This document shows positions 1-64,000 of a stretch of 64,000 nt of DNA, piece after piece. Within the stretch, counting starts at the first letter, position 1; each line of letters begins with the position of its first letter. The notes under the pieces are model-generated. The model did no database searches and was not told where the DNA came from. It saw nothing but the letters and a program-made list of their open reading frames with translations. The stretch is from an uncultured Actinomycetota bacterium (GTDB lineage: Bacteria > Actinomycetota > Actinomycetes > Actinomycetales > Dermatophilaceae): the NCBI GenBank assembly GCA_963843895.1, contig CAWJME010000004.1, positions 628-64,627 of the forward strand. The letters are read 5' to 3'. A program made the position numbers and the translations under genes.

Positions 1-392
1 CGCCCTCGCGGCTGCTCATCGCCCACGCCGACGACCACGCCGACGAGCCGCCGGCCCCGCAGGAGGTCGCGACGGCCACCACCGAGTCGATCCCGCTGTC
101 CGCCGTCAAGGGCGTCATGCTCACCCACGTCGTCGAGGACCCCGAGAGCTACGTCCCGGGATCGCTCGGTCGTGAGGTGACGCTCACCCTCGGCTGGGGC
201 ACGGTGGCCCGCCTCGACCTCGTCCCCGCCTCGTGCAGCGACCCCGACTGCGACGCCGACCACGGCTACGAGGGCACCGTGACGGGCGACGACATCGCCC
301 TGCGCATCTCCGCAGCCGCCGACGGCGAGGACAAGCTGGCGGGCGCGCTGGGCTTCGCGCGCGACCTCTCCGCCGCCATCGGCAAGGGCTGA
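1..392 (+). CDS. conserved actinobacterial hypothetical protein (DUF5998-like), 5' end cut by window edge
   Basis: Frame 3 is open from nt 3 to the TGA at 390-392; track ORF 117..392 is its C-terminal part. Its stop abuts the GTG of the next gene. The family name is recalled from the usual neighbourhood upstream of phosphodiesterase and tdk. Confidence 0.5.
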   Translation, partial: PSRLLIAHADDHADEPPAPQEVATATTESIPLSAVKGVMLTHVVEDPESYVPGSLGREVTLTLGWGTVARLDLVPASCSDPDCDADHGYEGTVTGDDIALRISAAADGEDKLAGALGFARDLSAAIGKG

Positions 393-393
393 G

Positions 394-1545
394 GTGCCGC
401 AGCCCGTCGCCCCCGACTACGCGGCCGGCAGCCTCGCCGACGTCCTCCCGAGCGTCTGCGCGAGCCTCGGCGTGCCCTCGCCCTCCGGGGAGCGGACCTG
501 GGCCGGGCGGCTCGCCCTGCCGGAGGCGCGACGCGGTGTCGTCGTGCTCGTCGACGGGCTCGGGGCGGACCAGCTGGCACGCCGGCTCGGCCACGCACCG
601 TGGCTGCGGGCGCACGCGGCCGGGACCCGCACCGTCCCGGCCGGCTTCCCGGCGACCACGGCGACCTCGATGGGGAGCTTCGGCACCGGTACGCCCCCGG
701 GAGCCCACGGCATGCTCGGGTACGAGGTGCTCGTCCCGGGGGAGGACCGGGTCTTCAACGAGCTGTCCTGGGAGGACGGTCCCGTGCCCGAGCTGTGGCA
801 GCCCGGGACGACCTGGTTCGAGCGGGCGGTCGCGGCCGGGCTCGAGGTGGTGCGGATCGGGCCCGGGTTCTTCGACGGGTCCGGGCTGACCCGGGCGGCG
901 CTGCGCGGGGGCCGCTTCACCGCCGCGGACACCCTCTCAGCGCGCGTCGACGTCGCGCTGCAGGCGGTCCGCTCGTCCCCGCGGGCGCTCGTCTACCTCT
1001 ACTGGGGCGAGGTCGACAAGCTCGGCCACGTCCACGGCCCCGAGTCCTTCGAGTGGACCGAGGAGGTGGAGTCGGTCGACCGCGAGCTCGCGCGGCTCGC
1101 AGCGGGGCTGCCCGCGGACGCCTCGCTGACCGTCACCGCGGACCACGGCATGGTCGCCTGCCCGCACGAGACGCGGGTCGACGTGGCCGACGAGCCGTCG
1201 TTGCGGGCGGGGGTCCACCTCCTCGGGGGCGAGCCGCGTGCCACCCACGTGTACTGCCGCCCGGGTGCCGCCGCCGACGTCGCCGCGGCGTGGTCCGCGC
1301 GGTTCGGGGACCGGGCCTGGGTGCGCACCCGGGAGCAGGCGGTCGCCGCGGGCTGGTTCGGCCCGGTGGCGCCGGTCAACCTCGACCGGATCGGCGACGT
1401 CGTCGTCGCCGCGGCCGACGACCTGGCCGTCGTCGACTCGTCACGGATGCGGCCCCAGCTGCTCGCGCTCGTCGGGATGCACGGCTCGCTGAGCAGCGAG
1501 GAGCTCGACGTGCCGGTCGTCCACGTCCCCGCGCGCGTCGCCTAG
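394..1545 (+). CDS. alkaline-phosphatase-superfamily nucleotide pyrophosphatase/phosphodiesterase
   Basis: Track ORF 394..1545. Motifs VVLVDGLGADQL, TTATSMGSFGTG and TADHGM are typical of type I phosphodiesterase/nucleotide pyrophosphatase. Confidence 0.8.
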   Translation: MPQPVAPDYAAGSLADVLPSVCASLGVPSPSGERTWAGRLALPEARRGVVVLVDGLGADQLARRLGHAPWLRAHAAGTRTVPAGFPATTATSMGSFGTGTPPGAHGMLGYEVLVPGEDRVFNELSWEDGPVPELWQPGTTWFERAVAAGLEVVRIGPGFFDGSGLTRAALRGGRFTAADTLSARVDVALQAVRSSPRALVYLYWGEVDKLGHVHGPESFEWTEEVESVDRELARLAAGLPADASLTVTADHGMVACPHETRVDVADEPSLRAGVHLLGGEPRATHVYCRPGAAADVAAAWSARFGDRAWVRTREQAVAAGWFGPVAPVNLDRIGDVVVAAADDLAVVDSSRMRPQLLALVGMHGSLSSEELDVPVVHVPARVA

Positions 1546-1556
1546 GGTTGGCGCCC

Positions 1557-2231
1557 GTGGCGGATCTGGTCTTCTTCTCGGGAACGATGGACTGCGGCAA
1601 GTCGACCCTTGCCCTGCAGATCGACCACAACCAGCGCGCCCGTGACCGGCAGGGGCTGATCTTCACCAAGCTCGACCGGGCGGGCGAGTCGGTGCTCTCC
1701 TCGCGGCTCGGCCTCGTGACCCCCGCCGTCGAGGTCGACGACGCGCTCGACTTCTGGGACGACGTCGTGGACCGCCTCACCGCGGGGGCGCGGGTCGACT
1801 ACGTCATCTGCGACGAGGCGCAGTTCTACACCCCGCGGCAGGTCGAGCAGCTCGCCCGGATCGTCGACGAGCTCGGGATCGACGTCACCGCGTTCGGGAT
1901 CACCGCCGACTTCCGCACCGAGCTGTTCCCCGGCTCCCGGCGGCTCATCGAGCTCGCCGACCGGGTCGAGGTGCTCCAGGTCGAGGCGCTCTGCTGGTGC
2001 GGCCGGCGGGCGACGCACAACGCCCGCATCGTCGACGGCACCATGGTCGTCGAGGGGGAGCAGGTGGTCGTCGGCGACACCGCGGCGGCGCGCGAGGGGG
2101 TCGTGGAGTACGAGGTGCTGTGCCGTCGGCACCACATGCGCCGGATGAACAGCCACGCCGCCCGGTCGGCGTCGCCGACACCGGACACGCTGCCGTTCGA
2201 CCTGGACGCCTGCCCGGTCCCGCCCCGCTGA
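1557..2231 (+). CDS. tdk: thymidine kinase
   Basis: Last 224 codons of track ORF 600..2231. GTG at 1557 places the P-loop FFSGTMDCGKST at the N-terminus. Also has CDEAQF and the C-terminal CWCG...CRRHH zinc motif. Confidence 0.9.
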   Translation: MADLVFFSGTMDCGKSTLALQIDHNQRARDRQGLIFTKLDRAGESVLSSRLGLVTPAVEVDDALDFWDDVVDRLTAGARVDYVICDEAQFYTPRQVEQLARIVDELGIDVTAFGITADFRTELFPGSRRLIELADRVEVLQVEALCWCGRRATHNARIVDGTMVVEGEQVVVGDTAAAREGVVEYEVLCRRHHMRRMNSHAARSASPTPDTLPFDLDACPVPPR

Positions 2232-2239
2232 GCGAGCGG

Positions 2240-2255
2240 CGCGGGCCGGCCCGCG
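2240..2255. terminator. 16-bp perfect GC palindrome CGCGGGCCGGCCCGCG between convergent tdk and sepH
   Basis: Read directly. Sits in the 26-nt gap between the two stop codons. No U-tail. Confidence 0.35.
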
Positions 2256-2257
2256 GC

Positions 2258-3379
2258 TCAGGCCGGTCCGGAGCCCTTGGTGCCGAAGACGATGTCGTCC
2301 CAGCTGGGCACACTCGGGCGGCCCCGCCGCGACGTGGCGGCGGAGGGCCGTGCCGACTCGTCGACGGAGGCGCGGGCGCTCGTGGTCTCGCGCGCGGGGG
2401 AGGCGACGTCGCGCCGGGAGGAGTCGGTCTCGGGGCGCTGCGGCTCGTCGTCCTCGGGCCACCCGCCGACGAGGGTGCGCGAGCGGCTCGGCCCCTCGAG
2501 GTGCTCCCGGGCCGGCTTGCGGGCGCGCGAGGCCGGGGGCGGACCGGCCTGGGCGGGGTCACCGGCGAGCTCCTCGATGGGGAGGGCGTCGTCGCGCGGG
2601 CGGTCCTCGCCCGGTGTGTGCGTGGGGGAGGACCGGCGCCGGGTCCTCCGCCCGCGGGCGCTGTGCTCGCGCATCGCCGCCATGAGGTCGATCGGCTCGT
2701 GGTCGTCGACCGCGACGGGGGTCGACCGCTCGATGCCGCCGTCGGCGTCGACGTCGTAGACGTCGAGGTCGGTCGACGTGGGGGCCTGGTGCGGGGTGGG
2801 GATGAGCCCGGAGGTGGTCTCCTCGCTGAGCCAGCGCGCCTCGTCGTTCGTCGGGGCCACCGACCCGCCGAGGGGCTCGTAGTGCCACGTCGCGGTGCGG
2901 CGGCGCCCGCCGGCGGCGAAGGTCATCGACAGCTGCCAGACGCCCTCCTCGTCGCGGGCGGAGTCCCACTCGACCTGGTCGCGGTCGACGCCACGGTCGC
3001 GGAGCCGCTCCGAGACCCGCTCGGCGAGGGTGACCGGGGCCGGGCCGCGGGTGCCGACGGCGCACGAGCGGGCGCGCCCGGCGACGTGCTCGCGCTCGGC
3101 GAGGATCGGGCCCTCGAAGCGGCGGACCTTCTCGACCGTCCAGCCCGAGCGGTCGGCGACCTCCTCGGCGGACAGGCCCCGACGGATCAGGGCCTGCACC
3201 TCGCGGGGCCGCATCCCGCCGTCCATCTCGATCTGCAGCTGGCCCAGACGCGGCCGGTCCCGGCGGGCAGCGGCCCGCAGCGGCTCGTCGAGGGAGAGGC
3301 GGAAGCGCCCTCCGTCGGCGTCCGCGAGCAGGAGGTGCTGACCGTCCTCGTGGACGCCGATGAGGCGAAGGTCCTGCAT
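2258..3379 (-). CDS. sepH: septation protein SepH (DUF3071 N-terminal domain plus disordered Arg/Pro-rich tail)
   Basis: Track ORF 2258..3424. ATG at 3379 gives MQDLRLIGVHEDGQHLLLADADGGRFRL...GLSAEEVADRSGWTVEKVRRFEGPILAEREH, the DUF3071/SepH signature as I recall it. Confidence 0.75.
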   Translation of the reverse strand: MQDLRLIGVHEDGQHLLLADADGGRFRLSLDEPLRAAARRDRPRLGQLQIEMDGGMRPREVQALIRRGLSAEEVADRSGWTVEKVRRFEGPILAEREHVAGRARSCAVGTRGPAPVTLAERVSERLRDRGVDRDQVEWDSARDEEGVWQLSMTFAAGGRRRTATWHYEPLGGSVAPTNDEARWLSEETTSGLIPTPHQAPTSTDLDVYDVDADGGIERSTPVAVDDHEPIDLMAAMREHSARGRRTRRRSSPTHTPGEDRPRDDALPIEELAGDPAQAGPPPASRARKPAREHLEGPSRSRTLVGGWPEDDEPQRPETDSSRRDVASPARETTSARASVDESARPSAATSRRGRPSVPSWDDIVFGTKGSGPA

Positions 3380-3486
3380 GTCGGTCTCCCGGGTCGCTCG
3401 TCGTCGCTCCGACGATGCCACCACGCACCGCCCGGATCGTGGAGCCCACGCCGGGTGTGCCGCGATTGCCCGGATAGCGTGGGTCC

Positions 3487-4596
3487 ATGCCCGACGCGCC
3501 CGCAGACCTCGCCCCGTACGACGTCGTCCTCCTCGGCTCCTTCGGGGGCCCCGAGGGCGAGGACGAGGTCATGCCGTTCCTGCGGCGCGTCACCGCCGGG
3601 CGGGGCATCCCCGACGAGCGGCTCGCCGCGGTCGGTGAGCACTACCACGCCCGGGGCGGGCGCAGCCCGATCAACGACCTCAACCGCGACCTGCTGGCCC
3701 GGCTGCGCGCCGAGCTCGAGCGGCGCGGCCTCGAGGTGCCCGTGGTGTGGGGGAACCGCAACTCCGAGCCGTTCTTCGTCGACGCCCTCCACGAGGCCCT
3801 GGACCAGGGCGGGACGCGGGTCGTCAGCCTCTTCACGAGCGCGTACTCGTGCTACTCCTCGTGCCGGCAGTACCGCGAGGACCTCGCGGCCGCGGTCGAC
3901 GAGGTGGGTCCGGCCGGCGACGGGCTCGAGATCGACAAGGTGCGCCAGTACGTCCACCACCCCGGGCTCGGCCGGGCCTGGGTCCGGGCGATGGTCGCCG
4001 CGCTCGGCGGGCTCGAGGACCCCTCCGCGGCACGCGTCCTCTACGTGACGCACTCGATCCCCCTCGCGATGGACGACACCTCCGGCCCGGGCGACGGCGA
4101 GGGCAACCTCTACTCCGACCAGCACGTGCGGCTGGCCCGGCGCCTCGACGAGGCGGTGGGGACCGAGCTCGGCATCGAGCTGAGCGGTGAGCTCGTCTTC
4201 TGCTCGCGCTCGGGACCGCCGAGCCAGCCCTGGCTGGAACCCGATGTCAACCACCGGATCGAGGAGCTCGCGGCGGAGTCGACCTCGGCGCCCGTGGTCG
4301 TCGTCCCCATCGGGTTCGTGTCCGACCACATGGAGGTCGTCCACGACCTCGACACCGAGGCCGCCGAGACCGCGGACCGGGTGGGGGTCCCGTTCGTCCG
4401 GGTCGCGACACCGCACGCCGACCCGGAGTTCGTCGAGGCGCTCGTCGACCTCCTCCTCGAGCGGGCCGCCGAGGCCCGCGGCGAGGTCGTGGTCCCGGCC
4501 ACCTGGCTCGCGGGGGACGTGCGCCCCTCGGTCTGCGCGCCGGGCTGCTGCCCCAACCTGCGCGTCGCCAAGCCCGCGCTGTGCGGGCGCGACTGA
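3487..4596 (+). CDS. hemH: ferrochelatase (coproporphyrin ferrochelatase type, C-terminal Cys cluster)
   Basis: Track ORF. N-terminal YDVVLLGSFGGPEG; HSIP and PIGFVSDHMEVVHDLD motifs; C-terminal CAPGCCPN...C consistent with the actinobacterial [2Fe-2S] extension. Confidence 0.9.
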   Translation: MPDAPADLAPYDVVLLGSFGGPEGEDEVMPFLRRVTAGRGIPDERLAAVGEHYHARGGRSPINDLNRDLLARLRAELERRGLEVPVVWGNRNSEPFFVDALHEALDQGGTRVVSLFTSAYSCYSSCRQYREDLAAAVDEVGPAGDGLEIDKVRQYVHHPGLGRAWVRAMVAALGGLEDPSAARVLYVTHSIPLAMDDTSGPGDGEGNLYSDQHVRLARRLDEAVGTELGIELSGELVFCSRSGPPSQPWLEPDVNHRIEELAAESTSAPVVVVPIGFVSDHMEVVHDLDTEAAETADRVGVPFVRVATPHADPEFVEALVDLLLERAAEARGEVVVPATWLAGDVRPSVCAPGCCPNLRVAKPALCGRD

Positions 4597-5465
4597 TGGC
4601 GGTCCTGCCCGTGCCCGAGGGGGTCGACCCCGCCGACCTCGAGCGCGTCGCGTGCGACGTGGCCCGGGACGCCGGTCGCCTGGTCCTCGACGAGCGGCCC
4701 GCCGATCTCGGGTTCACCGCGAAGTCGTCGCGGACCGACGTCGTCACCGAGATGGACCAGCGCAGCCAGCAGCTGCTCCTGGACCGGCTGGCGGACCTGC
4801 GCCCCGACGACGCCGTGCTCGGCGAGGAGGAGGGGGGCCGCCGGGGGACCAGCGGCGTCACCTGGGTCGTCGACCCCATCGACGGCACGACGAACTACCT
4901 CTACGGGGTGCCCGACTACTCGGTCTCCGTCGCGGCGGTCGTCGGGGACCCCGGGCTGCCGGGGGAGTGGCAGGCGGTCGCCGCGGCCGTGTTCAACCCG
5001 CCGAGCGGTGAGCTCTTCCACGCCCACCGGGGAGGTGGTGCCCGCCTGAGCACCCCGGCGGGGTCCCACACCCTGCGCGTGAACGCCACGGACGACCTCG
5101 GGCTCTCGCTCGTCGGCACCGGCTTCGGGTACGCGGCCGAGGTGCGCGAGCGCCAGGCCCGGCTGCTCGTCGAGCTGCTGCCCCGGATCCGCGACCTGCG
5201 CCGCCACGGCAGCGCGGCGCTCGACCTCTGCGCCGTGGCCTGCGGCCGCCTCGACGCCTACTACGAGACCGGGCTCCACCCCTGGGACCGCGCGGCCGGT
5301 GAGCTCGTCGCCACCGAGGCCGGTGCGGTCCTCGGAGGGCCGGTCGACGACGTGCCCACGCGCGACCTCACCTGGGCCGCCGCGCCGGGGGTCGCGCAGG
5401 CGCTGTCCGCGCTGGTCAGGGAGCTGACGGCACGGCTCGTCGGCTCCGTCGGCGACCCCCGCTGA
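4596..5465 (+). CDS. suhB: inositol monophosphatase family protein (SuhB/ImpA-like)
   Basis: Track ORF 4581..5465. ATG at 4596 overlaps the hemH TGA by 1 nt (TGATG). Motifs EEE..., WVVDPIDGTTNY and WD. The symbol rests only on family and neighbourhood. Confidence 0.75.
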   Translation: MAVLPVPEGVDPADLERVACDVARDAGRLVLDERPADLGFTAKSSRTDVVTEMDQRSQQLLLDRLADLRPDDAVLGEEEGGRRGTSGVTWVVDPIDGTTNYLYGVPDYSVSVAAVVGDPGLPGEWQAVAAAVFNPPSGELFHAHRGGGARLSTPAGSHTLRVNATDDLGLSLVGTGFGYAAEVRERQARLLVELLPRIRDLRRHGSAALDLCAVACGRLDAYYETGLHPWDRAAGELVATEAGAVLGGPVDDVPTRDLTWAAAPGVAQALSALVRELTARLVGSVGDPR

Positions 5466-5626
5466 GCCCCCGGCGCGGCCGCCCGCGGTCGCGGCGTGGA
5501 CCCGTGTGGCAGGGCCTCCCCACCATGGTGCACAATCTGGCGCGCACGTCGGTCGCTCGGGGCACAAACTCGGCCCCCCGTGCGTTGTCAGGGCCGATCA
5601 GCACGATGAAGGGTGGACGAGCAACG

Positions 5627-5926
5627 ATGGCAACCGACTACGACGCACCGCGCAAGACCGACGACGAGCTGTCCGAGGACTCCATCGAGGAGCTGAAGAA
5701 CCGCCGCGTGGACAAGACCACCTCGAGCGTGGACGTCGACGAGACCGAGCAGGCCGAGGGCTTCGAGCTCCCGGGCGCAGACCTCTCCGGCGAGGAGCTC
5801 TCGGTGCGCGTGCTCCCGCGCCAGGCCGACGAGTTCACGTGCTCGCGCTGCTTCCTCGTGCACCACCGCAGCCAGCTCGCGAGCGAGAAGGGCGGCGTCC
5901 TCGTGTGCCGGGAGTGCGCCGCCTGA
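5627..5926 (+). CDS. DUF4193 family protein (small acidic protein with C-terminal CxxC...CxxC)
   Basis: ATG 5627 is preceded by GAAGGGTGGA. Sequence MATDYDAPRKTDDELSEDSIEELK...FTCSRCFLVHHRSQL...LVCRECAA. Confidence 0.8.
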   Translation: MATDYDAPRKTDDELSEDSIEELKNRRVDKTTSSVDVDETEQAEGFELPGADLSGEELSVRVLPRQADEFTCSRCFLVHHRSQLASEKGGVLVCRECAA

Positions 5927-5946
5927 CCGGCGGTGTCGGCCTACCC

Positions 5947-6417
5947 GTGAGCTCCGCGCACCGCGTCCCCGTCGCCGTCCGGCGGCTCCACGCGGACGCC
6001 GTCCTCCCGCGGTACAGCACCGAGGGCGACGCCGGCGCGGACCTCACGAGCGTCGCCGAGGTGACGCTCCCGCCGGGCGCCCGGGCCCTGGTCCCCACCG
6101 GCCTCGCCCTCGCCCTGCCGCCCGGGACCGTCGGGCTCGTGCACCCGCGGTCCGGGCTCGCCGCCCGCCACGGCGTGAGCATCGTCAACGCCCCCGGAAC
6201 CGTCGACTCCGGGTACCGCGGCGAGGTCCTCGTCAACCTCGTCAACCTCGACCCCACCGAGCCCTTCACGGTGCGGGTCGGCGACCGCATCGCCCAGCTC
6301 GTCGTCCAGGAGTACCTGCACGGCGACTTCACCGAGGCCGATTCGCTTCCCGACAGCGCCCGGGGGGACACTGGCCACGGGTCCACCGGGGGCTTCGGCC
6401 CCGTCGCACGTCGGTGA
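5947..6417 (+). CDS. dut: dUTP diphosphatase
   Basis: GTG 5947 in the frame of track ORF 5506..6417. Motifs AGADL, RSGLA, GVSIVNAPGTVDSGYRGE, RIAQLV and GFGSTG-like GHGSTGGF. Confidence 0.9.
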   Translation: MSSAHRVPVAVRRLHADAVLPRYSTEGDAGADLTSVAEVTLPPGARALVPTGLALALPPGTVGLVHPRSGLAARHGVSIVNAPGTVDSGYRGEVLVNLVNLDPTEPFTVRVGDRIAQLVVQEYLHGDFTEADSLPDSARGDTGHGSTGGFGPVARR

Positions 6418-6454
6418 CCCGCTCGACCCCCCGACACCCGAGGACGACACCGCA

Positions 6455-7219
6455 GTGAGCATCTTCCGCAGGAACAAGGGCGCCGAGGCCGCCCCCGAGG
6501 CCACCGAGCCCACGACCGGGGCCTCCGAGGACGCCGCCGAGACCGCTGCCGAGACCGCCGCCGCCGAGGGCGGCCCGGGCGCGGAGCCGGTGGCCCGTGA
6601 GGGCGGGCCGTTCGACGTCGCCGAGGTGGAGGGCCGCGACGGCCGCATCGACCTCGGAGCCCTGTGGGTCCGCGGCGTGCCCGGGATGGAGCTGCGCCTC
6701 GAGGTCGAGCAGGAGACCCAGCAGGTCAACGCCGCGACCGCCGTGCTCGGCGAGTCCGCCCTCCAGCTCCAGGCCTTCGCCGCGCCCCGCTCCGGTGGCG
6801 TGTGGACCGAGATCCGCCGCGAGATCGCGATGGCGGTCGAGAAGCAGGGCGGGACGGTCGAGGAGAGCGACACGGCCTTCGGCACCCAGCTCCGCACCCG
6901 CATGCCCTCGGTCGGCCCGGACGGCCGCACGGTCTTCGCCCCCGCCACCTTCGTCGGCGTCGACGGGCCGCGCTGGTTCCTGCGCGCCGTCGTCTCCGGG
7001 CGCGCCGCCATCGACGAGGCCGCCGCCGAGGAGCTGCTCGAGGTGCTCCGCGACGTCGTCGTCGTCCGTGGGGTCGAGCCGATGGCGCCGCGCGAGCTGC
7101 TGCCCCTCCAGCTGCCCCAGGACGCCCGCACCGAGAGTGGCGAGGCCGACGAGGCGGAGCCCGACGACGGCGACCTCGGCCCGTTCGAGCGTGGTCCCGA
7201 GATCACCGAGATCCGCTGA
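6455..7219 (+). CDS. DUF3710 domain protein
   Basis: Track ORF. GPFDVAEV...DLGALWVRG...LQLQAFAAPRSGGVWTEIRREI...GPRWFLRAVVSG. Conserved partner of dut in actinobacteria (recall). Confidence 0.75.
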   Translation: MSIFRRNKGAEAAPEATEPTTGASEDAAETAAETAAAEGGPGAEPVAREGGPFDVAEVEGRDGRIDLGALWVRGVPGMELRLEVEQETQQVNAATAVLGESALQLQAFAAPRSGGVWTEIRREIAMAVEKQGGTVEESDTAFGTQLRTRMPSVGPDGRTVFAPATFVGVDGPRWFLRAVVSGRAAIDEAAAEELLEVLRDVVVVRGVEPMAPRELLPLQLPQDARTESGEADEAEPDDGDLGPFERGPEITEIR

Positions 7220-7578
7220 TGGGCGTCCGCTCGCGGCTGCACGACCTCACCCGCACCCCGCTCGAGCAGGACGCCGACGAGCTGCACCGGCAGAGCGTCG
7301 TCGAGGGCGGCGACGACCTCCGGGCGCTGGCCCCCCGGCACCCCGCGTGCGTGTGCGGCACGGTCCGCACCGTGACCCTCCCGCCTCGGAGCAGCGTCCC
7401 CGCGCTCGTCGCGGAGGTCTGGGACGGCAAGGGCTCGGTCAACCTCATCTGGGTCGGCCGTCGCGCGATCGGCGGCATCGAGCCCGGCACGTTCGTGCGC
7501 GCGCGCGGCCGGGTCGCGACCTTCAAGGGCGTCCCGACGATCTTCAACCCCGCCTACGAGATCCTCCCGAAGCAGTGA
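7219..7578 (+). CDS. OB-fold nucleic-acid-binding domain protein
   Basis: ATG 7219 overlaps the upstream TGA (TGATG). C-terminal part of track ORF 6664..7578. VCGTVRTV...VWDGKGSVNLIWVGRRAIGGIEPGTFVRARGRV. Confidence 0.7.
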   Translation: MGVRSRLHDLTRTPLEQDADELHRQSVVEGGDDLRALAPRHPACVCGTVRTVTLPPRSSVPALVAEVWDGKGSVNLIWVGRRAIGGIEPGTFVRARGRVATFKGVPTIFNPAYEILPKQ

Positions 7579-8282
7579 CGGCCGACGAGCGCGCCCCCGA
7601 GGCCCCCACCGCCGAGACCGTCGAGGCGCTGATCCGCCATCGGCTCTCGACCGCCCTCGGCGGGTGGCGCGGCTCGGTCGAGACGGCCCTGCCGACCGTC
7701 GTCTTCGTCGGCGTCTGGTCGGCCACCGGCCACGACGTGCGGACCGCGGCCATCGCGGCGATCGGCGTCGCCCTCGTCCTCGCGGTGGTGCGGGTGCTGC
7801 AGCGCTCCTCGCTCCAGCACGTGCTCGGGGCGCTCGTCGCCACGGCCGTCGCCGCGTTCTTCGCGCTGCGTTCGGGCGAGGCGCAGGACGCCTTCCTCCC
7901 CGGCATCCTCACGAGCGCCGGGTTCTTCGTCGGCACGGTCATCTCGGTCCTCGTCGGGTGGCCGGTCGTCGGCTTCATCGTCGGCGCGGGGGACCCGCGG
8001 GCCCAGGAGGACCCGTTCGGGTGGCGTCGTGACCGCGGGATGGTCCGCGTCTGCGCCCGGCTCACCTGGGTCCTCGTCGGGCTGTACGTCGTGCGGCTCG
8101 TCATCATGGTGCCGCTCTACCTCGGGGCGCAGGTCGAGCTCCTCGCGGTCGCGAAGATCGTCCTCGGGTGGCCGCTCTACGTCGGCGCCCTCGCGGTCAT
8201 GGCCTGGATGCTCGTGTCCGGGCACACGCCGCTGGAGCCGGGCGAGGGCCCCGGCGCCGACGACGGCGCGCACCACCCCTGA
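7575..8282 (+). CDS. DUF3159 integral membrane protein
   Basis: GTG 7575 overlaps the upstream TGA (GTGA). C-terminal part of track ORF 6597..8282. Several hydrophobic helices. Confidence 0.7.
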   Translation: MTADERAPEAPTAETVEALIRHRLSTALGGWRGSVETALPTVVFVGVWSATGHDVRTAAIAAIGVALVLAVVRVLQRSSLQHVLGALVATAVAAFFALRSGEAQDAFLPGILTSAGFFVGTVISVLVGWPVVGFIVGAGDPRAQEDPFGWRRDRGMVRVCARLTWVLVGLYVVRLVIMVPLYLGAQVELLAVAKIVLGWPLYVGALAVMAWMLVSGHTPLEPGEGPGADDGAHHP

Positions 8283-8296
8283 CGGAGCCGCGGGCG

Positions 8297-8989
8297 TCAG
8301 CCCTCGTCGTCGTCCTCGCGCTTGTGGCGCTGGCCGGGGGAGAGCAGCGACTCCAGCTCCGCCTCCGCCTCGGGCGTCGTGACGAAGAGCAGCTCGTCGA
8401 GGGGCTCGAGGGCGTCGTCGCGGCTCGGGGCGATGGGCGCGCCGTCGCGGATGATGCCGGTGAGCACGGTGTCGCCGGGGAACGGCACGTCACCGACCCG
8501 CGACCCGGCGTAGGGGCTGCCGACCGGCAGGGTCATCTCGACCATCATCGCCCGGCCCTGCTGGAACTCGAAGATGCGCACGAGGTCGCCGACGCTCACG
8601 GCCTCCTCGACGAGGGCGGTCATGAGCCGGGGCGTGGACACCGCGACGTCGACCCCCCACGCCTCGTCGAACATCCACTCGTTCTTCGGGTTGTTGACGC
8701 GCGCGACGGTGCGGGGCACCCCGAACTCGGTCTTCGCGAGGAGCGAGAGGACGAGGTTGACCTTGTCGTCGCCGGTGGCCGCGACGACGACGTCACAGTC
8801 GGCGAGCCCGGCCTCGGAGAGCGCCTCGATCTCGCACGCGTCGGCCTGGAGCCAGCTCGCGTCCGGGACCTTGTTGACCCGCTCGCCGTCGGCGTCGCGG
8901 TCGACGAGGAGCACGTGGTGGCCGTTGCGGATCAGCTCCCGGGCGATGGAGCGCCCGACGCTTCCGGCTCCGGCGATGACGACGCGCAT
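8297..8989 (-). CDS. trkA: TrkA-family potassium uptake protein (RCK/NAD-binding)
   Basis: Track ORF. MRVVIAGAGSVGRSIAREL Rossmann motif plus a C-terminal TrkA_C-like domain. Confidence 0.85.
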   Translation of the reverse strand: MRVVIAGAGSVGRSIARELIRNGHHVLLVDRDADGERVNKVPDASWLQADACEIEALSEAGLADCDVVVAATGDDKVNLVLSLLAKTEFGVPRTVARVNNPKNEWMFDEAWGVDVAVSTPRLMTALVEEAVSVGDLVRIFEFQQGRAMMVEMTLPVGSPYAGSRVGDVPFPGDTVLTGIIRDGAPIAPSRDDALEPLDELLFVTTPEAEAELESLLSPGQRHKREDDDEG

Positions 8990-9009
8990 GCAGGTGGGCC
9001 TTTCGGGGG

Positions 9010-9696
9010 TCAGTGGGCGGGGGGCGGCGCGTCGAGGACGCGTTCGGCGCCGGCGAGGTCGTCCCTCAGGAGGGCGAGGTGGACGAGGTCACCCTCCTGG
9101 TAGACGGTGTCCGCATCCGGGAGGAAGGCGTCGCCGAGCCGGGTCACGTAGGCCAGCCGGCCCGACGTCGCCGCCTCGATCTCGGTGAGCCGGTGGCCGA
9201 TCCACTGCGCGGTGACCGGCATCTCGGCGATGACGACGCGGCCCGAGGGGTCGGAGTACTCGGGGACGTGTCCCTGGGGGAGCAGCCGGCGGAGCATCTG
9301 GTCGCTGGTCCACTTGACCGTGGCGACGGTGGGGATGCCGAGGCGCTGGTAGATCTCCGCGCGGCCTGGGTCGTAGATGCGGGCGACGACGTTCTCGACG
9401 CCGAACTTCTCGCGCGCGACCCGCGCCGCGAGGATGTTCGAGTTGTCGCCGCTGGAGACCGCCGCGAAGGCGTAGGCGTCCTCGATGCCGGCCGCCCGGA
9501 GGCAGTCCCGGTCGAACCCGACGCCGGTGACCGTGCGGCCCTCGAAGGAGGTGCCCAGCCGTCGGAAGGCCGCCTCGTCCTGGTCGACGACGGCCACCTC
9601 GTGGCCGGCGCGCTCGATGGCGCGGGCGAGCGAGGCGCCGACCCGGCCGCAGCCCATGATGACGAAGTGCACGACGCCGACGCTACTACGCGCCAC
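9010..9696 (-). CDS. trkA: TrkA-family potassium uptake protein (RCK/NAD-binding)
   Basis: Track ORF. HFVIMGCGRVGASLARAIE Rossmann motif. The true start may be the GTG at 9672. Confidence 0.85.
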   Translation of the reverse strand: MARSSVGVVHFVIMGCGRVGASLARAIERAGHEVAVVDQDEAAFRRLGTSFEGRTVTGVGFDRDCLRAAGIEDAYAFAAVSSGDNSNILAARVAREKFGVENVVARIYDPGRAEIYQRLGIPTVATVKWTSDQMLRRLLPQGHVPEYSDPSGRVVIAEMPVTAQWIGHRLTEIEAATSGRLAYVTRLGDAFLPDADTVYQEGDLVHLALLRDDLAGAERVLDAPPPAH

Positions 9697-9761
9697 CTCG
9701 CCCCGAGCCGGTGTCCGGGACGTGCACCCCTTCGGGGGTCCGTCTGCCTACAGTTGTCCTC

Positions 9762-11771
9762 GTGTCTACGCCCGGACGTCTGGTCAAGCGTGTCCTCGTG
9801 GGCCGCGCGATGCGCAGTGACCGGCTCGGGGAGACCCTGCTGCCGAAGAAGCTGGCGCTGCCGGTCTTCGCGAGCGACGCGCTCTCGTCGGTGGCCTACG
9901 CCCCCGACGAGATCCTCCTCACCCTCGGCCTGGCCGGCGGCACGCTGGCGCTGACCCAGTCGTGGAAGATCGCCCTCGTCGTCGTGGTCGTGATGGGCGT
10001 CGTCATCATGAGCTACCGGCAGAACGTCCACGCCTACCCGAGTGGTGGCGGTGACTACGAGGTCGCGAGCGTCAACCTCGGGCCGCGCGCCGGCCTGACC
10101 GTCGCGAGCGCCCTCCTCGTCGACTACGTGCTCACCGTGGCCGTCTCGGTCTCCTCCGGGGTGCAGAACGCCGCCTCCGCGTTCACGTTCCTGCGTGGCC
10201 ACGAGGCGCTCGCGGCGGTGGCGATCATCGTGCTGCTCACCGCGATGAACCTGCGCGGGGTGCGCGAGTCCGGGACGGCCTTTGCCATCCCGACCTACCT
10301 CTTCATGACCGCGATCCTCGGGATGGCCGCGTTCGGCTTCTACCGGAAGGTGGCGGGGGACCTGCCGCCCGCCGAGAGCGCGACCCTCCAGCTCCGCCCG
10401 GAGACCGGGTTCGCGGAGCTCGGGTCGATCGCGATGGCGTTCCTCTTCCTGCGGGCGTTCTCCTCCGGCTGTGCCGCCCTCACCGGTGTCGAGGCGATCT
10501 CCAACGGCGTCCCGGCCTTCAAGAAGCCCAAGAGCCGCAACGCGGCCTCGACCCTGCTCCTCATGGGCACGATCTCGGTGACCATGCTCATGTCCATGGT
10601 CGCCCTCGCGTCGTGGACGGGGGTCAAGTACGCCGACGACGAGGCGAACCAGCTGCTGCGCGACGGGGTGCCGGTCGGCGACGGCTACGTCCAGGACACC
10701 GTGATGGGCCAGGTGTCCAAGGCCGTCTTCTCGGACTTCCACCTCGGCGTGGTCGTCGTCTCGATCGTCACCGGGCTCATCCTCGTGCTCGCGGCGAACA
10801 CCGCCTTCAACGGCTTCCCGGTGCTCGGCTCGATCCTCGCCCGCGACGGCTTCCTCCCGCGCCAGCTCCACACCCGGGGTGACCGGCTCGCGTTCTCCAA
10901 CGGCATCCTCATCCTCGCCGGCGCCGCCGCCTTCCTCGTCGTGATCTTCAACGCCGACGTCACCCGCCTCATCCAGCTGTACATCGTCGGGGTGTTCGTC
11001 TCCTTCACGCTGTCGCAGGTCGGGATGGTCCGGCACTGGAACCGGTTCCTGCGCGTCGAGAGGGACCCGGCGGCCCGCTCCCGGATGCTCCGCAGCCGGG
11101 TCATCAACGGCGTCGGTGCGGCGATGTCCGGCCTGGTGCTGCTCGTCGTCCTCGCGACGAAGTTCGTCCACGGCGCCGGGTACGCCATCGCGGCGATGGG
11201 GGTGCTCTTCTTCCTCATGCTCGGGGTCCGGAAGCACTACGACCACGTGCGCGACGAGCTGAGTGTCGAGGAGGGGGACACCAAGGCCCAGATGCTGCCC
11301 TCGCGGGTCCACGCCATCGTGCTCGTCGCGAAGATCCACAAGCCCACCCTGCGGGCCCTCGCGTACGCACGGGCGACCCGCCCGTCGGTGCTCGAGGCGA
11401 TCAGTGTCGCGGTCGACCCGGACGAGACCCGCGCCCTCCAGGCGGAGTGGGACCGGCGCGACATCCCCGTCCCGCTCAAGGCGCTCGACAGCCCGTACCG
11501 GGAGATCACCCGGCCCGTGCTCGACTACGTCCGTTCGATCCGCAGCGACAACCCCCGGGACATCGTCGTCGTCTACATCCCGCAGTACGTCGTGGGGCAC
11601 TGGTGGGAGCAGATCCTGCACAACCAGAGCGCGCTGCGCCTGCGGACCCGCCTGCTCTTCACCCCCGGGGTCATGGTCTCCTCGGTGCCCTGGCAGCTCG
11701 CCTCCTCGGAGGGCGCCGAGGAGCGGATGGACGGCCCGGTCGTGGGCGACGTCCGCCGCGGCGACCTCTGA
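9762..11771 (+). CDS. APC-superfamily amino acid/cation permease with C-terminal cytosolic domain
   Basis: GTG 9762 in track ORF 9711..11771. About 12 hydrophobic helices, then a soluble tail. Divergent from trkA. Confidence 0.8.
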   Translation: MSTPGRLVKRVLVGRAMRSDRLGETLLPKKLALPVFASDALSSVAYAPDEILLTLGLAGGTLALTQSWKIALVVVVVMGVVIMSYRQNVHAYPSGGGDYEVASVNLGPRAGLTVASALLVDYVLTVAVSVSSGVQNAASAFTFLRGHEALAAVAIIVLLTAMNLRGVRESGTAFAIPTYLFMTAILGMAAFGFYRKVAGDLPPAESATLQLRPETGFAELGSIAMAFLFLRAFSSGCAALTGVEAISNGVPAFKKPKSRNAASTLLLMGTISVTMLMSMVALASWTGVKYADDEANQLLRDGVPVGDGYVQDTVMGQVSKAVFSDFHLGVVVVSIVTGLILVLAANTAFNGFPVLGSILARDGFLPRQLHTRGDRLAFSNGILILAGAAAFLVVIFNADVTRLIQLYIVGVFVSFTLSQVGMVRHWNRFLRVERDPAARSRMLRSRVINGVGAAMSGLVLLVVLATKFVHGAGYAIAAMGVLFFLMLGVRKHYDHVRDELSVEEGDTKAQMLPSRVHAIVLVAKIHKPTLRALAYARATRPSVLEAISVAVDPDETRALQAEWDRRDIPVPLKALDSPYREITRPVLDYVRSIRSDNPRDIVVVYIPQYVVGHWWEQILHNQSALRLRTRLLFTPGVMVSSVPWQLASSEGAEERMDGPVVGDVRRGDL

Positions 11772-13060
11772 TGACGCCCGGAGGCCCCGGGCTCGCGGTC
11801 GACGACGAGGTCGAGGTCGAGGTCACCGCGTTCGCGCACGGCGGGCACTGCGTCGCCCGGCACGACGGCCAGGTCCTCTTCGTCCGGCACACGCTCCCGG
11901 GGGAGCGGGTGCGGGCGCGGGTCACCGAGGTCGGGTCCGGCGCGCGGTTCGTGCGCGCCGACGCGGTCGAGGTGGTCGCGGCCTCCCCGGACCGCGTCGA
12001 GCCGCCGTGCCCCTGGAGCGGTCCGGGGGCCTGTGGCGGCTGCGACCTCCAGCACGTCGGGCTCACGGCCCAGCGGCGGCTCAAGGCGGGCGTGGTCCGT
12101 GAGCAGATGGCGCGCCTCGCCCGGCTCGAGGTCGACGTCGAGGTCGAGCCGGTCCCGGGGGACGCCGACGGCCTGGGCTGGCGGACGCGGGTCGAGTTCG
12201 CGGTCGGGCCGGACGGGCGCGCCGGGCTGCGCCGGCACCGCTCGCACGAGCTCGTCCCGGTCGACCGCTGCCGGATCGCGGCCCCGGGCGTCAGCGGGCT
12301 CGCGGTCACGGAGCGCGACTGGCCCGGTGCCGAGGCGGTCGACGTCGTCGCGCCCTCGGTCGGCGACCCCGTGGCCGTCGTCGTACCCGGCGGTGACGTG
12401 CCCGAGGTCGTCGAGCACGTCGAGGCCACGTGGGCCCGGGGCGACGGGTTGGTCGCGTACGCGCACGGGCACGAGGTCTCGGCGCGCGGGTTCTGGCAGG
12501 TCCACCCCGGGGCGGCCTCGACCTTCCTCGAGGCGGTCATGGGGGTGCTCGACGTCCGGCCGGGGGAGCGGGCGCTCGACCTCTACGCGGGCGTGGGGCT
12601 GTTCGCGGCCGCGCTGTCCGAGGCCGTCGGGTCGACGGGGCAGGTCGTGGCGGTCGAGTCCGACCGGGACGCCGTCGAGCGGGCCACGGCCGGCCTCGCC
12701 GCCGCCGGCAACGTCGTCGTCGTCGGCGCGCGGGTCGACGAGGCGTTCGGTCTGCCTCGGGCCGACCGGCGCCGGGGCCGGGCGCGCCGATCCGTGCGGT
12801 CGCCGCTGCTCCCGCAGCGCGCCGACGTCGTCGTCCTCGACCCGCCGCGCACCGGCGCCGGGGCGGCCGTGGTCCGGGCGGTCACCGCCCTGCGGCCGCG
12901 CGCCATCGCCTACGTGGCCTGCGACCCGGCGGCGCTGGCCCGCGACGCCGCCACCTTCGCCGAGCAGGGGTACCGGCTCGCAGGCCTGCGCGCGTTCGAC
13001 GCCTTCCCGATGACCCACCACGTCGAGTGCGTCGCCCACTTCGAGCCGATCCCGGCGTGA
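11771..13060 (+). CDS. TRAM-domain class I SAM-dependent RNA (uracil-5) methyltransferase, RlmD/TrmA family
   Basis: ATG 11771 overlaps the upstream TGA. CPWSGPGACGGCDLQH Fe-S motif; LDLYAGVGLF SAM motif; VVLDPPRTG; YVACDPA. Confidence 0.85.
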   Translation: MTPGGPGLAVDDEVEVEVTAFAHGGHCVARHDGQVLFVRHTLPGERVRARVTEVGSGARFVRADAVEVVAASPDRVEPPCPWSGPGACGGCDLQHVGLTAQRRLKAGVVREQMARLARLEVDVEVEPVPGDADGLGWRTRVEFAVGPDGRAGLRRHRSHELVPVDRCRIAAPGVSGLAVTERDWPGAEAVDVVAPSVGDPVAVVVPGGDVPEVVEHVEATWARGDGLVAYAHGHEVSARGFWQVHPGAASTFLEAVMGVLDVRPGERALDLYAGVGLFAAALSEAVGSTGQVVAVESDRDAVERATAGLAAAGNVVVVGARVDEAFGLPRADRRRGRARRSVRSPLLPQRADVVVLDPPRTGAGAAVVRAVTALRPRAIAYVACDPAALARDAATFAEQGYRLAGLRAFDAFPMTHHVECVAHFEPIPA

Positions 13061-13176
13061 GGCGCAGCGGGTGCCGGACCCCGCCGCACCATGCCCGCGG
13101 GCAGCCGACGCCCTCGCCCCTCGCGGCACACCGACGCCGGGCATAGGCTCGACCGGGAACGGACCGTGTGGTTAGA

Positions 13177-13194
13177 TATCTTGACGTCAAGATA
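13177..13194. promoter_or_regulatory. 18-bp perfect palindrome TATCTTGACGTCAAGATA (candidate operator) upstream of acnA
   Basis: Read directly. 12 of 18 positions are A/T in a very GC-rich context. About 50 nt upstream of the acnA GTG. Contains a TTGACG hexamer. Confidence 0.45.
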
Positions 13195-13245
13195 AATCGC
13201 GGGACGACATCGTCGCGACGACGCAACGACCTGAAGGGAGCCCCG

Positions 13246-16056
<2,811 letters not shown>

Positions 16057-16083
16057 GCTCGCGAGGCGTCAAGCCCGCCGGTC

Positions 16084-16128
16084 GACGAGGCCGCCCCACC
16101 CCGGACGACCGGGGCGGGCGGCCTCGTC
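16084..16128. terminator. GC-rich hairpin between convergent acnA and cysH
   Basis: GACGAGGCCGCCCCACCCCGG-ACGA-CCGGGGCGGGCGGCCTCGTC, near-perfect arms read by eye. Confidence 0.5.
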
Positions 16129-16153
16129 CGTGTCCGACCCCGCTCGGGGAGGG

Positions 16154-16870
16154 TCACTGGTGGATGCCGCACTCCGTCCTGCCCGTCCCGGCCCAGCGTC
16201 CCGACCGCGGGTCGGCGCCCGGCTCGACGCGGGACGTGCACGGGGCGCAGCCGATCGACGGGTACTCGTCGGAGAGCAGGAGGTTGACCGGGAGGTGGTG
16301 CCGCATGGCGTACCCGAGGACCTCGTCAGCGGTCCACGCGACGAGCGGGTTCACCTTGACCATGCCGTTGGTCTCGTCGAACGTCACGGACGGGGTGTCC
16401 GCTCGCGCAGGGGACTCCTCTCGCCGGAGGCCGGACATCCAGCACTCGTAGCCCGTGAGCGCCTCTCGCAGCGGCTCGATCTTGCGCATCCGGCAGCACG
16501 CCCCGGGGTCACGCTCGTGGAGGCGCGGGCCGTGGGCGGCGTCCTGCTCCGCGACGGAGAGCCGCGGGCGCACGGTGCGGACCGTGACGTCGAGGGAGAA
16601 CGCCACCTCGTCCCGCGCTCCCAGCGTCTCGGCGAAGTGGTAGCCGGTGTCGAGGAAGAGGATGTCGACGCCCGGGGCGTGCTGCGAGACCAGGTGGGGG
16701 AGAGCCGCGTTCTCCATGCTCGAGGCGACCGCCAGGGTGCCGGGGAAGCTGCGCGCCGCCCAGGCGATCACCGCGTCGGTCGAGGCCTCGCCGACGAGGC
16801 GGGCTCCGTCCTCGGCGAGGGCCCTCAGCTGCTCGGTGGAGCGCCGGGTGCGGGTCGCGACGGCGGTCAT
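16154..16870 (-). CDS. cysH: adenylyl-sulfate/phosphoadenylyl-sulfate reductase (Fe-S type)
   Basis: ATG 16870 overlaps the sirA stop (ATGA). C-terminal part of track ORF 16154..17146. CCRMRKIEPL, SIGCAPCT and a C-terminal ECGIH. Confidence 0.9.
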   Translation of the reverse strand: MTAVATRTRRSTEQLRALAEDGARLVGEASTDAVIAWAARSFPGTLAVASSMENAALPHLVSQHAPGVDILFLDTGYHFAETLGARDEVAFSLDVTVRTVRPRLSVAEQDAAHGPRLHERDPGACCRMRKIEPLREALTGYECWMSGLRREESPARADTPSVTFDETNGMVKVNPLVAWTADEVLGYAMRHHLPVNLLLSDEYPSIGCAPCTSRVEPGADPRSGRWAGTGRTECGIHQ

Positions 16871-18576
16871 CGGAGCTCGTCCTCGTCGACCCGGTGGGCC
16901 CAGGACGAGAACGTCTCGGCGCCTGCGCGCTGCGCCAGGAACCGCCGCACGAGGCGCTCCACGAGGTCCGGGAGCTCGTCGGCGGTGACCCGGAGCCCAC
17001 GGACCGTGCGGCCGAGCCCGGCCTCGTCGCGGTCCGCCGACGCGAGGCCGCCGCCGAGGTGCACCTGGAAGCCGGGCCGCTGCTCGCCGTCGATGGTGAC
17101 GAGCTGGCCCTTGAGCCCGATGTCCGCGACCTGGATGCGGGCGCACGAGTTGGGGCAGCCGTTGACGTGCAGGCTGATCGGGGTGTCGAGGTCGGCGGTG
17201 GCGTCGGCGAGCCGGCGCTCGAGCTCGGCGATGGCCGTGGCCGCGGTGGCCTTGGTCTCGACGATCGCGAGCTTGCAGAACTCGATGCCGGTGCAGGCCA
17301 TGGCGTGGCGCCGGAACACGCTCGGGGACACCGAGAGACCGAGGCGCTCGAGCCCGGCGACGAGCGCGTCGAGCCGGTCGGGGGAGACGTCGAGCACGAC
17401 GAGCTTCTGGTGCGGGGTGAGCCGGATCCGGTCGGTGCCGGCGGCGGCCATGAGGTCGGCGAGCCCGGTGAGCACCGCGCCGCTGATCCGCCCGACGGTC
17501 GGCGCGGCGCCGACGTAGTGGGTGCCGTCCTTCTGGAGGTGCACGCCGACGTGGTCACCGGGGGTGGTCGCCGGGGCGGGGGGAGGGCCGTCCGGCAGGG
17601 CGCGCCCGAGGTAGTCCTCCTCGAGCACGCGGCGGAACTCGGCCGTCCCCCACTCGGCGAGGAGGAACTTCAGCCGGGCCTTGGTGCGCAGCCGCCGGTA
17701 GCCGTGGTCGCGGAAGATCCGGACCACGCCGTGCCACACCTCGGCGGCGTCGTCCGCGCTGACGAAGGCGCCGAGCCGCTCGGCGAGCCGGGGGGCGGTG
17801 GACAGCCCGCCGCCGACCCAGAGGTCGTACCCGGGGCCGAGCTCGGGGTGGACGACGCCGACGAGGGAGATGTCGTTGACCTCGTGGACGACGTCGAGGC
17901 TCGGGTGCCCGGTGACCGCCGACTTGAACTTCCGGGGCAGGTTGGCGAGCTCGGGGTCGCCGACGTACCGGCGGACGATCTCGTCGATGACGGGGGTGGG
18001 GTCGATGATCTCGTCGGCGGCGATCCCGGCGAGCGGGCTGCCGAGGACGACGCGCGGGGTGTCGCCGCACGCCTCGGTGGTCTGGAGGCCCACGGACTCC
18101 AGCCGGCGCCAGATCTCGGGGACGTCCTCGACCCGGATCCAGTGGAACTGGATGTTCTGCCGGTCGCTGATGTCGGCGGTGCCCCGGGCGAACTCGGCGG
18201 AGATGTCGGCGAGGACGCGGAGCTGGGCCAGGGTGAGGGCGCCGCCGTCGAGGCGGGCGCGGAGCATGAAGTACTCGTCGGAGAGCTCGGCGTCGTCGAG
18301 CTGGGCGGTGCGTCCGCCGTCGATGCCGGGCCTGCGCTGGGTGTAGAGGCCCCACCAGCGGAACCGACCGCCGAGGTCCTGGGGCGGGATGGAGGAGAAG
18401 CCTTCCCTGCTGTAGACCTCCTCGATCCGCTGCCGGACCGCGAGGCCGCCCTCCTCCTGCTTCCACTCCTCGTTCGCGTTGAGCGGGGTCCGCCCGTCGA
18501 CGGCCCACTGGCCGTTGGAGCGGCCCGGGCGAGGCGGACGCAGAGCTCGCCGGGGTACATCGGTCGTCGTCGTCAT
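16867..18576 (-). CDS. sirA: ferredoxin-dependent sulfite reductase (nitrite/sulfite reductase family)
   Basis: Track ORF 16867..18591. MTTTTD start at 18576. RFRWWGLY; sirohaem/4Fe-4S motifs TEACGDTPR and MACTGIEFCKLA...NGCPNSCAR. Confidence 0.85.
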   Translation of the reverse strand: MTTTTDVPRRALRPPRPGRSNGQWAVDGRTPLNANEEWKQEEGGLAVRQRIEEVYSREGFSSIPPQDLGGRFRWWGLYTQRRPGIDGGRTAQLDDAELSDEYFMLRARLDGGALTLAQLRVLADISAEFARGTADISDRQNIQFHWIRVEDVPEIWRRLESVGLQTTEACGDTPRVVLGSPLAGIAADEIIDPTPVIDEIVRRYVGDPELANLPRKFKSAVTGHPSLDVVHEVNDISLVGVVHPELGPGYDLWVGGGLSTAPRLAERLGAFVSADDAAEVWHGVVRIFRDHGYRRLRTKARLKFLLAEWGTAEFRRVLEEDYLGRALPDGPPPAPATTPGDHVGVHLQKDGTHYVGAAPTVGRISGAVLTGLADLMAAAGTDRIRLTPHQKLVVLDVSPDRLDALVAGLERLGLSVSPSVFRRHAMACTGIEFCKLAIVETKATAATAIAELERRLADATADLDTPISLHVNGCPNSCARIQVADIGLKGQLVTIDGEQRPGFQVHLGGGLASADRDEAGLGRTVRGLRVTADELPDLVERLVRRFLAQRAGAETFSSWAHRVDEDELR

Positions 18577-18623
18577 GCCAGCCGTCCTCATCCAGTCGTC
18601 GGTTACGTCGCGTCATGCAACCT

Positions 18624-18638
18624 ATAACGTGTCGTTAT
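18624..18638. promoter_or_regulatory. palindrome ATAACG-TGT-CGTTAT in the sirA / hypothetical-gene divergent region
   Basis: Read directly. AT-rich. 48 nt upstream of the sirA start codon on the minus strand. Confidence 0.4.
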
Positions 18639-18675
18639 TCTCGCCACCGGGGTCCACCCAGTGGACGGAGGGCCT

Positions 18676-19146
18676 ATGATCGAACACGTGTTCGATGATG
18701 CGGGGGCTGCCGGCGGGCCGCCACTCCGTGCGCCGACCCCCGCGGCGCCGGCCCGCCGCCGCTCCGGTGCCGGGGCCACCGGAGCCGGCGGCCCGCCCGG
18801 GTGGCCTCAGGGCGTCCCGCCGCCGGGGGAGCGGGGGTGGGAGCACCGCGCGCTCGCCTGGCTGCTCGACCACTGCCCGCCCGACTACCGGCTCTACCCG
18901 GCGTGGCGGCGCCATCCCATCGCCCTGGCCTGGCTGGCGGTGCGTCACCTCGAGGCCCAGCTCGAGGCGATGCGCACGTCCTACCGGGAGGTGCGGGTCG
19001 CCCTCGTCGACGACATCGGGCCCGAGGGGGTCACCCAGGTGCTCGCCGACCTCGAGTGCGAGGGAGTCCGGCTCGTCGCCGCCCACCGGGCCGCCTGCCT
19101 GCTCCTGGACGCCCTCCGCGGCCTCGAGTTCGTCCCCCGGCTCTGA
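18676..19146 (+). CDS. hypothetical protein
   Basis: Track ORF 18661..19146. ATG 18676 is preceded by GGAGGG. Good GC3 in the C-terminal two thirds ([27 protein letters not shown]...). No family recognised. Confidence 0.5.
18679..18696. promoter_or_regulatory. 18-bp perfect palindrome ATCGAACACGTGTTCGAT overlapping codons 2-7 of the hypothetical gene
   Basis: Read directly. Begins 3 nt after ATG 18676. Confidence 0.4.
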
Positions 19147-19171
19147 GCACTCGGCCGGCCCCCGCGCGGCT

Positions 19172-19230
19172 CGAGAGTGCAGGACATGCCGATGTCAGGG
19201 CACGCACCATGCGCATGTCCTGCACTCTCG
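19172..19230. repeat. inverted repeat with 17-bp perfect arms (CGAGAGTGCAGGACATG / CATGTCCTGCACTCTCG) and a 25-nt loop
   Basis: Read directly. 25 nt after the stop of the hypothetical gene and about 155 nt upstream of dxs. Confidence 0.6.
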
Positions 19231-19384
19231 ACGGCCGCCGCCTGCGCGCCGTGACGTGGAGGCCGTGTGGAGCCCGGGTGAGGATCTGCCGCTGCACCCT
19301 CGACGGGTTCGGGCGCGCACGGCCCCAGCGCCTAGACTCGTCGGGTTCGACCGGACCCGAGAGCGACGAGGAGGTGGGCCCGCG

Positions 19385-21253
19385 GTGAGCCTGCTGGAAC
19401 GGATCGGCGGTCCGCGCGACCTCAAGGCACTCCCGGCGGAGCAGCTGCCCGCGCTCGCCGAGGAGGTCCGCGCCTTCCTCGTCGACCAGGTCTCCCGCAC
19501 CGGGGGCCACCTCGGGCCGAACCTCGGCGTCGTCGAGCTCACCATCGCGATCCACCGGGTGTTCGACTCCCCGAAGGACGCGGTCGTCTTCGACACCGGG
19601 CACCAGTCCTACGTCCACAAGCTGCTCACCGGCCGGCAGGACTTCTCCGCCCTGCGCAAGGAGGGGGGCCTGTCCGGCTACCCGAGCCGGGGCGAGTCCG
19701 AGCACGACGTCGTCGAGAACTCGCACGCCTCGACCTCGCTGTCCTGGGCCCACGGCATCGCCGCCGGCCGGGTGGTGCGCGGCGAGCGCAACCGGCACAC
19801 CGTCGCGGTCATCGGCGACGGCGCGCTGACCGGCGGTATGGCCTGGGAGGCCCTCAACAACATCGCCGCCGAGGGCGACCTCCCGCTGGTCCTCGTCGTC
19901 AACGACAACGAGCGCTCCTACGCCCCGACCCGCGGCGGGCTCGCCGACCACCTCGCGACGCTGCGCACGACCCGCGGCTACGAGCGCTTCCTCGACTGGG
20001 GCAAGCGCAACGTCTCCCGCACCCCCGTCGTCGGCGGCGCGATGTACGAGACGCTGCACGGCGTCAAGAAGGGCATCAAGGACATCGTCGCCCCGCAGGG
20101 GATGTTCGAGGACCTCGGCCTCAAGTACATCGGCCCGGTCGACGGTCACGACGAGCCCGCCCTCGAGGCGGCGCTGCGCAAGGCCCGCGCCTACGGGGGG
20201 CCGGTGCTCGTCCACGTCCTCACCCAGAAGGGCCGCGGCTACGACCCGGCCATCACCGACGAGGCCGACCAGTTCCACGCCGTCGGGGTCATCAACCCCG
20301 AGACCGGCCTGCCGCTCGAGATCGCCGGCCGCAGCTGGACCGACGAGTTCGCCGACACCATGGTCGAGCTCGGCGAGGAGCGCGACGACGTGGTCGCCCT
20401 CACCGCCGCGATGATGATGCCGGTCGGCCTCCAACCGTTCGCCGACCGCTTCCCCGAGCGCACCTTCGACGTCGGCATCGCCGAACAGCACGCGCTGACG
20501 ATGGCCGCCGGGCTCGCGTTCTCCGGCCTGCACCCCGTCGTCGCGGTGTACGCGACCTTCCTCAACCGCGCCTTCGACCAGCTCCTCATGGACTGCGCCC
20601 TGCACAAGGCGGGGGTCACCGTGGTGCTCGACCGCTCCGGCGTCACCGGCCCGGACGGCGCCTCGCACCACGGGATGTGGGACATGACGATCAGCGGGGT
20701 CGTGCCGGGCCTGCACCTCGCGGCGCCCCGCGACGGCCAGCAGGTGGCCCGTGCCGTCCGTGCCGCCGTCGCCATCGACGACGCGCCGTCGGTCGTGCGC
20801 TTCCCCAAGGGCAGCGTCGCCGAGCCGATCGAGGCGGTCCGCGTCGTCGGCGGGGTCGACGTGCTCGCCGAGCCGGACGAGGGCGATGTCGACGTCCTCG
20901 TCGTCGGGATCGGCTCGATGGCCGCGACCGCGCTCACCGCGGCGGAGAAGCTCGCGGCCGAGGGGCACCGGGTCCGGGTCGTCGACCCCGTGTGGGCGCT
21001 CCCCGTCCCGGAGGCCGTGGTCGGGCTCGCCCGCAGTGCTCACCGGGTCGCCGTCGTCGAGGACAACGTCGTCGTCGGGGGCATCGGGTCGCAGGTCACG
21101 CAGAGCCTGCGGGACGCCGGCCTGGACGTGCCCGTCGACCTGTTCGGCCTGCCCAAGCGCTTCATCGACCACGCCTCGCGCGGTCAGGTGCTGGACGCCG
21201 TCGGCCTCACTCCCGACGCCATCGCCTCCCGGCTGCTCACCCACCTCGGCTGA
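19385..21253 (+). CDS. dxs: 1-deoxy-D-xylulose-5-phosphate synthase
   Basis: GTG 19385 in track ORF 18695..21253. [39 protein letters not shown] and DVGIAEQHA motifs. Confidence 0.95.
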
Positions 21254-21265
21254 ACCACGCACCCC

Positions 21266-21386
21266 GGTCACGAATCGACGAATGTGTCAGTTCGTGTACG
21301 GACCGAGTGGTCACGAATCGTCGAATGTGTCAGTTCGTGTACGGACCGAGTGGTCACGAATCGTCGAATGTGTCAGTTCGTGTACG
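21266..21386. repeat. 43-bp tandem repeat, 2.8 copies (GGTCACGAATCGTCGAATGTGTCAGTTCGTGTACGGACCGAGT)
   Basis: Units at 21266, 21309 and 21352. Units 2 and 3 are identical; unit 1 differs at one base. About 53% GC by hand count. Each unit contains CACGAA...TTCGTG and GGTC...GACC inverted segments. Confidence 0.9.
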
Positions 21387-21398
21387 CGCCGGGTGCCC

Positions 21399-21644
21399 TC
21401 AGCCGGCCACTGACTCCGGTCGGCCCGTGACCGCGTAGCCGTCGGCCAGGCCGCTCACGAGCACGTCGACGAGGTCCGGCACGTCCGTCGGGTCGACCCG
21501 GACGGTCGCGACGCACACGTTGTCGCGCCACACGGACAGCACCAGGACGTCGGCCTCGTGGTGCCACGTCGCGCGCAGGGCACGTCCCTCGCCGCGGGTG
21601 TCGGCGACGACCCCGCTGCGACCGCGGACGGGCTGGCGCTCCAT
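21399..21644 (-). CDS. small hypothetical protein
   Basis: Track ORF, 81 aa, plausible composition (WHHEADVLVLSVWRDNVCVATVRVDPTDVPDLVDVLV). No family recognised. Confidence 0.45.
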   Translation of the reverse strand: MERQPVRGRSGVVADTRGEGRALRATWHHEADVLVLSVWRDNVCVATVRVDPTDVPDLVDVLVSGLADGYAVTGRPESVAG

Positions 21645-21722
21645 CCACCGATTCTGCGCTTGGTCCCGCTCGGTGTCGAGAGGTCGGGCCGCCCGCGCCG
21701 GCCGGACGGCCGTGGCGTCGGG

Positions 21723-23264
21723 TCAGATGTCGCGGAAGGTCTCGATCGTCGCGCCGAGGGCGTTGAGGCGCTCGGCGAGGTCCTCGTACCCGCGGTTGAT
21801 GACGTAGACGTTCCGCAGCACCGAGGTCCCGGGGGCGGCGAGCATCGCGAGGAGCACGACGACACCCGGACGCAGCGCCGGCGGGCACATGACCTCGGCG
21901 GCGCGCCACTTCGGGGTCGGCCCGGTGATCATCACGCGGTGCGGGTCGAGCAGCTGGACCTGCCCACCGATCTTGGTCAGCTCGGTGAGGTAGATCGCGC
22001 GGTTCTCGTAGACCCAGTCGTGGATCATCGTCGTGCCCTCGGCGCACGCCGCGATGAGCGCGAAGAACGGCAGGTTGTCGATGTTGAGGCCGGGGAACGG
22101 CATCGGGGCGATCTTGTCGACCGGCGCCTTCAGGGGGCTCGGGTGGATGGTCAGGTCGACGAGCCGGGTCTGCCCGTTCTTGGCGAGGTACTCGTCGGTG
22201 AGGTCGAACCGGAGACCCATCTCCTCGAGCGTCGCGAGCTCGATCTCGAGGAACTCGATCGGCACCCGCTCGATGGTGATCGTCGACTTCGTGACGACGG
22301 CGGCCGCGATGAGGCTCATCGCCTCGATGGGGTCCTCCGAGGGGGAGTACTCGATGTCCACGTCGATCCGAGCGACACCGGTGACCGACAGGGTCGTCGT
22401 CCCGATGCCCTCGATCTTCACCCCGAGGCCCTGGAGGAAGAAGCAGAGGTCCTGGACCATGTAGTTCGGGGAGGCGTTGCGGATGACCGTCGTGCCCTCG
22501 TGGCGGGCCGCGGCCAGGAGCACGTTCTCGGTGACGGTGTCGCCACGCTCGGTGAGGATGATGGCGCGCTTCGGGTGCCGGCTGCGGTCGACGGCGGCCT
22601 CGTAGAAGCCGTGCGTCGCCGCCACGTCGAGGCCGAAGTGGCGCAGCGCCGACAGGTGGGGCTCGACGGTGCGCGTGCCGAGGTCGCAGCCCCCCGCGTA
22701 CGGCAGCTGGAAGTGGTCGTAGTCGGCGAGCAGCGGGCCGAGGAACATGATGACGGTGCGCGTGCGGCGTGCTGCCTCGACGTCGATGCCGGCGATGTCG
22801 AGCCGGGCCGGGGGGATGATCTCGAGGTCGTTGCTGTCGGGGAGCCAGCGCACCCTGACGCCGATCGAGGTGAGGACCTCGATGATGCGGTTGACCTCCT
22901 CGATGCGGGCGAGGTTGCGCAGCGTCGTGCGGCCCTTGTTGAGCAGGCTCGCGCACAGGAGCGCCACGGCGGCGTTCTTGCTCGTCTTGACCGGGATCGA
23001 GCCCGAGAGCTTCTTGCCGCCCACGATCCGCAGGTGCTGCGGACCGGAGTGGCCGAGCGAGACGAACTCGCTGTCGAGCTTCTCGCCGACGCGGGCGAGC
23101 ATCTCGAGCGACAGGTTCTGCTTGCCCTGCTCGATCCGGGCGACCGCGCTCTGGCTCGTGCCGAGGAGGTCGGCGAGCTCGTTCTGGGTCAGGCCCTGGT
23201 GGCGCCGGGCGTCACGGATCAGCGTGCCGATGCGGGTCAGGTACGTGTCGGAGGTCGTCGTCAC
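21723..23264 (-). CDS. XRE-family helix-turn-helix domain fused to a MurA-like UDP-GlcNAc 1-carboxyvinyltransferase (EPSP-synthase fold)
   Basis: Track ORF, 513 aa. N-terminal LIRDARRHQGLTQNELADLLGTSQSAVARIEQGKQN. The rest is MurA-like: LRIVGGKKLSGSIPVKTSKNAAVALLCASLL, AGGCDLGTRTVEPHL, DPHRVMITGP. Confidence 0.8.
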   Translation of the reverse strand: MTTTSDTYLTRIGTLIRDARRHQGLTQNELADLLGTSQSAVARIEQGKQNLSLEMLARVGEKLDSEFVSLGHSGPQHLRIVGGKKLSGSIPVKTSKNAAVALLCASLLNKGRTTLRNLARIEEVNRIIEVLTSIGVRVRWLPDSNDLEIIPPARLDIAGIDVEAARRTRTVIMFLGPLLADYDHFQLPYAGGCDLGTRTVEPHLSALRHFGLDVAATHGFYEAAVDRSRHPKRAIILTERGDTVTENVLLAAARHEGTTVIRNASPNYMVQDLCFFLQGLGVKIEGIGTTTLSVTGVARIDVDIEYSPSEDPIEAMSLIAAAVVTKSTITIERVPIEFLEIELATLEEMGLRFDLTDEYLAKNGQTRLVDLTIHPSPLKAPVDKIAPMPFPGLNIDNLPFFALIAACAEGTTMIHDWVYENRAIYLTELTKIGGQVQLLDPHRVMITGPTPKWRAAEVMCPPALRPGVVVLLAMLAAPGTSVLRNVYVINRGYEDLAERLNALGATIETFRDI

Positions 23265-23280
23265 GCAGCCATGCTAGATC

Positions 23281-23295
23281 ACATATGAGATATGT
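23281..23295. promoter_or_regulatory. AT-rich inverted repeat ACATAT-GAG-ATATGT immediately upstream of the HTH::MurA-like gene
   Basis: Read directly. 17 nt upstream of the start codon at 23264. Confidence 0.4.
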
Positions 23296-23370
23296 CGAAG
23301 TCCCGGTGCGGACGTCCTGAGCGCGCCTCTCAGGCGACCGCAGGGCTCCGCCCACCCCGTCGCCGACCGC

Positions 23371-23417
23371 GAACGTGGGTGAGAACCGTCGCCCGGGCGA
23401 CGGTTCTCACCCACGTT
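23371..23417. terminator. 47-bp perfect palindrome (23-bp arms, CG centre) just downstream of fadB
   Basis: GAACGTGGGTGAGAACCGTCGCC-CG-GGCGACGGTTCTCACCCACGTTC. 9 nt after the fadB stop. Confidence 0.6.
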
Positions 23418-23426
23418 CGGGCCGCG

Positions 23427-25544
23427 TCAGGCCGGGACGCTCGCCACCCCGTGCGGGAGGAGGCGGCGACCGAGCACGCGCTCGGTGACGCCCTCACGGT
23501 CCAGCAGGGGGATGATCCCACCGTTCCAGAACTGGAAGCCGGCCCCGGTGATCATCGCGAGGTCGATGTCCATCGGTGCCTCGACGACACCCTCGGAGAG
23601 CATCAGTCCCACCTCCTCGGCGATCGCTCCGAGGACCCGGGCGCGGACGTCCGGGGCCGACAGCTCGACCGGGTGCTCCGGCCGGACGCGCATCGCCTCG
23701 ACCTCGGGGTCGGGGACCGGCCGGCCGTCCTCCATCAGGTAGTACCCACGCTTGCCCGCCTCGACGATCCGTCGCAGCGTCGGGGACACGTGGAAGCGGT
23801 CGCCGAAGGCGCGGTGGAGGGTCTCGCTGTTGTGCAGCGCGATCGCGGGGCCGACGAGGCCCACGAGGACGAACGGCGGCATCGGGGCCAGGCCCGCGAC
23901 CGCCCGGTCGGCCACGTCGACCGGCGTCCCCTCGTCGACCACCCGGGAGTACTCGCCCATGAACCGGCCGAGGAGGCGGTTGACGATGAACGACGCGGTG
24001 TCCTTGGAGCGGATGCACGTCTTGCCCAGCGCCCGGCCCGTGGCGAAGGCCGTCGCGAGGGTGGCCTCGTCGGTGCGCTCGCCCGGGATCACCTCGAGCA
24101 GCGGCATGACCGCCACCGGGTTGAAGAAGTGGAACCCGACGACCCGCTCGGGGTGCTCGAGCCGGCTCGCCATCTCGGTGATCGAGAGCGACGAGGTGTT
24201 CGTCATGAGGACGCACTCGGCGGAGACGACGGCCTCGACCTCGGCGAACACCTGCTGCTTGACCGACATCTCCTCGAAGACCGCCTCGATGACGAGGTCG
24301 GCGTCGGCGAAACCCTCCTTGCTCGTCGAGCCGGTGACGAGGCGCGTGAGGAACGAGGCCGTGTCGGGGGAGACGCGGCGCTTCTCGAGGAGGCCCTGGA
24401 CCTCCTGGTGGACCCAGCCGACGCCCGAGGCCACGCGCTCCTCGTCGAGGTCGGTCATGACGACCGGCACCCCGAGGCGGCGCGCGAAGAGCAGTGCGAG
24501 CTGGCTGGCCATGAGGCCGGCGCCGACGATGCCGACCTTGGTCACCGGTCGGGCGAGGGCCTTGTCCGGCGCGCCGGCCGGGCGCTTGGCCCGCTTCTGC
24601 ACGAGGTCGAAGGCGTAGAGGCCGGCCCGCAGCTCGTCGGACATGATGAGGTCGCCGAGCGCCTCGTCCTCGGCGGCGAAGGCGTCCTCGCGGGTCGCGG
24701 TGCGCGCGGCCCGGACCAGCTCGACGGCGCGCAGCGCACCGGGGGAGCGGCCGGCGGTCTTGGCCCGCACGACCTTCGCGGCCCGGTCGCAGGCGGCGTC
24801 CCAGGCGTCCGCGTCGCGGTCGACCTCGGGGCGGTCCACCGTCACGGCACCGCTGAGCACCCCGGCGGCCCAGCGCAGGGAGTCCTCGAGGAAGTCGGCG
24901 GGCTCGAGCAGGACGTCGGCGATGCCGAGCTGCGCCACCTCCTTGGCCTTGAGCATCCGGTTCTGCGACAACGGGTTCTCGATGACGACCGTGAGGGCGG
25001 CCTCCGGGCCGACGAGGTTCGGCAGGAGGTAGCAGCCGCCCCAGCCGGGGAGCAGGCCGAGGAAGGTCTCCGGGAGCGCGAAGGCCGGGACGCCGGCGGA
25101 CACCGTGCGGTAGTCGGCGGACAGCGCCAGCTCGACCCCACCGCCCATCGCGGCGCCGTTGACGAACGCGAACGTCGGGACCGGGAGGTCCATCAGGGTG
25201 GCGAAGGCGTGGTGCCCCGCCCGGGCGATCTCGACGGCCTGCCCGCGCTCGGTGACGTAGGGGATGCCGGAGAGGTCGGCGCCGACGGCGAAGATGAACG
25301 GTTTGCCGGTGACGCCGACGGCCTGGATCTCCCCGGCCTCGGCGCGCGCCCGGAGGGTGTCGAGGGCGTCCTGCAGCCCGGCGATGCCCTCGGGGCCGAA
25401 GGTGTTCGGCCGGGTGTGGTCCTTGCCGTTGTCGAGGGTGATGAGCGCGAGGGTGCCTGCGCCGCCGGGGAGGGCGACGTCCTGGACCGGGGTGCGCGTG
25501 ACGACCTCGGCGGGGAGCTCGGGGGCGTGCGTGGTGGTGGTCAT
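23427..25544 (-). CDS. fadB: bifunctional enoyl-CoA hydratase / 3-hydroxyacyl-CoA dehydrogenase
   Basis: ATG 25544 in track ORF 23427..25742. N-terminal crotonase fold (FIFAVGADL, NGAAMGGGVELAL). C-terminal VGIVGAGLMASQLA Rossmann motif and HFFNP. Confidence 0.9.
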   Translation of the reverse strand: MTTTTHAPELPAEVVTRTPVQDVALPGGAGTLALITLDNGKDHTRPNTFGPEGIAGLQDALDTLRARAEAGEIQAVGVTGKPFIFAVGADLSGIPYVTERGQAVEIARAGHHAFATLMDLPVPTFAFVNGAAMGGGVELALSADYRTVSAGVPAFALPETFLGLLPGWGGCYLLPNLVGPEAALTVVIENPLSQNRMLKAKEVAQLGIADVLLEPADFLEDSLRWAAGVLSGAVTVDRPEVDRDADAWDAACDRAAKVVRAKTAGRSPGALRAVELVRAARTATREDAFAAEDEALGDLIMSDELRAGLYAFDLVQKRAKRPAGAPDKALARPVTKVGIVGAGLMASQLALLFARRLGVPVVMTDLDEERVASGVGWVHQEVQGLLEKRRVSPDTASFLTRLVTGSTSKEGFADADLVIEAVFEEMSVKQQVFAEVEAVVSAECVLMTNTSSLSITEMASRLEHPERVVGFHFFNPVAVMPLLEVIPGERTDEATLATAFATGRALGKTCIRSKDTASFIVNRLLGRFMGEYSRVVDEGTPVDVADRAVAGLAPMPPFVLVGLVGPAIALHNSETLHRAFGDRFHVSPTLRRIVEAGKRGYYLMEDGRPVPDPEVEAMRVRPEHPVELSAPDVRARVLGAIAEEVGLMLSEGVVEAPMDIDLAMITGAGFQFWNGGIIPLLDREGVTERVLGRRLLPHGVASVPA

Positions 25545-25549
25545 GGCGC

Positions 25550-26761
25550 TCACGCGTCCTTTCCGTAGTCGGCGTGCTGAGGGTTCTCCCAGATGACGCT
25601 GCCGCCCATCCCGATGCCGATGCACATCGCGGTGAGGCCGTAGCGCACCTCCGGGTGCTCCTCGAAGTGCCGGGCGAGCTGGCTCATGAGCCGCACGCCG
25701 GACGAGGCGAGGGGGTGCCCGACGGCGATGGCGCCGCCCCACGGGTTGACCCGCTCGTCGTCATCGGCGATGCCGAAGTGGTCGAGGAAGGACAGCACCT
25801 GGACCGCGAAGGCCTCGTTGAGCTCGAAGAGGCCGATGTCCTCGATGGTCAGCCCCGCCTTGGCGAGGGCCTTCTCGGTGGCCGGGACCGGGCCGATGCC
25901 CATGACCTCGGGCTCGACGCCGACGAAGGCGTACGAGACGAGCCGCATCCGGACGGGAAGTCCGAGCTCCTCGGCCGCGGCCTCGGAGGCGAGGAGGCAG
26001 GCGGTCGCACCGTCGTTGAGGCCCGCGGCGTTGCCGGCGGAGACGTTGCCGTGCGGCCGGAACGGGGTGCGCAGCCCCGCGAGCTCCTCGAGCGTCGTGC
26101 CCGGGCGCGGCGGCTCGTCGACCGTCGCGAGCCCCCAGCCCAGCTCCTGGTGCCGGGTGGCGACGGGGACGAGGTCGGGCTGGACCTTGCCGGCCGCGTA
26201 GGCGGCGGCGAGCTTGCGCTGGCTGCCGACGGCGAAGGCGTCGCAGCGCTCCTTGGTGAGCTCCGGGAAGCGGTCGTGGAGGTTCTCGGCGGTCTTGCCC
26301 ATGACCAGCGCCGACTCGTCGACGATCCGCTCGGCGACGATCCGCGGGTTGGGGTCGACGCCCTCGCCCATCGGGTGCCGGCCCATGTGCTCGACACCGC
26401 CGGCGATCGCGACGTCGATGGCGCCGACGCCGATCGAGGAGGCGATGGTCGTGACGGCCGTCATGGCGCCCGCGCACATGCGGTCGATGGAGTAGCCGGG
26501 GGTGCTCTTGGGCAGCCCGGACAGCAGGGCGGTGAGCCGGCCCAGGGTCAGGCCCTGGTCGCCGATCTGGGTGGTCGCCGCGATGGCGACCTCCTCGACG
26601 CGGTCCTTCGGGAGCTCGGGGTGGCGCCGGAGCAGCTCGCGGACGCACTTGATGACGAGGTCGTCGGCGCGGGTCTGGGCGTACATGCCCTTCTCGCCGG
26701 CCTTGCCGAAGGGGGTGCGGACGCCGTCGACGAAGACGACCTCCTGGAGCTCACGGGGCAC
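25550..26761 (-). CDS. fadA: acetyl-CoA C-acyltransferase (thiolase)
   Basis: Track ORF. IDRMCAGAMTAV active-site Cys region, NEAFA, GGAIAVGHPLASSG and CIGIGMG. Confidence 0.9.
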   Translation of the reverse strand: MPRELQEVVFVDGVRTPFGKAGEKGMYAQTRADDLVIKCVRELLRRHPELPKDRVEEVAIAATTQIGDQGLTLGRLTALLSGLPKSTPGYSIDRMCAGAMTAVTTIASSIGVGAIDVAIAGGVEHMGRHPMGEGVDPNPRIVAERIVDESALVMGKTAENLHDRFPELTKERCDAFAVGSQRKLAAAYAAGKVQPDLVPVATRHQELGWGLATVDEPPRPGTTLEELAGLRTPFRPHGNVSAGNAAGLNDGATACLLASEAAAEELGLPVRMRLVSYAFVGVEPEVMGIGPVPATEKALAKAGLTIEDIGLFELNEAFAVQVLSFLDHFGIADDDERVNPWGGAIAVGHPLASSGVRLMSQLARHFEEHPEVRYGLTAMCIGIGMGGSVIWENPQHADYGKDA

Positions 26762-26825
26762 GGGTGGCCTCCCTGGTCGGGTGCGGGGTCGGCCCGGGGT
26801 GTCCCGGGCTCACACCGCGAGCGTA

Positions 26826-26841
26826 CTAAGCGGTCGCTTAG
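26826..26841. promoter_or_regulatory. near-palindrome CTAAGCG-GT-CGCTTAG upstream of fadA (candidate TetR/FadR-type operator)
   Basis: Read directly. About 65 nt upstream of the fadA GTG. Lies in the fadA / yrhK-like divergent region. Confidence 0.35.
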
Positions 26842-26929
26842 CCGTCGATGGCCGGGGAGGTGAGGGGCGTCACGCAGCCGGTGCCACGATGGGCGACGAC
26901 CGCTCCAGCGACCCGCCCGGAGGAGACCC

Positions 26930-27211
26930 GTGGACCTGCACATCCCCTACACCGACGACGAGATCGTGCTCCGTGACCGCTACGAGATCCTGAGCATCGT
27001 CAACGACCTGCTCATCGCCGTGTGGTTCCTCATCGGGAGCATCCTGTTCTTCCGGGAGAGCACGGCCTACGCGGGCACGTGGCTCTTCGTCCTCGGCTCG
27101 GCCCAGCTGATGCTCCGCCCGTCGATCCGGCTGTCCCGGCGGGTGCATCTGCAGCGGCACCGGCAGCGCCACGGCGGGCAGGGCCCCACCGACAGCAGCC
27201 AGGACTTCTGA
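26930..27211 (+). CDS. YrhK-like small membrane protein
   Basis: Track ORF, 93 aa. Two hydrophobic helices (LLIAVWFLIGSILFF, GTWLFVLGSAQLML). Confidence 0.6.
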   Translation: MDLHIPYTDDEIVLRDRYEILSIVNDLLIAVWFLIGSILFFRESTAYAGTWLFVLGSAQLMLRPSIRLSRRVHLQRHRQRHGGQGPTDSSQDF

Positions 27212-27225
27212 GGACCGGCCCTCAG
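27208..27225. terminator. short hairpin CTGAGG...CCTCAG spanning both convergent stop codons
   Basis: Read directly. 18 nt with one mismatched pair. Confidence 0.25.
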
Positions 27226-28463
27226 GCGTCCGGGTGCGCGGCCGCCGCGTCGGCGAGCATCGGCGCGACGATGTCGGCCTGCCAGCGCCGGACCCCGAGC
27301 GCCTCGAGGGCCGCGGTGAAGCCCTCGACCGAGCGGTCCTCCGGCGGCGACCAGACGACGCGGCGCAGCGGGTCGGGCGAGCACACGTTCTCGACCGGGA
27401 TGGTGTGCTCCTCGGCGAACGCCGTGAGCGCCGCGCGGGTGGCGCCGAGCCGCTCCGCCGCGACGGGGTTCTTGTCGGGCCACACCCGCGGCGGCGGGGG
27501 ACCGTCCGGCGGCAGGGTGCGCGGCGGCAGCTCGTCCTCGGGGATCGCCGTGCCGCGGGCCACGGCCTCCACCCAGTGCCTCCCGTACCGCTTGATGGCG
27601 CGGTGCCCGGAGGGGAGGTCCTCGGTCGTGGTCGGGGCCTCGCGGGCGATGTCGACGAGCGCGGCGTCGGGCAGCACCCGGCCCACGGAGGTGTCGCGGT
27701 CACGGGCGATGGCGTCGCGGGCGTACCAGAGCTCGCGGATGACGCCGATGGCCCGCCGCGACCGCAGCGTGTTGATGCCCGAGGTGCGGCGCCAGGGGTC
27801 GACCCGCTCCGTGGGGGACCAGGAGAGCAGCGCCGCGAACTCCTGGCGGGCCCACTCGGCCTTGCCCTGCTTCGCGAGGTCGACGCCCATGAGGTTGCGC
27901 AGCTCGCCGAGCACCTCGACGTCGAGCGCCGCGTAGCGCAGCCACGGGTCGGGCAGCGGCCGGGTCGACCAGTCGACGGCCGAGTGCTCCTTCGCGAGCC
28001 GGAGCCCGAGGTAGTGCTCGACGACGGCGGCGAGGCCGACGCGGTGCAGCCCGAGGATGCGGGCGGCGAGCTCGGTGTCGAAGAGCTGCCGGGGCCGCAG
28101 GCCGACCTCCGCGAGGCACGCGAGGTCCTGCGTCGCGGCATGGAGGATCCACTCGGCCGGGCCGATGGCGTCCGCGAGCGGCGTGAGGTCGGGGACGGCG
28201 ATGGGGTCGATGAGCCAGGTGCCCGAACCCTCACGCCGCACCTGGACCAGGTAGGCCCGCTGTCCGTAGCGGTACCCGGAGGCTCGCTCGGCGTCGATCG
28301 CGACCGGGCCGACCCCCGCGGCGACGGCCGCCGCCGCCTCGTCGAGGCCGCGCTCGCTCTCGACGACGGCCGGGACGCCCTCGGCCGGCTCCTCGAGCGG
28401 GACGGTGGGCGCGAGGTCGGGAGCGTCCTCGCCATCGGCGGGGGCGTCGGTCGTCGAGCTCAT
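27222..28463 (-). CDS. rnd: ribonuclease D (DEDD 3'-5' exonuclease plus HRDC)
   Basis: Track ORF. VAIDAERASGYRY, LVQVRR, ILHAATQDL and YAALDVEVL motifs. Confidence 0.85.
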   Translation of the reverse strand: MSSTTDAPADGEDAPDLAPTVPLEEPAEGVPAVVESERGLDEAAAAVAAGVGPVAIDAERASGYRYGQRAYLVQVRREGSGTWLIDPIAVPDLTPLADAIGPAEWILHAATQDLACLAEVGLRPRQLFDTELAARILGLHRVGLAAVVEHYLGLRLAKEHSAVDWSTRPLPDPWLRYAALDVEVLGELRNLMGVDLAKQGKAEWARQEFAALLSWSPTERVDPWRRTSGINTLRSRRAIGVIRELWYARDAIARDRDTSVGRVLPDAALVDIAREAPTTTEDLPSGHRAIKRYGRHWVEAVARGTAIPEDELPPRTLPPDGPPPPRVWPDKNPVAAERLGATRAALTAFAEEHTIPVENVCSPDPLRRVVWSPPEDRSVEGFTAALEALGVRRWQADIVAPMLADAAAAHPDA

Positions 28464-28470
28464 CCGCGGG

Positions 28471-29055
28471 TCACCGGCGCGGACCCGGGAGGGCGACGAC
28501 GCCCTCGGGCAGCGGGGGCAGGCCGGCGATCGTGCAGAGGAGGTCGGACCACGCGAGGAGGTGGTCGCCGACCTCGGGCCCGAGGGGCGTCCACGAGGCG
28601 CGCAGCTCCATCTCGACGCTCGCCGGGCGGTCCGAGAGGCCGCCGAAGCTCTCCGAGACGACGCGCGTCACCGTGCCGGCCTCGGCCGCGAAGGGCACGC
28701 CTCGGGCCTCGAGCGCGTCGGTGAGCCAGCTCCAGCCGACCTCGCCGAGGAGGGGCTCGACGGCGAACTCCGCCTCGAGCTCGGCGCGCGCGAAGGTCAC
28801 CGCCCGCCACTCGCCACCCCACGGCTCGGGGGCCGACGGGTCGTGGAGGAGGACGAAGCGGCCCGAGGCCAGCTCGTCATCGGGGTCCCGCGGGTCGATG
28901 ACGTCGGCGGTCAGCGCGACGGCGTGCGGAGCGATGCGCTGGGGGGCCGGGACCTCGGTGAGCCGGATCTCCGGCCGCAGCCGGGCACGGTGCAGCTCCT
29001 CGAGAGCCTGGGCGAATTCCGGGGACTCTCGCCCGGTCAGAGTGCTACGCGCCAC
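28471..29055 (-). CDS. DUF3000 domain protein
   Basis: GTG 29055 in track ORF 28471..30057. EFAQALEELHRARLRPEIRLTEVPAPQRIAPHAVAL. Conserved partner of rnd (recall). Confidence 0.7.
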   Translation of the reverse strand: MARSTLTGRESPEFAQALEELHRARLRPEIRLTEVPAPQRIAPHAVALTADVIDPRDPDDELASGRFVLLHDPSAPEPWGGEWRAVTFARAELEAEFAVEPLLGEVGWSWLTDALEARGVPFAAEAGTVTRVVSESFGGLSDRPASVEMELRASWTPLGPEVGDHLLAWSDLLCTIAGLPPLPEGVVALPGPRR

Positions 29056-29157
29056 ACGCAGCAATGTAGGCGGCCCGCGCCGTCGAGCGCGTGAGGCCAC
29101 GCCGGGGCGACCGGACGCACCCTCGTCGGCCTCGTCACGGGTGGCTACGCTGCGCAC

Positions 29158-29982
29158 GTGCTCAGCCTCCTCGCGCTGGGGTCCTCCGCGGTGTGGGGAA
29201 CCTCGGACTTCCTCGCCGGCCTGGCCTCCCGCCGGCGCCCGGCGGTCGCGGTCGTCGGTTGGACCCAGGGCCTCGCGCTCCTCGTCGTCTCCGTCGCGGT
29301 GCTCGCGCGCCCCGGCTTCGCGACCATCGGGCAGTGGGGGCCGTGGTCGGTCGCCGCGGGCCTCTCCGGGCTCGTGGGGCTCGTCTGCTTCTACTCCGCA
29401 CTGTCCTCCGGGACGATGGGCGTCGTCGCACCGATCGCCGGGCTCGGGGTGGTCGTCCCCGTCGTGCTCGGGGTCGCCGGGGGCGAGCGACCCTCGACCG
29501 TGGCGTGGGTGGGCATGGTCGTGGCGGTGCTCGGCGTGACCCTGGCCTCCGGTCCGGAGATCGCGGCCGGGCTGTCCGCGCGGCCGGTCGCGCTCGCCGT
29601 CGGGGCCGCCGTGGGGTTCGGGCTCACCCTCTACCTCATCGACCGCGGGGCCCGGGTCTCCACGCTCATGACGTTGTGGGGGATGCGGGTCACCTCGGTG
29701 ACGGTGCTGCTCGTCGTCGCCCTGCTCGCCCGCTCGGCCGGCGGCGTCGTGACCCGCGACCTGCCGATGCTCCTCGTCATCGGCTGCGGCGACCTCGGGG
29801 CCAACGCCCTCTTCGCCGTCGCCTCCTCGCGCGGCGAGGTGAGCATCGCCTCGGTGCTCGCCTCCCTCTACCCCGTCGTCACCGCGGTGCTCGCCCGGGT
29901 GGTCCTCGACGAGCGGCTCCAGCGGGTCCAGCAGGTGGGGGTGGCGCTCGCGGTGGGCGGCGCGGTCCTCATCGCGGCCTGA
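29158..29982 (+). CDS. EamA/DMT-family transporter
   Basis: Track ORF. About 9-10 hydrophobic helices; GTSDFLAG N-terminal motif. Confidence 0.75.
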
Positions 29983-30044
29983 CGGCGGCGGGGGGTTCGA
30001 CGGCCGTCGGCCGCCTGCCCGGCCGGATGGGAGGATGTCGCGTC

Positions 30045-31103
30045 GTGACGACCCCACCGCCCCCGGCCGCCGCGCCCGCCTCCGACTCCGCCCTCGTCCG
30101 GGCTGCCCGCGGCCTGCCGGTCTCGCACACGCCGGTCTGGTTCATGCGGCAGGCCGGTCGGTCGCTGCCGGAGTACCGGAAGGTCCGCGAGGGCGTCGGG
30201 ATGCTCGAGTCCTGCCGCCGCCCCGACCTCGTCACCGAGATCACGCTCCAGCCGGTGCGCCGGCACGGTGTCGACGCCGCGATCTTCTTCTCCGACATCG
30301 TCGTCCCCCTGGCCGCCGTGGGCGTCGACCTCGACATCGTCCCCGGGGTCGGGCCCGTCGTCGCCGAGCCGGTCCGCACGCGCGCCGACGTCGAGCGGCT
30401 GCGCCACCTCGTGCCGGAGGACGTCACCGACATCACGGAGTCCGTGCGGATGCTCGTCGCCGAGCTCGGCGCCACCCCGCTCATCGGGTTCGCCGGGGCA
30501 CCGTTCACCCTCGCCTCCTACCTCGTCGAGGGGGGCCCCTCGAAGAACCACGAGCACACCAAGGCGCTGATGCACGGCGACCCCGAGCTGTGGAACGACC
30601 TGTGCGGCCGGCTGGCCCAGATCTCCGGGGCGTTCCTGCGGGTCCAGGCCGAGGCCGGCGCGTCCGTCGTCCAGCTCTTCGACTCATGGGCGGGGGTCCT
30701 GAGCCGCGCCGACTACACGCGCTTCGTCCGACCGCACTCCGCGACGGCGCTCGCGGCCGTCGCCGACCTCGGCGTCCCCCGCATCCACTTCGGCGTCGGG
30801 ACCGGGGAGCTGCTGACCCTCATGGGCGAGGCCGGTGCCGACGTCGTCGGCGTGGACTACCGCGTCTCGCTGAGCGACGCCCTCGAGCGCACCGGTGGCC
30901 GCTGGCCCCTCCAGGGCAACCTCGACCCGGCCCTGCTGTTCGCGCCGTGGGACGCCCTCGGACGACGGGTCCGCGAGATCGTCGAGGAGGGGCGGGCCGC
31001 CCCGGGGCACGTCTTCAACCTCGGCCACGGGGTCCTGCCCGACACCGACCCCGACGTGCTGACACGGGTCGTCGAGCTCGTCCACGAGGTCTCCGCGCGA
31101 TGA
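30045..31103 (+). CDS. hemE: uroporphyrinogen decarboxylase
   Basis: GTG 30045 is preceded by GGGAGGA, in track ORF 29091..31103. [30 protein letters not shown] and FNLGHGV. Confidence 0.9.
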
Positions 31104-31597
31104 CCCACGACCCGGCGGTGTTCCATGCCGACGAGCGCACGATGCTCGATGCGTTCCTCGACGAGCACCGTGCCCTCCTGCGCGCGAGCCTCCACGGGCT
31201 CACCGAGGAGCAGGCCCGCCGCCGGCTCGTGCCCTCTCTGACGACCCTGCTCGGCCTGGTCACGCACGCGACGTTCGTCGAGCAGGTGTGGTTCGACGAG
31301 GCCGTGACCGGCCGCAGCCGCGCCGACATCGGGATCCCGGAGACCGTCGAGGAGTCGTTCGCGCCCACCGCCGACGAGACCGTGGCGTCGGTGACCGAAG
31401 CCCATCGACTCGCCTGCGAGGCGTCCCGCCGTGCGGTGGCCGGCCTCGCCCTCGACGACCTCGTCCGGGGGAACCGCCGCGGCCCGTTGCCGTTGCGGTG
31501 GGTGTACCTGCACGTGCTCCGCGAGCTCGCCCAGCACGCGGGACACGCCGACATCCTGCGCGAGCAGGTGCTCGCGCAGGATGCCGAGAGGGTCTGA
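31100..31597 (+). CDS. DinB-family (DUF664) protein
   Basis: ATG 31100 overlaps the hemE stop (ATGA). C-terminal part of track ORF 30035..31597. LLGLVTH...[20 protein letters not shown]. Confidence 0.7.
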
Positions 31598-31600
31598 CGG

Positions 31601-32569
31601 TCAGGTCGTCGTGGCCTGGGGCGGGGTCGCGGACGGAGCGTGACCCGGACGGCGGCGCCACCAGAGCACCACGGGGGTGAGGGCGAGGGCTCCGGCGACC
31701 GCGAAGGGGAGCAGCGCCCCGAGGAGGGTGAGGACGAGGCGGACGGAGGTCGTGAAGGCCTCCCACCCGGCGGCGAGCCCGGCGAGGAAGCCGGTGGGGT
31801 CCTCGGGCACGACGGCGCCGTCGGTGCTGAGCCGCACCGTGATGGGGGACAGGCTCACCTGGTCGTCGAGCGCGGCGAGCTGCTGCTCCATCGACTCGAG
31901 GTCGGCCTGGCGGCGGGAGAGCTCGGCCTCGAGGCTCACGATGTCGGCCAGCTTGTCGGCCCTGCCCATGAGCGCCCGGACCCGCTCGACGCTGGCCTTC
32001 ATCGTCTCGACGCGCGCCGCGGTGTCGACGTACCGGGCCGTGACGTCGTCGGTGCTGCTCTGCCGGGAGAGGACGGTGCCGACCTTGGCGACCTCGTCGA
32101 GCGTGGCGTCGAGCTTCTCGGTCGGCACGGAGACGGTCACCGTGCCCCAGCCGGCGGGCGGCTCCGTCGGGGGGCGGGTGTCGCTGGTGGCACCCGGGTC
32201 GCTGGAGACCTCCTCGGAGACGACGAGCCCCCCGGCCCGCACGGCGATGGTGCGCAGCGTGGAGGCGGCCCGGGTGACGTCGTCGACCCGCAGCGCGACG
32301 TCCGCCCGGCGCGCGAGCTTGCGCTCGGCCACGGCGGCCGCCACGGCTGCGGTGCCCTGGCCCGCTGCCGGTGCGGCGGCGTCGGGGGCGGCGAGCGACT
32401 GCTGCCGTGCGTCACCCGGGGCCTCGGCGACGGTGCCGGCGGACCCGGCCTCGGAGTCGGCGCTGCTCGAGGAGTCGCCGCTGCTGCAGGCGCCGAGGGC
32501 GGTGAGGGCGAGCAGGCCCGCGGCAAGGGTGCCGGCGAGGCGGGGGAGGGGGCGGGTCGGGGTGCGCAC
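31601..32569 (-). CDS. DUF4349 domain lipoprotein/membrane protein
   Basis: GTG 32569 is preceded by AAGGAG. LTALGACSS lipobox, a coiled-coil region and a C-terminal TM segment. Lies in track ORF 31601..33991. Confidence 0.7.
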   Translation of the reverse strand: MRTPTRPLPRLAGTLAAGLLALTALGACSSGDSSSSADSEAGSAGTVAEAPGDARQQSLAAPDAAAPAAGQGTAAVAAAVAERKLARRADVALRVDDVTRAASTLRTIAVRAGGLVVSEEVSSDPGATSDTRPPTEPPAGWGTVTVSVPTEKLDATLDEVAKVGTVLSRQSSTDDVTARYVDTAARVETMKASVERVRALMGRADKLADIVSLEAELSRRQADLESMEQQLAALDDQVSLSPITVRLSTDGAVVPEDPTGFLAGLAAGWEAFTTSVRLVLTLLGALLPFAVAGALALTPVVLWWRRRPGHAPSATPPQATTT

Positions 32570-32711
32570 GGTGACTCCTTCGTCGGTGGCTCGGTCGAGG
32601 GTGAGGTGCCTCTCACGGCGCGGACGTTCCCGGCCGTGCGTCTCGATCCGGTCACGAATGCGGCACGGGACCGGTTCCGGGGGCCCGCAGACCGCGTGAG
32701 ACGCTGAGGCC

Positions 32712-34157
32712 ATGTCCTCGGCGCCCGTGACGACCCGGCCGCACGTCGCCGTCGTCGGGGGCGGGATCGCCGGTCTCACCGCGGCCCTCGAGGTCCTCGA
32801 CCTCGTCCCGGACGCCCACGTCACGCTGCTCGAGGCGGGTGACCGCTTCGGCGGCAAGCTGCGCCTCGACCCGGTGGCGGGCCTGCTCGTCGACGTCGGC
32901 GCCGAGTCCCTGCTCGCGACCCGTCCCGAGGCGCTCGACCTCGCGCGCCGGGTCGGGGTCGCCGAGGCCGACCTCGTCTCCCCGGCCACGACGTCCGCGT
33001 CCGTGTGGAGCCGCGGAGCCCTGCACCCGATGCCCCGCGCGACGCTCATGGGCGTGCCCACCGACCCTGCAGCGGCCCGGGGGGTCCTCTCCGACACCGA
33101 GGTCGAGCGGGCGGCGGCGGAGGAGCCCTGGCCGGGCGGCTCCGTCGACGGCGACGTGTCGGTGGGGGAGTACGTCTCGCGCCGGCTGGGGCGGGCCGTC
33201 GTGGACCGGCTCGTCGAGCCGCTGCTCGGCGGGGTGTACGCCGGCCACGCCGACCGGCTCTCGCTGCACGCGACGATGCCCGTGCTGTGGGAGCGGGCGG
33301 TCCGTGGCGGCTCGTTGCTGACGCCGGCCCCGGAGCGGGCGCCGGCGCCCGACGGGTCGCAGCGGCCGCCGTTCGCCGGCATCCGCGGTGGGGTGGGCCG
33401 GCTGGCCGGCGAGCTCGTCGACGTCCTCCGCTCGCGCGGGGTGCTGCTGCGGACCGGCGCCGTCGTCCGGGGGCTCGAGCGGGCCGACGGTCGCTGGCGC
33501 CTCGTCGTCGGGTCGGCCGCCGCCCCGCTCGCCGTCGAGGCGGACGCGGTCGTCCTCGCGGTGCCGCCGGCCCCCGCGTCACGCCTGCTCGCCGACCTGG
33601 CGCCGACGGCCTCCCGGGCGCTCGGGGAGGTCGAGACGGCGTCGATGGCCGTCGTCACCCTCGCGGTGCGGCGGGACGGCATCGGCGAGCTGCCCGGCTC
33701 GGGGTTCCTCGTGCCGCCGGTCGAGGGGCGCGCCATCAAGGCGAGCACGTTCAGCTCCGCGAAGTGGGAGTGGGTCGGCGGGCTCTCCTCCGACGTCGTC
33801 CTCCTCCGGGCCTCGCTCGGCCGGGCCCGCGAGGAGGCCGTCCTGCAGCGCGACGACGCCGACCTCGTGACCCTCGCCGTCGCCGACATCGGGGAGGCGC
33901 TGGGGCGGCCGCTGCCCCCGGTCGTCGACCACCACGTCCAGCGCTGGGGCGGGGGGCTGCCGCAGTACGCCGTGGGCCACGTCGAGCGCATCGCCTCCGT
34001 CCGGGCCGACGTCGCCCGGCTCGACGGCGTCGAGGTCGCCGGCGCCGGCTACGACGGCGTCGGCGTCCCCGCCGTCATCGCCTCCGCCGCCGCGGCCGCC
34101 CGCGGCGTCACCACGCACCTCACCACCAGCACCGCACCCCGAGGAGGGTCCCGATGA
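32712..34157 (+). CDS. hemY: protoporphyrinogen/coproporphyrinogen III oxidase (FAD, HemY/CgoX type)
   Basis: Track [17 protein letters not shown] dinucleotide fold; GGKL; C-terminal [13 protein letters not shown]. Confidence 0.85.
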
Positions 34158-34888
34158 GCACCCCGTCCCAGCCCGGCGGAAAGCCGAACGCGAAGCCCGG
34201 CGCCGCGCGCATCCGCGAGATCAACGACACCATCCGGTACGCGATGTGGTCGGTCTTCGCCGTCGCCGAGGCGCTCGAGGACGCCGACCGCGAGGCGCTC
34301 GCGGCCGAGGTCGAGGAGCTGTTCGCCTCGGTCGGCGCGCAGGACGTCGTCGTCCGCGGCGTCTACGACGTGGCCGGCCTCCGGGCCGACGCCGACCTCA
34401 TGGTGTGGTGGCACGCGCCCACCATCGAGGCCCTCCAGGAGGCCTACCACGGGCTGCTGCGCACCGACTTCGGGAGCCACCTCGACCCCGTGTGGTCGGT
34501 CGCCGCGCTGCACCGGCCCGCGGAGTTCAACAAGAGCCACATCCCGGCGTTCATGTCCGGCGAGGAGGCGCGGCGCTACATCTGCGTCTATCCGTTCGTG
34601 CGGTCCTACGACTGGTACCTGCTGGGGGACCAGGAGCGGCGCGACATGCTCGTCGAGCACGGGCAGATGGCCCGCGACTACCCGGACGTGCGGGCCAACA
34701 CCATCGCCTCGTTCGCCCTCAACGACTACGAGTGGGTCCTGGCGTTCGAGGCGGACGAGCTGCACCGCATCGTCGACCTCATGCGTGACCTGCGGGCGTC
34801 CAAGGCCCGGATGCACGTCCGCGAGGAGGTGCCCTTCTACACCGGTCCGCGCGTGGAGGTGCGCGACCTCCTGGCTCGCCTGCGCTGA
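34154..34888 (+). CDS. hemQ: coproheme decarboxylase (chlorite-dismutase family, HemQ/ChdC)
   Basis: ATG 34154 overlaps the hemY stop (ATGA). C-terminal part of track ORF 33005..34888. [23 protein letters not shown] and [17 protein letters not shown]. Confidence 0.85.
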
Positions 34889-36644
34889 CCCCCGCGCCGC
34901 CCCGCCCCGCCCCGCCCCGCCCGCCGGGTGTATCGGGTGACCCGAGAAACCCGCGCTTCACCCGAGAAGGCTTCCGGGGTGAAGCGCGGGCTTCCCGGGG
35001 AGAGCGCCGAGGTGTGGCGGTCGTCCACAGGTGGCCCTCGCGGCGACGACGGTCCACAACCTCGGCCGAGGCGCGTGCGGAGAGGTCCCACCGTGCTGTG
35101 CTGCTGCGATGGAAGCGGACCTCCACCTCGTGGCCCAGCGGCAGGGCGGCGTCTTCACGACGGCCCAGGCCCGCGGTGTCGGTGTGGGCGAGCGAGCGCT
35201 GACCCGCCTGCGACGGCAACGGTCGGTCGTGTCGCTCGGTCGGTCCGTGTACGCATTCACCCCCGCCTGGCCGGAGCGAGAGGCGGACCGCCTGGCCGTC
35301 CGCACCCGCGGCGCTCTGGCGCTCTACCCGGATGCCGCGCCCTGCGGTGCCTCGAGCCTGGCTCTTCGCGACGTCCCCGTCTTCGGGGTCGAGACCAGCC
35401 GGGCCGACATCGTGAGGCCGGTGCATCGCGAGGTGCTGACCGGGCTGTGCCGGATCCGGGAGCCCCACCCGGTCATCCGCCCCGGCACGGACACGGAAGG
35501 GACGCCCGAGCGGATCGCCGGCGCCGTGGTCCAGACGGCGCTCGACCACGGCCACGTGCCCGCGGTCGTCGCGGGGGACCACGCGCTGCAGCACGAGCTG
35601 ACGACGCTCCATGCGCTCGATGCCGCGATCCTGGCCGTGGAGGGGTGGCCGGACGCCGGGCGGGTGCGCACCATGCGCGCGTTCGTCGACGGCCGGTCCG
35701 AGTCCGTCGGTGAGACCCGCCTCCGGTTGTTCGTGCGCGCCCTGGGGTGGTCGGTCGTCCCGCAGTTCCCCATCGCCGACGACGACGAGGTCTTCGCCTA
35801 CGCCGACCTCGGGGTCGAGGGGACGAACCTGCTCCTCGAGTTCGACGGCCGGGTCAAGTACGGCGAAGGCTCCGACGCGTTGTGGCGCGAGAAACAGCGG
35901 GAGGACCGCATTCGCCGTCAGGGCTACGGCTTCGAGCGCGTCATCTGGTCCGACCTCGACCGGCCCGTCGCCCTCACCGCGCGCCTTCAGGCGGCCCTCG
36001 CGCGGTCGTCCCCGGACCCGCGTGGCCTGCCGTCGGCGAGCTGACGCACCCGGCCGAACTGCCCACCCGGCACTCTCATGTGGCCGCTCCACCCGGAAAG
36101 CCCGCACTTCACCCGAGAAGGCTTCTCGGGTGAAGAGCGGGTGTATCGGGTGACCCGAGAAACCAGCCGGGGGCGGCCGAGCGCGGGGGGAGGGTCGGGC
36201 GAGCGCCGGCGATGGAGTTGAGTCGGTGGGGCGCAGCGTCAGGCTGATGGAGTTGATGCAGTAGCGCTGGTCGGTCGGGGTGTCGAAGCCCTCGCCCTCG
36301 AAGACGTGGCCGAGGTGGCTGCCGCACGTCGCACACCGCACCTCGACGCGGGTCATCCCCATCGAGCGGTCCTCGATGAGCTCGACCGACTCGCCGGCGA
36401 GCGGGGTGTAGAACGAGGGCCAGCCGCAGTGGCTCTCGAACTTGGTGTCCGACTCGAACAGCTCGGCCCCGCAGGCACGGCACGCGTAGACCCCGACCGT
36501 GTGGCTGTCGGTGTACTCGCCGGCGTACGGGCGCTCGGTCCCGGCCTGGCGCAGCACCTGGTACTCGGCGGGCGAGAGCGCCTCGCGCCACTCGGCCTCG
36601 GACTTCTGGACGGCGTACTCGCGGGCGGTGGGCTTCATCGTCAT
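34779..36644 (-). CDS. msrB: peptide-methionine (R)-S-oxide reductase MsrB; only the first ~140 codons (about 36225-36644) are MsrB, and the frame then stays open to 34779
   Basis: Track ORF, 621 aa. MsrB motifs [37 protein letters not shown] and RYCINS. There is no in-frame stop after the domain. The 3' end is therefore uncertain or aberrant. Confidence 0.6.
34889..34926. repeat. C-run microsatellite: four perfect CCCCG units (34900-34919) flanked by further C-runs
   Basis: Read directly. Starts 1 nt after the hemQ TGA. The minus strand reads G4-C-G4-C-G4-C-G4. Confidence 0.9.
34949..35010. repeat. left hairpin-containing repeat (CCCGCGCTTCACCC ... GGGTGAAGCGCGGG)
   Basis: Read directly. 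14-bp stem. Confidence 0.8.
35109..36044 (+). CDS. AbiEi-like N-terminal domain / DUF559 (Vsr-like endonuclease fold) C-terminal domain protein
   Basis: ATG 35109 in track ORF 35031..36044. [43 protein letters not shown]-terminus. C-terminal [16 protein letters not shown]...EFDGRVKY...[24 protein letters not shown]. Confidence 0.7.
   Translation: MEADLHLVAQRQGGVFTTAQARGVGVGERALTRLRRQRSVVSLGRSVYAFTPAWPEREADRLAVRTRGALALYPDAAPCGASSLALRDVPVFGVETSRADIVRPVHREVLTGLCRIREPHPVIRPGTDTEGTPERIAGAVVQTALDHGHVPAVVAGDHALQHELTTLHALDAAILAVEGWPDAGRVRTMRAFVDGRSESVGETRLRLFVRALGWSVVPQFPIADDDEVFAYADLGVEGTNLLLEFDGRVKYGEGSDALWREKQREDRIRRQGYGFERVIWSDLDRPVALTARLQAALARSSPDPRGLPSAS
36081..36164. repeat. right hairpin-containing repeat (20-bp stem CCCGCACTTCACCCGAGAAG / CTTCTCGGGTGAAGAGCGGG, one mismatch) plus the 27-bp direct repeat
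   Basis: Read directly. Confidence 0.8.
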
Positions 36645-36745
36645 GCCTGTGGCAACACGCGGGCGCGCCCGATGGTTCCCCGGCCTCGACGACGAAAGGT
36701 CCTCGTGAGGTCCGGGGCGTCGGACGCCGTGGCTAGGCTCGCGCC

Positions 36746-38914
36746 ATGGCGGATGCGCAGATCGTCGAGGTCGAGGGCCCGCACGGGGTGCGGGAGGTCC
36801 GGCTGAGCAGCCCCGACCGCCTCATGTGGCCCGATGCCGGGATCACCAAGGGCGACCTCGCCGGGTACGTCATGGCCGTCGGCGACTGCCTCGTCCGGCA
36901 CATCGGCGACCGCCCGGTCACCCTGCAGCGCTTCCCGGACGGCATCGAGGGCGAGGAGTTCTACCAGAAGAACCCGCCCAAGGGGATGCCCGACTGGGTG
37001 CGCACCACGCGCTGCCGCTACCCCAGCGGGCGCCGCCACGACCAGGTCGTCGTCGACGAGGTGGCCACCGCCGTCTGGGCCGTCCAGATGAACACCGTGA
37101 CGTTCCACCCGTGGCCGGTGCGCACCGCGGACAACGACAACCCCGACGAGCTGCGCATCGACCTCGACCCCCAGCCCGGCCGCACCTTCGGCGACGCCGT
37201 CGACGCCGCCCAGGCGCTCCGCGAGCTGATGGCCGAGCTCGGGCTCACCGCCTGGGCCAAGACGAGCGGCAACCGGGGGGTGCACGTCTACGCCCGCGTC
37301 GCTCCCACGCACGAGTTCCTCGACGTCCGCCACGGTGTCATCGGCATCGCCCGCGAGCTCGAGCGCCGGCTGCCCGACCTCGTGACCGCCTCGTGGTGGA
37401 AGGAGGAGCGGGGCGAGCGCGTCTTCGTCGACTTCAACCAGGCCTGCCGCGACCGCACCATCGCCTCCGCCTACAGCCCCCGCCCACTCCCGGGGGCCCC
37501 GGTCTCGATGCCCGTCACCTGGGAGGAGCTGCCGACCATCGCGCCGGCCGACTTCACGGTGCTCACCGTGCCCGACGTCCTCGAGGACCGCGGCGACGCG
37601 TGGGCCTCGATCGGCGACGCCGTCGGCGACGTGAGCACCGCGATCGGGCTCTGGGACCGGGACGTCCAGGAGCGCGGCCTCGGCGAGCTGAACTTCCCGC
37701 CCGACTACCCGAAGATGCCCGGCGAGCCGCCCCGCGTGCAGCCGAGCAAGCGGCGCCAGGACAAGGCCGACGACGAGTACATGGCCCCCAAGGCCGAACG
37801 CGACGCCGCCGCGCGCGAGGAGTGGGGGATGCCGGTCGTGCCGCCCGTCTCGCCGATGCTCGCCAAGCCGGTCAAGGGCCTCGACGCCGCGGCGCTGCGC
37901 GACACCGAGGTCGTCTACGAGCCGAAGTGGGACGGCTTCCGCTCGATCGTCTTCCGCTCGGGCGACCGGGTCGAGATCGGCAGCCGCAACGAGAAGCCGA
38001 TGACGCGCTACTTCCCCGAGGTGGTCGAGGCGGCGCTGGCCAACCTGCCCGAGCGCTGCGTCGTCGACGGCGAGATCATCGTCGTGCGCCCGGGGGAGGA
38101 CCGGCTCGACTTCGAGCTGCTGAGCCAGCGCATCCACCCCGCCGCGAGCCGGGTGGCGAAGCTCTCCGTCGAGACGCCCGCACGCTTCGTCGCCTTCGAC
38201 CTGCTCGCCCTCGGCGACGACGACCTCATGGGCCGCCCGTTCGCCGAGCGCCGGCGGCTCCTCGAGGAGGCCCTCGCCGATGCCGAGGCGCCGATCCACC
38301 TCACCCCGGCGACGAGCGACCGAGCGGTGGCCTCCGCGTGGTTCACCGAGTTCGAGGGGGCCGGGCTCGACGGGCTCGTCGCCAAGCCGGTCGACGGCAC
38401 CTACGAGCCCGACAAGCGGACGATGCTCAAGGTCAAGCACGAGCGGACCGCGGACTGCGTGGTCGCCGGGTACCGCCTCCACAAGTCCGGACCGGACGCC
38501 ATCGGGAGCCTGCTGCTCGGCATCCACGACGCCGACGGCAGCCTGCTGTCGGTCGGGGTCATCGGCGCCTTCCCGATGGCCCGCCGCCGCGAGCTGTTCG
38601 AGGAGCTGCAACCGCTCGTCACGGACTGGGGCGGCCACCCGTGGGCGTGGGCACGGCAGGAGGAGGGCACGCGCACCCCCCAGAACGCGGCCGGCAGCCG
38701 CTGGGCCGCCGGCAAGGACCTGTCCTTCACGCCGCTGCGCCCCGAGCGGGTCGTCGAGGTGCGCTACGACCACATGGAGGGGGTCCGCTTCCGGCACACC
38801 GCGCAGTTCGTGCGCTGGCGCCCCGACAAGGACCCCGGCGACTGCACCTACGACCAGCTCGACGAACCGGTCTCGTACGACCTGTCCGCCGTCCTCGACG
38901 GGGGGCGCGGGTGA
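36746..38914 (+). CDS. ligD: ATP-dependent DNA ligase LigD, primase-polymerase domain plus ligase domain, no phosphoesterase domain
   Basis: Track ORF. N-terminal Pol domain (FYQKN, ELRIDLDP, KTSGNRGVHVY, VDFNQ). C-terminal ligase (EPKWDGFR adenylation Lys, LDGLVAK, KVKHERTADCVV). Confidence 0.85.
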   Translation: MADAQIVEVEGPHGVREVRLSSPDRLMWPDAGITKGDLAGYVMAVGDCLVRHIGDRPVTLQRFPDGIEGEEFYQKNPPKGMPDWVRTTRCRYPSGRRHDQVVVDEVATAVWAVQMNTVTFHPWPVRTADNDNPDELRIDLDPQPGRTFGDAVDAAQALRELMAELGLTAWAKTSGNRGVHVYARVAPTHEFLDVRHGVIGIARELERRLPDLVTASWWKEERGERVFVDFNQACRDRTIASAYSPRPLPGAPVSMPVTWEELPTIAPADFTVLTVPDVLEDRGDAWASIGDAVGDVSTAIGLWDRDVQERGLGELNFPPDYPKMPGEPPRVQPSKRRQDKADDEYMAPKAERDAAAREEWGMPVVPPVSPMLAKPVKGLDAAALRDTEVVYEPKWDGFRSIVFRSGDRVEIGSRNEKPMTRYFPEVVEAALANLPERCVVDGEIIVVRPGEDRLDFELLSQRIHPAASRVAKLSVETPARFVAFDLLALGDDDLMGRPFAERRRLLEEALADAEAPIHLTPATSDRAVASAWFTEFEGAGLDGLVAKPVDGTYEPDKRTMLKVKHERTADCVVAGYRLHKSGPDAIGSLLLGIHDADGSLLSVGVIGAFPMARRRELFEELQPLVTDWGGHPWAWARQEEGTRTPQNAAGSRWAAGKDLSFTPLRPERVVEVRYDHMEGVRFRHTAQFVRWRPDKDPGDCTYDQLDEPVSYDLSAVLDGGRG

Positions 38915-40101
38915 GCGGGAGCCCTCTGTCCACCCGCTCACCGGGCCGGGTGCGCCGGGCGGCCGTGGCCGGTGCCGCCGTGGGCGGCACCGCGGCGCTG
39001 GCGTCCGGCGGCGGGTCCCTCGCGGCGGCGGCCTACTTCGCCCGCCGGGTACTCACCCCCGACGCGCGGCGCCCCGACGACGTCGTCGTGCGCGCCGTCG
39101 ACGGTGGCTCGGTCACCCTCGACACGACCGCCGACACGGTCGTGCCCGGCCGGTACGGGCTCTGGCTCGAGGAGGGCGAGGGGCACGCCCGGCTCGGCGA
39201 CGTGCTCGAGCTCGACGCGGGTGCCGGTGTGGTGCGCCGCGAGCTCCTCGGGCTCGACCGCGGCGTCCTCGCACCCGGACCCGCGCGCTGGAACTCCTAC
39301 TTCCACGGGTCCCCACCCGACGAGAGCCTGGGACTGCCGACCGAGCGGGTCGTCTACGACGGCGAGCTCGGGCCGATGCCGGCCTGGGTGGTCGCGCCCG
39401 ACGGCGTGCCGACGCAACGCTGGGCGGTCCTCGTGCACGGCCGGGGCGCGCGCCGCGAGGAGGCGATCCGCGCGATGGCGCCGTTGCTCGCCGCGGGGTG
39501 GACGTGCCTGGTGCCCTCGTACCGCAACGACGAGGGGGTGCCGCCCGGCCCGGACCGCCGCTACGCCCTCGGTCTGTCCGAGTGGCGCGACGTCGAGGCC
39601 GCGATGGCGTACGCGGTGCGCCGGGGAGCCACCGAGCTGCTCCTCGGCGGGTGGTCGATGGGAGGCGCGATCGTGCTGCAGGTCCTCGACCGCTCCGGGC
39701 TCTCCTCGCTCGTGTCGCGCGTCGTCCTCGACGCTCCGGTCGTCGACTGGGGTGACGTCCTCTCGCACCACGCGCGGGAGCACCGCATCCCACGGCCGGT
39801 GGGCTCGCTGGCGCGGGTGATGATGCGCCAGCGGTGGGGGCACCGGCTCGTCGGGGTGCACGAGGGGGTCGACCTCGCGCTCACCGACTGGGTGCGCCGC
39901 GCCGACGAGCTGCACCACCGCGTCCTGCTCATCCACTCCGCCGACGACGAGTTCGTCCCGTTCGGTCCGTCCCTCGCCCTCGCCCAGGCCCGGCCCGACC
40001 TCGTCACCTTCCACGAGTGGCGGATCGCCCGGCACTGCGCGGAGTGGAACACCGACCCCGAGCGCTGGGAGTCCCTCGTCCGCGACTACGCCTCCGGCTA
40101 G
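38911..40101 (+). CDS. alpha/beta hydrolase with N-terminal membrane/signal segment
   Basis: GTG 38911 overlaps the ligD stop (GTGA). C-terminal part of track ORF 36826..40101. GGWSMGG nucleophile elbow; HSADDEFVP. Confidence 0.75.
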   Translation: MSGSPLSTRSPGRVRRAAVAGAAVGGTAALASGGGSLAAAAYFARRVLTPDARRPDDVVVRAVDGGSVTLDTTADTVVPGRYGLWLEEGEGHARLGDVLELDAGAGVVRRELLGLDRGVLAPGPARWNSYFHGSPPDESLGLPTERVVYDGELGPMPAWVVAPDGVPTQRWAVLVHGRGARREEAIRAMAPLLAAGWTCLVPSYRNDEGVPPGPDRRYALGLSEWRDVEAAMAYAVRRGATELLLGGWSMGGAIVLQVLDRSGLSSLVSRVVLDAPVVDWGDVLSHHAREHRIPRPVGSLARVMMRQRWGHRLVGVHEGVDLALTDWVRRADELHHRVLLIHSADDEFVPFGPSLALAQARPDLVTFHEWRIARHCAEWNTDPERWESLVRDYASG

Positions 40102-40119
40102 CGGCCCACGCCGGCGGCC

Positions 40120-40860
40120 TCAGCGGCGGACCCGCCAGAGCCCGAGCAGGGTGCCGGCCTCCTCGACGAGCAGGTGCGGGCGCAGGGCGACACCCTCCGG
40201 CGCCCCGAGGGGCGGACCCGACACGATCCGCGGGAAGTCCCCACCCACGACCGTCGGCGCGAGGGTGAGCGCCATCTCGTCGACGACCCCCGCGGCGAGG
40301 GCGGTCCCGAGCAGCGAGGGACCCCCCTCGAGGAGCACCCGGCGCAGCCCGCGCCCGGCCAGCGCGTCGAGCGCCGCCGCGAGGTCGACCGTCTCGTCAC
40401 CGCACACGAGCACCGCCTCGTCGCCGAGCGCCCCCCTCGCCCGGACCAGCGCGCGCTCCCCGGCGGCGGCGCACGTGACGAGCAGCCCCGCCCCACGGTC
40501 CTCGGTGGGCGTGCGCAGGCCCTCCGGCACCCGTCCGCTGCGCGTCACGGCCACGAGCGCCGCCGGCACGGGGGAGTGGCGCGTCGACCGCAGCCGCGTG
40601 TACCCCTCGTCCCGCACCGTCCCGGCGCCGACGAGGACGGCGTCGGCGGCGTCGCGCAGCACCGCGAAGACACGGTGGTCCGGCGGGGTGTTCACGGACC
40701 CGCTGCGCCCGTCGGACCCGACCGCCGACCCGTCGAGGGTGGTCACCATGTTCGAGCGCACCCACCGCCCCCGCGGCGGGGCGTAGAGGTCGCGCAGGGC
40801 GCCGGCGGTGAGCCGGGCACCCGGGTCGCCGGGCCGGCGGGGGTCGAGGAGGACGCGCAC
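40120..40860 (-). CDS. pyrimidine reductase family protein (RibD C-terminal / DHFR-like domain)
   Basis: GTG 40860 in track ORF 40120..41391. NMVTTLDGSA, RDAADAVLVGAGTVRDEGY and LLEGGPSLL. Confidence 0.75.
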   Translation of the reverse strand: MRVLLDPRRPGDPGARLTAGALRDLYAPPRGRWVRSNMVTTLDGSAVGSDGRSGSVNTPPDHRVFAVLRDAADAVLVGAGTVRDEGYTRLRSTRHSPVPAALVAVTRSGRVPEGLRTPTEDRGAGLLVTCAAAGERALVRARGALGDEAVLVCGDETVDLAAALDALAGRGLRRVLLEGGPSLLGTALAAGVVDEMALTLAPTVVGGDFPRIVSGPPLGAPEGVALRPHLLVEEAGTLLGLWRVRR

Positions 40861-40864
40861 GTGG

Positions 40865-40896
40865 GCATCCTCGCAGGCGTCGCTCTGCGAGGATGC
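40865..40896. promoter_or_regulatory. 12-bp perfect inverted repeat GCATCCTCGCAG-N8-CTGCGAGGATGC
   Basis: Read directly. Occupies most of the 40-nt gap between divergent start codons 40860 (-) and 40901 (+). Confidence 0.45.
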
Positions 40897-40900
40897 GGCC

Positions 40901-41890
40901 ATGGGCAAGGGCAAGTCGTCGAAGAAGTCCAAGAAGTCGTCGAGCGAGAAGTCCTCGGGGGTCGACGCCGCCGAGCTGACGGGCAAGGCGGCCGAGAAGG
41001 CGCGCAAGAAGAGGGCCAAGGCCGCCGAGGCGCGCGCCGACGACGCCGTCGAGGCGTCGTCGTGGTCGGACCTGCTCCGCGCGGGCCCCGGCTTCGACCT
41101 CGCGACGGTCGACCCGGGCTCGACGCCCGGCTTCGACGGTGACGAGAGCGACGGAGAGGACGTGATGGCCGACCTCCAGAAGCGCCTCGCCGACCTCCAG
41201 GAACGGCTCTTCGCCGAGTCCAAGGGTGGTGGCCGGCGCTCGGTGCTGCTCGTCATCCAGGGGATGGACACCTCCGGCAAGGGCGGGATCATGCGCCACG
41301 TCGTCGGGGCCGTGGACCCCCAGGGGGTGCGGATCACCGCCTTCAAGGCGCCGTCGGCGGAGGAGAAGCGGCACCCCTTCCTGTGGCGCATCCGCCGGGC
41401 GCTGCCGTCCGCCGGCCAGATCGGCGTGTTCGACCGGTCCCACTACGAGGACGTGCTCGTCGTGCGGGTCCACGAGCTCGTCCCGCGCACGACGTGGGCG
41501 CGGCGCTACAGCCAGATCAACCACTTCGAGCACGGGGTCGTCGAGGAGGGCACGACGATCGTCAAGGTGATGCTGCACCTGTCGCCGGAGGAGCAGAAGG
41601 CTCGCCTCGGGGAGCGCCTCCAGCGGGGGGACAAGTACTGGAAGTACAACCCCGGCGACATCGACGAGCGGGCGCACTGGCTCGAGTACATGGAGGCCTA
41701 CCAGGCCGCGCTCGAGAAGTGCTCGACGGCCGTGGCGCCCTGGCACGTCGTCCCCGCCGACCTCAAGTGGTACTCGCGGCTCGCGGTGACGAACCTGCTG
41801 CTCGAGGCGCTGGAGACGATGGACCCGCAGTGGCCGGCCGCCGACTTCGACGTCGAGGCCGAACGGACCCGGCTGGAGATGTCGCCCTGA
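40901..41890 (+). CDS. polyphosphate kinase 2 family protein with a Lys/Ser-rich N-terminal tail
   Basis: ATG 40901 in track ORF 40808..41890. GMDTSGKGG Walker A; FLWRIRRALP; FDRSHYEDV; KWYSR. N-terminal MGKGKSSKKSKKSSSEKSS. Confidence 0.85.
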   Translation: MGKGKSSKKSKKSSSEKSSGVDAAELTGKAAEKARKKRAKAAEARADDAVEASSWSDLLRAGPGFDLATVDPGSTPGFDGDESDGEDVMADLQKRLADLQERLFAESKGGGRRSVLLVIQGMDTSGKGGIMRHVVGAVDPQGVRITAFKAPSAEEKRHPFLWRIRRALPSAGQIGVFDRSHYEDVLVVRVHELVPRTTWARRYSQINHFEHGVVEEGTTIVKVMLHLSPEEQKARLGERLQRGDKYWKYNPGDIDERAHWLEYMEAYQAALEKCSTAVAPWHVVPADLKWYSRLAVTNLLLEALETMDPQWPAADFDVEAERTRLEMSP

Positions 41891-41914
41891 CCGGGGTTGC
41901 CCGCCGCGTGCCGA

Positions 41915-43567
41915 TCAGGCCGGCAGCGCCCGGTCGATGACGGCCTGAGCAGCCCCGGCGCCCACCCCGGCGTCGAGGGTGCCGAAGACCGCGCCCCGGT
42001 CACCCCGCACCCGGGAGGCGAGGAACGCGTCGGCGACGGGCGCCGGGGAGTGCCGCACGAGCAGGCTCGCCTGGAGCGTCGTCGCGAGCAGCTCCACGAG
42101 CCGGCGCGCACCCCACGGCGCGTCCTCGGCCAGCGCCCCGGCGACGGCCACGCCGCACGCGTCGATGGCCGCGTCGAGGTCGCGGTCGTGGCCGCGGGCC
42201 AGGGCGAGCTCCTTGTCGAGCGCGGCCACGGAGGCCGGTTCGCGGGCGATCGCCCGGAGCACGTCGAGCGCCCCGACGTTGCCCGAGCCCTCCCAGATCG
42301 AGTTGAGCGGGGCCTCCCGGTAGAGCCGGGCGAGCCCGTTCTCCTCGACGTAGCCGTTGCCGCCGAGGCACTCCAGCGCCTCGGCGACCATCGGGGAGGT
42401 GCGCTTGCAGACCCAGAACTTGCCGAGCGCCACGCCGAGCCGGACGAGGTCGGACTCGCCGTGGTCGACCGCGTGGGCGAGCCGCATCGCGAGGACGGTC
42501 GCGGCCTCGGACTCCAGCGCGAGGTCGGTGAGGACGTTGCGCATCAGCGGCTGGTCGACGAGGTGGGCGCCGAAGGCGGAGCGGTGGCGTGCGTGGTGCA
42601 CGGCCCGGGTCAGCGCCGCGCGCATCGTCGCGGTCGAGCCGAGGACGCAGTCGAGCCGGGTGGAGGCGACCATGTCGATGATGGTGCGCACCCCGCGTCC
42701 CTCGTCGCCGACCCGGAGGGCCCACGCCTCGTCGAGCTCGATCTCCGAGGACGCGTTCGAGCGGTTGCCGAGCTTGTCCTTGAGCCGCTGGAGCCCGATG
42801 GCGTTGCGCGTCCCGTCGTCGAGGACGCGGGGGAGGAGGAAGCACGTGACGCCGGCGTCGGTCCGGGCCAGGACGAGGAACCCGTCGCTCATCGGGGCCG
42901 AGCAGAACCACTTGTGGCCGGTGAGCCGGTAGGTCTCGCCCTCGACCGGGCCGCCGGGCGCCGCCACGGCACGGGTGGTGTTGGCCCGCACGTCGGAGCC
43001 ACCCTGCTTCTCGGTCATCCCCATCCCGACCGTGAGGCCGGGCTTGTCGGCGCGGGGCCGCAGCACCGGGTCATAGGCGCGGGAGGCGAGCCCGGGGAGC
43101 CAGCGCCCGGCGAGGTCGGGGGCGGCCGCCAGCGCCGGGGCGGCGGCGTACGTCATCGAGACCGGGCACAGGTGGCCCGCCTCGACCTGCGACCAGAGCA
43201 CGAACCCGGCCGCGCGCCGCGCGTGGGCACCGGTGCCCACGGGGCGGGTCCACGCCTCGGCGGTCAGCCCCTCGCCGACGGCCACCTCCATGAGCCGGTG
43301 GTAGGCGGGGTGGTACTCGACCTCGTCGAGGCGCTCACCGGTCGGGGCGTGGGTGCGCAGCACCGGGGTCACCCGGTCGGCCTGGTCCGCCCAGGCCCGG
43401 ACCTCGGCCGTCCCGGCGAGCCTCCCGAGGTCGTGGAGGGCCGCTGCGCCGTCCGGGTCGTCCGGCGACACCCAACGTTCGACGGCCTCGGCGAGGGCGG
43501 TGTCGGACGCCAGGACGTCATGGGCCGGGAGCGGCGGGACCTGGTTCGTCACGTCGTGGGTGCGCAC
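41915..43567 (-). CDS. acyl-CoA dehydrogenase family protein (AidB-like)
   Basis: Track ORF, 550 aa. MTEKQGGSDVRANTT, KWFCSAP and GGNGYVEE motifs. Confidence 0.8.
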   Translation of the reverse strand: MRTHDVTNQVPPLPAHDVLASDTALAEAVERWVSPDDPDGAAALHDLGRLAGTAEVRAWADQADRVTPVLRTHAPTGERLDEVEYHPAYHRLMEVAVGEGLTAEAWTRPVGTGAHARRAAGFVLWSQVEAGHLCPVSMTYAAAPALAAAPDLAGRWLPGLASRAYDPVLRPRADKPGLTVGMGMTEKQGGSDVRANTTRAVAAPGGPVEGETYRLTGHKWFCSAPMSDGFLVLARTDAGVTCFLLPRVLDDGTRNAIGLQRLKDKLGNRSNASSEIELDEAWALRVGDEGRGVRTIIDMVASTRLDCVLGSTATMRAALTRAVHHARHRSAFGAHLVDQPLMRNVLTDLALESEAATVLAMRLAHAVDHGESDLVRLGVALGKFWVCKRTSPMVAEALECLGGNGYVEENGLARLYREAPLNSIWEGSGNVGALDVLRAIAREPASVAALDKELALARGHDRDLDAAIDACGVAVAGALAEDAPWGARRLVELLATTLQASLLVRHSPAPVADAFLASRVRGDRGAVFGTLDAGVGAGAAQAVIDRALPA

Positions 43568-43590
43568 TGCTTCAGGCTACGGCGGATACC

Positions 43591-44739
43591 GTGGGGCGCA
43601 TGACCGACGCGAAGCACCGCGTGCGCCGGGTCATCGCGAAGGTCCCGGGGGCGTTGCCGATCGCCCGGCTCACCGTCGTGACGACCCGGGTCTGCCTGCG
43701 GTACCGGGTGACCGGCCTGGCCTCCGAGGCCGGGTTCTTCGCGCTGCTGTCGCTGCCGCCGCTGGTCCTCGGGCTCTTCGGTGGCCTCGGCTACCTCAGC
43801 GGGCCGCTCGGTCGCGACAACGTCGTCGACGTCCGCGACAGCATCCTGCGCTACGCGGGGCAGTTCCTGACGCCCGACGTCATCCAGAGCGTCCTCGGTC
43901 CGACCGTCGACGACGTCTTCAAGGGTGGCCGCGCGGACCTGCTCTCCATCGGGTTCGTCCTGTCGCTGTGGTCGGGCTCGCGCGCGCTCAACGTCTTCGT
44001 CGACACGATCTCGATCATGTACGGGCAGTCCGGGGTGCGCGGCATCGTCCGGACCCGGGCGCTGTCGTTCTCGCTCTACGTCGTGGCCCTCGTCATGGGG
44101 ATCATCACGATCCCCCTCGTGCTCCTCGGTCCGACGATCCTCGGCGACCTCCTGCCGAAGCCCTGGGACACCCTGACGATCCTCTACTGGCCGCTCGTCA
44201 CGCTGCTCACCGTGGGCGGCCTCACGAGCCTGTACCACGTGTCGACACCGCGCCGCTCGCCGTGGCTGCGCGATGCACCCGGCGCGGTGCTCACCCTCGT
44301 CATCTGGGCGCTCGCCTCGTTCGTCGTCCGGGGCACCATCGCCGCCTCGCTCGGCGGGGCCTCGATCTACGGCCCGCTCTCGGCGCCCATCGTCATCCTG
44401 ATCTGGCTCTACGCGTTGGCCATCGCGGTCCTCATCGGCGCGGCGCTCAACGCGGCGATCCGCGAGCTGTGGCCCGCCGAGGAGCGACGAGCGCTGCACA
44501 CCCGGGTCCTGGACCGGGTCCGCGACCTGCGTGAGCGCGGGCCGCTGCCGGCGACGACCGCCGCGCGCGTCGACCCGTTCGAGGGGTACGCGCACGCGGA
44601 CGAGCCGTCCGACGAGCTCGACCTGCGCAGCCTGCGGGAGGCGGCGAACCGGCCGTTGACGCCGCTCGCGAACGCTCCGACGGACGGGCGCACCCGCACC
44701 GCGAAGGACCCGGTGGCGGCGGTCGAGTCCGAGCACTGA
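43591..44739 (+). CDS. YihY/BrkB-family membrane protein
   Basis: Track ORF. GLASEAGFFALLSLPPLVL, LWSGSRA and about 6 TM helices. Alternative ATG at 43600. Confidence 0.75.
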   Translation: MGRMTDAKHRVRRVIAKVPGALPIARLTVVTTRVCLRYRVTGLASEAGFFALLSLPPLVLGLFGGLGYLSGPLGRDNVVDVRDSILRYAGQFLTPDVIQSVLGPTVDDVFKGGRADLLSIGFVLSLWSGSRALNVFVDTISIMYGQSGVRGIVRTRALSFSLYVVALVMGIITIPLVLLGPTILGDLLPKPWDTLTILYWPLVTLLTVGGLTSLYHVSTPRRSPWLRDAPGAVLTLVIWALASFVVRGTIAASLGGASIYGPLSAPIVILIWLYALAIAVLIGAALNAAIRELWPAEERRALHTRVLDRVRDLRERGPLPATTAARVDPFEGYAHADEPSDELDLRSLREAANRPLTPLANAPTDGRTRTAKDPVAAVESEH

Positions 44740-44767
44740 GCCGGAGGCCGCGCGGGGTGGTCCCGGT

Positions 44768-44797
44768 TTGGAGTTCGCCGCGCGGATCGGCTACTGT
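44768..44797 (+). promoter_or_regulatory. candidate sigma-A-type promoter for the tRNA cluster (TTGGAG-18 nt-TACTGT)
   Basis: Hexamers read by eye about 50 nt upstream of tRNA-Gly. Not scored. Confidence 0.3.
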
Positions 44798-44847
44798 CTC
44801 GGAGCACGCCAAGCGGGGATTCCGGCCGGAATCGTCGCCGGACGCGC

Positions 44848-44920
44848 GCGGATGTAGCTCAGTTGGTAGAGCGCAACCTTGCCAAGGTTGAGGTCGCCGG
44901 TTCGAACCCGGTCATCCGCT
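44848..44920 (+). tRNA. tRNA-Gly (anticodon GCC)
   Basis: Hand-folded cloverleaf: acceptor GCGGATG/CATCCGC; anticodon stem CAACC/GGTTG with loop TTGCCAA; T-loop TTCGAAC. Confidence 0.9.
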
Positions 44921-44943
44921 CGGAGGGTTAGCCGCCCCCCAAT

Positions 44944-45014
44944 GGTGGAGTGGCCGAGAGGCGAGGCAGCGGCCTGCAAAGCCGCGTACACGGGTTCAAA
45001 TCCCGTCTCCACCT
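44944..45014 (+). tRNA. tRNA-Cys (anticodon GCA)
   Basis: Acceptor GGTGGAG/CTCCACC; anticodon stem GCGGC/GCCGC with loop CTGCAAA; T-loop TTCAAAT; discriminator T. Confidence 0.9.
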
Positions 45015-45031
45015 CGAGTAGTACCCCCCTC

Positions 45032-45103
45032 GGGCGATTGGCGCAGTGGTAGCGCGCTTCCTTGACACGGAAGAGGTCACTGGTTCAAACCCAGTATCGC
45101 CCA
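45032..45103 (+). tRNA. tRNA-Val (anticodon GAC), CCA encoded at 45104-45106
   Basis: Acceptor GGGCGAT/ATCGCCC; anticodon stem CTTCC/GGAAG with loop TTGACAC; T-loop TTCAAAC. Confidence 0.9.
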
Positions 45104-45117
45104 CCAGATCACCGCAG

Positions 45118-45145
45118 GTCAGAGCCCCTTTCGAGGGGCTCTGAC
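45118..45145. terminator. 12-bp perfect stem hairpin GTCAGAGCCCCT-TTCG-AGGGGCTCTGAC between tRNA-Val and the convergent ABC permease
   Basis: Read directly. Confidence 0.65.
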
Positions 45146-45191
45146 TCGTGTGCGGGGCATCCGAGAACCCGGACCGCTCCTGAGCCCGAGG

Positions 45192-46058
45192 TCAGACGTC
45201 CCGGCGGCGGAAGACGTAGCCGGCGGTTCCGAGTGCCAGCACGAGCCATGCGAGGAACACGGCCACGGCCGCGCCGACCGGGAGCATGTCCGTGGGGACC
45301 GTGATCGAGTCGAAGGACGAGGCGGCGTTCGACGGCAGGTACTTGAGGACTCCGCTCCAGGAGTCCGGGAGCAGGGCGCCGATGATCCCCGGGAGGATGA
45401 GGAGCCCGCCGACGAGGGTCGAGATGCTGCCCGCCATGCTGCGGAAGAGGAAGCCGAGCGACAGGCCGAGCAGCCCGACCCCGAGGAGGTAGGCGACGGT
45501 GCCGACGGCGGCCCAGGCGGCGTCCCCGAGCGTGACGGTCGCCGCGCCGCCACTCGAGAGGATGGACATCCCGATCCAGAAGGCACCGAGAACCCCGACG
45601 ACGACGGCCGGCAGCAGGGCGACGGTCAGCGTCACGGCCTTGGCGCCGAGCACGGCCAGACGTCGTGGGACGGCGGCGACGGACGTCCGGATCATGCCGG
45701 AGGTGAACTCGCGCGCGCCGACGAGCGCGCCGAGGGTGCCGACGAGGAGGACGGCGAAGGTCAGGCCCGTCATCACGAGCGAGAAGGGGTCGGAGGCGAA
45801 CCGGCCCGGCCCGCCGTCCCCGTCGGCGGTGGTGACCTCGCCGGTCGACATCGCGGCCGCGAGGGCTCCGAAGCCGATGAGCACGCCGACGACGACGACC
45901 AGCATCGTCGTGGTCGAGCGCACCGACCAGAGCTTGATCCACTCCGAGCGGAGCACGTGCCACAGGGTGAGCCGCGCGGCTCCGGGCCGCGTGGTGACGG
46001 CACGGGTCGGCGTCGTGGGGGCATCCGACGTGGTCGGAGTCTGCAGGTCGGTGCTCAT
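45192..46058 (-). CDS. ABC-2 type transporter permease
   Basis: ATG 46058 overlaps the ATPase stop (ATGA). C-terminal part of track ORF 45192..47927. LRSEWIKLWSVRST and 6 TM helices. Confidence 0.8.
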   Translation of the reverse strand: MSTDLQTPTTSDAPTTPTRAVTTRPGAARLTLWHVLRSEWIKLWSVRSTTTMLVVVVGVLIGFGALAAAMSTGEVTTADGDGGPGRFASDPFSLVMTGLTFAVLLVGTLGALVGAREFTSGMIRTSVAAVPRRLAVLGAKAVTLTVALLPAVVVGVLGAFWIGMSILSSGGAATVTLGDAAWAAVGTVAYLLGVGLLGLSLGFLFRSMAGSISTLVGGLLILPGIIGALLPDSWSGVLKYLPSNAASSFDSITVPTDMLPVGAAVAVFLAWLVLALGTAGYVFRRRDV

Positions 46059-47014
46059 GCTGCGTCCTGGTCCGTGGCGCGGGTGGCGCCGGTCTCGAGG
46101 CGGTGGTCGGTCGGGCTGCCGTGGAACTCGACGGCATCGCGGGTCATGGTCATGAAGGCCTCTTCCAAGGAGGGCTCGATGGGGGTGAGCTCGTGGAGGA
46201 CCACGCCGGCCTGTGCCGCGCGGATGCCGATCTCCCGGGCCGTGAGCCCTTCGACGTCCAGCACGCCGGGCTCGGAGGAGGTCACTGCCACACCGGGAGC
46301 GGCGAGCAGGTCGCGCAGGGCCGAACCGTCCGGCGTGACGACGTGCACGTGGTTGCCCGTCGCGTCCGCGATGAACTGCTGCATCGGCAGGTCGGCCATC
46401 AACCGGCCGCGACCGACGACGAGCAGGTGCTCCGCGGTCAGCTCCATCTCGCTCATCAGGTGCGAGGACAGCAACACCGTGCGTCCTTCGTCGGCCAGCT
46501 CCTTGAGAAGGTTCCGGATCCACAGGATCCCGTCCGGGTCCAACCCGTTGACGGGCTCGTCGAGCATGACGACCTCCGGGTCGCCGAGCAGGGCTGCGGC
46601 GATCCCGAGCCGCTGTCCCATGCCGAGCGAGAAGGACCCGGCCTTCTGCCGGGCGACGTCGGTCAGCCCGACCACCTCGAGCAGCTCGTCGACCCGGCCG
46701 GCGCCGAGGCCGACGGTGGCTCCGAGTGCCAGCAGGTGGGCCCGGGCCGACCGTGCGTTGTCGGCGTTGCGCGCGTCGAGCAGGGCCCCGAGCTCGCGAA
46801 TGGGCGCCGGCGAGTCGACGTAGTTGCGGCCGTTGACCAGGGCGTGGCCCGACGTCGCCCGGTCGAGCCCGAGGATGAGTCGCATCGTGGTGGACTTCCC
46901 GGCACCGTTCGGGCCGAGGAAGCCGGTGACGACGCCCGGCCGGACGGTGAAGGTGAGGTGGTCGACGGCGAGGTTGTCGCCGAACCGCTTCGTCAGCTCG
47001 TGGACTTCGATCAT
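46055..47014 (-). CDS. ABC transporter ATP-binding protein
   Basis: ATG 47014 (MIEVHELTKRF) in track ORF 46055..47068. GPNGAGKSTT Walker A, FSLGMGQRL signature and VVMLDEP Walker B. Confidence 0.9.
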   Translation of the reverse strand: MIEVHELTKRFGDNLAVDHLTFTVRPGVVTGFLGPNGAGKSTTMRLILGLDRATSGHALVNGRNYVDSPAPIRELGALLDARNADNARSARAHLLALGATVGLGAGRVDELLEVVGLTDVARQKAGSFSLGMGQRLGIAAALLGDPEVVMLDEPVNGLDPDGILWIRNLLKELADEGRTVLLSSHLMSEMELTAEHLLVVGRGRLMADLPMQQFIADATGNHVHVVTPDGSALRDLLAAPGVAVTSSEPGVLDVEGLTAREIGIRAAQAGVVLHELTPIEPSLEEAFMTMTRDAVEFHGSPTDHRLETGATRATDQDAA

Positions 47015-47155
47015 GGGGGAGGCCTCCGTCGTGGTGTGTCCCCAGCCTCCCGGGTGGCACCGCTGCACGTCGTCGTCCCACCGCAGACACCTGAGCCGTA
47101 CTGCGTCCGCAGTACGGCTGCCTGGGACGGCGCGGGCCGACGCACGGCGGCGCCC

Positions 47156-47815
47156 TCAGGGTGTGACGAGGCCGGCCTGGTAGGCCATCACCACGAGCTG
47201 GGCCCGATCTCGCGCACCCAGCTTCGCCATGGACCGGTTGACGTGGGTCTTGGCGGTCAGGGGCGACACGAACAGATCGGTCGCGATCTCGTCGTTGGTC
47301 AGCCCGCGGGCCACGAGCCTCACGACCTCGGTCTCCCGCTCGGTGAGCCCCTCCAGGGCGCCCGGACCGGCACTCGGGCCGGTGGGCACCGCGAGCATCC
47401 TCGAGATGAGGCTCCGGGTCGCCGAGGGGGAGAGCAGTGCCTCGCCGGCCGCCACGACCCGGATCGCCTCGAGCAGCGCCGTGGGCTCCACGCCCTTGCC
47501 CAGGAACCCGCTGGCGCCCGCCCGCAGCGCAGCCACGACGGCGTCGTCGGACTCGAACGTCGTCAGCACGAGCACGCGCACGTCGCGGAGGTCGGGGTCC
47601 GCGGTGATCAGCTCGGTCGCGGAGAGCCCGTCCGTTCCCGGCATCCGGATGTCCATGAGGACGACGTCGGGTCGCGTGTCCCGCGCGAGGGCCACCGCCT
47701 CGGCACCGTCGACCGCCAGAGCGACGACCTCCAGGTCTGCCGCCGAGCCGACGATCGCGGCGAACCCGGCCCGGATGAGGGCCTGGTCGTCGGCGATCAG
47801 GACACGGATGGTCAT
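47156..47815 (-). CDS. NarL/LuxR-family response regulator
   Basis: Track ORF. VLIADDQ, VVLMDIRMPG receiver motifs; C-terminal LTERETEVVRLVARGLTNDEIA HTH. Confidence 0.9.
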   Translation of the reverse strand: MTIRVLIADDQALIRAGFAAIVGSAADLEVVALAVDGAEAVALARDTRPDVVLMDIRMPGTDGLSATELITADPDLRDVRVLVLTTFESDDAVVAALRAGASGFLGKGVEPTALLEAIRVVAAGEALLSPSATRSLISRMLAVPTGPSAGPGALEGLTERETEVVRLVARGLTNDEIATDLFVSPLTAKTHVNRSMAKLGARDRAQLVVMAYQAGLVTP

Positions 47816-48995
47816 GGGACCCGGACCGCGCGCTCGGGAACGACAGGGAGCTCGGCGTGCACCCCGAAGGCGCCGTCCCCGCGCGGGCCCACCTCGAGCG
47901 TTCCGCCGGCCGCGTTGACGCGCTCACGCATCCCCACCAGGCCGTGACCGGGCGCCCCGGTCGGCGTGGGCCCGAGCGGGTTGGTCACCTCGATCCGCAC
48001 GCCGTCATCACGGTGCGCGATCTCCACGACCGCCGAGCCGCTGCCGTGCTTGCGGGCGTTGGTCAACGCCTCCTGCACCAGCCGGTGGGCGGCGAGGTCG
48101 ACGACGGGTGGCAGAACCACCGGCGACCCGGAGACCCGGAGGGTGACCGCCAGCCCGGCGCGGCGGGCGTCGAGTACCAGCGCGTCCACACCGACCAGCC
48201 CGGGCGCCGGGTGGCGCTCATCCCCGGGGCCTCGCGCAGCACCCCGAGGATCGTCGACATCTCGGTGAGCACCGTCTGCCCCGCCTCACGGACGTGGTCG
48301 AGTGCCGCACGCGCCTGCTCGGGGTCGGCGTCGAGCAGGTGCCCCGCGGCGCCCGCCTGCACCGTCATGACCGCGATGTGGTGGGCGACGACGTCGTGCA
48401 GCTCGCGCGCGATGCGCACCCGCTCCTCGGCGACACGACGTTGGGCCTCCTCCTCACGCGTGGCCTCGGCCCGTGCGGCTCGGTCCCGGGCGGCGGCGAT
48501 GATGGCCCGCTGGCTGCGCACGGCGTCACCGACGGCCGCAGGCATCCCGCTCCACGCGAGAACGGCCCACGGTTCGGGACCGGTCCACGTCGCGTCGAGG
48601 GCGAGCACGACCGTGACGACGAGGACCGCGCCGCTGGCCACGGCGGCCAGGACGGCGGTGCGGCGCCGACGCAGCGAGGCCAGCGTGTAGAGGGCGACGA
48701 TCAGGGGCAGCACGGCAGGCGTCGGTCCCTCGCTGGAGACCAGGCCGAGGACAGCCAGCGCGAGGGTGGCCGCCCAGACCGCCTCCGGGTGGCGTCGCCG
48801 GACCACGAGCGCGGCACACCCGAGCACGACGGCCACCTTCGTGACTGCGTCGGGGATGTGGCCGCCATCGCGCCGGACGACGACCAGCAGGACGAGCAGG
48901 ACGAGCGCCAGCAGGGCGTCAGCGACGAGCGGGTGCTCCGTGAGCCAGACCGCGGGCGCCGGGCCGCTGGGGGTCTCGGGGCGCGGCGCGGTCAT
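47812..48995 (-). pseudogene. HisKA_3-type sensor histidine kinase interrupted by a 1-nt frameshift
   Basis: The N-terminal TM region plus ELHDVVAHH H-box lie in the frame of track ORF 48063..49241 (ATG 48995). The HATPase domain (VQEALTNARKHG, GHGLVGMRERV) is in the frame of track ORF 47812..48189. The frames join cleanly at the run CCCCGGGG (48221-48228) if one base is added. Confidence 0.7.
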
Positions 48996-49164
48996 GGCAC
49001 GACGGTAGCGCGGCGCGGATCGGCGGCTCACCGACCACGAGTGCGCGCGTGCAGATGTGACCCGCGTCCTTGTGGGGCCGCGCGGCGAGGGAGACGCTGG
49101 AGGCAGGACGCGGGTGGCCCGCCACCGCGACCGCGCGGTGGGTGTCTCCGGAGAGGACGAACCC

Positions 49165-50052
49165 ATGAACCAGGACATGCTCGCCAAGATCCGGACCGGC
49201 ACCGGCTTCATCGCCGCCCTGGACCAGAGCGGTGGCAGCACGCCGAAGGCCTTGGAGCGCTACGGGATCGCCGGGTCGGCGTACAGCGACGAGGCCGGCA
49301 TGTTCGACCTCATCCACCAGATGCGGTCCCGTGTCATCACGAGCCGGGTCTTCACCGGGGACCGCATCCTCGCCGCGATCCTCTTCGAGCAGACCATGGA
49401 CCGGGAGGTCGAGGGCCTGGGCTCGGCCGAGTACCTCTGGACCCGCAAGCGCATCGTCCCCTTCCTCAAGGTCGACAAGGGCCTCGAGGGCGAGGCGCAC
49501 GGCGTGAAGCTGATGAAGCCCATGCCGGACCTCGACGCGCTCCTGGAGCGCGCCCGGGGCCACGGCGTGTTCGGCACCAAGATGCGCTCGGTGGTCCGTA
49601 CGGCGGACCCCGCGGGGATCGAGGGCGTCGTCGCGCAGCAGTTCGACATCGCCCGGCGCATCCTGGCCGCCGGGCTCGTGCCGATCATCGAGCCCGAGGT
49701 CGACATCCACAACCCCCGGAAGGCCGCGGCGGAGCAGCTGCTCAAGGCGACGCTCCTCACCCACCTCGACCGACTGAGCGAGGGACAGGACGTCATGCTC
49801 AAGCTGACGCTGCCCGACGTGGACGGGGACCACCGGGAGCTCCTCGACCACCCACGGGTCCTGCGCGTCGCCGCGCTCTCGGGCGGCTACTCCCGAGGTA
49901 CGGCGGTCGACCTCCTCGCACGGAACCCGGGAGTCATCGCCAGCTTCTCGCGCGCCCTCACCGAAGGCCTCACCGCCCAGATGTCCGACACGGAGTTCGA
50001 CGAGGCGCTCGACGCCTCCGTGGCGGCCATCTACGCGGCCTCCGCGACGTGA
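49165..50052 (+). CDS. fda: class I fructose-bisphosphate aldolase
   Basis: ATG 49165 is preceded by GGAGAGGA, in track ORF 49057..50052. GFIAALDQSGGSTPKAL, ILFEQTMDREVEG, VPFLKVDKGL, IIEPEV and LSGGYSR. Confidence 0.9.
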   Translation: MNQDMLAKIRTGTGFIAALDQSGGSTPKALERYGIAGSAYSDEAGMFDLIHQMRSRVITSRVFTGDRILAAILFEQTMDREVEGLGSAEYLWTRKRIVPFLKVDKGLEGEAHGVKLMKPMPDLDALLERARGHGVFGTKMRSVVRTADPAGIEGVVAQQFDIARRILAAGLVPIIEPEVDIHNPRKAAAEQLLKATLLTHLDRLSEGQDVMLKLTLPDVDGDHRELLDHPRVLRVAALSGGYSRGTAVDLLARNPGVIASFSRALTEGLTAQMSDTEFDEALDASVAAIYAASAT

Positions 50053-50069
50053 CCGGCGCCCGCTGGGGG

Positions 50070-51953
50070 TCACACGACGACGCGCTCCCGCTCCGGTGCC
50101 GGCTCGACCTCGTCGGCCCACGCACCCGCCCGCGCCGCGGCGCGGCGCCGACGGACACCGACGGCCAGGGCCACGAGGGCGAGCCCGAGGAGGGCGGCGG
50201 AGAGTCCCTGCAGCAGCCCGCCGACGGGGGTGCGTGAGACCACCGTCGCCGGACGGGGGGCCGCGCCGCCCACCACCCAGGTGACCGACGACACGGCGTC
50301 GGGCAGACCGGGACGGACGACGACGACCCGCAGCGGGGTGGGTCCGGGGGTCTCGACGGTGAGCGGCACGCTCCAGCCCTCACCGGGCAGTCGCTGCCCG
50401 TCGCTCACCGTCACCGCGCCGCGGGCGTCGACCCGCTCCACCCGCACCGCGACCGGCCGCGGCGGCGCGGGACGGCGGCTGTCGAGCACGTCGACGACCG
50501 CGATGTTGACGCCGGGACGGTTCGGCTGCACCACGGTGTGCTCCGCGAGGTCGGCCGCGGTCGCGTCGACGGCGACGGACGGCGTGACGTCCCCGGCACT
50601 CGACAGCTCCGGCGCCGTCGCCGGCTGACCGCTCGACAGCAGGGCCGACATCGCCAGCGCCGCGACGAGCAGGCCGGACTCGGCAGCCACCGACCGCGGC
50701 GGACGAACCGCCGTCTCGGCCCGGGCCCAGCGGACGTGGCGCAGACCCAGGAGGGCGGCCACCGCGACCAGGGCCACCTTGAGGAGGAGGGTCCGCCCGT
50801 AGGTGGTGAGCAGGACGGCGTCGACCGAGGCCACGGCGGAGCTCGCGAGGAAGACCCCGGTCGTCGCCATGACGGCCACGGCGACGGCGGCCGGGCGGGC
50901 GAAGGACCGGATGACGGCACGGACCGCGGCGCGCGACACCTGTCCTCGGCGGGCGCCGGACGCGAGGACCACGGCCATCGCGACGCCGCCGAGCCAGGTG
51001 GTGGTCGCGAGCACGTGGAGGACGTCGGCGGCCAGCCGCACCGGCCCCACGGGGCTCACGGCGGCGTGCCCGAGGAGCGCCGTGCCGGTCCCCGCGGCGA
51101 CCGCACCGACGAGGACCAGGGGCCGTGACACCCGCCACCCCGCGCGGGCCAGGCCGAGGGCGACGGCGGCGAGGCCGACGGCACGCAGCCCCACCCGCAG
51201 GGCGTACCACCCGGTGAGCACCGTGCCGAGTGGCACGTCCGACCCGAGGGCCTGGACGAGGGGCAGGGCGACGCAGGCGAGCGTGGCGAGCACGACGACC
51301 GTGAGCACGGGACGGCGGGAGCGGGCGAGGACCGCGGTCGCGCCGGGTGACCCGGCCGCGAGCCGCACGACCAGCGCGTGACCGAGCCCGCCGGCGACGC
51401 CGAGCAGCGCGAGCCAGCGCAGGAAGGCCTGGTCGAGGGCGGCCGGCGCCTCGGTCCGTCCGGCGGGGGCGACCTGCTGTCCCACCCCGAACACGACGAC
51501 GGCCGTCGTCCGGTGCATGTCGTCGGCCGACAGGGTGTCGACGGTGAGCCGGTAGCTGCCGACGGGGAGGGTGCCGAGCACGGGGACGACGAGCGAGACC
51601 GGCGGCTCCTCCTCGACGACCGGGGCCGGGACGAGGCTCGGGGCGGTGGCCGGCTCCGGAGCGGGATCGGTGAGCTGCGCGGGTGCGTCCTCGGCCCGCG
51701 GGGCTCCGAGCGCCACCGGGGTGCCGTCGTGCCCGACGAGGACGACGTGGGTCGCGGGGAGGACGACGGCCTCGCTGAGCCGGAGGTGCAGCTCGTGCGG
51801 CGCCGAGGCGAGGACGCTGCCGTCGGCCGGGTCGCTCGAGACGAGGAAGGCGTGGGCCCGGGCCGCCCCGGCCGCGAGGACCGGGGCCGCGAGGACGAGC
51901 AGGGCCACCGCGCAGACCCGGAGGGCCCGGGCAGCGGGGGCGTGGCTCGTCAC
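50070..51953 (-). CDS. CopC-CopD fusion protein (YcnJ-like) with an extra C-terminal extracytoplasmic domain and terminal TM helix
   Basis: Track ORF. A signal peptide ends ...ARA, followed by HAFLVSSDPADGSVL (CopC N-terminal His motif). Then about 8 TM helices of CopD type, a soluble beta-rich segment and a final TM. The GTG start overlaps the upstream stop (GTGA). Confidence 0.8.
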   Translation of the reverse strand: MTSHAPAARALRVCAVALLVLAAPVLAAGAARAHAFLVSSDPADGSVLASAPHELHLRLSEAVVLPATHVVLVGHDGTPVALGAPRAEDAPAQLTDPAPEPATAPSLVPAPVVEEEPPVSLVVPVLGTLPVGSYRLTVDTLSADDMHRTTAVVVFGVGQQVAPAGRTEAPAALDQAFLRWLALLGVAGGLGHALVVRLAAGSPGATAVLARSRRPVLTVVVLATLACVALPLVQALGSDVPLGTVLTGWYALRVGLRAVGLAAVALGLARAGWRVSRPLVLVGAVAAGTGTALLGHAAVSPVGPVRLAADVLHVLATTTWLGGVAMAVVLASGARRGQVSRAAVRAVIRSFARPAAVAVAVMATTGVFLASSAVASVDAVLLTTYGRTLLLKVALVAVAALLGLRHVRWARAETAVRPPRSVAAESGLLVAALAMSALLSSGQPATAPELSSAGDVTPSVAVDATAADLAEHTVVQPNRPGVNIAVVDVLDSRRPAPPRPVAVRVERVDARGAVTVSDGQRLPGEGWSVPLTVETPGPTPLRVVVVRPGLPDAVSSVTWVVGGAAPRPATVVSRTPVGGLLQGLSAALLGLALVALAVGVRRRRAAARAGAWADEVEPAPERERVVV

Positions 51954-52507
51954 AGGACCGGGATGTGCGCCAGGGTCTGCCCCCCGTAGGACAGTGACGC
52001 GAACTCGTCCGCCTGGACCACTCCGCCGTTGCGGTAGACGAAGTAGTACGTCTGGCCCGCCGTCATCGTGTGCCCCTTCTTCATGAGCGCGACCGTGTTC
52101 GTCCGGGCGTCCCGCACCTCACTGCTCAGCACCGGGGGGTGCGTCGTGTCGGACTGGAAGGTCGTCGCGCGGGCGGGGTCGAGGCACAGGTAGTTCACCT
52201 GCACCAGGCCGCCGTCGCCGACGAGCGCGACGCGGGTGATCCGGATGCCGAGCTGGCTCTCCATGACGGCGTTGGTCGGCATCGGCGCGCCCGCGCTGGA
52301 CGGGTGCCGGGTGGCGAGGGCGACCGCGCCGGCGACGGCCAGCGCGAGGACGACCACGGCGACGACGATCCGTCGCCCGAGCGAGGGCGTCCGCCCAGGC
52401 ACCGGCCGGGCGTGCGTCGTGCCCCCGGCCCCTCCCGGCGGGAGGTCGGAGCCTCCCGCCGGAGCGGTCGATGCGCGGGTCGTCAGCGTGCTGCTCACCG
52501 GAGCCAC
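51950..52507 (-). CDS. membrane-anchored hypothetical protein (cytoplasmic tail, one TM, about 115-aa extracytoplasmic domain)
   Basis: Track ORF. GTG 52507 lies 1 nt after the upstream stop. TM helix IVVAVVVLALAVAGAVALA. Met/His patch ALMKKGHTM. No family recognised. Confidence 0.55.
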   Translation of the reverse strand: MAPVSSTLTTRASTAPAGGSDLPPGGAGGTTHARPVPGRTPSLGRRIVVAVVVLALAVAGAVALATRHPSSAGAPMPTNAVMESQLGIRITRVALVGDGGLVQVNYLCLDPARATTFQSDTTHPPVLSSEVRDARTNTVALMKKGHTMTAGQTYYFVYRNGGVVQADEFASLSYGGQTLAHIPVL

Positions 52508-52508
52508 C

Positions 52509-55500
52509 TCACCAGCGCTGGAGCTGGTCGAGGGACACGTACCCGGTGGGTCGGACGGCCGTGGACTGGTCGACCAGCCCCACCCGGATGCTCGTCGTGC
52601 CGGCGGCTGGTGTGCCGTTGCCGAGCTGCTGGACCCCGAGCAGGTTGCCGGTGGAGCCGTACACCGCCAGGGTCAGCTGCCCGGCTGTGCTGTCCATCGT
52701 CACCCGCACGGTGACGATGGCGGTGTTCCCGATGGTGATCGGGGTTCCCGTCGGGGTGGTCTGGCCCGCGAGCACCGGGGTGAGGGCCAGGCCCGCACCG
52801 CTGCCCGTCGCGACGACCGAGAACCGCGCCGTCGTGCCGGCGTAGCCCTGGTAGATCGTCACCCGCGTGCCGGTGGGTACGGCCAGGGAGTCACCACGCA
52901 GGGCGAACTGGGCGTTGGCCACCACGGTGGCCGGCGAGGCCGTCGGGCTGGTGAGGTACGCCGGGTTGGTGCCCCCGGTGGCCCGCACGTAGCCGGTGCC
53001 GACCATCCGAGGCTGCGTCGTCGACCGGGCGATGCCGTTGCCGCTCGTCTTGGCCCAGCCGGTCGGCGGGAAGGTGTTCCCGTCGAAGGTCTGGGTGTCG
53101 ACGGGCGTCGCGCTCACCGTCGCGGTGCCCGAGGCGGCCACGCTCCAGTTGCCGGCCTTGTCCTGCAGCCGCAGGTTGACCGTCGTCGAGCCGAGCAGGA
53201 GCTGGGCCCTGGGGATGGTGAACGTCGCCTGCGTCCCGGTGTAGGACACCGTGACCTTGGTGGCCCGCCCGACGCCCGGGTCGACGCTGCCGAACCACAC
53301 CTCCCCGCCGGTGATGTCGCTGGTCTGGGTGCCGCTGAGGGCCGCCGTGACCGTCACGGTGGCCGGGGACGACCCGGCGGTCGGCGTGACCGTGAGCGAG
53401 GAGATCACCGGCTTGACGGTGTCGACGACGAACGTGGCCAGGGTCGTCGCGCCCCAGTTGCCGGCCGCGTCCTGGCCGTAGACGTAGAGCTGGTGATCAC
53501 CCTGGGTCGAGGCCCAGGTCTTGACCTGGGAGAGGGGGACGAGTCCGTAGACGTTCTCGGTGCTCGAGTCGAAGGCCCCGTCGGTCGCCTGCAGCGTCAT
53601 GCCCTTGTGGGTGGCGGTCGGTGCGGCCGGGTCGTCGAAGAAGGCGACGGCCTGGACGATCCGGCTCGAGACGGTGCTGTTGTTCTGGCTGTCCTGGACG
53701 ATCGCGGTGACCTTGGCGAAGCCGGGGTTCGACGGGTCGCTGATGGCGCCGTTGAGGGCACTCGGGCTCATCGCCGAGGCGATGGTCACGGGGCCGACGA
53801 GGTCGACCGTGAACGGCACGTCGAGCAGGGGACCCCACAGGCCCTGGGTGTCCTTGCTGTGGACGAACACGTGGTGGTTGCCCTCGGCGAGCCCGGCGGC
53901 CGGCGGGATGGTCGCCGTCTCGGACGTGACGGTGCGTCCGGCCACGAAGGCGACCGGGGTGCCGGTGCCGTTCGTCGGGTCGGTGACGAAGGTCCCGTCC
54001 GGTTTGGTCGCCGGGTCGAGGAAGTACTCCGCACCGGTGATCTGCCCGCCGAACCCGCTGTCGTTGCCGGTGGCGGTGAGCTTCATCGACGTCGAGGCGT
54101 TGACCGGGTTGGGGGTGATGGCGCCGCTCGTGGTCAGCGGTCCCCGCTTCGGCACGTTGACGGCCACCGAGCCGAGCGTGCCCCACTTGTTGGCGTGGTC
54201 GCGTGCGCGGACGTAGATGACGTGGCGGCCGGCGGCGAAGCTCGGGTCGGCGAGCACCGAGGCCGGGATGGTCGCCGTGGCTCCGGTGACCGTCACGGCG
54301 CCGAAGCCGCCCGTCATCGCGATGCCGTTGCCGGGACCGATCGTCGTCGCGTCGTCGATGACGACCTCTGCGGCGTCGACGGTGCTGCCGCCGGTCGTGG
54401 CGTCGCTGAGGTCGGCCGTCACCGTCATCGGCGTCGTCGCGTCGGACGGGTTCGGATCCGCCGTCACGTGCGTCACGGCCGGACCGACGGTGTCGCCGAG
54501 GACCGGGGGCGCGTTGGTGTCGAGGAAGGTGAGCATGCCGCCGAACGCCGTCTGCGTCGGGTCGGCCGTGGTCATCGCGTTGTTGTCCAGGTGCGTCCCG
54601 GACTCGACGAGCGCGAGCTTGGCGTCGGCGCCGGTCGGGACCGTCACGATGGTGTCGGCCGTCTCACCGGGGGTGAGCGGCTCGACGACCTCGCCCACGG
54701 GGTAGGTGAGTGGGTGGCCGTCTCGGGCGACGGCGACCTGGTCCGAGCCGAGGACGCTCATCGCGTGCGGCAGCGCGCCGAGGTCGGCGTAGCGCAGCAG
54801 CAGGCGGTGGCCCTGGTCGGTGGGGATGACGTCGGTCTCGGGGAACGCCTTGCCGTTGACCAGCCGGTACCGGGGGTTGAAGCCCCGCATGTCGAAGCCC
54901 GTGGGGTCGGCGTTGAGGGCGGGGTCGATCTCGCCGAGGGCCACGACCGACTCGTCCACGAACGCCGATGCCGGGGTGCCGTAGGCGGTCGTCCCGTCCG
55001 CCGGACGCACGATGAGCACGCCGGCGAGGCCCATGGCGACCTGCCGAGCGCCGTCGGCGGTGTGCCCGGCCTCGTAGACGAAGGTGCCGGGGCGGGAGGC
55101 GTGCAGCGTGAAGGTACCGGTCTGTCCGGCGTCGATGCCGGTCGTTGCCGTGGAGGCGTCGAAGCCATGCGTGAGGTCGGCGGCGGGGATGCCGGGAACG
55201 GCGAGCGACAGGGGTGCCGCGAGCTCGTTGTGCACGATGAGGTCCACCGTCGAGCCCTGGTCGACCACGAGGAGGGGGCCGGGCAGCGTCGGGTTGCCGG
55301 TCGGCGCACCGGACCAGCCCCAGATGGGGATCTTCCGGGTGACGACGGTCACCGTCCCGGCGCGTGCGTAGAGGTCACAGGTGGCGGTCGTCCCGGTGGT
55401 CGAGCACCCCTGGGCGCCGAGGTGTCCGCTGCCCGCAGCCGCGAGGGCCGGCGCGGCGGCGCCCGCGGCGGCCGTCGTCGTGCGGGCGAGGTGCCCGGTG

Positions 55501-55610
55501 AGGGTCGCCGCGGCGGCGGGTGAGGTCGAGGCCAGCCCGGCGGCGAGCAGCACCGCCGTCGCCAGTGCCGCCACTCGGGAGGCACCCATGGCTCGTGTTC
55601 GCGTGGTCAT
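52509..55610 (-). CDS. secreted multicopper-oxidase-like protein lacking copper ligands, followed by tandem Ig-like modules and a C-terminal beta-rich domain (1,033 aa)
   Basis: ATG 55610 in track ORF 52509..55895. Signal peptide. The two cupredoxin-like domains are clearly paralogous to the 55631..56974 product (LPGPLLVVDQGSTVDLIVHNEL, GLAGVLIVRPA, PRYRLVNGKAF, FGGMLTF). Confidence 0.75.
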   Translation of the reverse strand: MTTRTRAMGASRVAALATAVLLAAGLASTSPAAAATLTGHLARTTTAAAGAAAPALAAAGSGHLGAQGCSTTGTTATCDLYARAGTVTVVTRKIPIWGWSGAPTGNPTLPGPLLVVDQGSTVDLIVHNELAAPLSLAVPGIPAADLTHGFDASTATTGIDAGQTGTFTLHASRPGTFVYEAGHTADGARQVAMGLAGVLIVRPADGTTAYGTPASAFVDESVVALGEIDPALNADPTGFDMRGFNPRYRLVNGKAFPETDVIPTDQGHRLLLRYADLGALPHAMSVLGSDQVAVARDGHPLTYPVGEVVEPLTPGETADTIVTVPTGADAKLALVESGTHLDNNAMTTADPTQTAFGGMLTFLDTNAPPVLGDTVGPAVTHVTADPNPSDATTPMTVTADLSDATTGGSTVDAAEVVIDDATTIGPGNGIAMTGGFGAVTVTGATATIPASVLADPSFAAGRHVIYVRARDHANKWGTLGSVAVNVPKRGPLTTSGAITPNPVNASTSMKLTATGNDSGFGGQITGAEYFLDPATKPDGTFVTDPTNGTGTPVAFVAGRTVTSETATIPPAAGLAEGNHHVFVHSKDTQGLWGPLLDVPFTVDLVGPVTIASAMSPSALNGAISDPSNPGFAKVTAIVQDSQNNSTVSSRIVQAVAFFDDPAAPTATHKGMTLQATDGAFDSSTENVYGLVPLSQVKTWASTQGDHQLYVYGQDAAGNWGATTLATFVVDTVKPVISSLTVTPTAGSSPATVTVTAALSGTQTSDITGGEVWFGSVDPGVGRATKVTVSYTGTQATFTIPRAQLLLGSTTVNLRLQDKAGNWSVAASGTATVSATPVDTQTFDGNTFPPTGWAKTSGNGIARSTTQPRMVGTGYVRATGGTNPAYLTSPTASPATVVANAQFALRGDSLAVPTGTRVTIYQGYAGTTARFSVVATGSGAGLALTPVLAGQTTPTGTPITIGNTAIVTVRVTMDSTAGQLTLAVYGSTGNLLGVQQLGNGTPAAGTTSIRVGLVDQSTAVRPTGYVSLDQLQRW

Positions 55611-55630
55611 CGTCAGTCGTCCCCTCGGGC

Positions 55631-56974
55631 TCACGTGCAGCCACCCGGAGGGTCGATGCGGTACACCGTCATCATCCCGCCGAAGGTTGCGCCGTAGTTG
55701 GTGGCCTGCTGCAGTGCGTGGCTGTGGGCGATGTGGTAGTACTCGCCGCACTGGTTGTTGTCGGTGATGTAGGTGGGCACGTTGCCCTTGACCCCGAGGT
55801 AGGGGCTCTCGCTGAACCAGGTGTCGGTGCCGACGAGGAGCTGGTCGGTGATGGCCGGCAGCCGGGTCGGGATCTGGTTCGTGGTGGGGTTCCACTGGTC
55901 CACGTCGGTCCAGACCATGGTCGCGTCGAGGCTCTGGCCGGGCTGCACGTCGAGGTCGAACTTGTTGTAGGACAGGTCCTCACCGTTCCCACCGCGCGTC
56001 GGGTGGCCGTCGATGTTGACGATGCGCTCGTCGCTGCCGTGCGGGTGGAACGGGTAGTTCTCCGTCCCGGCGTTGAGGTAGCGGATCAGCGCGGGCCGAG
56101 GGGTGTCCGCCGGGGACGGCTGGATGTGCACCAGCGCCCCGTAGGGCTGGGCCGGCAGCCACGACGCGTGGTTGGGAGCCAGCGTGTCCGGCATGCTCCG
56201 GCCGTTCATCATGAAGTACCGCGGCTTGTACGAGGCCCAGTCGGGGGTCTCGCCGCGCTCCACCGCGAGGTGGATGTCGGGGTCGATCTCGGAGAGCACG
56301 AAGAGGTACTCGTGGTTCGTGTCGAAGGTCGTCCCGCTGTCGGTCACCTGGTCGGCGTGACCCGCCGGGCGGACCACGAGCGCCCCGAACAGACCCATCT
56401 GGGTCTGCTTGTTGACGTCGGTGCCGGAGGAGTAGAGGTAGGTGCCGGGCGCGCCGGCCGTGAAGGTGTAGGTCATCGACCCGTTCGTCGCCTCGGCGGG
56501 CTGGACGAGCGAGGTCAGCGTGCCGGTGGAGGAGAACTGGGGCTGCGCGGGGTTGCCCGCGGCCTTCACCCCCGTCTGGCCGTGGAAGACGATGGACACC
56601 GGCTCGGTCAGCGTGTTGTGCAGGATCACCGTCACCGCCTCGCCGGAGTTCACGCACAGTGTCGGGCCGGGCAGCTGGAAGCCGTGTCCCGCCCCCTCGT
56701 TCGCGAAGCCCCACGAATAGATCGAGTTGCCGTCCGGGGTCGAGATGTCCCCCGTCCTGGTGCCGAGCGTGAACGTGTTGTTCGTCGCGGTGTCGCAGGC
56801 GATGCCCTCGGCGGGGTAGTCGCCGGCGTGGGCCGCGGTCTGCGCGGTCACGGCGACCCCGAGCGCGAGCACCGCGGCGGCGCCGCCGGCGAGGAGCCGC
56901 CGGCCGGTCCGGGTGCGGGGGGCCCGCGGGAGCCGCCGGGACTCCCCGGGCGGGGTGGCAGAGTGCCTTCTCAT
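55631..56974 (-). CDS. Tat-signal two-domain multicopper oxidase family protein; His ligands only in the C-terminal domain (HPH and HSH), no type-1 Cys
   Basis: Track ORF, 447 aa. RRLLAGGAAA twin-arginine motif. FHPHG (His310/312) and HIAHSH (His414/417/419). The N-terminal domain has VSIVFHGQTG in place of HWHG. Confidence 0.8.
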   Translation of the reverse strand: MRRHSATPPGESRRLPRAPRTRTGRRLLAGGAAAVLALGVAVTAQTAAHAGDYPAEGIACDTATNNTFTLGTRTGDISTPDGNSIYSWGFANEGAGHGFQLPGPTLCVNSGEAVTVILHNTLTEPVSIVFHGQTGVKAAGNPAQPQFSSTGTLTSLVQPAEATNGSMTYTFTAGAPGTYLYSSGTDVNKQTQMGLFGALVVRPAGHADQVTDSGTTFDTNHEYLFVLSEIDPDIHLAVERGETPDWASYKPRYFMMNGRSMPDTLAPNHASWLPAQPYGALVHIQPSPADTPRPALIRYLNAGTENYPFHPHGSDERIVNIDGHPTRGGNGEDLSYNKFDLDVQPGQSLDATMVWTDVDQWNPTTNQIPTRLPAITDQLLVGTDTWFSESPYLGVKGNVPTYITDNNQCGEYYHIAHSHALQQATNYGATFGGMMTVYRIDPPGGCT

Positions 56975-56990
56975 CGTCGTGTCTCCCCAC

Positions 56991-58307
56991 TCACAGGTTC
57001 GGTTGGGACTGGGCAGGGAGGGTGCCCGGCGGGACGACGCTGATCTTCGTCATCATCCCGCCGTAGCCGGTGCCTCCGCCGTTGTTGAGGAAGCTGTACC
57101 GGCGGTCGTAGAACAGGTACTCGCCGACCGCCGGAGCGGTGAAGATGACGTCCCGGCTCTCACCCGGGCCGATGTCCACCGTGTTCGTCGTGAGGTAGTT
57201 CGACACCGCTCCGTTGCGCAGCAGGCTCGCGTCCTCGGCGACGACGGTGAGGTCGATGTCGTCGCAGGTGAGCGAGTGGTCCTGGAAGCCCAGGCTCGCC
57301 AGGCGCACGAGCACCTTCTCGCCGGGCATGCACGTGATGTGCGACGAGTTCGGCTGGTACTGCAGGCGGCCGCTCACCGTGTCGAGGTCGGGACGGTACT
57401 GCAGACCGCCGTCGGCGCGGGTCACCGAGCTCGCACCGTTCGGGGCGTAGGTGTCGGGGTAGGCGCGGCCGTTCATCAGCCAGAACGAGGCGTCGAAGTC
57501 GGTCCAGTCACTGACCTGGATGTGTGCGTCGCGGTAGTGGGCCGCCGACCACAGCTCGGTGACGATGATGCCGAACTCGCGGTCGTAGCGGGTCGACCCG
57601 TCGCCGTCGTTGTAGGCGTACGTCGTCCCGACGGGGTCGGTGCCGACCGGGTGGGCGTTCTGCCTCGGTCGCACCCACACCATTCCCGACATGCCCATCT
57701 GCACGTGCTCGACGTCCTCGAAGTGGCAGTGGTACATGTACGTCCCGGCGTCGTGCGGCTTGTAGAAGTAGTCGAACCGGCGGCCCACGGGCACCGAGAG
57801 CGACAGCTCGGGGACGCCGTCGAAGAGGGGGATGGCGTTCTGGAAGCCGTGCCAGTGCATGGTGTGGCCGTCGAAGAGGTCGGGCCGCTGCGAGAGGCCG
57901 AGGTTGTACAGGCTCAGCGTGATCTCGTCCTCCTCGTCGAAGACGAGGATCGGGGCCGAGATCTGGGCCTTGCCGCGCTGGGCGGCCAGGTCCGCGTCGC
58001 TGAGGCCGGAGACGTCCCGGAACCCGAACACGTAGGTGTTGAAACCGGGCGGGGCGAGGGGGTCGGGGAAGAAGGGCGGGTCGGCCGGCGCCGTGTCCGG
58101 CATCGAGACCCAGCCGTCCGTGCCGGCGAGGGCGAGGGACTTCGTCGGCCCGGTCCCGACCTTCGCCGCCTGCACGACGGCACCGCGAGCGGTCTGCGGG
58201 GCCACGACCCGGGCGGCCGCGACGAGGCCTCCGGCTCCGAGGGCACCCAGCAGGACGCGACGACGGTCCACGGTGAATGTGCTCATGGTGTGCTCCTGCT
58301 GCGTCAT
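56991..58307 (-). CDS. Tat-signal two-domain multicopper oxidase family protein; type-1 site and half of the trinuclear-cluster ligands in the N-terminal domain only
   Basis: ATG 58307 overlaps the upstream stop (ATGA). An alternative ATG at 58286 is preceded by CAGGAG. DRRRVLLGALGAGG Tat motif. GHTMHWHG and YHCHFEDVEHVQMGM. Lies in track ORF 56991..59096. Confidence 0.8.
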   Translation of the reverse strand: MTQQEHTMSTFTVDRRRVLLGALGAGGLVAAARVVAPQTARGAVVQAAKVGTGPTKSLALAGTDGWVSMPDTAPADPPFFPDPLAPPGFNTYVFGFRDVSGLSDADLAAQRGKAQISAPILVFDEEDEITLSLYNLGLSQRPDLFDGHTMHWHGFQNAIPLFDGVPELSLSVPVGRRFDYFYKPHDAGTYMYHCHFEDVEHVQMGMSGMVWVRPRQNAHPVGTDPVGTTYAYNDGDGSTRYDREFGIIVTELWSAAHYRDAHIQVSDWTDFDASFWLMNGRAYPDTYAPNGASSVTRADGGLQYRPDLDTVSGRLQYQPNSSHITCMPGEKVLVRLASLGFQDHSLTCDDIDLTVVAEDASLLRNGAVSNYLTTNTVDIGPGESRDVIFTAPAVGEYLFYDRRYSFLNNGGGTGYGGMMTKISVVPPGTLPAQSQPNL

Positions 58308-61300
58308 GGGGTGGCCTGGGCGGCGCCGGCGTCGTACCGGGTTCCGGTGGGTCGGGGGGCTCCGTGCAGGTCCGTCGGGGGAGCGGTGACGAACACGGGG
58401 CTGGTCCCGTAGGCGACCGCCATCCGCTGTGTCCCGATGCCGATGGCCGGGGACCCCGGCGCGAGGTCGACGTTCCCCAGGAGGCTGTACGGCAGCACGG
58501 GGGTGACGATCGCGGCTTGTCGGAACGCGGGGAACTGCCGCGAGGCGAGGACGTTCACGGCGATCTGGAAGTCCTGGCGGACGCCCACCGCGTTGACCGA
58601 GTCGGGCCCCTGGACGTTGCCCGAGCCGACCGTGTCCGTCGCGTTCTGGTACCACGTGCTGTTCATCTGCAGCTGCAGCCCGTGGGGGTTGTCGGCGACT
58701 CCGACGTCCCACCGGTTGGCGTCGGCATCGGTGATGCCGCTCTCGAGGCCGCCGTAGTAGGTACCGGCGTAGTTGTCCGAGAAGACGTTGTCGAACATCG
58801 TCGGGCTGGCCACGGCGGTGCCGTCGTGCAGCATCGTCGCGAAGCCGGGCTGGCTCGCGAGCCGGGCGATGAGCGGGTCGCTCAGGGTCCCGGTCGAGAG
58901 GCCGGCCGGTGCCGGGAGGCCGTTGCTCGTCAGGGCTGTCGCCGTCGTGATGTTGCGGACGACGGTGTTGTCGACGATGTTCACGAAGGCCGCGTCGTCG
59001 AGCGCGATGCCGCCACCCTCGTGGGCCGACACGTTGTTCGCGATGTCGTTGTTCGTGATGCCGATCGTGTCGGTGACGACCTGGTTCGCGGGGCACGTGG
59101 TGACACCGCGTCGCGTGGTGCAGTTCGGGGTGGCGACGTGCGAGCCGGACGTCTGGAGCAGCCGGATCCCGCCGCCGTCGTCGTTCGCGAGGTTGGCCTG
59201 GATGACGTTGGCGTCGATGGAGACCGGACCGCTGCCGGCGCTCAGCGCGTCGGGGGTGGCGGGCAGCTCACCGGCGACCATGATGGCGCCGCCCTCGTCG
59301 TAGGACTGGTTGAACCAGATCCGGTTGTGGTCGATGGAGTTCTTCGCACCGAACGTCGCGTTCGTGTTCTGGTAGCCGAAGGACGTGATCGCGCCGCCGT
59401 ACTCGGAGGAGTGGTTGCCGCAGATGGCGTTGTGGTCGACCGAATACCCGTCGGACCCGGTGAAGAGCCCGATGCCGCCCGCGAGGTTGGTGCCACCGTT
59501 GTCGCGGATCTGGTCGTGCGAGATCACCGCGCCGTAGTTCTGGTTGTTCCCGACGTACGGCGTCCCGATCCGGATGGCGCCGCCGAACGAGCCGCTGTTG
59601 CCGTCGAAGACGTCGTTGGTCAGGTGCAGGCCCTGGACCTGCTGGTGGGCGTAGACTCCGCCGCCCTGGGTGACGAGCGAGCCTCCGGCGCCGACCGGGG
59701 TCGAGACGGCCCCGGTGACCGCGTTGGCGGCCGTGGCGATGTTGGCCTGCGAGCCGTTGCGGATGCGCAGGCCGTCGAGCGCGACCGGCCAGACCTGGTT
59801 GGGCGACCCCGTCGCCGGCGGCTGGTGCGTCCCGGCCAGCGGCGCGAGGACGGTGACGTCCGCCGCGTCGGGGACCTCGGCCAGTCCTCGGTAGGCCTGG
59901 CGGTTCACCGCCGCGAGCCAGTTCGTGCCGCTCGGGAGGTCGAGGTCGAACCCGGTGCCGTCGATGATCGACCCGGCGACGAAGGTGCCGGCGTCGTCGA
60001 AGCCACCGGGCCCCACGCCCTGGATGCGCACCTGGTTGTGGACGACGATGTTCTCGTTCCAGTCACCCTGCGGGTTGCTCGCGGTCTGGGTGTTCGGCCA
60101 GACGACCACCGCGTCGTACTGGCGGTCGGCGGTGGGCCGGGCTGCGTCGAGTGCCGCCTGCACCGTCTTGTAGGCCTTCGTCGGACCGACCTCGTAGAGC
60201 CTGGGGTTGTTCTGCGTCGCCCCGGTGCCGGTGGTGTTGAGCGCGAGCAGCGACAGCGTGTTGTACGCCGCGGTCCCCGACGAGCTCTTCAGGGTCAGCT
60301 GGAGCGCGCCGGCGAGCTTCTGGTTGGCACCGTACGTCGCGGGCACCGTGAAGACGATCTTCCGGGGGCTCCACGACGTGACCGTCGCGGGGACCTCGGG
60401 CATGGAGGTGACGAGGGGGTCCTTGAGGGTGAGCGTGCCCTTCGTCGTCCCGAAGCCGTACCCGGTGAGGGTCACCGACCGGTTGGCGCCGGTGGTGCCG
60501 AGCACGTAGGGCGTGCTCACCGACAGCAGCTGGGGCGTGGTGTCCGGGAGGTTGCACACGGTGTTGTCGGCCACCGCGCCGTCCGGGGTGAGGACCGTCG
60601 CCGCCGCCTGGGTCGGCGCCTGGTCGGTCACCGTGTAGAGGCCCGGCCAGCCCTGGAAGTTGGCCGCGATGGTCCGGAACCTCGAGTTGTAGTCGGCGTT
60701 CAGCGCGCCCGGCGCACCGGGGTCGTTGCCCACCGTTCGGTACATGTTCGGGCACGGACCCGCGGGGACCGGACAGTTGTAGGTGTCGGTCGAGGGCATG
60801 AGCGCCTCGTACATCCCGTTGAAGTCGGTGTGCGCGGTGTAGTCGAGCCGCCCGGCCCAGTCGTAGAAGCCGACGGGGACGAAGGGCAGGCCCTGGGCCT
60901 CGCCGTAGCCGATCGAGCGGGTGTCGAGGGTGAGCCCGAGGTCGTTGATCGTCAGGCCCCAGAAGTGGGTCGGGACCGGGACCTCGGTGAAGAGGTTGAA
61001 GTTCGGCGCCACGGTCTGGCCGGAGCGCACCGTCACGAGCTTGTCGGCGCACGACGGCATGTCGTAGCCCTCGAACGGTGAGCCACCGGCGGCGTTGAAG
61101 TCCGGGTTGTAGGTACCGGGGACGGGGTCCCTCGGGTCGTCGAGCGGCAGGCTGCGCACGTGGACGGTGTGCAGCGGGCCGACGCAGGAGGAGATGATGC
61201 CGGCCTGCTGCGACGGCGGCTGCGAGGGGGGAGTGGGGGTGGCGGACGGCGGGTCGGCCGGGTTGTCGGCAGCCGCCTGCGTGGACGGCGGGAAGTTCTC

Positions 61301-63760
61301 CTGCGGCAGGTAGGTGTCACCGGTGAAGACGTTGACGTCCTCCTCGGAGGTCACCTTGTACATCGGGCGGTCGCCGACCGGGGTCCTGGGGATGTCGACG
61401 CTCACGATGTAGTCGCCGGCGGCCATCCCGCTGAACCCGTAGTTGCCGTTGACCGACTGCGCGCCCGAGGTGTCGTTGACGCCGGCCTGGAAGCCCATCA
61501 TCGGCGACTCGACGCACGCCTGGTTGGCGTCCACCCCGAACTCCGGGAGGGCCTGCTGGATGCTGGAGTCGAGGACCGACCCGTCCCACTGCCGGCCGGT
61601 GCACCCGCGGGGGGCGCCCCAGGTCTCGGAGGTGTAGGCGTCGGTGACCTCGGGGCCCTTGACGAACGCACCGCGTTGCGGGTCGGGGTTGGTCGCGCCG
61701 TTCACCGTCAGCGGCACGATCTCCTTGCCCTGCCGGCACTCGTTGGCGACGTCGACGGCGTAGGTGTCCGAGGTCTTGTCCGTGACCGCGCACGGCGTCG
61801 AGGTGAAGAGGTGGACGGTCACGCCGGGGATGCCGGGCTGGTAGGCCTCGCTCGCCGCGTCGGCGGCGTCGAGCTCGTTGCGGGTCGTGTCGTAGCTGAT
61901 CGTCGCCGCGATACCGCCGTTCTCGGTCTGGTCGTACGGCCGCACGCCCCAGTCGACGGTGCCGTGGAGCCCGATGATCGGCAGCACGTTGAGGTCGACC
62001 ATCTGGCCGAGCTGCGTGGTCGGCGTGGGGTCGTTGTCGCCCTGCCACGTGACGCCGGTCGTCGCGTAGCGGGTGTTGAAGGCCTCGAGGACCAGGTACT
62101 TGGCCATCGGGTAGCCCTCACGGATGTCGAACTCGCCCGCGTCGTTCGTCGTCACGGTGTTCGTCGCCTGGTCCATGAGTGTGTTGTCGCGCTCGCGCAG
62201 GGTGAGGGCGAAGCTCGGCACGCCCTGCTCGCCCGGGTCCCGCACGCCGTTGCCGTTGTCGTCGATGAAGACGTGGCCCGAGAAGTGCGAGAACCAGCCG
62301 ACGAGCATCTGCTGCCCGACGTCGGTGTAGCCGCCCGAGCCGCTGTGCGCCGCCGCGTCGACCTCCGCGTTGAAGCTCATGATGATGTAGTCCTGGTCGT
62401 CGTCCCAGAGGGTGACCTGGTAGCTGCCGTCGGCGACGCCGTCGATGGAGAACGTGCCGTCGGAGCGGGCCTGCGCGAGGTACACCTCCTGGTCGCCGTT
62501 GTTCAGGTCGGACAGTGCGACCCAGACGTTCTTGAGGCGGGCGCCGATCTTCGTCCCGGCGACGCCCTCGGGCCCGACGACCCCGTTCTGGCCGCCGATG
62601 TAGGGCAGGCCCTGGACGACGACGCCCTTGATGCCGCCCGGCCGGGTCGTGTCCGTCGCCGACGGGGCGAGGGCCATCGACTTCGTGAAGCCGAACTGGG
62701 TGGCCGGCACGGGCTCCTGCCCGCGCAGCTGCTCGGTGTCGAGGCCGGTGTCGCCCTCCTGGACCCAGATGTCGTGGTCGTGCCCGCCCTCGAGGGTGGT
62801 CGTCTGCACCCAGCGCCGGCCGCCGGTGAGGGCGGGGGCGGCGACCGTGGCGGCATAGCGGTTCGGGCCGAGGTTCGGGATCCTGATGACGCCGTGGGAG
62901 TCGCTGTCGCAGCCCGGAGCCTTGGTCGTGTCGACGACCGGCTTGTTGTTCGCGTCGAAGACGATCGGGCTGCCGGGGTCCGCGGGTGCGGTGTGGACGT
63001 AGTTCGTGCACAGCGCGTTCCCGTAGTAGTCGACGCTCACCGCGCCGAAGACGTCGGTGAGGTGGGCGCGGAAGTGGGACATGTCCACGCCGTTCTCGGC
63101 GTCGACCTCGTAGGTGCCGTCGACCGGCGCGTAGTCGTCGTAGACCTGGATCTGGATGGTCGCCAGCGGTAGGGGGGTCGGGTTCAGCCCGACGCTCAGG
63201 GTCTGGGTGGTGCCGTCGACGGTGAAGTGCGCGCCGTCGATCTTGTAGCCGGAGGCCTTGACCGAGATGAGGTACTTCCCACCGGGGAGGTCGAGGCTCT
63301 TGCCGGCCGCGAAGTCGCTCTGGTCGCCCTCCGCGATGATCGGGGCGAACCCGGACGTCGCCCGGGTGCTCGGCCACGGGCAGGTGTCGGCGAACGCGGG
63401 GTCGGTGGAGTGCGCCCCGGCGGCCGTCGAGGGGAGGCAGCTCGACAGGAGCGGGTCCTTGGCGGTGCCCGGGTTCCCGGTGTCGTCCGCGTTGATGATC
63501 CACTCGTAGCTCGTCACGGGGTCCCCGGCGTTCGGCTTCACCGCCTTCTTGGCCGGGTTGACGTCGCGCGCGCTGACGACGCCGAGCCGGATCGCCCCAG
63601 CGGCGTACGTCGGGGCCGTCCAGGCCGCCGGAGCGGCGGCCTGCACCGCTGCCCCCAGTGCGGATGCCCCGGCCGTACCCAGCACGGTGATCGGGACCAC
63701 GGCGACCGCCAGGACTGCTGCGAGCCGGCCGAGGGGAAGGATTCGTCGAGCCCTGCGCAT
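58304..63760 (-). CDS. giant secreted protein (1,818 aa): N-terminal Cna-B/SdrD-B/carboxypeptidase-regulatory-like beta-sandwich modules, Pro-rich linker, C-terminal right-handed parallel beta-helix region
   Basis: ATG 63760 is preceded by AGAGGGAG, in track ORF 58304..63856. Signal peptide MRRARRILPLGRLAAVLAVAVVPITVLG. FIDDNGNGVRDPGEQGV SdrD-B-like motif. Repeated GG(A/G)I(x)(x) PbH1-like turns in the last ~640 aa. Confidence 0.75.
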   Translation of the reverse strand: MRRARRILPLGRLAAVLAVAVVPITVLGTAGASALGAAVQAAAPAAWTAPTYAAGAIRLGVVSARDVNPAKKAVKPNAGDPVTSYEWIINADDTGNPGTAKDPLLSSCLPSTAAGAHSTDPAFADTCPWPSTRATSGFAPIIAEGDQSDFAAGKSLDLPGGKYLISVKASGYKIDGAHFTVDGTTQTLSVGLNPTPLPLATIQIQVYDDYAPVDGTYEVDAENGVDMSHFRAHLTDVFGAVSVDYYGNALCTNYVHTAPADPGSPIVFDANNKPVVDTTKAPGCDSDSHGVIRIPNLGPNRYAATVAAPALTGGRRWVQTTTLEGGHDHDIWVQEGDTGLDTEQLRGQEPVPATQFGFTKSMALAPSATDTTRPGGIKGVVVQGLPYIGGQNGVVGPEGVAGTKIGARLKNVWVALSDLNNGDQEVYLAQARSDGTFSIDGVADGSYQVTLWDDDQDYIIMSFNAEVDAAAHSGSGGYTDVGQQMLVGWFSHFSGHVFIDDNGNGVRDPGEQGVPSFALTLRERDNTLMDQATNTVTTNDAGEFDIREGYPMAKYLVLEAFNTRYATTGVTWQGDNDPTPTTQLGQMVDLNVLPIIGLHGTVDWGVRPYDQTENGGIAATISYDTTRNELDAADAASEAYQPGIPGVTVHLFTSTPCAVTDKTSDTYAVDVANECRQGKEIVPLTVNGATNPDPQRGAFVKGPEVTDAYTSETWGAPRGCTGRQWDGSVLDSSIQQALPEFGVDANQACVESPMMGFQAGVNDTSGAQSVNGNYGFSGMAAGDYIVSVDIPRTPVGDRPMYKVTSEEDVNVFTGDTYLPQENFPPSTQAAADNPADPPSATPTPPSQPPSQQAGIISSCVGPLHTVHVRSLPLDDPRDPVPGTYNPDFNAAGGSPFEGYDMPSCADKLVTVRSGQTVAPNFNLFTEVPVPTHFWGLTINDLGLTLDTRSIGYGEAQGLPFVPVGFYDWAGRLDYTAHTDFNGMYEALMPSTDTYNCPVPAGPCPNMYRTVGNDPGAPGALNADYNSRFRTIAANFQGWPGLYTVTDQAPTQAAATVLTPDGAVADNTVCNLPDTTPQLLSVSTPYVLGTTGANRSVTLTGYGFGTTKGTLTLKDPLVTSMPEVPATVTSWSPRKIVFTVPATYGANQKLAGALQLTLKSSSGTAAYNTLSLLALNTTGTGATQNNPRLYEVGPTKAYKTVQAALDAARPTADRQYDAVVVWPNTQTASNPQGDWNENIVVHNQVRIQGVGPGGFDDAGTFVAGSIIDGTGFDLDLPSGTNWLAAVNRQAYRGLAEVPDAADVTVLAPLAGTHQPPATGSPNQVWPVALDGLRIRNGSQANIATAANAVTGAVSTPVGAGGSLVTQGGGVYAHQQVQGLHLTNDVFDGNSGSFGGAIRIGTPYVGNNQNYGAVISHDQIRDNGGTNLAGGIGLFTGSDGYSVDHNAICGNHSSEYGGAITSFGYQNTNATFGAKNSIDHNRIWFNQSYDEGGAIMVAGELPATPDALSAGSGPVSIDANVIQANLANDDGGGIRLLQTSGSHVATPNCTTRRGVTTCPANQVVTDTIGITNNDIANNVSAHEGGGIALDDAAFVNIVDNTVVRNITTATALTSNGLPAPAGLSTGTLSDPLIARLASQPGFATMLHDGTAVASPTMFDNVFSDNYAGTYYGGLESGITDADANRWDVGVADNPHGLQLQMNSTWYQNATDTVGSGNVQGPDSVNAVGVRQDFQIAVNVLASRQFPAFRQAAIVTPVLPYSLLGNVDLAPGSPAIGIGTQRMAVAYGTSPVFVTAPPTDLHGAPRPTGTRYDAGAAQATP

Positions 63761-63870
63761 CTTGGATCTCCCTCTGCGACGACGGCATCGGCCACGTGAA
63801 TGGCCTCCACGGACCCTGCTCCGGGGAGTCGGCCGTCGAGGAGAAAGGTGGGCCATGGGTCAAGCCCCGG

Positions 63871-63930
63871 CAAGCAAAAGGCAAAAACCCACAGCAGCGC
63901 GCAACGCTGACGACAGCGGGCTGTGGGTTT
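63871..63930 (-). terminator. intrinsic terminator for a minus-strand gene lying beyond the right window edge
   Basis: Stem AAACCCACAGC / GCTGTGGGTTT (63885-63895 / 63920-63930). On the minus strand it is followed by TTTTTGCCTTTTGCTT. Confidence 0.6.
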
Positions 63931-64000
63931 GCTGTCAGGTTCCGGTGAGGTTCGGCCCCCGCGCCGTTCGGAGGCGCGCCGCCGACGGGTCTCGGGCCCC

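Follow-up and report, generated by a model that had tools for sequence, protein, structure and literature searches.

A conserved six-gene operon encoding a putative split multicopper oxidase and a giant secreted protein in an uncultured Actinomycetota bacterium

A cupredoxin gene cluster, Slit_1812-1818, has been described in Sideroxydans lithotrophicus ES-1 (AEM 2025, PMC12016527 / PMC11429942) and had first been noted as "three tandem MCO genes" (multicopper oxidase genes; PMC5566968). Proteomics of strain ES-1 found higher levels of Slit_1816-1818 in late magnetite cultures than in cultures on Fe(II)-citrate, and clusters of this kind were also reported in Paraburkholderia and Ralstonia (PMC12016527 / PMC11429942). 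In two-domain MCOs, three protomers close a ring and the trinuclear copper cluster (TNC) is formed between the domains of neighbouring protomers (PMC13151041). On the side of copper handling, YcnJ-type proteins have a role in copper acquisition (PMC13344008, PMC12154828), and the sco-ecuc-SLI_4212-dtpA operon of Streptomyces lividans serves the oxidase GlxA, SLI_4212 being dispensable (PMC4736821).

We analyzed a stretch of 64,000 nucleotides from an uncultured Actinomycetota bacterium (contig CAWJME010000004.1), referred to as a whole as the window. The original prediction described an operon of six genes on its minus strand. Direct reading of the sequence confirmed six co-directional minus-strand ORFs in the claimed order, listed here with the gene that bounds them:

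58304..63760, minus strand: G1, giant secreted protein of 1818 aa with a Sec-type signal peptide
56991..58307, minus strand: mcoA (A), 438 aa, MCO subunit with two cupredoxin domains and a Tat signal; alternative start at 58286
55631..56974, minus strand: mcoB (B), 447 aa, paralogue of mcoA with a Pfam Cu-oxidase_3 match
52509..55610, minus strand: mcoC-Ig (C, or G4), 1033 aa, ligand-less two-cupredoxin core, Ig-like repeats and a C-terminal domain
51950..52507, minus strand: G5, 185 aa, N-terminal membrane anchor and beta-sandwich domain
50070..51953, minus strand: G6, CopC-CopD fusion of 627 aa (Pfam CopC and CopD)
49057..50052, plus strand: convergent class-I aldolase-like gene (Pfam Glycolytic)

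All five predicted junctions also match the sequence: an ATGA at 58304-58307 (G1/mcoA), a 16-nt gap containing GGGGAG (mcoA/mcoB), a 20-nt gap containing GAGGGGA (mcoB/mcoC-Ig), a 1-nt gap at 52508 (mcoC-Ig/G5) and a GTGA at 51950-51953 (G5/G6). Public gene calls on the related locus L081 (contig 99.4% identical) place the starts of three genes differently. There, mcoA starts at the second ATG (58286), after an AGGAG at 58293-58297, which leaves a 17-nt gap; mcoC-Ig starts 21 nt farther in; and G5 starts at a GTG at 52498, which leaves a 10-nt gap. The GTGA overlap is the sole unambiguous junction of the five, and the gaps measure at most 41 nt under every alternative start. No terminator-like site was found within the operon on the coding strand. 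The operon ends against the convergent gene, which is also called on L081 and whose class-I aldolase match only just passes the Pfam threshold (23.6 vs 22.2 bits). The genomic context in the window consists of chromosomal housekeeping genes.

The products of mcoA and mcoB and the N-terminus of mcoC-Ig are paralogous modules of two cupredoxin domains. The MCO superfamily profile Cu-oxidase_3 matches all three (E = 5.6e-10 for mcoC), and mcoA additionally matches Cu-oxidase_2 and Cu-oxidase. The PDB sequence matches of these proteins are MCOs and NirK: mcoA is best matched by the type-C-like two-domain MCOs 3g5w and 2zwn, and residues 106-324 of mcoC align to both domains of 2zwn (29-243), its best match. 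Foldseek likewise matched mcoA to MCOs, with type C two-domain enzymes among the best, and the AF2 monomer model of mcoA is poor (pLDDT 56). Profile alignment of mcoA and mcoB (hhalign; probability 99.9, E = 1e-33, 285 columns) indicates homology across both domains, with ligand positions that were reciprocally lost. The ligand motifs and the mcoC core are located as follows:

57849..57866, minus strand: mcoA H148-T-M-H151-W-H153, type-1 Cu histidine and HxH pair, 99% conserved (n=81)
57690..57731, minus strand: mcoA H193-C194-H195...H201...M206, type-1 Cu Cys, His and Met with two type-3 Cu histidines, 100% conserved (n=81)
56039..56047, minus strand: mcoB H310-P-H312, 100% conserved (n=77)
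55718..55726, minus strand: mcoB H417-S-H419 at the HCH position, both histidines 100% conserved (n=77)
54516..55433, minus strand: mcoC two-cupredoxin core, about aa 60-365

Domain 1 of mcoA thus holds a type-1 Cu site and four TNC histidines, and its domain 2 has no HxH at the positions that align with the FHPHG and HSH of mcoB. The reverse pattern is found in mcoB, whose domain 1 has lost every ligand and whose domain 2 presents two HxH pairs without a type-1 Cu site. The FHPHG motif aligns with the domain-2 HxH of 3g5w, and the residue between H417 and H419 is S or N and never Cys (21 of the 21 aligned sequences). No HxH or Cys ligand columns were present in the mcoC core alignment. None of the three proteins singly contains the type-1 site and all eight TNC histidines; the full set is given by A and B together. 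The prediction of MCO subunits A and B is therefore stronger than originally stated, since from the ligand positions neither protein alone forms a TNC. As in type C enzymes (classification of PMC13151041), mcoA carries type-1 Cu in the N-terminal of its two domains; it does not carry both TNC halves on one protomer. A role of A and B as independent laccases is contradicted by the ligand counts.

Conservation of the block in relatives had been named beforehand as a test of the operon, and it was confirmed: all six genes are present in 57 of 80 related loci and are colinear in all 57. A, B and C are never missing from these 80 loci where the contig has room, and in most of them the A-B, B-C and G5-G6 junctions either span no more than 25 nt or are overlaps of 4 or 1 nt. 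Scans of Actinomycetota and Chloroflexota, with one genome per species, gave at least 568 matches. Betaproteobacteria have A, B and one polypeptide that joins the C module to the giant protein, with a small-protein homologue next in line. In Cupriavidus and Paraburkholderia, the C-like module and the G1 homologue form single ORFs (2698 and 2723 aa). The proteins of C. metallidurans display the same ligand pattern as the window at about 35% identity: HFH and HCHx5Hx4M in the A-like protein, HPFHEHG and HSH in the B-like protein and no MCO ligands in the C-like module. The C. metallidurans cluster adjoins T2SS-like genes. CopC-CopD is absent from the conserved proteobacterial core, which keeps A, B, C-giant and G5. 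The operon is real and widely conserved; its pan-phylum core is made up of A, B and C together with the giant and the small protein, and CopC-CopD and the regulator are lineage-specific additions. The evidence supports the six genes of the window as one tightly packed unit that is conserved as a block.

We favor the interpretation, to which we give a probability of roughly 60%, that this operon encodes an extracytoplasmic, obligately heteromeric MCO machine rather than independent oxidases. Because the TNC histidines are split between A and B, a complete active site would need an interface between domain 1 of A and domain 2 of B. The simplest closed assembly would be a pseudo-threefold A-B-C ring with six cupredoxin domains in all and a single active site, an arrangement that we infer from the distribution of ligands and from the geometry of homotrimeric relatives.

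Alternatively, A and B could form a catalytic heteromer without C, in which case mcoC-Ig and G1 would be co-expressed adhesins or structural proteins and the mcoC core a decayed relic. The restriction of ligands to A and B is compatible with this model, as is the lower conservation of the C core (46% mean column identity, against 72% for A and 53% for B). Yet every locus whose contig leaves space for C contains it, and in 31 of 74 loci the B-C junction is a 4-nt overlap. The core is also the part of C that was retained in loci L074 and L080: aligned mcoC sequence stops there just past the core and the small-protein gene follows about 90-310 nt on, so that the protein appears to end after the core. 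Moreover, the C core persists at the N-terminus of the proteobacterial fused giant protein, and known two-domain MCO rings comprise three protomers. We consider a catalytic unit lacking C unlikely.

In the favored A-B-C machine, the Ig-like stalk of mcoC would tie the ring to G1, an adhesin-like protein of 1818 aa. G1 contains SdrD_B and CarboxypepD_reg-like Ig folds with a weak TIG match, as well as GGxI repeats and a choice-of-anchor Q C-terminus, and it is homologous to the C-terminal ~1900 aa of the C. metallidurans fused giant protein. Pfam did not corroborate its description as a beta-helix protein, yielding only sub-threshold GGAI/PMP-type repeats and the choice-of-anchor Q match. The most conserved part is central:

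60614..61066, minus strand: most conserved stretch of G1, about aa 899-1049

Within it, window residues are common to 69-84% of 66 orthologues (mean per 30-residue block), and no Pfam family matches it at E <= 1.

G5 matches neither Pfam nor NCBIfam families, and its AF2 model (pLDDT 80) has no significant fold match in the PDB. The family includes 987 representatives at 50% identity, and in Cupriavidus and Paraburkholderia the gene immediately downstream of the fused giant protein encodes a homologue (E = 1e-12 and 1e-9, computed against the roughly 200 ORFs of these two loci). The candidate metal ligand H146 is not kept in the proteobacterial homologues. G5 would be the conserved fifth component of the machine and may act as an anchor or assembly factor.

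Copper would be supplied in Actinomycetota by the CopC-CopD fusion, G6, with two Pfam-defined parts:

51483-51854, minus strand: CopC part of G6
50622-51425, minus strand: CopD part of G6

Beyond these, the C-terminal part comprises an extracytoplasmic domain and ends in a transmembrane helix. The Cu(II) histidine brace (H34 and H147) and the CopD histidines H296 and H313 are 95-98% conserved (n=60; 98% for the latter two); H34 follows the A-x-A cleavage site and H147 is part of a DDxH motif. The fusion had been assigned to the YcnJ type. The CopC-CopD arrangement agrees with this assignment, but YtkA, the third domain of that type, was undetected by Pfam in the whole protein (E <= 0.01) and in the C-terminal 187 aa (E <= 1), and a conserved extracytoplasmic domain is present where YtkA would be. 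No YcnK-type repressor gene was found next to the operon. Since its twin-arginine signal (R15, R16) is invariant, mcoA is probably exported folded, which makes cytoplasmic copper import ahead of Tat export a plausible way to metallate it.

The region upstream of G1 contains two overlapping features:

63922..63949, minus strand: putative response-regulator boxes CTCACC, CTGACA and CCCACA at 11 bp spacing (direct reading)
63871..63930, minus strand: hairpin AAACCCACAGC ... GCTGTGGGTTT with a T-rich tract, earlier called a terminator

The hairpin had been thought to terminate the preceding gene and insulate the operon. Hairpin and T-run are present and represent the sole terminator-like match on the minus strand, but the fold energy is unremarkable (z = -0.45) and no Rfam family matches the hairpin. 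In L028, the closest relative with upstream sequence, two stem positions are broken without compensation and the upstream neighbour is a response regulator gene that is divergent, not co-directional. The 5' arm of the hairpin overlaps the third repeat box, and the segment more probably belongs to a divergent promoter/operator region.

The reported lack of a regulator proved to be an artefact of the window edge: in most actinobacterial relatives, an OmpR-type response regulator and a histidine kinase are adjacent to the operon. Pfam identifies the pair in L028 and L005 as an OmpR-type regulator (receiver and winged helix) and a HisKA kinase. The pair is divergent and upstream in 36 loci, and elsewhere it is co-directional, downstream or between G5 and G6. 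Judging from L028 (87-91% identical DNA), a dedicated two-component system probably lies just past the window edge. Direct repeats of the form TGAC-N7-TGAC were found in 30 of the 36 intergenic regions between regulator and giant protein in relatives, with 46 occurrences across 10.5 kb of intergenic sequence, compared with 4 in the 2 x 718 kb that make up the rest of the loci (~1500-fold enrichment). They are confined to the operon strand and their spacing peaks at 11, 21-22 and 32-34 bp. The boxes of the window are degenerate, with one exact TGAC only, and are followed by an inverted GCTGTC at 63912-63917. These 11-bp-phased direct repeats constitute a putative operator of an OmpR/PhoB-type regulon, through which the adjacent two-component system probably controls transcription.

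The presence of such a regulator bears on a second alternative, in which the operon represents copper resistance of the copABCD-RS / pcoABCDRS kind in a monoderm: the MCO would oxidize Cu(I), CopC-CopD would handle copper, the two-component system would sense its excess, and the giant protein and Ig domains would be accessories that bind copper or give protection at the surface. The part list is indeed the same, as copABCD-copRS and pcoABCDRS likewise unite an MCO, CopC, CopD and an OmpR-family two-component system, and relatives carry the OmpR-type regulator and HisKA kinase next door. In addition, the L005 regulator scores best in NCBIfam against the heavy-metal regulator subfamily, although its 171 bits fall short of the 279-bit cut-off. 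Overall, the response regulators score 116-171 bits against TIGR01387 (cut-off 279) and the kinases 48-88 bits against TIGR01386 (cut-off 293). Unlike in those systems, no Met-rich segment was detected in A, B or C, the maximum of 4 Met per 30 aa being the ligand motif itself, which agrees with the predicted lack of a Met-rich CueO-type oxidase. The CopA/CueO-type NCBIfam matches are all far under cut-off (26-34 bits against 479 for TIGR01480, copper_res_A), and no NCBIfam copper-resistance family is matched at its curated cut-off by any of the six proteins. The original view that this is not a canonical cop/cue system is borne out by the missing Met-rich MCO and these unreached cut-offs. A scan that covered 20 of the larger ORFs lying outside the operon in the window, all above CopZ/CsoR size, found no P-type ATPase. 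The CopC part has the Cu(II) histidine brace and no Met-rich Cu(I)-type stretch, as in importer-type proteins.

The organization of the locus differs from these resistance systems as well. It includes no CopB/PcoB, its CopC and CopD are fused, its oxidase is split into three paralogues and it has a giant adhesin-like partner. It is chromosomal, with housekeeping genes as neighbours, and no actinobacterial plasmid copy was found among 72,556 plasmid records. Other phyla keep the core but have no CopC-CopD in it (in Proteobacteria, A, B, C-giant and G5 remain), and ligands spread over two subunits, with a ligand-less third, have no obvious use in Cu(I) detoxification. We regard copper resistance as quite improbable. 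Finally, functional independence of the six adjacent genes, with A and B each an ordinary homotrimeric two-domain laccase, has almost no chance of being correct. Each gene does encode a signal peptide of its own and may have a separate ribosome-binding site, but neither A nor B holds the eight TNC histidines that a homotrimer needs, gene order is strictly kept across phyla and the coding strand lacks an internal terminator-like site.

For the heteromeric oxidase machine, the most likely substrate, and the least certain part of our proposal, would be an insoluble or polymeric extracellular electron donor bound by the giant protein. Candidates are mineral Fe(II) or Mn(II) and phenolic or humic material. 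This suggestion takes the S. lithotrophicus cluster as an analogue, given its higher abundance in late magnetite cultures. A more specific version is possible, though on balance doubtful: a heterotrimeric "split ceruloplasmin" on a giant adhesin, with which Actinomycetota and Chloroflexota would oxidize solid-phase Fe(II)/Mn(II) minerals or humic polymers with O2. The adhesin would hold a one-active-site ring of three different subunits against the insoluble substrate. If true, soil monoderm heterotrophs would possess a Gram-positive counterpart of the Sideroxydans magnetite cluster, with its own copper importer and sensor system.

A gene cluster of the same architecture is already in print for S. 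lithotrophicus ES-1. Both clusters encode two proteins with MCO motifs and a much larger motif-less cupredoxin protein with adhesin- and polysaccharide-lyase-like domains, followed by small hypothetical proteins; all are predicted to be extracellular, and a copper-handling gene is within the cluster. This architecture is present in the window, in Cupriavidus and in Paraburkholderia, the latter two being genera that the published study names or close to those it names. The tie to Slit_1816-1818 is drawn by analogy, from the architecture and the published remark on Paraburkholderia and Ralstonia. In Proteobacteria, a single chain comprises both the C module and the giant protein, whereas the window has two genes with the giant first. 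The copper partners of the Slit cluster are SCO1/SenC and a cytochrome, against a CopC-CopD fusion and a predicted dedicated two-component system here. The logic of complementary ligands, and hence of an obligate heteromer, is not described in the Slit cluster paper.

Among copper-supply systems, ycnKJI of Bacillus subtilis shares the CopC-CopD fusion with its Cu(II) histidine brace, a small membrane-anchored extracytoplasmic neighbour and a putative role in supplying copper to extracytoplasmic oxidases. YcnJ is CopC-CopD-YtkA, and YcnI is a membrane-anchored Cu(II)-binding DUF1775 protein; in contrast, G5 is not a DUF1775 protein, has an N-terminal anchor and accompanies the oxidase/giant core, not CopC-CopD. 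A two-component system (in relatives) is found instead of a YcnK-type repressor. The S. lividans operon similarly brings together copper chaperones, a putative transporter of copper and an oxidoreductase exported by Tat for the maturation of an extracytoplasmic copper oxidase, but it involves a copper radical oxidase and a DyP peroxidase, with no MCO paralogues and no giant protein.

Insoluble metal phases are the target of OmpB/OmpC of Geobacter and MofA of Leptothrix, which are likewise large MCO-type proteins outside the cell and carry adhesion-type domains, and the Mnx complex of Bacillus illustrates that several subunits can make up a working MCO. In all of these, the MCO ligands are contained in one polypeptide, and the Mnx accessory subunits are not known to be cupredoxin paralogues. 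Type C two-domain MCOs (the N. europaea blue copper oxidase, 3G5W, and the metagenomic mgLAC, 2ZWN) have an N-terminal type-1 Cu like mcoA. They are homotrimers in which each protomer carries both TNC halves, whereas in the window the halves are on two gene products and a third paralogue has no ligands. Ceruloplasmin-type MCOs resemble the predicted assembly in their six-cupredoxin ring, their single TNC and their several ligand-less or partly degenerate domains. Ceruloplasmin is one polypeptide with several type-1 Cu sites, whereas the ring proposed here would be built from three polypeptides and hold one type-1 site.

The candidate operon consists of six minus-strand ORFs, all co-directional on direct reading, in DNA with a G+C content of about 73%. 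Based on mcoA, the first of its three genes for multicopper oxidase (MCO)-like proteins, the nearest named relative is Phycicoccus duodecadis (86% identity), and a near-identical metagenomic contig (L081) presents 99.4% identity to the window across 20.5 kb. Looking up the exact sequences of mcoA and G1 returned no match. The six genes are as follows:

58304-63760, minus strand: giant protein (G1), 1818 aa
56991-58307, minus strand: MCO-like protein A (mcoA), 438 aa
55631-56974, minus strand: MCO-like protein B (mcoB), 447 aa
52509-55610, minus strand: MCO-like protein C with Ig-like repeats (mcoC-Ig), 1033 aa
51950-52507, minus strand: small protein (G5), 185 aa
50070-51953, minus strand: CopC-CopD fusion (G6), 627 aa

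The five junctions quoted in the original prediction were all found in the sequence on direct reading. The start codons are less certain than was implied: the gene calls of L081 start mcoA at the second ATG (58286), which is preceded by a good AGGAG and replaces the ATGA overlap with a 17-nt gap, start mcoC 21 nt further in, and use the GTG at 52498 for G5. Gaps nevertheless measure at most 41 nt under every choice of starts, and no terminator-like site was found on the coding strand inside the block.

The convergent gene downstream of the operon scored barely over the Pfam class-I aldolase threshold. Just past it, positions 46058-49259 (minus strand) encode an ABC ATPase together with a response regulator of the NarL/LuxR type and a DUF7134-containing HisKA_3 kinase, which constitute a separate two-component/ABC module that probably has nothing to do with the operon; the gene calls of L081 present this regulator and kinase as one 580-aa product. 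Elsewhere, a stop-to-stop ORF (21726-23273, minus strand) carries an EPSP-synthase domain preceded in frame by an XRE-type HTH_3 domain at the N-terminus, representing either an unusual fusion or two neighboring genes read together. A LigD-type primase-polymerase/ligase gene and a PPK2 polyphosphate kinase gene are located at 36737-38911 and 40787-41887 (both plus strand), and the remainder consists of housekeeping genes (aconitase, DXP synthase, sulfite/nitrite reductase, fatty-acid oxidation genes and ferrochelatase).

We then analyzed the conservation of the block. When a single genome of each species was scanned with two peptide patterns of mcoA, at least 568 confirmed relatives were obtained in species-representative genomes, and we retained 80 loci from many actinobacterial orders and Chloroflexota for comparison. 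The complete six-gene set was found in 57 of these loci, always in the identical order (57/57). The three MCO-like genes were present in every locus whose contig has room for them, two loci gave no detectable G5 and three lacked CopC-CopD. In most loci, no more than 25 nt separates A from B, B from C and G5 from G6, or the two genes overlap by 4 or 1 nt; the G1-A and C-G5 junctions are looser. Because gene order and junction spacing are kept across loci, the comparison called for by the original prediction clearly supports a block conserved as a unit. Despite this breadth, which also takes in betaproteobacterial relatives and metagenomic homologues numbering in the thousands, every one of the components is annotated generically or as hypothetical. 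As a side observation, a subtilase (Peptidase_S8) gene follows CopC-CopD in a Chloroflexota locus (L076, 18008-20569, plus strand), and ORFs resembling it were found somewhere within 43 of the 80 loci.

The three MCO-like proteins each contain MCO cupredoxin domains, and none scored as high as the curated cut-off of an NCBIfam family. Proteins A and B are paralogous over both domains (hhalign probability 99.9, E = 1e-33, 285 columns), and the N-terminus of protein C aligns with both domains of the two-domain laccase 2ZWN. Their copper ligands are distributed in a complementary manner. Domain 1 of protein A carries HTMHWH and HCHFEDVEHVQMGM, which together provide a type-1 copper site and four histidines of the trinuclear copper cluster (TNC); these motifs are 99-100% conserved across 81 sequences, and domain 2 presents no HxH. 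In protein B, domain 1 has lost all ligands, and domain 2 keeps FHPHG and H-S/N-H (100% conserved across 77 sequences), never with the Cys; its FHPHG aligns to the HxH in domain 2 of 3G5W, an enzyme from Nitrosomonas. No ligand columns were found in the alignment of protein C. In two loci, from Nonomuraea (L074, 12626-13489) and Sphaerisporangium (L080, 12679-13533), this alignment stops right after the two-cupredoxin core with the small-protein gene close behind, so protein C appears to end there, without the Ig-like repeats and the C-terminal domain. If so, protein C would not need the stalk, and its essential part would be the core.

Two-domain MCOs are trimers in which the TNC residues come from two protomers (PMC13151041). 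Since the ligands are split between A and B, neither protein alone could build such a site, and it follows from the motifs that an active site could form at the interface between domain 1 of A and domain 2 of B. We infer that the most economical closed assembly would be an A-B-C pseudo-trimer, with six cupredoxin domains and one catalytic unit. Independent homotrimeric laccases were rejected for the same reason, since the ligands of A or of B do not suffice for an active site. The AF2 monomer model of mcoA was poor (pLDDT 56, from a 20-sequence alignment) and served for a coarse Foldseek check only.

A search in the proteins of plasmid and chromid records identified homologues in Ralstonia, Paraburkholderia and Cupriavidus metallidurans CH34, with identities of about 35%. 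The two loci compared are the following:

3268-23334 of the C. metallidurans CH34 chromid locus (L084, NC_007974.2): A-like gene, B-like gene, fused C-giant gene and G5 homologue
13512-25416 of the Paraburkholderia locus (L085): same arrangement as in CH34

The ligand split was observed again in CH34: the A-like gene carries HFH and HCHx5Hx4M, and the B-like gene carries HPFHEHG and HSH with no domain-1 ligands. The third gene is a single 2698-aa ORF with a ligand-less C-like module at the N-terminus; the remainder is a G1 homologue, three segments of which gave E = 1e-30, 1e-25 and 6e-24; the fused protein measures 2698-2723 aa in C. metallidurans and Paraburkholderia. Because they form a single polypeptide in Proteobacteria, this natural fusion argues for the C module and the giant protein acting together physically. 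A profile search of about 200 ORFs of the two loci identified a G5 homologue right behind the fused gene in both genera (E = 1e-12 and 1e-9), and no CopC-CopD homologue was found at either locus. The pan-phylum core therefore comprises the three MCO-like proteins together with the giant protein and G5, and CopC-CopD and the regulator were added in monoderm lineages. The CH34 cluster is located directly downstream of type II secretion/type IV pilus-like genes (a GspE-type ATPase, a secretin and two pseudopilins), and every gene of the Paraburkholderia cluster is annotated "hypothetical protein". Overall, the operon is real and more structured than originally described, and it probably encodes a conserved, heterotrimeric MCO tethered to a giant adhesin-like protein.

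The giant protein G1 presents a Sec-type signal peptide and a terminal choice-of-anchor Q region, and it further contains GGxI repeats, a weak match to TIG and Ig-like regions of the SdrD_B and CarboxypepD_reg-like types. Its best-conserved stretch (60614-61066, minus strand; about residues 899-1049) is a core of about 150 aa with conserved Cys pairs that matched no Pfam family in a sub-fragment scan (E ≤ 1). The same type of scan detected no beta-helix family in G1, mcoC or G6; a beta-helix fold for G1 is plausible. The small protein G5 belongs to no named family; clustered at 50% identity, its own family counts 987 representatives. A confident AF2 model of G5 consists of an N-terminal helix and a beta-sandwich with no significant Foldseek match in the PDB (best E-value 0.017); weak PmoB/AmoB-like matches were discarded. 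A copper chaperone role through M142-x3-H146 was weakened by the lack of conservation of this His in proteobacterial homologues.

In G6, conservation is 95-98% at the mature N-terminal His (H34) and the DDxH His (H147) of the CopC domain, and 98% at the histidines H296 and H313 of CopD. Behind CopD come a conserved extracytoplasmic domain at the C-terminus and a last membrane helix. The "YcnJ type" proposed for this protein holds for the first two domains, CopC and CopD, but the YtkA domain of Bacillus subtilis YcnJ was undetected by Pfam in the whole protein and in sub-fragments (E ≤ 1). YcnJ aids copper acquisition for oxidases (PMC13344008, PMC12154828). Because the signal peptide of mcoA carries an invariant twin-arginine motif (S-R-R-x-F-L type), this protein is probably exported folded; CopC-CopD would then import copper and mcoA would be loaded before export.

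The apparent lack of a regulator is probably an artefact of the window edge. A related locus (L028) presents 87-91% DNA identity to the window, with homology extending to position 63958, and there the gene upstream of G1 is a divergent OmpR-type response regulator followed by a HisKA kinase; by this alignment, the window ends about 70 nt before the regulator start codon. The pair is divergent and adjacent to the operon in 36 loci, upstream and co-directional in a few others, downstream in a few, between G5 and G6 in Kribbella, and absent from the Chloroflexota loci. It reached no named-family threshold, heavy-metal families included. The kinase (L028, 2264-3607, minus strand) and its orthologues lack a large extracytoplasmic sensor domain; its N-terminus is membrane-embedded with conserved PG-ET-P-H and W-E-x2-E-P motifs, which could represent a sensing site at the membrane interface.

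The regulator-giant intergenic regions contain (G/C)ATGAC(N)G direct repeats with 11-bp phasing, often followed by an inverted GTCAT; an initial 9-mer count was uninformative and the repeats were recognized by reading the sequences. TGAC-N7-TGAC was found 46 times in 10.5 kb of intergenic DNA, all on the operon strand, against four times in 2 x 718 kb elsewhere in the loci (about 1500-fold enrichment), and the repeat spacing peaks at 11, 21-22 and 32-34 bp. Direct repeats phased by 11 bp are the classic layout of OmpR/PhoB-type operators, and these repeats likely represent the operator of the adjacent regulator. The window copy is degenerate (CTCACC, CTGACA and CCCACA at 63922-63949, in a repeat region spanning 63912-63949). 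Its third unit forms the 5' arm of the hairpin previously called as the intrinsic terminator of the preceding gene, a call that we rejected: the fold energy is ordinary (z = -0.45), no compensatory changes uphold the stem in L028 and the neighboring gene of that locus is divergent. Because of the repeat overlap, the ordinary fold, the uncompensated stem and the lack of a credible Rfam match on the leader, we read 63871-63949 as probable promoter/operator DNA. A sigma-70 consensus scan found no promoter. This predicted operator makes the regulation of the operon directly testable. A dedicated copper-uptake protein and a two-component switch would serve the oxidase in this lineage, and the operon offers a clean case for studying copper delivery to a secreted enzyme.

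The same inventory (MCO, CopC, CopD and a two-component system) is common to copABCD-RS and pcoABCDRS, and ordinary copper resistance of this kind must be considered. We find it unlikely: the MCO-like proteins contain no Met-rich segments, CopA/CueO models score far under threshold, and CopC presents a conserved Cu(II) histidine brace without the Met-rich stretch that a Cu(I) site would need. Moreover, the core is kept in Proteobacteria without CopC-CopD, no actinobacterial copies were found in a search of plasmid records, the window context is made of housekeeping genes, and an architecture of split subunits and an adhesin has no obvious use in detoxification. The absence of a P-type ATPase was confirmed among the 20 larger ORFs scanned in the window. 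As originally proposed, the operon is not a canonical cop/cue system, but a role in copper resistance retains a low probability. A canonical CueO/CopA oxidase was rejected on its model scores and the missing Met-rich segments.

MCOs are textbook single-chain or homotrimeric enzymes. Our literature search found no heteromeric or heterotrimeric two-domain MCOs, the single "heterotrimer" match being an alpha-alpha-alpha' proteolytic variant of one gene product, and no useful literature on PDB entries 6VOW and 6VOX. If true, an obligate heteromer with its TNC spread over two gene products, and with its ring closed by a third, ligand-less paralogue, would be a novel quaternary arrangement and a living intermediate between two-domain and six-domain MCOs. 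In our searches, no publication described the form found in Actinobacteria, the logic of its complementary ligands, the fusion of the C module to the giant protein, the place of G5 in the core or the TGAC operator.

Several known systems can be compared with this operon: type C two-domain MCOs, six-domain MCOs, ycnKJI, Geobacter OmpB/OmpC and the Streptomyces sco-ecuc-SLI_4212-dtpA operon. The Slit cluster of Sideroxydans lithotrophicus ES-1 resembles it in architecture, and the genera reported to carry similar clusters match those found here. In ES-1, He et al. (2017; PMC5566968) noted a tandem of three MCO genes, extracellular and accompanied by a copper chaperone. A proteomic study from 2025 reported MCO motifs in Slit_1817 and Slit_1818, a larger, motif-less Slit_1816 with adhesin- and polysaccharide-lyase-like domains, similar clusters in Paraburkholderia and Ralstonia, and a higher abundance of the cluster on solid magnetite (PMC12016527, PMC11429942). 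Because a cluster of like architecture in an iron oxidizer is more abundant on magnetite, this analogy points to one way in which abundant soil bacteria might oxidize minerals or polymers outside the cell, and our best-supported guess for the substrate is an extracellular electron donor that is insoluble or polymeric. The enzyme family and a matching cluster had already been noticed; the assembly logic and the Gram-positive configuration are the new, previously undescribed elements.

Follow-up and report, generated by a model that had tools for sequence, protein, structure and literature searches.

Two-domain multicopper oxidases (MCOs) of type C, represented by the metagenomic mgLAC (2ZWN) and the Nitrosomonas europaea blue copper oxidase (3G5W), are single-gene homotrimers with three blue (T1) coppers, each in domain 1 of its chain, and three trinuclear clusters (TNCs), each built where domain 1 of a chain adjoins domain 2 of its neighbour. 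The SLAC-type (type B) laccases of Streptomyces, which are exported by the twin-arginine (TAT) pathway, are likewise homotrimers, with T1 in domain 2 and all three interfaces active. A bacterial MCO that functions only in a multi-protein complex encoded by one operon is Bacillus Mnx (MnxG with MnxE/MnxF), in which the accessory subunits are small non-MCO proteins and the cluster lies inside one chain. Activated factor VIII (A1/A2/A3-C1-C2), a eukaryotic protein without oxidase function, forms a pseudo-threefold ring from three two-cupredoxin units on separate chains, which arise by proteolysis of one precursor and one of which carries extra C-terminal anchoring domains.

In the two-domain laccases three chains make up a ring of six cupredoxin domains, and the T2/T3 centre is formed where domain 2 of one molecule of the homotrimer meets domain 1 of the next (PMC6650940). 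Ceruloplasmin, hephaestin and the bacterial six-domain MCOs build a pseudo-threefold six-cupredoxin ring from a single polypeptide, in which at most one of three equivalent interfaces has a trinuclear cluster, the others having lost their ligands; their blue coppers occupy even-numbered domains, namely domain 2, 4 or 6 in the oxidases surveyed (PMC3600357). In the standard account, triplication of a two-domain ancestor yielded a six-domain protein, and all clusters except one were lost afterwards (PMC3600357). One two-domain MCO trimer, Nmar_1354 of Nitrosopumilus maritimus (9CCK), has been called a "heterotrimer" (PMC11761707), but it is an alpha-alpha-alpha' assembly from one gene, with units that differ just in an extra cupredoxin domain and all have the full ligand set. 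We found no earlier report in the literature of an MCO with its cluster split over gene products and accompanied by a copper-free third paralogue.

Here we describe three consecutive genes, A, B and C, in a 64,000-nucleotide window from an uncultured member of the Dermatophilaceae (Table 1). Unlike the type C MCOs, their products divide the ligands of one site over two gene products and leave the third without any.

Table 1. Coordinates of the genes, domains and motifs of the module within the window.
Feature	Position	Strand	Description
BIG	58304-63856	-	1,850-aa secreted protein, beta-sandwich domains then beta-helix; always first gene of the module
A	56991-58307	-	438-aa two-domain MCO-like subunit; holds the sole T1 site and four of the eight trinuclear cluster histidines
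A signal peptide	58179-58307	-	Twin-arginine (TAT), DRRRVLLG
A domain 1 motif HTMHWH	57849-57866	-	T1 His148 and cluster His151, His153; invariant 51/51
A domain 1 motif HCHFEDVEHVQMGM	57690-57731	-	Cluster His193, His195; T1 Cys194, His201, Met206; ligands invariant 51/51
B	55631-56974	-	447-aa two-domain MCO-like subunit, Sec-type signal; domain 1 ligand-free; domain 2 gives the other four cluster His
B domain 2 motif HPH	56039-56047	-	His310, His312; invariant 66/66
B domain 2 insertion	55745-55912	-	Residues ~355-410, specific to B; highly conserved sequence, low model confidence
B domain 2 motif HSH	55718-55726	-	His417, His419; invariant 66/66
C, whole gene	52509-55610	-	First ~375 residues are a two-cupredoxin-domain paralogue of A and B
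C N-terminal module	54486-55427	-	Residues 62-375; two cupredoxin domains without copper ligands
C tail	52509-54485	-	Residues 376-1033; Ig-like repeats, then C-terminal beta-rich domain
small	51950-52507	-	185-aa single-pass membrane protein, ~115-aa outer domain of unknown family
CopC-CopD fusion	50070-51953	-	627 aa; Pfam CopC and CopD; final gene of the packed run

A first-pass annotation had assigned two cupredoxin-like domains each to A, to B and to the N-terminal part of C; the three minus-strand reading frames lie where it placed them, and every peptide that it quoted is present in the translations. All three proteins match Pfam Cu-oxidase_3 (E 8.8e-13 for A, 1.8e-12 for B and 5.5e-10 for C). 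The proposed paralogy of B and C was confirmed by BLASTP (B against C residues 1-400, 31% identity, E 8e-22), and A is related to both B (26%, E 3e-15) and C (22%, E 2e-8), with all pairwise alignments collinear over both domains. In phmmer searches of PDB sequences the best match of A was 3G5W (9.5e-15) and that of C was 2ZWN (5.6e-11, spanning both domains); B matched ascorbate oxidase 1AOZ best (3.4e-07), with 2ZWN at 1.9e-05, 3G5W at 1.4e-04 and the factor V-like protein 4BXS also among its matches. The AF2 model of B has 2ZWN and 3G5W as its best matches (target-normalised TM 0.71-0.72). That the domains of C might not prove to be cupredoxins when modelled had been raised at the outset; the fold held (pLDDT 89.7), with 2ZWN (TM 0.78) and 3G5W (0.75) as the top Foldseek matches. 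The best explanation is that A, B and the C N-terminal module descend, as three diverged copies, from a type C two-domain MCO. Copper nitrite reductase (NirK) was rejected both by score (NCBIfam TIGR02376, 22.9-38 bits against a cut-off of 296.3) and by the ligands, which follow the eight-histidine oxidase pattern and not the three-histidine T2 pattern. The FtsP model gave C only 16.7 bits against a cut-off of 581; C has two domains where FtsP/SufI-like proteins have three, and lacks all ligands.

Orthologue alignments agree with the earlier claim that only A domain 1 and B domain 2 keep copper ligands (51/51 A and 66/66 B sequences). In A domain 1, the invariant residues H148, H151, H153, H193, C194, H195, H201 and M206 comprise the T1 site (H148, C194, H201, M206) and four TNC histidines, and the motifs recur in 120/120 database homologues; A alone has the His, Cys, His, Met T1 set in domain 1 that is characteristic of type C. 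The four histidines of B domain 2 (H310, H312, H417, H419) are equally invariant, and both the B ligand motifs and the sequence FHPHG are found in 120/120 database homologues. No His or Cys is part of the orthologue pattern at the equivalent ligand positions of A domain 2, B domain 1, C domain 1 or C domain 2. Two details needed amendment: B domain 1 of this window retains a stray H131 at a former ligand position (proline in 58/66 orthologues), and the leading His of the B sequence "YHIAHSH", present in 31/66 orthologues, cannot be counted as a conserved ligand. At the T1 positions B and C have V/T, S/A and Q in place of His, Cys and His, just the Met position being kept, and the HCH motif is absent from 86 homologues of C. 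No single polypeptide carries all eight trinuclear-cluster histidines; A has four in domain 1, B four in domain 2 and C none, so that A, B and C together hold one complete set, which satisfies the at-most-one-cluster rule of the six-domain MCOs at the level of ligand count.

Because the T2/T3 centre spans domain 2 and domain 1 of neighbours, neither A nor B nor C could build a cluster as a homotrimer; with the ligands of one active site split between A and B and absent from C, the trio most likely works only as a mixed three-protein ring. The reading that we favour, with moderate confidence and with both the complex itself and the place of C in it inferred, is an obligate heterotrimer of cyclic order B-A-C with a single catalytic interface. 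The single active interface of the original proposal is supported; its A-B-C order is not. In such a ring of six cupredoxin domains, the contact of B domain 2 with A domain 1 alone would hold the eight histidines of an O2-reducing cluster, four from each protein, and the lone blue copper of A domain 1 would accept electrons from the substrate and pass them along the His-Cys-His triad to the cluster. The contacts of A domain 2 with C domain 1 and of C domain 2 with B domain 1 would be copper-free, the conserved replacement residues holding the ring together and the N-terminal module of C serving as the third, ring-closing subunit. These dead sites are indeed conserved, in C at E180-A181-G182 (80-81/83), Q190 (82/83), H282 and L287 (both 80-81/83) and in A at R402 (47/51). 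Residue-level co-changes at the dead interfaces track a two-clade split and are inseparable from phylogeny. The identity of the substrate can only be guessed: a metal ion, Fe(II), Mn(II) or Cu(I), would suit the chemistry of the acidic E-D-x-E in the T1 loop of A (E154, D155 and E157 in mature numbering, invariant across phyla), on which the suggestion solely rests.

Rates of domain evolution were compared by computing covariation for 15 domain pairs over 46 A/B/C triplets. The A domain 1-B domain 2 pair was the strongest of all (+0.67), was also top in two sub-clades (+0.53 and +0.70) and exceeded every intra-chain pair (0.00 to +0.10), although copper-binding domains under a common constraint could give the same signal without contact. 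The second predicted contact, B domain 1-C domain 2, reached +0.34, rank 3 overall and rank 2/15 in the actinobacterial clade. The third, A domain 2-C domain 1, was undistinguished at +0.24, compared with +0.22 for its rival A2-B1 and +0.38 for A2-B2. Pairs expected from the alternative ring gave -0.09 (A1-C2) and +0.12 (B2-C1).

Ring membership of C is weaker than the pairing of A with B, and the most serious competitor of the B-A-C ring places C outside it. A and B would still build the one copper cluster, the third place would be taken by a second A or B or left empty in an open A-B assembly, and C would be a separate, copper-free scaffold of cupredoxin fold for anchoring or presenting the oxidase or BIG. 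FtsP/SufI is an example of this fold used without copper. The disparity between the A1-B2 and A2-C1 signals fits such an arrangement, as do the lower conservation of C (mean per-domain identity to the proteins of this window ~50%, versus 56-68% for A and B) and its ~650-aa Ig-like tail, typical of surface scaffolds. Against this, C accompanies A and B at every informative locus, is fused to B in one lineage, covaries with B at the predicted B1-C2 contact and is under strong purifying selection at its former ligand positions; furthermore, in a ring of A2B or AB2 composition one half-site would be left without a partner. We consider an arrangement without C unlikely, though still to be reckoned with. 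The tail itself gave weak Big_13 and OmpL47-type matches and no PDB sequence match, and is present in 69/73 loci; we presume it to be a tether or scaffold, and in the B-A-C ring it would probably tether the enzyme, much as one chain of factor VIII has its anchoring domains. In the insertion of B domain 2, conservation reaches 90% or more at S388, S390, Y392, L393 and G394, yet pLDDT in the monomer model is below 50 for residues 376-396, which makes it a candidate for a segment that becomes ordered on contact with A.

The partnership of the three genes was surveyed in 91 loci from Actinomycetota, Chloroflexota, Bacillota and one "Deltaproteobacteria" metagenome-assembled genome (MAG). The order BIG-A-B-C was kept at all informative loci, with C after B in 65/65, B after A in 51/51 and BIG before A in 46/46, and no C homologue without A and B was found, an occurrence that the first-pass annotation had named as fatal to its proposal. 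The same four genes with an identical ligand pattern occur in Caldilineaceae, in the "Deltaproteobacteria" MAG and in a Firmicutes MAG. Where A, B and C are named at all in source annotations, it is as generic "multicopper oxidase" or "hypothetical protein". Spurious long open reading frames are abundant here owing to the high-GC DNA, and the database entries P0342, P0350 and P0407 are frameshift chimeras.

The best reading is that the trio is part of a larger conserved secreted or cell-surface module, two constant members of which, BIG (58304-63856, 1,850 aa) and small (51950-52507, 185 aa), had been left out of the first coordinates. BIG matches Pfam SdrD_B, CarboxypepD_reg and Chlam_PMP and the NCBIfam choice-of-anchor Q model; it is collinear at 36-40% identity over residues ~110-1847 across phyla, and the surface protein upstream of A measures 1,500-2,200 aa across loci. 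From BIG to the CopC-CopD fusion the genes are tightly packed, with the spacing of an operon: the BIG stop overlaps the A start by 4 nt (ATGA), gaps of 16, 20 and 1 nt follow, the last between the C stop and the start of small, and the stop of small overlaps the CopC-CopD start by 4 nt. Shine-Dalgarno-like GGAG/GAGG sequences precede B and C. The small gene lies downstream of the trio in 29/37 loci, and its product has no Pfam or NCBIfam match and no invariant His, Cys or Met.

The CopC-CopD fusion, adjacent in 20/37 loci, likely supplies or handles copper. Its presence would also suit an operon devoted to copper handling or sequestration rather than oxidation, with A a T1-only blue-copper electron carrier, the histidines of B binding another metal, or copper for storage or hand-over, and C structural. 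Activity data for A, B and C are nonexistent, and the differing export routes would be unremarkable if the proteins never assembled. Nevertheless, precisely the eight canonical cluster histidines, in canonical motifs, together with the His-Cys-His bridge, have been kept invariant over several phyla, a set that is hard to explain unless the electron path from T1 to the cluster was kept, and the A1-B2 rate coupling exceeds intra-chain coupling; such a non-oxidase function seems to us improbable. Decay of B, C or both, as degenerate copies or pseudogenes derived from an ordinary two-domain laccase, or an ORF-calling artefact, for which the spurious reading frames and chimeric entries could be cited, is already refuted by the conservation data: three intact genes, 40-70% identical over ~90 loci and hundreds of database clusters, with coding-type GC3 and the same pattern in four phyla.

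Each of A, B and C has a gene and a signal peptide of its own. A strict TAT motif was found in 94/100 homologues of A, as in the SLAC enzymes, but in 0/116 of B and 0/51 of C, whose signals are of Sec type. If A is exported by TAT and B and C by Sec-type signals, as these motifs predict, then assembly of the B-A-C ring must follow export, and ring and cluster are inferred to be completed outside the cytoplasm. We know of no described precedent in two-domain MCOs for post-export ring assembly from TAT and Sec subunits, and this requirement counts against the ring.

The genes run A-B-C and not in the order that the ring needs (B-A-C), another point against it. In one lineage B and C are fused in frame (P0325 and P0327), with a shared conserved linker domain, and the P0325 operon, BIG-A-[B~C]-small-CopCD, is otherwise that of the split form. 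The fusion links domain 2 of B with domain 1 of C, a pair that does not adjoin in a B-A-C ring, and is compatible with such a ring only because the linkers are long (~170 aa in P0325, several hundred in P0327). No same-ORF fusion of the trio genes was found in the 91 loci, and the six domains of the trio do not share one chain. The six-domain MCOs differ from the trio, whose domains are spread over three chains (two where B and C are fused) and whose one blue copper occupies a domain-1-type position. The description of the trio as an evolutionary intermediate to those oxidases was too strong, since T1 is in domain 1 of A, as in type C, and in domain 2, 4 or 6 of theirs (PMC3600357); it is better seen as a parallel solution than as a ceruloplasmin ancestor.

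A wider claim, on which we are evenly divided, is that this is an ancient natural enzyme of several phyla whose trinuclear cluster comes from two gene products in a ring closed by a copper-free paralogue, that it forms the catalytic core of a hitherto undescribed five-protein cell-surface machine including the conserved ~1,800-aa beta-helix protein, and that its dead interfaces are re-purposed, not relics; for example, a conserved His/Asp/Glu cluster of Actinomycetota at the A domain 2-C domain 1 position could bind a substrate metal. The trio suggests that the end state of the six-domain oxidases, one cluster in a six-domain ring, was also reached by gene triplication without fusion. The B~C lineage is part-way to fusion, so that the order of duplication, site loss and fusion can be tested on living sequences. 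If the B-A-C ring is real, it would offer a clean example from nature of one active site shared out among paralogous subunits, one of them TAT- and two Sec-exported, which raises the question of how a copper cluster is assembled outside the cell. Expression of one gene alone would probably give an inactive product. That a giant conserved surface protein always accompanies the trio points towards a so far unrecognised role in extracellular oxidation in soil Actinomycetota, Chloroflexota and other phyla.

Six closely packed genes occupy positions 50070-63856 of the minus strand in this actinobacterial DNA, which has a GC content of 70-78% and its nearest relatives in Phycicoccus-like genomes. 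Three of them, A, B and C, are neighbouring genes for proteins with two cupredoxin domains each, confined in C to an N-terminal module of ~375 aa; the others are BIG, which encodes a very large protein, small, and a CopC-CopD fusion gene (CopCD). The stop codon of BIG overlaps the start of A in an ATGA, the stop of small overlaps the start of CopCD, and the remaining gaps are 16 nt (A-B), 20 nt (B-C) and 1 nt (C-small), with GGAG/GAGG-type ribosome-binding sites ahead of B and of C. From these overlaps and short gaps, the run looks like an operon with coupled translation. Elsewhere on the same strand, a histidine kinase at 47812-49241 is apparently split, with HisKA_3 and DUF7134 in one ORF (48063-49241) and HATPase_c in an overlapping ORF in a different frame (47812-48189), owing either to an assembly frameshift or else to pseudogene status.

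Genes of the six-gene run
Gene	Position	Strand	Product
BIG	58304-63856	-	1,850 aa
A	56991-58307	-	438 aa
B	55631-56974	-	447 aa
C	52509-55610	-	1,033 aa
small	51950-52507	-	185 aa
CopC-CopD fusion	50070-51953	-	627 aa

The first-pass annotation had called A, B and C paralogues, quoting peptides that are all found in the window, and this was borne out: B aligns with C(1-400) at 31% identity (E 8e-22), A with B at 26% (E 3e-15) and A with C at 22% (E 2e-8). Since each of these alignments is collinear over both domains, the three are whole-gene duplicates. Pfam Cu-oxidase_3 matches all three, and Cu-oxidase and Cu-oxidase_2 additionally match A. The closest PDB sequences to A are 3G5W (a Nitrosomonas blue copper oxidase, 9.5e-15) and 2ZWN (a metagenomic laccase), both type C two-domain oxidases, and C(1-400) aligns with 2ZWN over both domains (5.6e-11). 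For B the first match is ascorbate oxidase 1AOZ (3.4e-07), followed by 2ZWN (1.9e-05) and 3G5W (1.4e-04), and its tie to the type C enzymes rests on a structure model (pLDDT 78.9), for which 2ZWN and 3G5W are again the best matches (target-normalised TM 0.71-0.72). An AlphaFold2 model of C residues 61-375 was confident (pLDDT 89.7, pTM 0.89) and best matched 2ZWN (TM 0.78) and 3G5W (TM 0.75), so that C, as modelled, begins with a genuine two-cupredoxin module; the absence of cupredoxin folds in C had been set beforehand as a refuting outcome. Score and ligand pattern spoke against a reading as nitrite reductase and, less decisively, against one as FtsP. Where these genes carry database names at all, they are ‘multicopper oxidase domain-containing protein’ or ‘hypothetical protein’.

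Orthologues of A (51), B (66) and C (83) were aligned, and the twelve canonical copper-ligand positions were mapped on the alignments. Domain 1 of A (A1; the other domains are named likewise) holds a full T1, or blue copper, site (H148, C194, H201, M206) together with four histidines of the trinuclear T2/T3 cluster (H151, H153, H193, H195), and B2 holds the remaining four (H310, H312, H417, H419); all are invariant in the respective orthologues, and the same motifs occur in 120/120 database homologues of A and 120/120 of B. At the equivalent positions of A2, B1, C1 and C2, no His or Cys was found in these orthologues save in sporadic cases. The split first read from the window, with copper ligands only in A1 and B2, thus stands apart from one stray residue, His131 of B (56582-56584; FHGQ), at a former cluster-ligand position of B1, where 3/66 orthologues share the histidine and 58/66 have proline.

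The positions that have lost their ligands are not drifting and keep conserved residues of their own. These are E180-A181-G182 (80-81/83) and Q190 (82/83) in C1, S183-G184 (62/66 and 66/66) and Q190 (65/66) in B1, R402 (47/51) in A2, and H282 and L287 (80-81/83) in C2. Additionally, H344, D349 and D401 of A (about 57105-57278) and E180 and H183 of C (about 55062-55073) form a conserved set at the copper-free A2/C1 position. It is restricted to the actinobacterial clade, the other clades having Ala/Gln, Ala/Thr, Asn and Leu at these residues. This set could be a new mononuclear metal site, although a two-clade split is not statistical evidence. Residue-level co-variation at the dead interfaces was left out of the evidence for the same reason, the changes separating the actinobacterial group from the rest and so not being independent events.

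In two-domain laccases, which are homotrimers, the T2/T3 centre is found where domain 2 of one unit meets domain 1 of the adjacent unit (PMC6650940). With this geometry, no homotrimer of A, of B or of C could hold a cluster, while A beside B would supply exactly eight histidines and the His-Cys-His link to the blue copper. Because domain 2 contacts domain 1 of the next unit and the active contact is B2-A1, the ring order must be B-A-C, which makes A2-C1 and C2-B1 the two copper-free contacts; A2, C1, C2 and B1 are the very domains without ligands, as the first-pass annotation had proposed for its non-catalytic contacts. The best-supported reading, without a multi-chain model or biochemistry, is an obligate heterotrimeric two-domain multicopper oxidase of order B-A-C, which would carry a single T1 copper and, where B meets A, a single trinuclear cluster. 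The copper-free C module would close the ring, and the enzyme would be part of a conserved secreted module that also includes BIG, small and, in many cases, CopCD.

Gene order was surveyed at a wide range of loci. Eight actinobacterial loci came from a genome scan seeded with B; BIG-A-B-C-small is the order in every one of them, and CopCD is present in all but one. A Kribbella locus reached through a B homologue has the same order. BIG-A-B-C was also found, via distant C-like proteins, in a Caldilineaceae genome, a ‘Deltaproteobacteria’ MAG, an unassigned contig and a Firmicutes MAG, with the A1/B2 ligand pattern unchanged. A metagenome scan with C as seed yielded 80 loci at 39-57% identity, and the whole set comprised 91 non-redundant loci. 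Counting only loci with enough flank, the gene directly upstream of C is B (65/65), that upstream of B is A (51/51) and that upstream of A is BIG (46/46). The Ig-like tail of C was seen at 69/73 loci, small at 29/37 and CopCD at 20/37. The survey is biased to loci retrievable by C or B seeds. C homologues without A and B, another outcome set beforehand as refuting, were not found among the 91 loci, nor were A-B or B-C fusions. In the Caldilineaceae locus (L011 10001-12589) the C-like gene was called at only 333 aa, without the usual C-terminal FGGM strand, and is followed by Ig-like pieces as separate small ORFs; this may be either an assembly error or a truly split C.

When 1.84 billion cluster representatives were searched exhaustively with B, two proteins, P0325 (884 aa) and P0327 (1,156 aa), proved to contain an intact B and a C-like module in one reading frame, connected by a common linker, a conserved ~80-aa basic domain; P0327 adds several hundred residues of repeats. 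P0325 (locus L096 1961-4615) is encoded in an operon that reads BIG-A-[B~C]-small-CopCD. The fusion is confined to one lineage and is independent evidence of B and C acting together. Three further candidates (P0342, P0350, P0407) were rejected as frameshift chimeras, with B read out of frame into the C signal peptide. In the high-GC DNA of the window, an alternative frame is likewise open from the end of B into C (52509-55895, minus strand), and such frames give rise to false ‘B-C fusions’ in ORF lists and in some public protein entries. P0448 (745 aa), also found with B, belongs to a different family, in which one chain combines an entire type C two-domain oxidase, a B-like unit with domain 1 dead and domain 2 live and, at its C-terminus, one further cupredoxin domain. 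Ligands have thus been partly lost between tandem two-domain units on more than one occasion.

Rate covariation was analyzed in 46 complete triplets, using pairwise distances for each of the six domains; the shared trend (mean of the other four domains) was removed and the residuals were correlated for all 15 domain pairs.

Residual rate correlations between domains of A, B and C
Domain pair	Relation	Correlation
A1-B2	predicted active contact in B-A-C	+0.67, top of 15, permutation z 9.2
B1-C2	predicted contact in B-A-C	+0.34, rank 3 overall
A2-C1	predicted contact in B-A-C	+0.24, undistinguished
A2-B1	reversed-ring pair	+0.22
B2-C1	reversed-ring pair	+0.12
A1-C2	reversed-ring pair	-0.09
A1-A2, B1-B2, C1-C2	same chain	0.00 to +0.10

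A1-B2 is also the top pair inside each subset (actinobacterial clade +0.53, remaining clades +0.70), and B1-C2 reaches +0.50, rank 2, in the actinobacterial clade. These values strongly back the A-B contact, moderately back the B-C contact and inform little on A-C. Shared constraint on the copper-binding domains could contribute, so rate covariation is no proof of contact.

We consider it very probable that A and B share the cluster, and lean, with much less assurance, towards C as the third member of the ring. The main competing explanation, which is less likely, keeps the A-B site and makes C a separate scaffold. That there is no oxidase at all is improbable and fits the invariance of the ligands poorly. 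The same invariance leaves virtually no room for decaying duplicates.

If the B-A-C heterotrimer forms, it must do so after export, since canonical twin-arginine signals occur in 94/100 homologues of A, 0/116 of B and 0/51 of C, and the signals of B and C are Sec-type. B2 carries an insertion of ~55 residues (55745-55912, minus strand; residues 355-410) immediately before its second HxH motif. Few stretches of B are as well conserved (S388, S390, Y392, L393, G394), yet its pLDDT in the monomer model is below 50, a combination that would suit a segment that becomes ordered on a partner. In A, the T1 loop exceeds the usual length by two residues and has an invariant acidic E-D-x-E adjoining the T1 histidine, a hint of a cationic metal-ion substrate that is doubtful and only a guess.

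BIG is secreted, and only beta-sandwich and beta-helix families are recognisable in it, through generic Pfam hits, with no recognisable catalytic domain. Its alignment across phyla extends over the full length (residues ~110-1847) at 36-40% identity, with 231 near-invariant columns, ten of them cysteines and none an invariant His or Met. It is one conserved orthologue rather than a generic adhesin, and seems to be a core partner of the oxidase, its function unassigned. The product of small, which crosses the membrane once and has a conserved outer domain of ~115 aa, gave no match in Pfam or NCBIfam and only one weak match in the PDB (4DN7, E 0.0035), and it has no invariant metal-binding residues (His, Met, Cys). 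BIG and the C tail matched no PDB sequence, and in Pfam the tail, too, gave only generic hits. Furthermore, no haem-binding motif was found in any of the six operon proteins, and no sortase motif in BIG, C or small.

A/B/C have the fold and site chemistry of the type C two-domain oxidases, but not their defining feature, all eight cluster histidines in one chain. Full-text literature searches found no description of a multicopper oxidase with its cluster split between gene products, and nothing relevant on heteromeric or split two-domain enzymes; the only ‘heterotrimer’ that came up, Nmar_1354, was rejected as a precedent, being a single gene product with or without an extra domain. A loose analogue in structure is activated factor VIII, where one of the three two-cupredoxin chains bears an anchoring tail. 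Ceruloplasmin-type proteins have one cluster per six-domain ring (PMC3600357), as A/B/C would have. The first-pass annotation had seen in this an evolutionary intermediate towards six-domain oxidases, a view that we do not retain: A/B/C are three chains, unlike the ceruloplasmin-type proteins, and their blue copper is in a domain-1-type position, which argues for a parallel solution rather than an ancestor of the ceruloplasmin type.

Follow-up and report, generated by a model that had tools for sequence, protein, structure and literature searches.

A putative hetero-oligomeric multicopper oxidase with a trinuclear copper cluster predicted at the interface of two paralogous subunits in soil Actinomycetota

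Can a single trinuclear copper cluster be completed between the products of two different genes? The question arises from a 64,000-nucleotide stretch of DNA from a soil actinobacterium (the window), in which three adjacent paralogous genes on the minus strand, A, B and C, encode multicopper oxidase-like proteins. The initial annotation described A and B as a two-gene system with the cluster ligands divided between them. That division stands, but a third, ligand-free paralogue, C, is always present and had been overlooked. Judging from sequence, we consider it likely, with a probability of roughly 70%, that A, B and C form one hetero-oligomeric multicopper oxidase, with a single type-1 copper and a single trinuclear cluster where A domain 1 meets B domain 2.

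The genes are part of a tightly packed operon with the order BIG, A, B, C, D, E (Table 1), whose successive junctions are an ATGA overlap of the BIG stop with the A start, 16 nt, 20 nt, 1 nt and a GTGA overlap of the E start with the D stop. A, B and C are separate open reading frames, each with its own signal peptide and its own start codon, preceded by a purine-rich (Shine-Dalgarno-like) stretch.

Table 1. Positions of the operon genes and of the ligand and signal motifs in the window
Feature	Position	Strand	Basis
BIG, 1850-aa secreted protein, first operon gene	58304..63856	(-)	Pfam and NCBIfam matches
A, 438-aa protein, two cupredoxin domains	56991..58307	(-)	
A, Tat signal motif DRRRVLLG (SRRxFL in orthologues)	58245..58268	(-)	RR motif in 44/45 orthologues
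A domain 1, HTMHWHG, residues 148-154	57846..57866	(-)	aligned to HTIHWHG of 3g5w and 2zwn; invariant
A domain 1, HCHFEDVEHVQMGM, residues 193-206	57690..57731	(-)	aligned to HCHVNVNEHV..GM of 3g5w and 2zwn
A domain 2, ligand-free positions equivalent to the type-C HxH pairs, (H)SLTCD and YDR	57102..57278	(-)	alignment to HSH and HDH of 2zwn
B, 447-aa protein, two cupredoxin domains, no type-1 site	55631..56974	(-)	
B domain 1, degenerate ligand positions VSIVFHG and YLYSSGTD	56417..56599	(-)	
B domain 2, FHPHG, residues 309-313; His310 and His312 as predicted trinuclear-cluster ligands	56036..56050	(-)	aligned to MHSHG of 2zwn
B domain 2, HIAHSH, residues 414-419; His417 and His419 as predicted trinuclear-cluster ligands	55718..55735	(-)	
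C, 1033-aa protein, Sec-type signal	52509..55610	(-)	Pfam Cu-oxidase_3
D, 185-aa protein, N-terminal membrane anchor and conserved domain of ~110 aa	51950..52507	(-)	
E, 627-aa CopC-CopD fusion (YcnJ-like), copper-handling membrane protein	50070..51953	(-)	Pfam CopC and CopD

Translation of the A and B frames, with coordinates re-derived, returned the motifs as initially read. The closest solved relatives of A by sequence are the type-C two-domain oxidases, namely the Nitrosomonas europaea blue copper oxidase (3g5w) and the metagenomic mgLAC (2zwn), together with NirK; the 3g5w and 2zwn alignments span both domains and place the A and B motifs on known ligand motifs, in agreement with the earlier placement of the A ligands in domain 1 only and of the B ligands, as a mirror image, in domain 2. 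A has the type-C architecture of two cupredoxin domains with type-1 ligands in domain 1, and it is the only one of the three chains with such ligands; it also bears the domain-1 half of the cluster ligands. By alignment, His148 of HTMHWHG is a type-1 ligand and His151 and His153 are cluster ligands, while HCHFEDVEHVQMGM supplies His193 and His195 to the cluster and Cys194, His201 and Met206 to the type-1 site. This 14-residue block is identical in every orthologue with an intact reading frame there (47 of 50 extracted sequences), and its ligand positions are kept in 62/62 metagenome loci. In domain 2, the equivalent positions (HSLTCD at 57261-57278, YDR at 57102-57110) are never His in 131 loci, and Tyr400, Asp401 and Arg402 are invariant. 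A fold search with the A monomer model, which is of moderate quality (pLDDT 61), retrieved multicopper oxidases, two-domain oxidases and NirK (E down to 1e-17).

B bears the domain-2 half of the cluster ligands. FHPHG is invariant in 80/80 metagenome and 50/50 genome loci as well as in 16 divergent representatives (34-53% identity); His414 of HIAHSH is conserved in the closer clade only. The Ser of this second motif had been taken for a replaced type-1 Cys, a reading that we drop, as Ser is the normal HSH state in a domain without a type-1 site. In domain 1, most orthologues have Pro where the His of VSIVFHG would be. Domain 2 also contains a conserved insertion of roughly 50 aa, and four Cys (60, 107, 409 and 446) are invariant. 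Sequence matches are led by ascorbate oxidase (over domain 1), followed by 7rab, 2zwn and 3g5w; the monomer model is poor (pLDDT 49). Together, A and B supply exactly four HxH pairs (eight His) and the type-1 His/Cys/His, a set that A, B or C singly does not hold. The initial count of eight His and one type-1 site is thus borne out, with half-sets that are complementary and strictly co-inherited.

C consists of a two-cupredoxin-domain unit (residues ~69-369, nt 54504-55406) followed by Ig-like repeats and a C-terminal domain of no recognised type (residues 370-1033, nt 52512-54503). The unit lacks all twelve ligands, the equivalent positions reading LSLAVPG, YEAGHTADGARQVAMGL and HAMSVLG, followed by a gap; like B, it has two domains without a type-1 site. 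Its best PDB matches are 2zwn and 3g5w, over both domains, with NirK also among its best relatives. All three proteins belong to the multicopper oxidase/cupredoxin superfamily, exceeding the Pfam Cu-oxidase_3 cut-off of 21 bits (A, 48.8; B, 47.8; C, 39.8), and A also matches Cu-oxidase_2 and Cu-oxidase. Profile-profile comparison (hhalign) aligns them over both domains with probabilities of 99.9% (A~B), 99.5% (A~C) and 100% (B~C), and the A-B alignment agrees with the motif placement obtained from 3g5w and 2zwn. A type-C oxidase with both half-sets on each chain is not what the locus encodes, given that in the 131 loci A lacks the domain-2 set, B the domain-1 set and C both.

These 131 related loci comprise 51 genome and 80 metagenome loci. 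Gene order and strand are constant (51/51 genome loci, and likewise the 80 metagenome loci), among informative genome loci B lies downstream of A in 49/49 and C downstream of B in 48/48, and A without B, or B without C, was never seen among the 131. In metagenome loci, the eight A ligand positions are unchanged in 59-62 of 59-62 cases and the four B histidines in 80/80, and in genome loci the counts are 48-49 of 49 for A and 49-50 of 50 for B; the few exceptions are loci whose reading frames appear frameshifted or truncated. Such near-universal identity argues that the ligand partition is not due to chance. All twelve ligands are kept down to 42-45% identity, and His was never found at the dead A or B positions in the 131 loci. 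Co-occurrence and ligand conservation in orthologues, which the initial annotation had put forward as a check, therefore both hold. A and B are the best-conserved genes of the operon (median identity 67-68%, versus 38-54% for the others). The locus is found across many soil actinobacterial genera, and a scan of metagenome contigs for B relatives returned at least 596 confirmed stretches. B itself has 208 clusters at 50% identity (E < 1e-30); the A/B/C gene set is widespread in soil bacteria.

From homology to families that are trimeric, we infer a trimeric form with a cluster at a subunit interface. A, B and C would be anciently duplicated two-cupredoxin-domain subunits, most likely arranged as a 1:1:1 ring of six domains with pseudo-threefold symmetry, as in the trimers of two-domain oxidases and nitrite reductases, and only one of the three inter-subunit interfaces would be catalytic. 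A domain 1 is predicted to provide His151, His153, His193 and His195 along with the whole type-1 site (His148, Cys194, His201 and Met206), and B domain 2 to provide His310, His312, His417 and His419, completing the eight His of the cluster. Electrons from the substrate would enter at the type-1 copper of A and pass through the Cys194-His193/195 bridge to the A/B cluster, where O2 would be reduced to water. Such a heterotrimer would hold four copper ions versus twelve for a homotrimer. To close the ring, A domain 2 would face C domain 1 and C domain 2 would face B domain 1, both interfaces being copper-free. C would serve as a structural third subunit, and its Ig-like domains may tether the enzyme, perhaps to BIG.

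Covariation lends weak support to the contact between A domain 1 and B domain 2. Among the top 50 inter-protein covarying column pairs, 29 fall in this domain pair (5.2 expected) and adjoin the ligand motifs, but in this set of 72 sequences with strong clade structure the signal is gone once per-domain propensities are considered (82 observed versus 79.5 expected). Within the closer clade the predicted contact between A domain 2 and C domain 1 is not favoured, and there is no consistent A-C signal. The latter result would fit an arrangement in which A and B form the copper interface in some other ratio (as A2B, AB2 or a larger oligomer of alternating subunits) and C stands outside the ring, as a separate surface scaffold or adhesin of the same fold. 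Conservation is also much lower in C (invariant columns, 8% versus 24% for A and 31% for B), and its ~660 residues of Ig-like and other domains are typical of surface proteins. We nevertheless regard this arrangement as unlikely. The solved relatives with two domains per chain (two-domain oxidases and NirK) form three-membered rings; both cupredoxin domains of C are retained, at 100% hhalign probability to B; and C occurs in every informative locus. Moreover, two contigs, from two samples, encode B and C as a single polypeptide (P0244 and P0246), the operon there still reading BIG-A-(B~C)-D-CopCD. The two fusions share 72% identity in the B part, 55% in the C part and a common small linker domain; no internal signal peptide was found in them, and no such fusion occurs in the 131 scanned loci. 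In another lineage the long extension is carried by B, and C consists of a 315-aa unit alone. The A/B/C trio is thus retained while accessory domains relocate, and if the two-domain unit is essential and the extension is not, both the fusion and the reduction of C to a bare unit are to be expected.

A different kind of copper centre at the interface, NirK-like type-2 or binuclear, would make the complex a reductase or other enzyme. NirK, a trimer of two-domain units with its catalytic copper site between neighbouring chains, ranks with the nearest solved relatives of all three proteins, each of which weakly matches the NirK model TIGR02376. These matches (30.7 bits for A, 22.9 for B and 38.0 for C) fall far below the cut-off of 296.3, and the NirK ligand pattern of H..H and HC facing a single His differs from the HxxHxH and HCH facing HxH and HxH found here, which is the four-motif, eight-His signature of multicopper oxidases. 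We therefore consider such a different centre quite improbable. Other families were likewise rejected: CopA/PcoA (TIGR01480, 26-34 bits versus a cut-off of 479), CueO (NF008205, 17-27 versus 525) and, for C, the FtsP/SufI type (NF008135, 16.7 versus 581), with which C has only the ligand loss in common. A six-domain single polypeptide of the ceruloplasmin type does not apply to three reading frames, the B~C protein of two contigs being the sole fusion seen.

The export signals bear both on assembly and on whether the subunits associate at all. The initial annotation had given both A and B twin-arginine signals, which is correct for A and its orthologues; in B, RR and a hydrophobic stretch (GRRLLAGG) are present here but not conserved in orthologues, and B and C look to be of Sec type in most of them. 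With A alone having a conserved Tat signal, and with the four invariant Cys of B, the suggested export as pre-assembled, copper-loaded proteins is unsupported. A would be exported folded via Tat and B and C via Sec, in which case the shared cluster must form outside the cytoplasm. That A and B follow different routes in most species complicates assembly and counts against a joint enzyme. It would suit separate homo-oligomers, with A a blue-copper electron carrier with a reduced, non-canonical second site, B a non-blue copper or other metal protein, and C a copper-free structural protein of FtsP/SufI kind; copper-free, partly degenerate superfamily members do exist, such as FtsP/SufI and the coagulation factors V and VIII (weak matches here). 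In a homotrimer, however, the half-sets would face Thr/Asp and Tyr/Arg (A) or Val/Pro and Ser/Gly (B), four His alone make no known copper centre in this fold, and the eight His are invariant over ~55% sequence divergence in two genes that are never apart. We hold separate homo-oligomers to be highly improbable.

BIG combines beta-sandwich domains of the Ig-like/SdrD-B/CarboxypepD_reg kind with beta-helix-like repeats in its C-terminal region and a choice-of-anchor-Q tail. It is upstream of A wherever the contig extends far enough (48/51 genome loci, median 54.5% identity, and metagenome loci) and is most conserved at residues 900-1100; it had no match among PDB sequences, and a CxxCH motif, when looked for, was absent. 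D gave no Pfam or NCBIfam match and no meaningful PDB match. It was detected in 43/51 genome loci, and also in divergent loci, and E in 40/51, the remaining loci mostly ending earlier. E exceeds the Pfam cut-offs for CopC (40.9 versus 23.3 bits) and CopD (46.5 versus 32.1) and resembles the NCBIfam CopC/CopD equivalogs below cut-off; if its signal is cleaved after ..ARA, a site read by eye, His34 would be the N-terminal residue of the CopC domain. E and the small anchored D are likely copper-supply or assembly helpers, D being a candidate assembly or copper-delivery factor. The CopC-CopD gene at the end of the operon, and a divergent OmpR-type two-component system upstream of related loci, recall Pseudomonas copABCD-copRS and hence an ordinary copper-resistance locus (of the copA-copCD-copRS kind) with three redundant oxidase paralogues, yet this is very hard to sustain: A, B and C each fall short of a complete oxidase, which precludes redundancy, the CopA model scores are far below cut-off as given above, the two-component system has no heavy-metal family match above cut-off, and the conserved, always present BIG is not known from cop operons. 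The heteromeric enzyme may still have a copper-handling role.

If the proposed enzyme exists, it would be a natural active site found solely between two different paralogous chains. Our literature search found no enzyme with a single cluster completed between two different subunits, and to our knowledge all characterised two-domain enzymes are homotrimers. Models of multicopper oxidase evolution lead from a two-domain homotrimer to enzymes of three or six fused domains with one remaining cluster; a heterotrimer, in which duplication and complementary ligand loss precede fusion, would offer a new and testable route. Since each particle would contain a single type-1 site and a single cluster, its spectroscopy and electron-transfer kinetics would be much simpler than those of a twelve-copper trimer, and it would pose the question of how one subunit exported by Tat and two by Sec are assembled, with the cluster finished outside the cell. 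On a wider view, towards which we lean only slightly, the loci may represent a large, hitherto unrecognised multicopper oxidase family, obligately heterotrimeric and present in soil Actinomycetota and in uncultured lineages related to them, in which gene triplication and complementary ligand loss gave rise to a ceruloplasmin-like three-chain enzyme. It would be a living intermediate between homotrimeric two-domain and single-chain six-domain oxidases, the B~C fusion marking a further step, and would be the redox core within a bigger extracellular assembly to which the beta-helix protein BIG also belongs, acting on a substrate new to multicopper oxidases. At present, A/B/C-type proteins carry no annotation beyond 'multicopper oxidase domain-containing protein', and treating A or B as an oxidase in its own right will lead annotation pipelines and laccase-mining studies astray.

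Comparison with known systems shows where the predicted arrangement differs. In Bacillus, a single operon encodes the Mnx complex (MnxG with MnxE/MnxF), a multicopper oxidase of several subunits, although all its oxidase ligands lie within MnxG and the accessory subunits are small and not cupredoxin-related. Activated coagulation factor VIII (A1/A2/A3-C1-C2) is a heterotrimer of different two-cupredoxin-domain units, one with extra C-terminal binding domains; C, too, bears extra C-terminal domains, and B weakly matches a factor-V-like chain (4bxs). In contrast to A/B/C, factor VIII is eukaryotic, its chains derive from proteolysis of one precursor, and it has neither a trinuclear cluster nor oxidase activity. 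Among the top fold matches of A is the ααα' oxidase Nmar_1354 of Nitrosopumilus maritimus (9cck), a two-domain oxidase trimer with non-identical chains. Its asymmetry stems from proteolytic loss of an extra cupredoxin domain in one copy of a single gene product, and a full cluster is present at all three interfaces (PMC11761707).

The type-C oxidases 3g5w and 2zwn, the nearest solved structures to A and C by sequence and among the best matches to B, share with the proteins described here two cupredoxin domains per chain, an N-terminal type-1 site and the HCH-x5-H spacing. Two-domain multicopper oxidases are homotrimers whose cluster sits where domain 1 of a chain meets domain 2 of its neighbour, coordinated by residues from two protomers (PMC13151041). 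In 3g5w and 2zwn, both half-sets are present on every chain and the trimer has three clusters and as many type-1 sites, whereas in A/B/C the half-sets are on separate products and the third has none, so that at most one cluster and one type-1 site are expected per three subunits. A cluster between polypeptides, which the initial annotation had presented as the novelty, is hence already known; what appears to be new, from the sequences, is that the chains sharing it differ and that one interface in three is live. Ceruloplasmin and hephaestin have six cupredoxin domains around a pseudo-threefold axis with one trinuclear cluster, the other two equivalent interfaces being dead. Ceruloplasmin is a single polypeptide in which three domains retain a type-1 site; its cluster is found at the junction of domains 1 and 6, linked to a type-1 site in the C-terminal domain. 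A/B/C, in contrast, has one type-1 site, in an N-terminal domain, and its six domains are spread over three chains, or over two where B and C are fused. By this analogy, the A/B/C complex would resemble a ceruloplasmin divided into three chains.

In A, a two-cupredoxin-domain protein, the motifs HTMHWHG (residues 148–154) and HCHFEDVEHVQMGM (193–206) lie in domain 1, while its paralogue B carries FHPHG (309–313) and HIAHSH (414–419) in domain 2; the nucleotide coordinates of the initial annotation, which had proposed that the two proteins jointly supply the ligands of a trinuclear copper cluster, were all correct on re-derivation. In sequence searches the top solved-structure matches for A are the type-C two-domain multicopper oxidases 3g5w and 2zwn, on whose HTIHWHG and HCHVNVNEHV..GM the two domain-1 motifs of A align. 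TCD and YDR in domain 2 of A align on HSH and HDH of 2zwn. HPH of B aligns on this same HSH, at the site of TCD in A, and profile-profile alignment of the orthologue sets places HSH of B opposite YDR of A. Because the motifs align with the solved oxidases and the profiles, A and B together hold, as originally counted, one type-1 site (His148, Cys194, His201 and Met206) and eight cluster His, four from A domain 1 (His151, His153, His193 and His195) and four from B domain 2 (His310, His312, His417 and His419). In HSH of B, the Ser had been read as standing where the type-1 Cys usually sits; it is not a lost Cys, since a type-1-free domain of this subfamily normally has a His-x-His (HxH) pair here.

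In B, the first His of HIAHSH, His414 (window 55718–55735), never varies within the closer clade (50/50), and divergent lineages have Ile, Phe, Met or Gln in its place; it is therefore no core ligand. Between its two ligand His, B has Ser or Asn, split about evenly. In A domain 2, Tyr400-Asp401-Arg402 (57102–57110) is invariant at the former His-ligand site. The acidic FEDVE loop by the type-1 His of A was considered as a ceruloplasmin-like metal-substrate site and dropped, as 3g5w and 2zwn also have a Glu before that His.

The genes for A and B belong to a succession of six minus-strand genes, BIG-A-B-C-D-E, virtually without spacing: BIG and A share an ATGA overlap, A and B are 16 nt apart, B and C 20 nt, C and D 1 nt, and D and E share a GTGA overlap. 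Packing this tight points to a single transcription unit with translational coupling. G+C around the operon is 70–78%, and A is most similar to proteins of uncultured Actinomycetota (96%) and of Phycicoccus duodecadis (86%). Plus-strand GC skew stays positive (+0.08 to +0.13) over 52001–64000, exactly the span of the minus-strand operon, and is about zero across most of the window elsewhere. The genes beside the operon (40787–50052) look unrelated to it.

Coordinates of the operon genes and their neighbours in the window
Feature	Position	Strand	Length	Remark
BIG	58304..63856	-	1850 aa	secreted protein
A	56991..58307	-	438 aa	two cupredoxin domains
B	55631..56974	-	447 aa	two cupredoxin domains
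C	52509..55610	-	1033 aa	two cupredoxin domains
D	51950..52507	-	185 aa	membrane-anchored protein
E	50070..51953	-	627 aa	CopC-CopD fusion
PPK2 polyphosphate kinase	40808..41890	+		neighbour gene
AidB-like acyl-CoA dehydrogenase	41915..43567	-		neighbour gene
BrkB-family membrane protein	43591..44739	+		neighbour gene
ABC ATPase	46055..47068	-		neighbour gene
LuxR-type response regulator	47156..47815	-		neighbour gene
class-I aldolase-like gene (weak)	49009..50052	+		convergent with E

We surveyed related loci in genomes, scanning one per species (51 loci from many actinobacterial families), and in metagenomes, where seeding the scan with divergent B sequences added 80 loci. Cultured carriers of the genes include Kribbella, Nocardioides pocheonensis, Pengzhenrongella phosphoraccumulans and Phycicoccus duodecadis. 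The co-occurrence of A and B is borne out in the genome loci: B follows A in 49/49 informative cases and C follows B in 48/48, order and strand are the same in 51/51, and D and the CopC-CopD gene lie downstream wherever the contig extends that far. Gene order in the metagenome loci is that of the genome loci, and many of their B proteins are just 45–52% identical to B of the window. The ligand pattern is likewise kept in orthologues, both at the eight positions of A (59–62/59–62 metagenome and 48–49/49 genome loci) and at the four His of B (80/80 metagenome and 49–50/50 genome loci), misses being confined to loci with seemingly frameshifted or truncated ORFs. In this census of genome and metagenome loci, His never occurs at the equivalent positions of A domain 2, B domain 1 or C. 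Median identities are 67% for A, 68% for B, 54.5% for BIG, 47% for C, 47% for D and 38.5% for E, so that A and B show the highest conservation in the locus. More widely, the B family comprises 208 clusters (50% identity, E < 1e-30), and the four His are invariant in 16 representatives at 34–53% identity.

C, overlooked in the initial annotation, is a third paralogue with a Cu-oxidase_3 match. Once more 2zwn and 3g5w are the solved structures closest to it, with both domains covered, and over some 340 columns hhalign relates it to B with 100% and to A with 99.5% probability. Ligands are absent from C at each of the four motif positions (LSLAVPG, YEAGHTADGARQVAMGL, HAMSVLG and a gap); its residues 370–1033 consist of Ig-like repeats and a C-terminal domain of unknown type. 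A block of C domain 1, YEAGH..G.RQVAMGL (residues 179–195, window 55026–55076), is kept in the genome loci, its His183 being variable among divergent metagenome lineages.

Two B-family proteins, P0244 (884 aa) and P0246 (1156 aa), consist of a B unit, a linker and then a ligand-free C-type unit. They originate from separate samples, are 72% identical to each other in the B part and 55% in the C part, have a small linker domain in common, and lack a signal peptide before the C part; for these reasons they are genuine B-C fusions, and the sole ones we accept. Their contigs read BIG, A, B-C fusion, D and CopCD, with an A that retains HTVHWHG and HCHFED and whose second domain is again ligand-free; the A partner of P0244 lies at L053:721-1974. 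Such a fusion is rare, being absent from the 131 scanned loci. In another lineage (locus L055) it is B that bears a long C-terminal extension, C consisting of just the two-domain unit (315 aa). Judging by the fusions and this swap of the extension, all three two-domain units are retained throughout and the accessory domains are mobile, a pattern expected for subunits of one particle.

Seeming frameshifts are present in the operon genes of several MAG contigs (loci L005, L014, L025, L028, L046, L048 and L051). P0261, P0269 and P0326, candidates for further long fusions, are frameshift read-throughs in which an out-of-frame Arg/Pro-rich stretch is followed by a new signal peptide; gene callers yield such chimeras, which could pass for true fusions or for orthologues without ligands. 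A metagenomic protein of 745 aa, P0368 (L056:578-2815), has two tandem two-domain oxidase units and a C-terminal cupredoxin. In unit 1 the ligand set is complete; in unit 2 the domain-1 set is gone (HALALPG, YLYASPDD) but HLH and HDH of domain 2 remain. The protein is a separate, independent instance of a multi-unit oxidase that has lost part of its ligands.

Monomer models were built from alignments of 32–33 orthologues. The model of A is moderate (pLDDT 61, pTM 0.63) and its fold matches multicopper oxidases, two-domain oxidases and copper nitrite reductase (NirK), confirming the fold class; that of B is poor (pLDDT 49). Covariation was calculated as mutual information with APC correction over 72 paired A/B/C sets. 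Of the 50 highest-ranking inter-protein pairs, 29 join A domain 1 to B domain 2, against 5.2 expected (raw), an enrichment that per-domain propensities (82 observed vs 79.5 expected) and clade structure wholly account for. The top covarying segments flank the ligand motifs (A 156–167; B 414 and 426–432), and within clades the signal is inconsistent and mixed. Covariation weakly suggests a contact between A domain 1 and B domain 2.

The twin-arginine signal ascribed to both proteins holds for A, with a canonical SRRxFL in 44/45 orthologues, but not consistently for B, where RR is found in only 30/48 and often within a Sec-like context; in C it is found in 9/41. Since the Tat motif is conserved in A and not in B or C, A probably folds in the cytoplasm and B and C outside, and a shared cluster would consequently be completed outside the cell. 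Four invariant Cys in B (60, 107, 409 and 446) suggest disulfides, while the sole invariant Cys of A is the type-1 ligand. In CutO, a Gram-negative oxidase and the single case we consulted, maturation needs periplasm-exported copper and a dedicated small factor (PMC8456105). By analogy, the anchored D and the CopC-CopD fusion are candidates for such roles; D has no match in Pfam, NCBIfam or PDB sequence searches.

BIG is conserved and secreted, with weak domain and repeat matches to beta-sandwich domains and beta-helix-like repeats, and has no PDB sequence match, annotated relative or heme motif. Conservation peaks at residues 900–1100 (about nt 60557–61159), a stretch with a mean column identity of 87–88% and no matching Pfam family. 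In loci that extend to it, BIG is co-inherited with the oxidase genes, and its translation is coupled to that of A. In about 25/28 full-length genome loci, the region upstream of BIG contains a divergently transcribed pair, an OmpR-type response regulator and a histidine kinase whose N-terminus is membrane-embedded (for example L001:2175-4335, minus strand; the corresponding region is past window position 64000). This pair probably regulates the operon; it matches no specific family above cut-off, the heavy-metal CopRS/CusRS type included, and so sheds no light on which signal induces the operon. A role in copper homeostasis is possible from the resemblance of the locus to copA-copCD-copRS, though no family model above cut-off indicates one, and any statement on the enzyme's substrate would carry low confidence.

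Taken together, we put the probability that A and B jointly form a copper cluster at roughly 85%. NirK, a close relative, is a trimer with copper between subunits. Two-domain multicopper oxidases are likewise trimers, the ligands of each trinuclear cluster coming from a pair of protomers, and in the type-C class the N-terminal domain carries the type-1 site (PMC13151041). The initial annotation had stated that no characterised multicopper oxidase is known to share its trinuclear cluster between two different polypeptides; taken to mean that clusters never form between chains, this is incorrect (PMC13151041). The unusual feature of the present case is that the chains are non-identical. We propose that A, B and C would occupy the usual ring with A domain 1 against B domain 2, so that A domain 2 would face C domain 1 and C domain 2 would face B domain 1, both interfaces being ligand-free. 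The copper-free interfaces are non-random, given the conserved C domain 1 block and Tyr400-Asp401-Arg402 of A; these residues (C 179–195 and A 400–402) may form salt bridges or packing that fills the vacant cluster cavity. We regard this full A·B·C picture as likely.

Every naming source calls these proteins generically a multicopper oxidase (domain-containing), FtsP/CotA-like oxidase, copper oxidase or hypothetical protein. In the literature searched there was nothing relevant on a heteromeric or heterotrimeric multicopper oxidase with a split cluster, the sole 'heterotrimer' found being the proteolytic ααα' form of Nmar_1354 (PMC11761707). In chemistry and fold the proteins correspond to two-domain multicopper oxidases, and what is new is the proposed quaternary logic, three different chains with a single live interface. 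The ring would combine six domains with a single type-1 copper and a single cluster. Six domains with a single cluster is the layout of ceruloplasmin, which the A·B·C ring would share, but spread over three chains.
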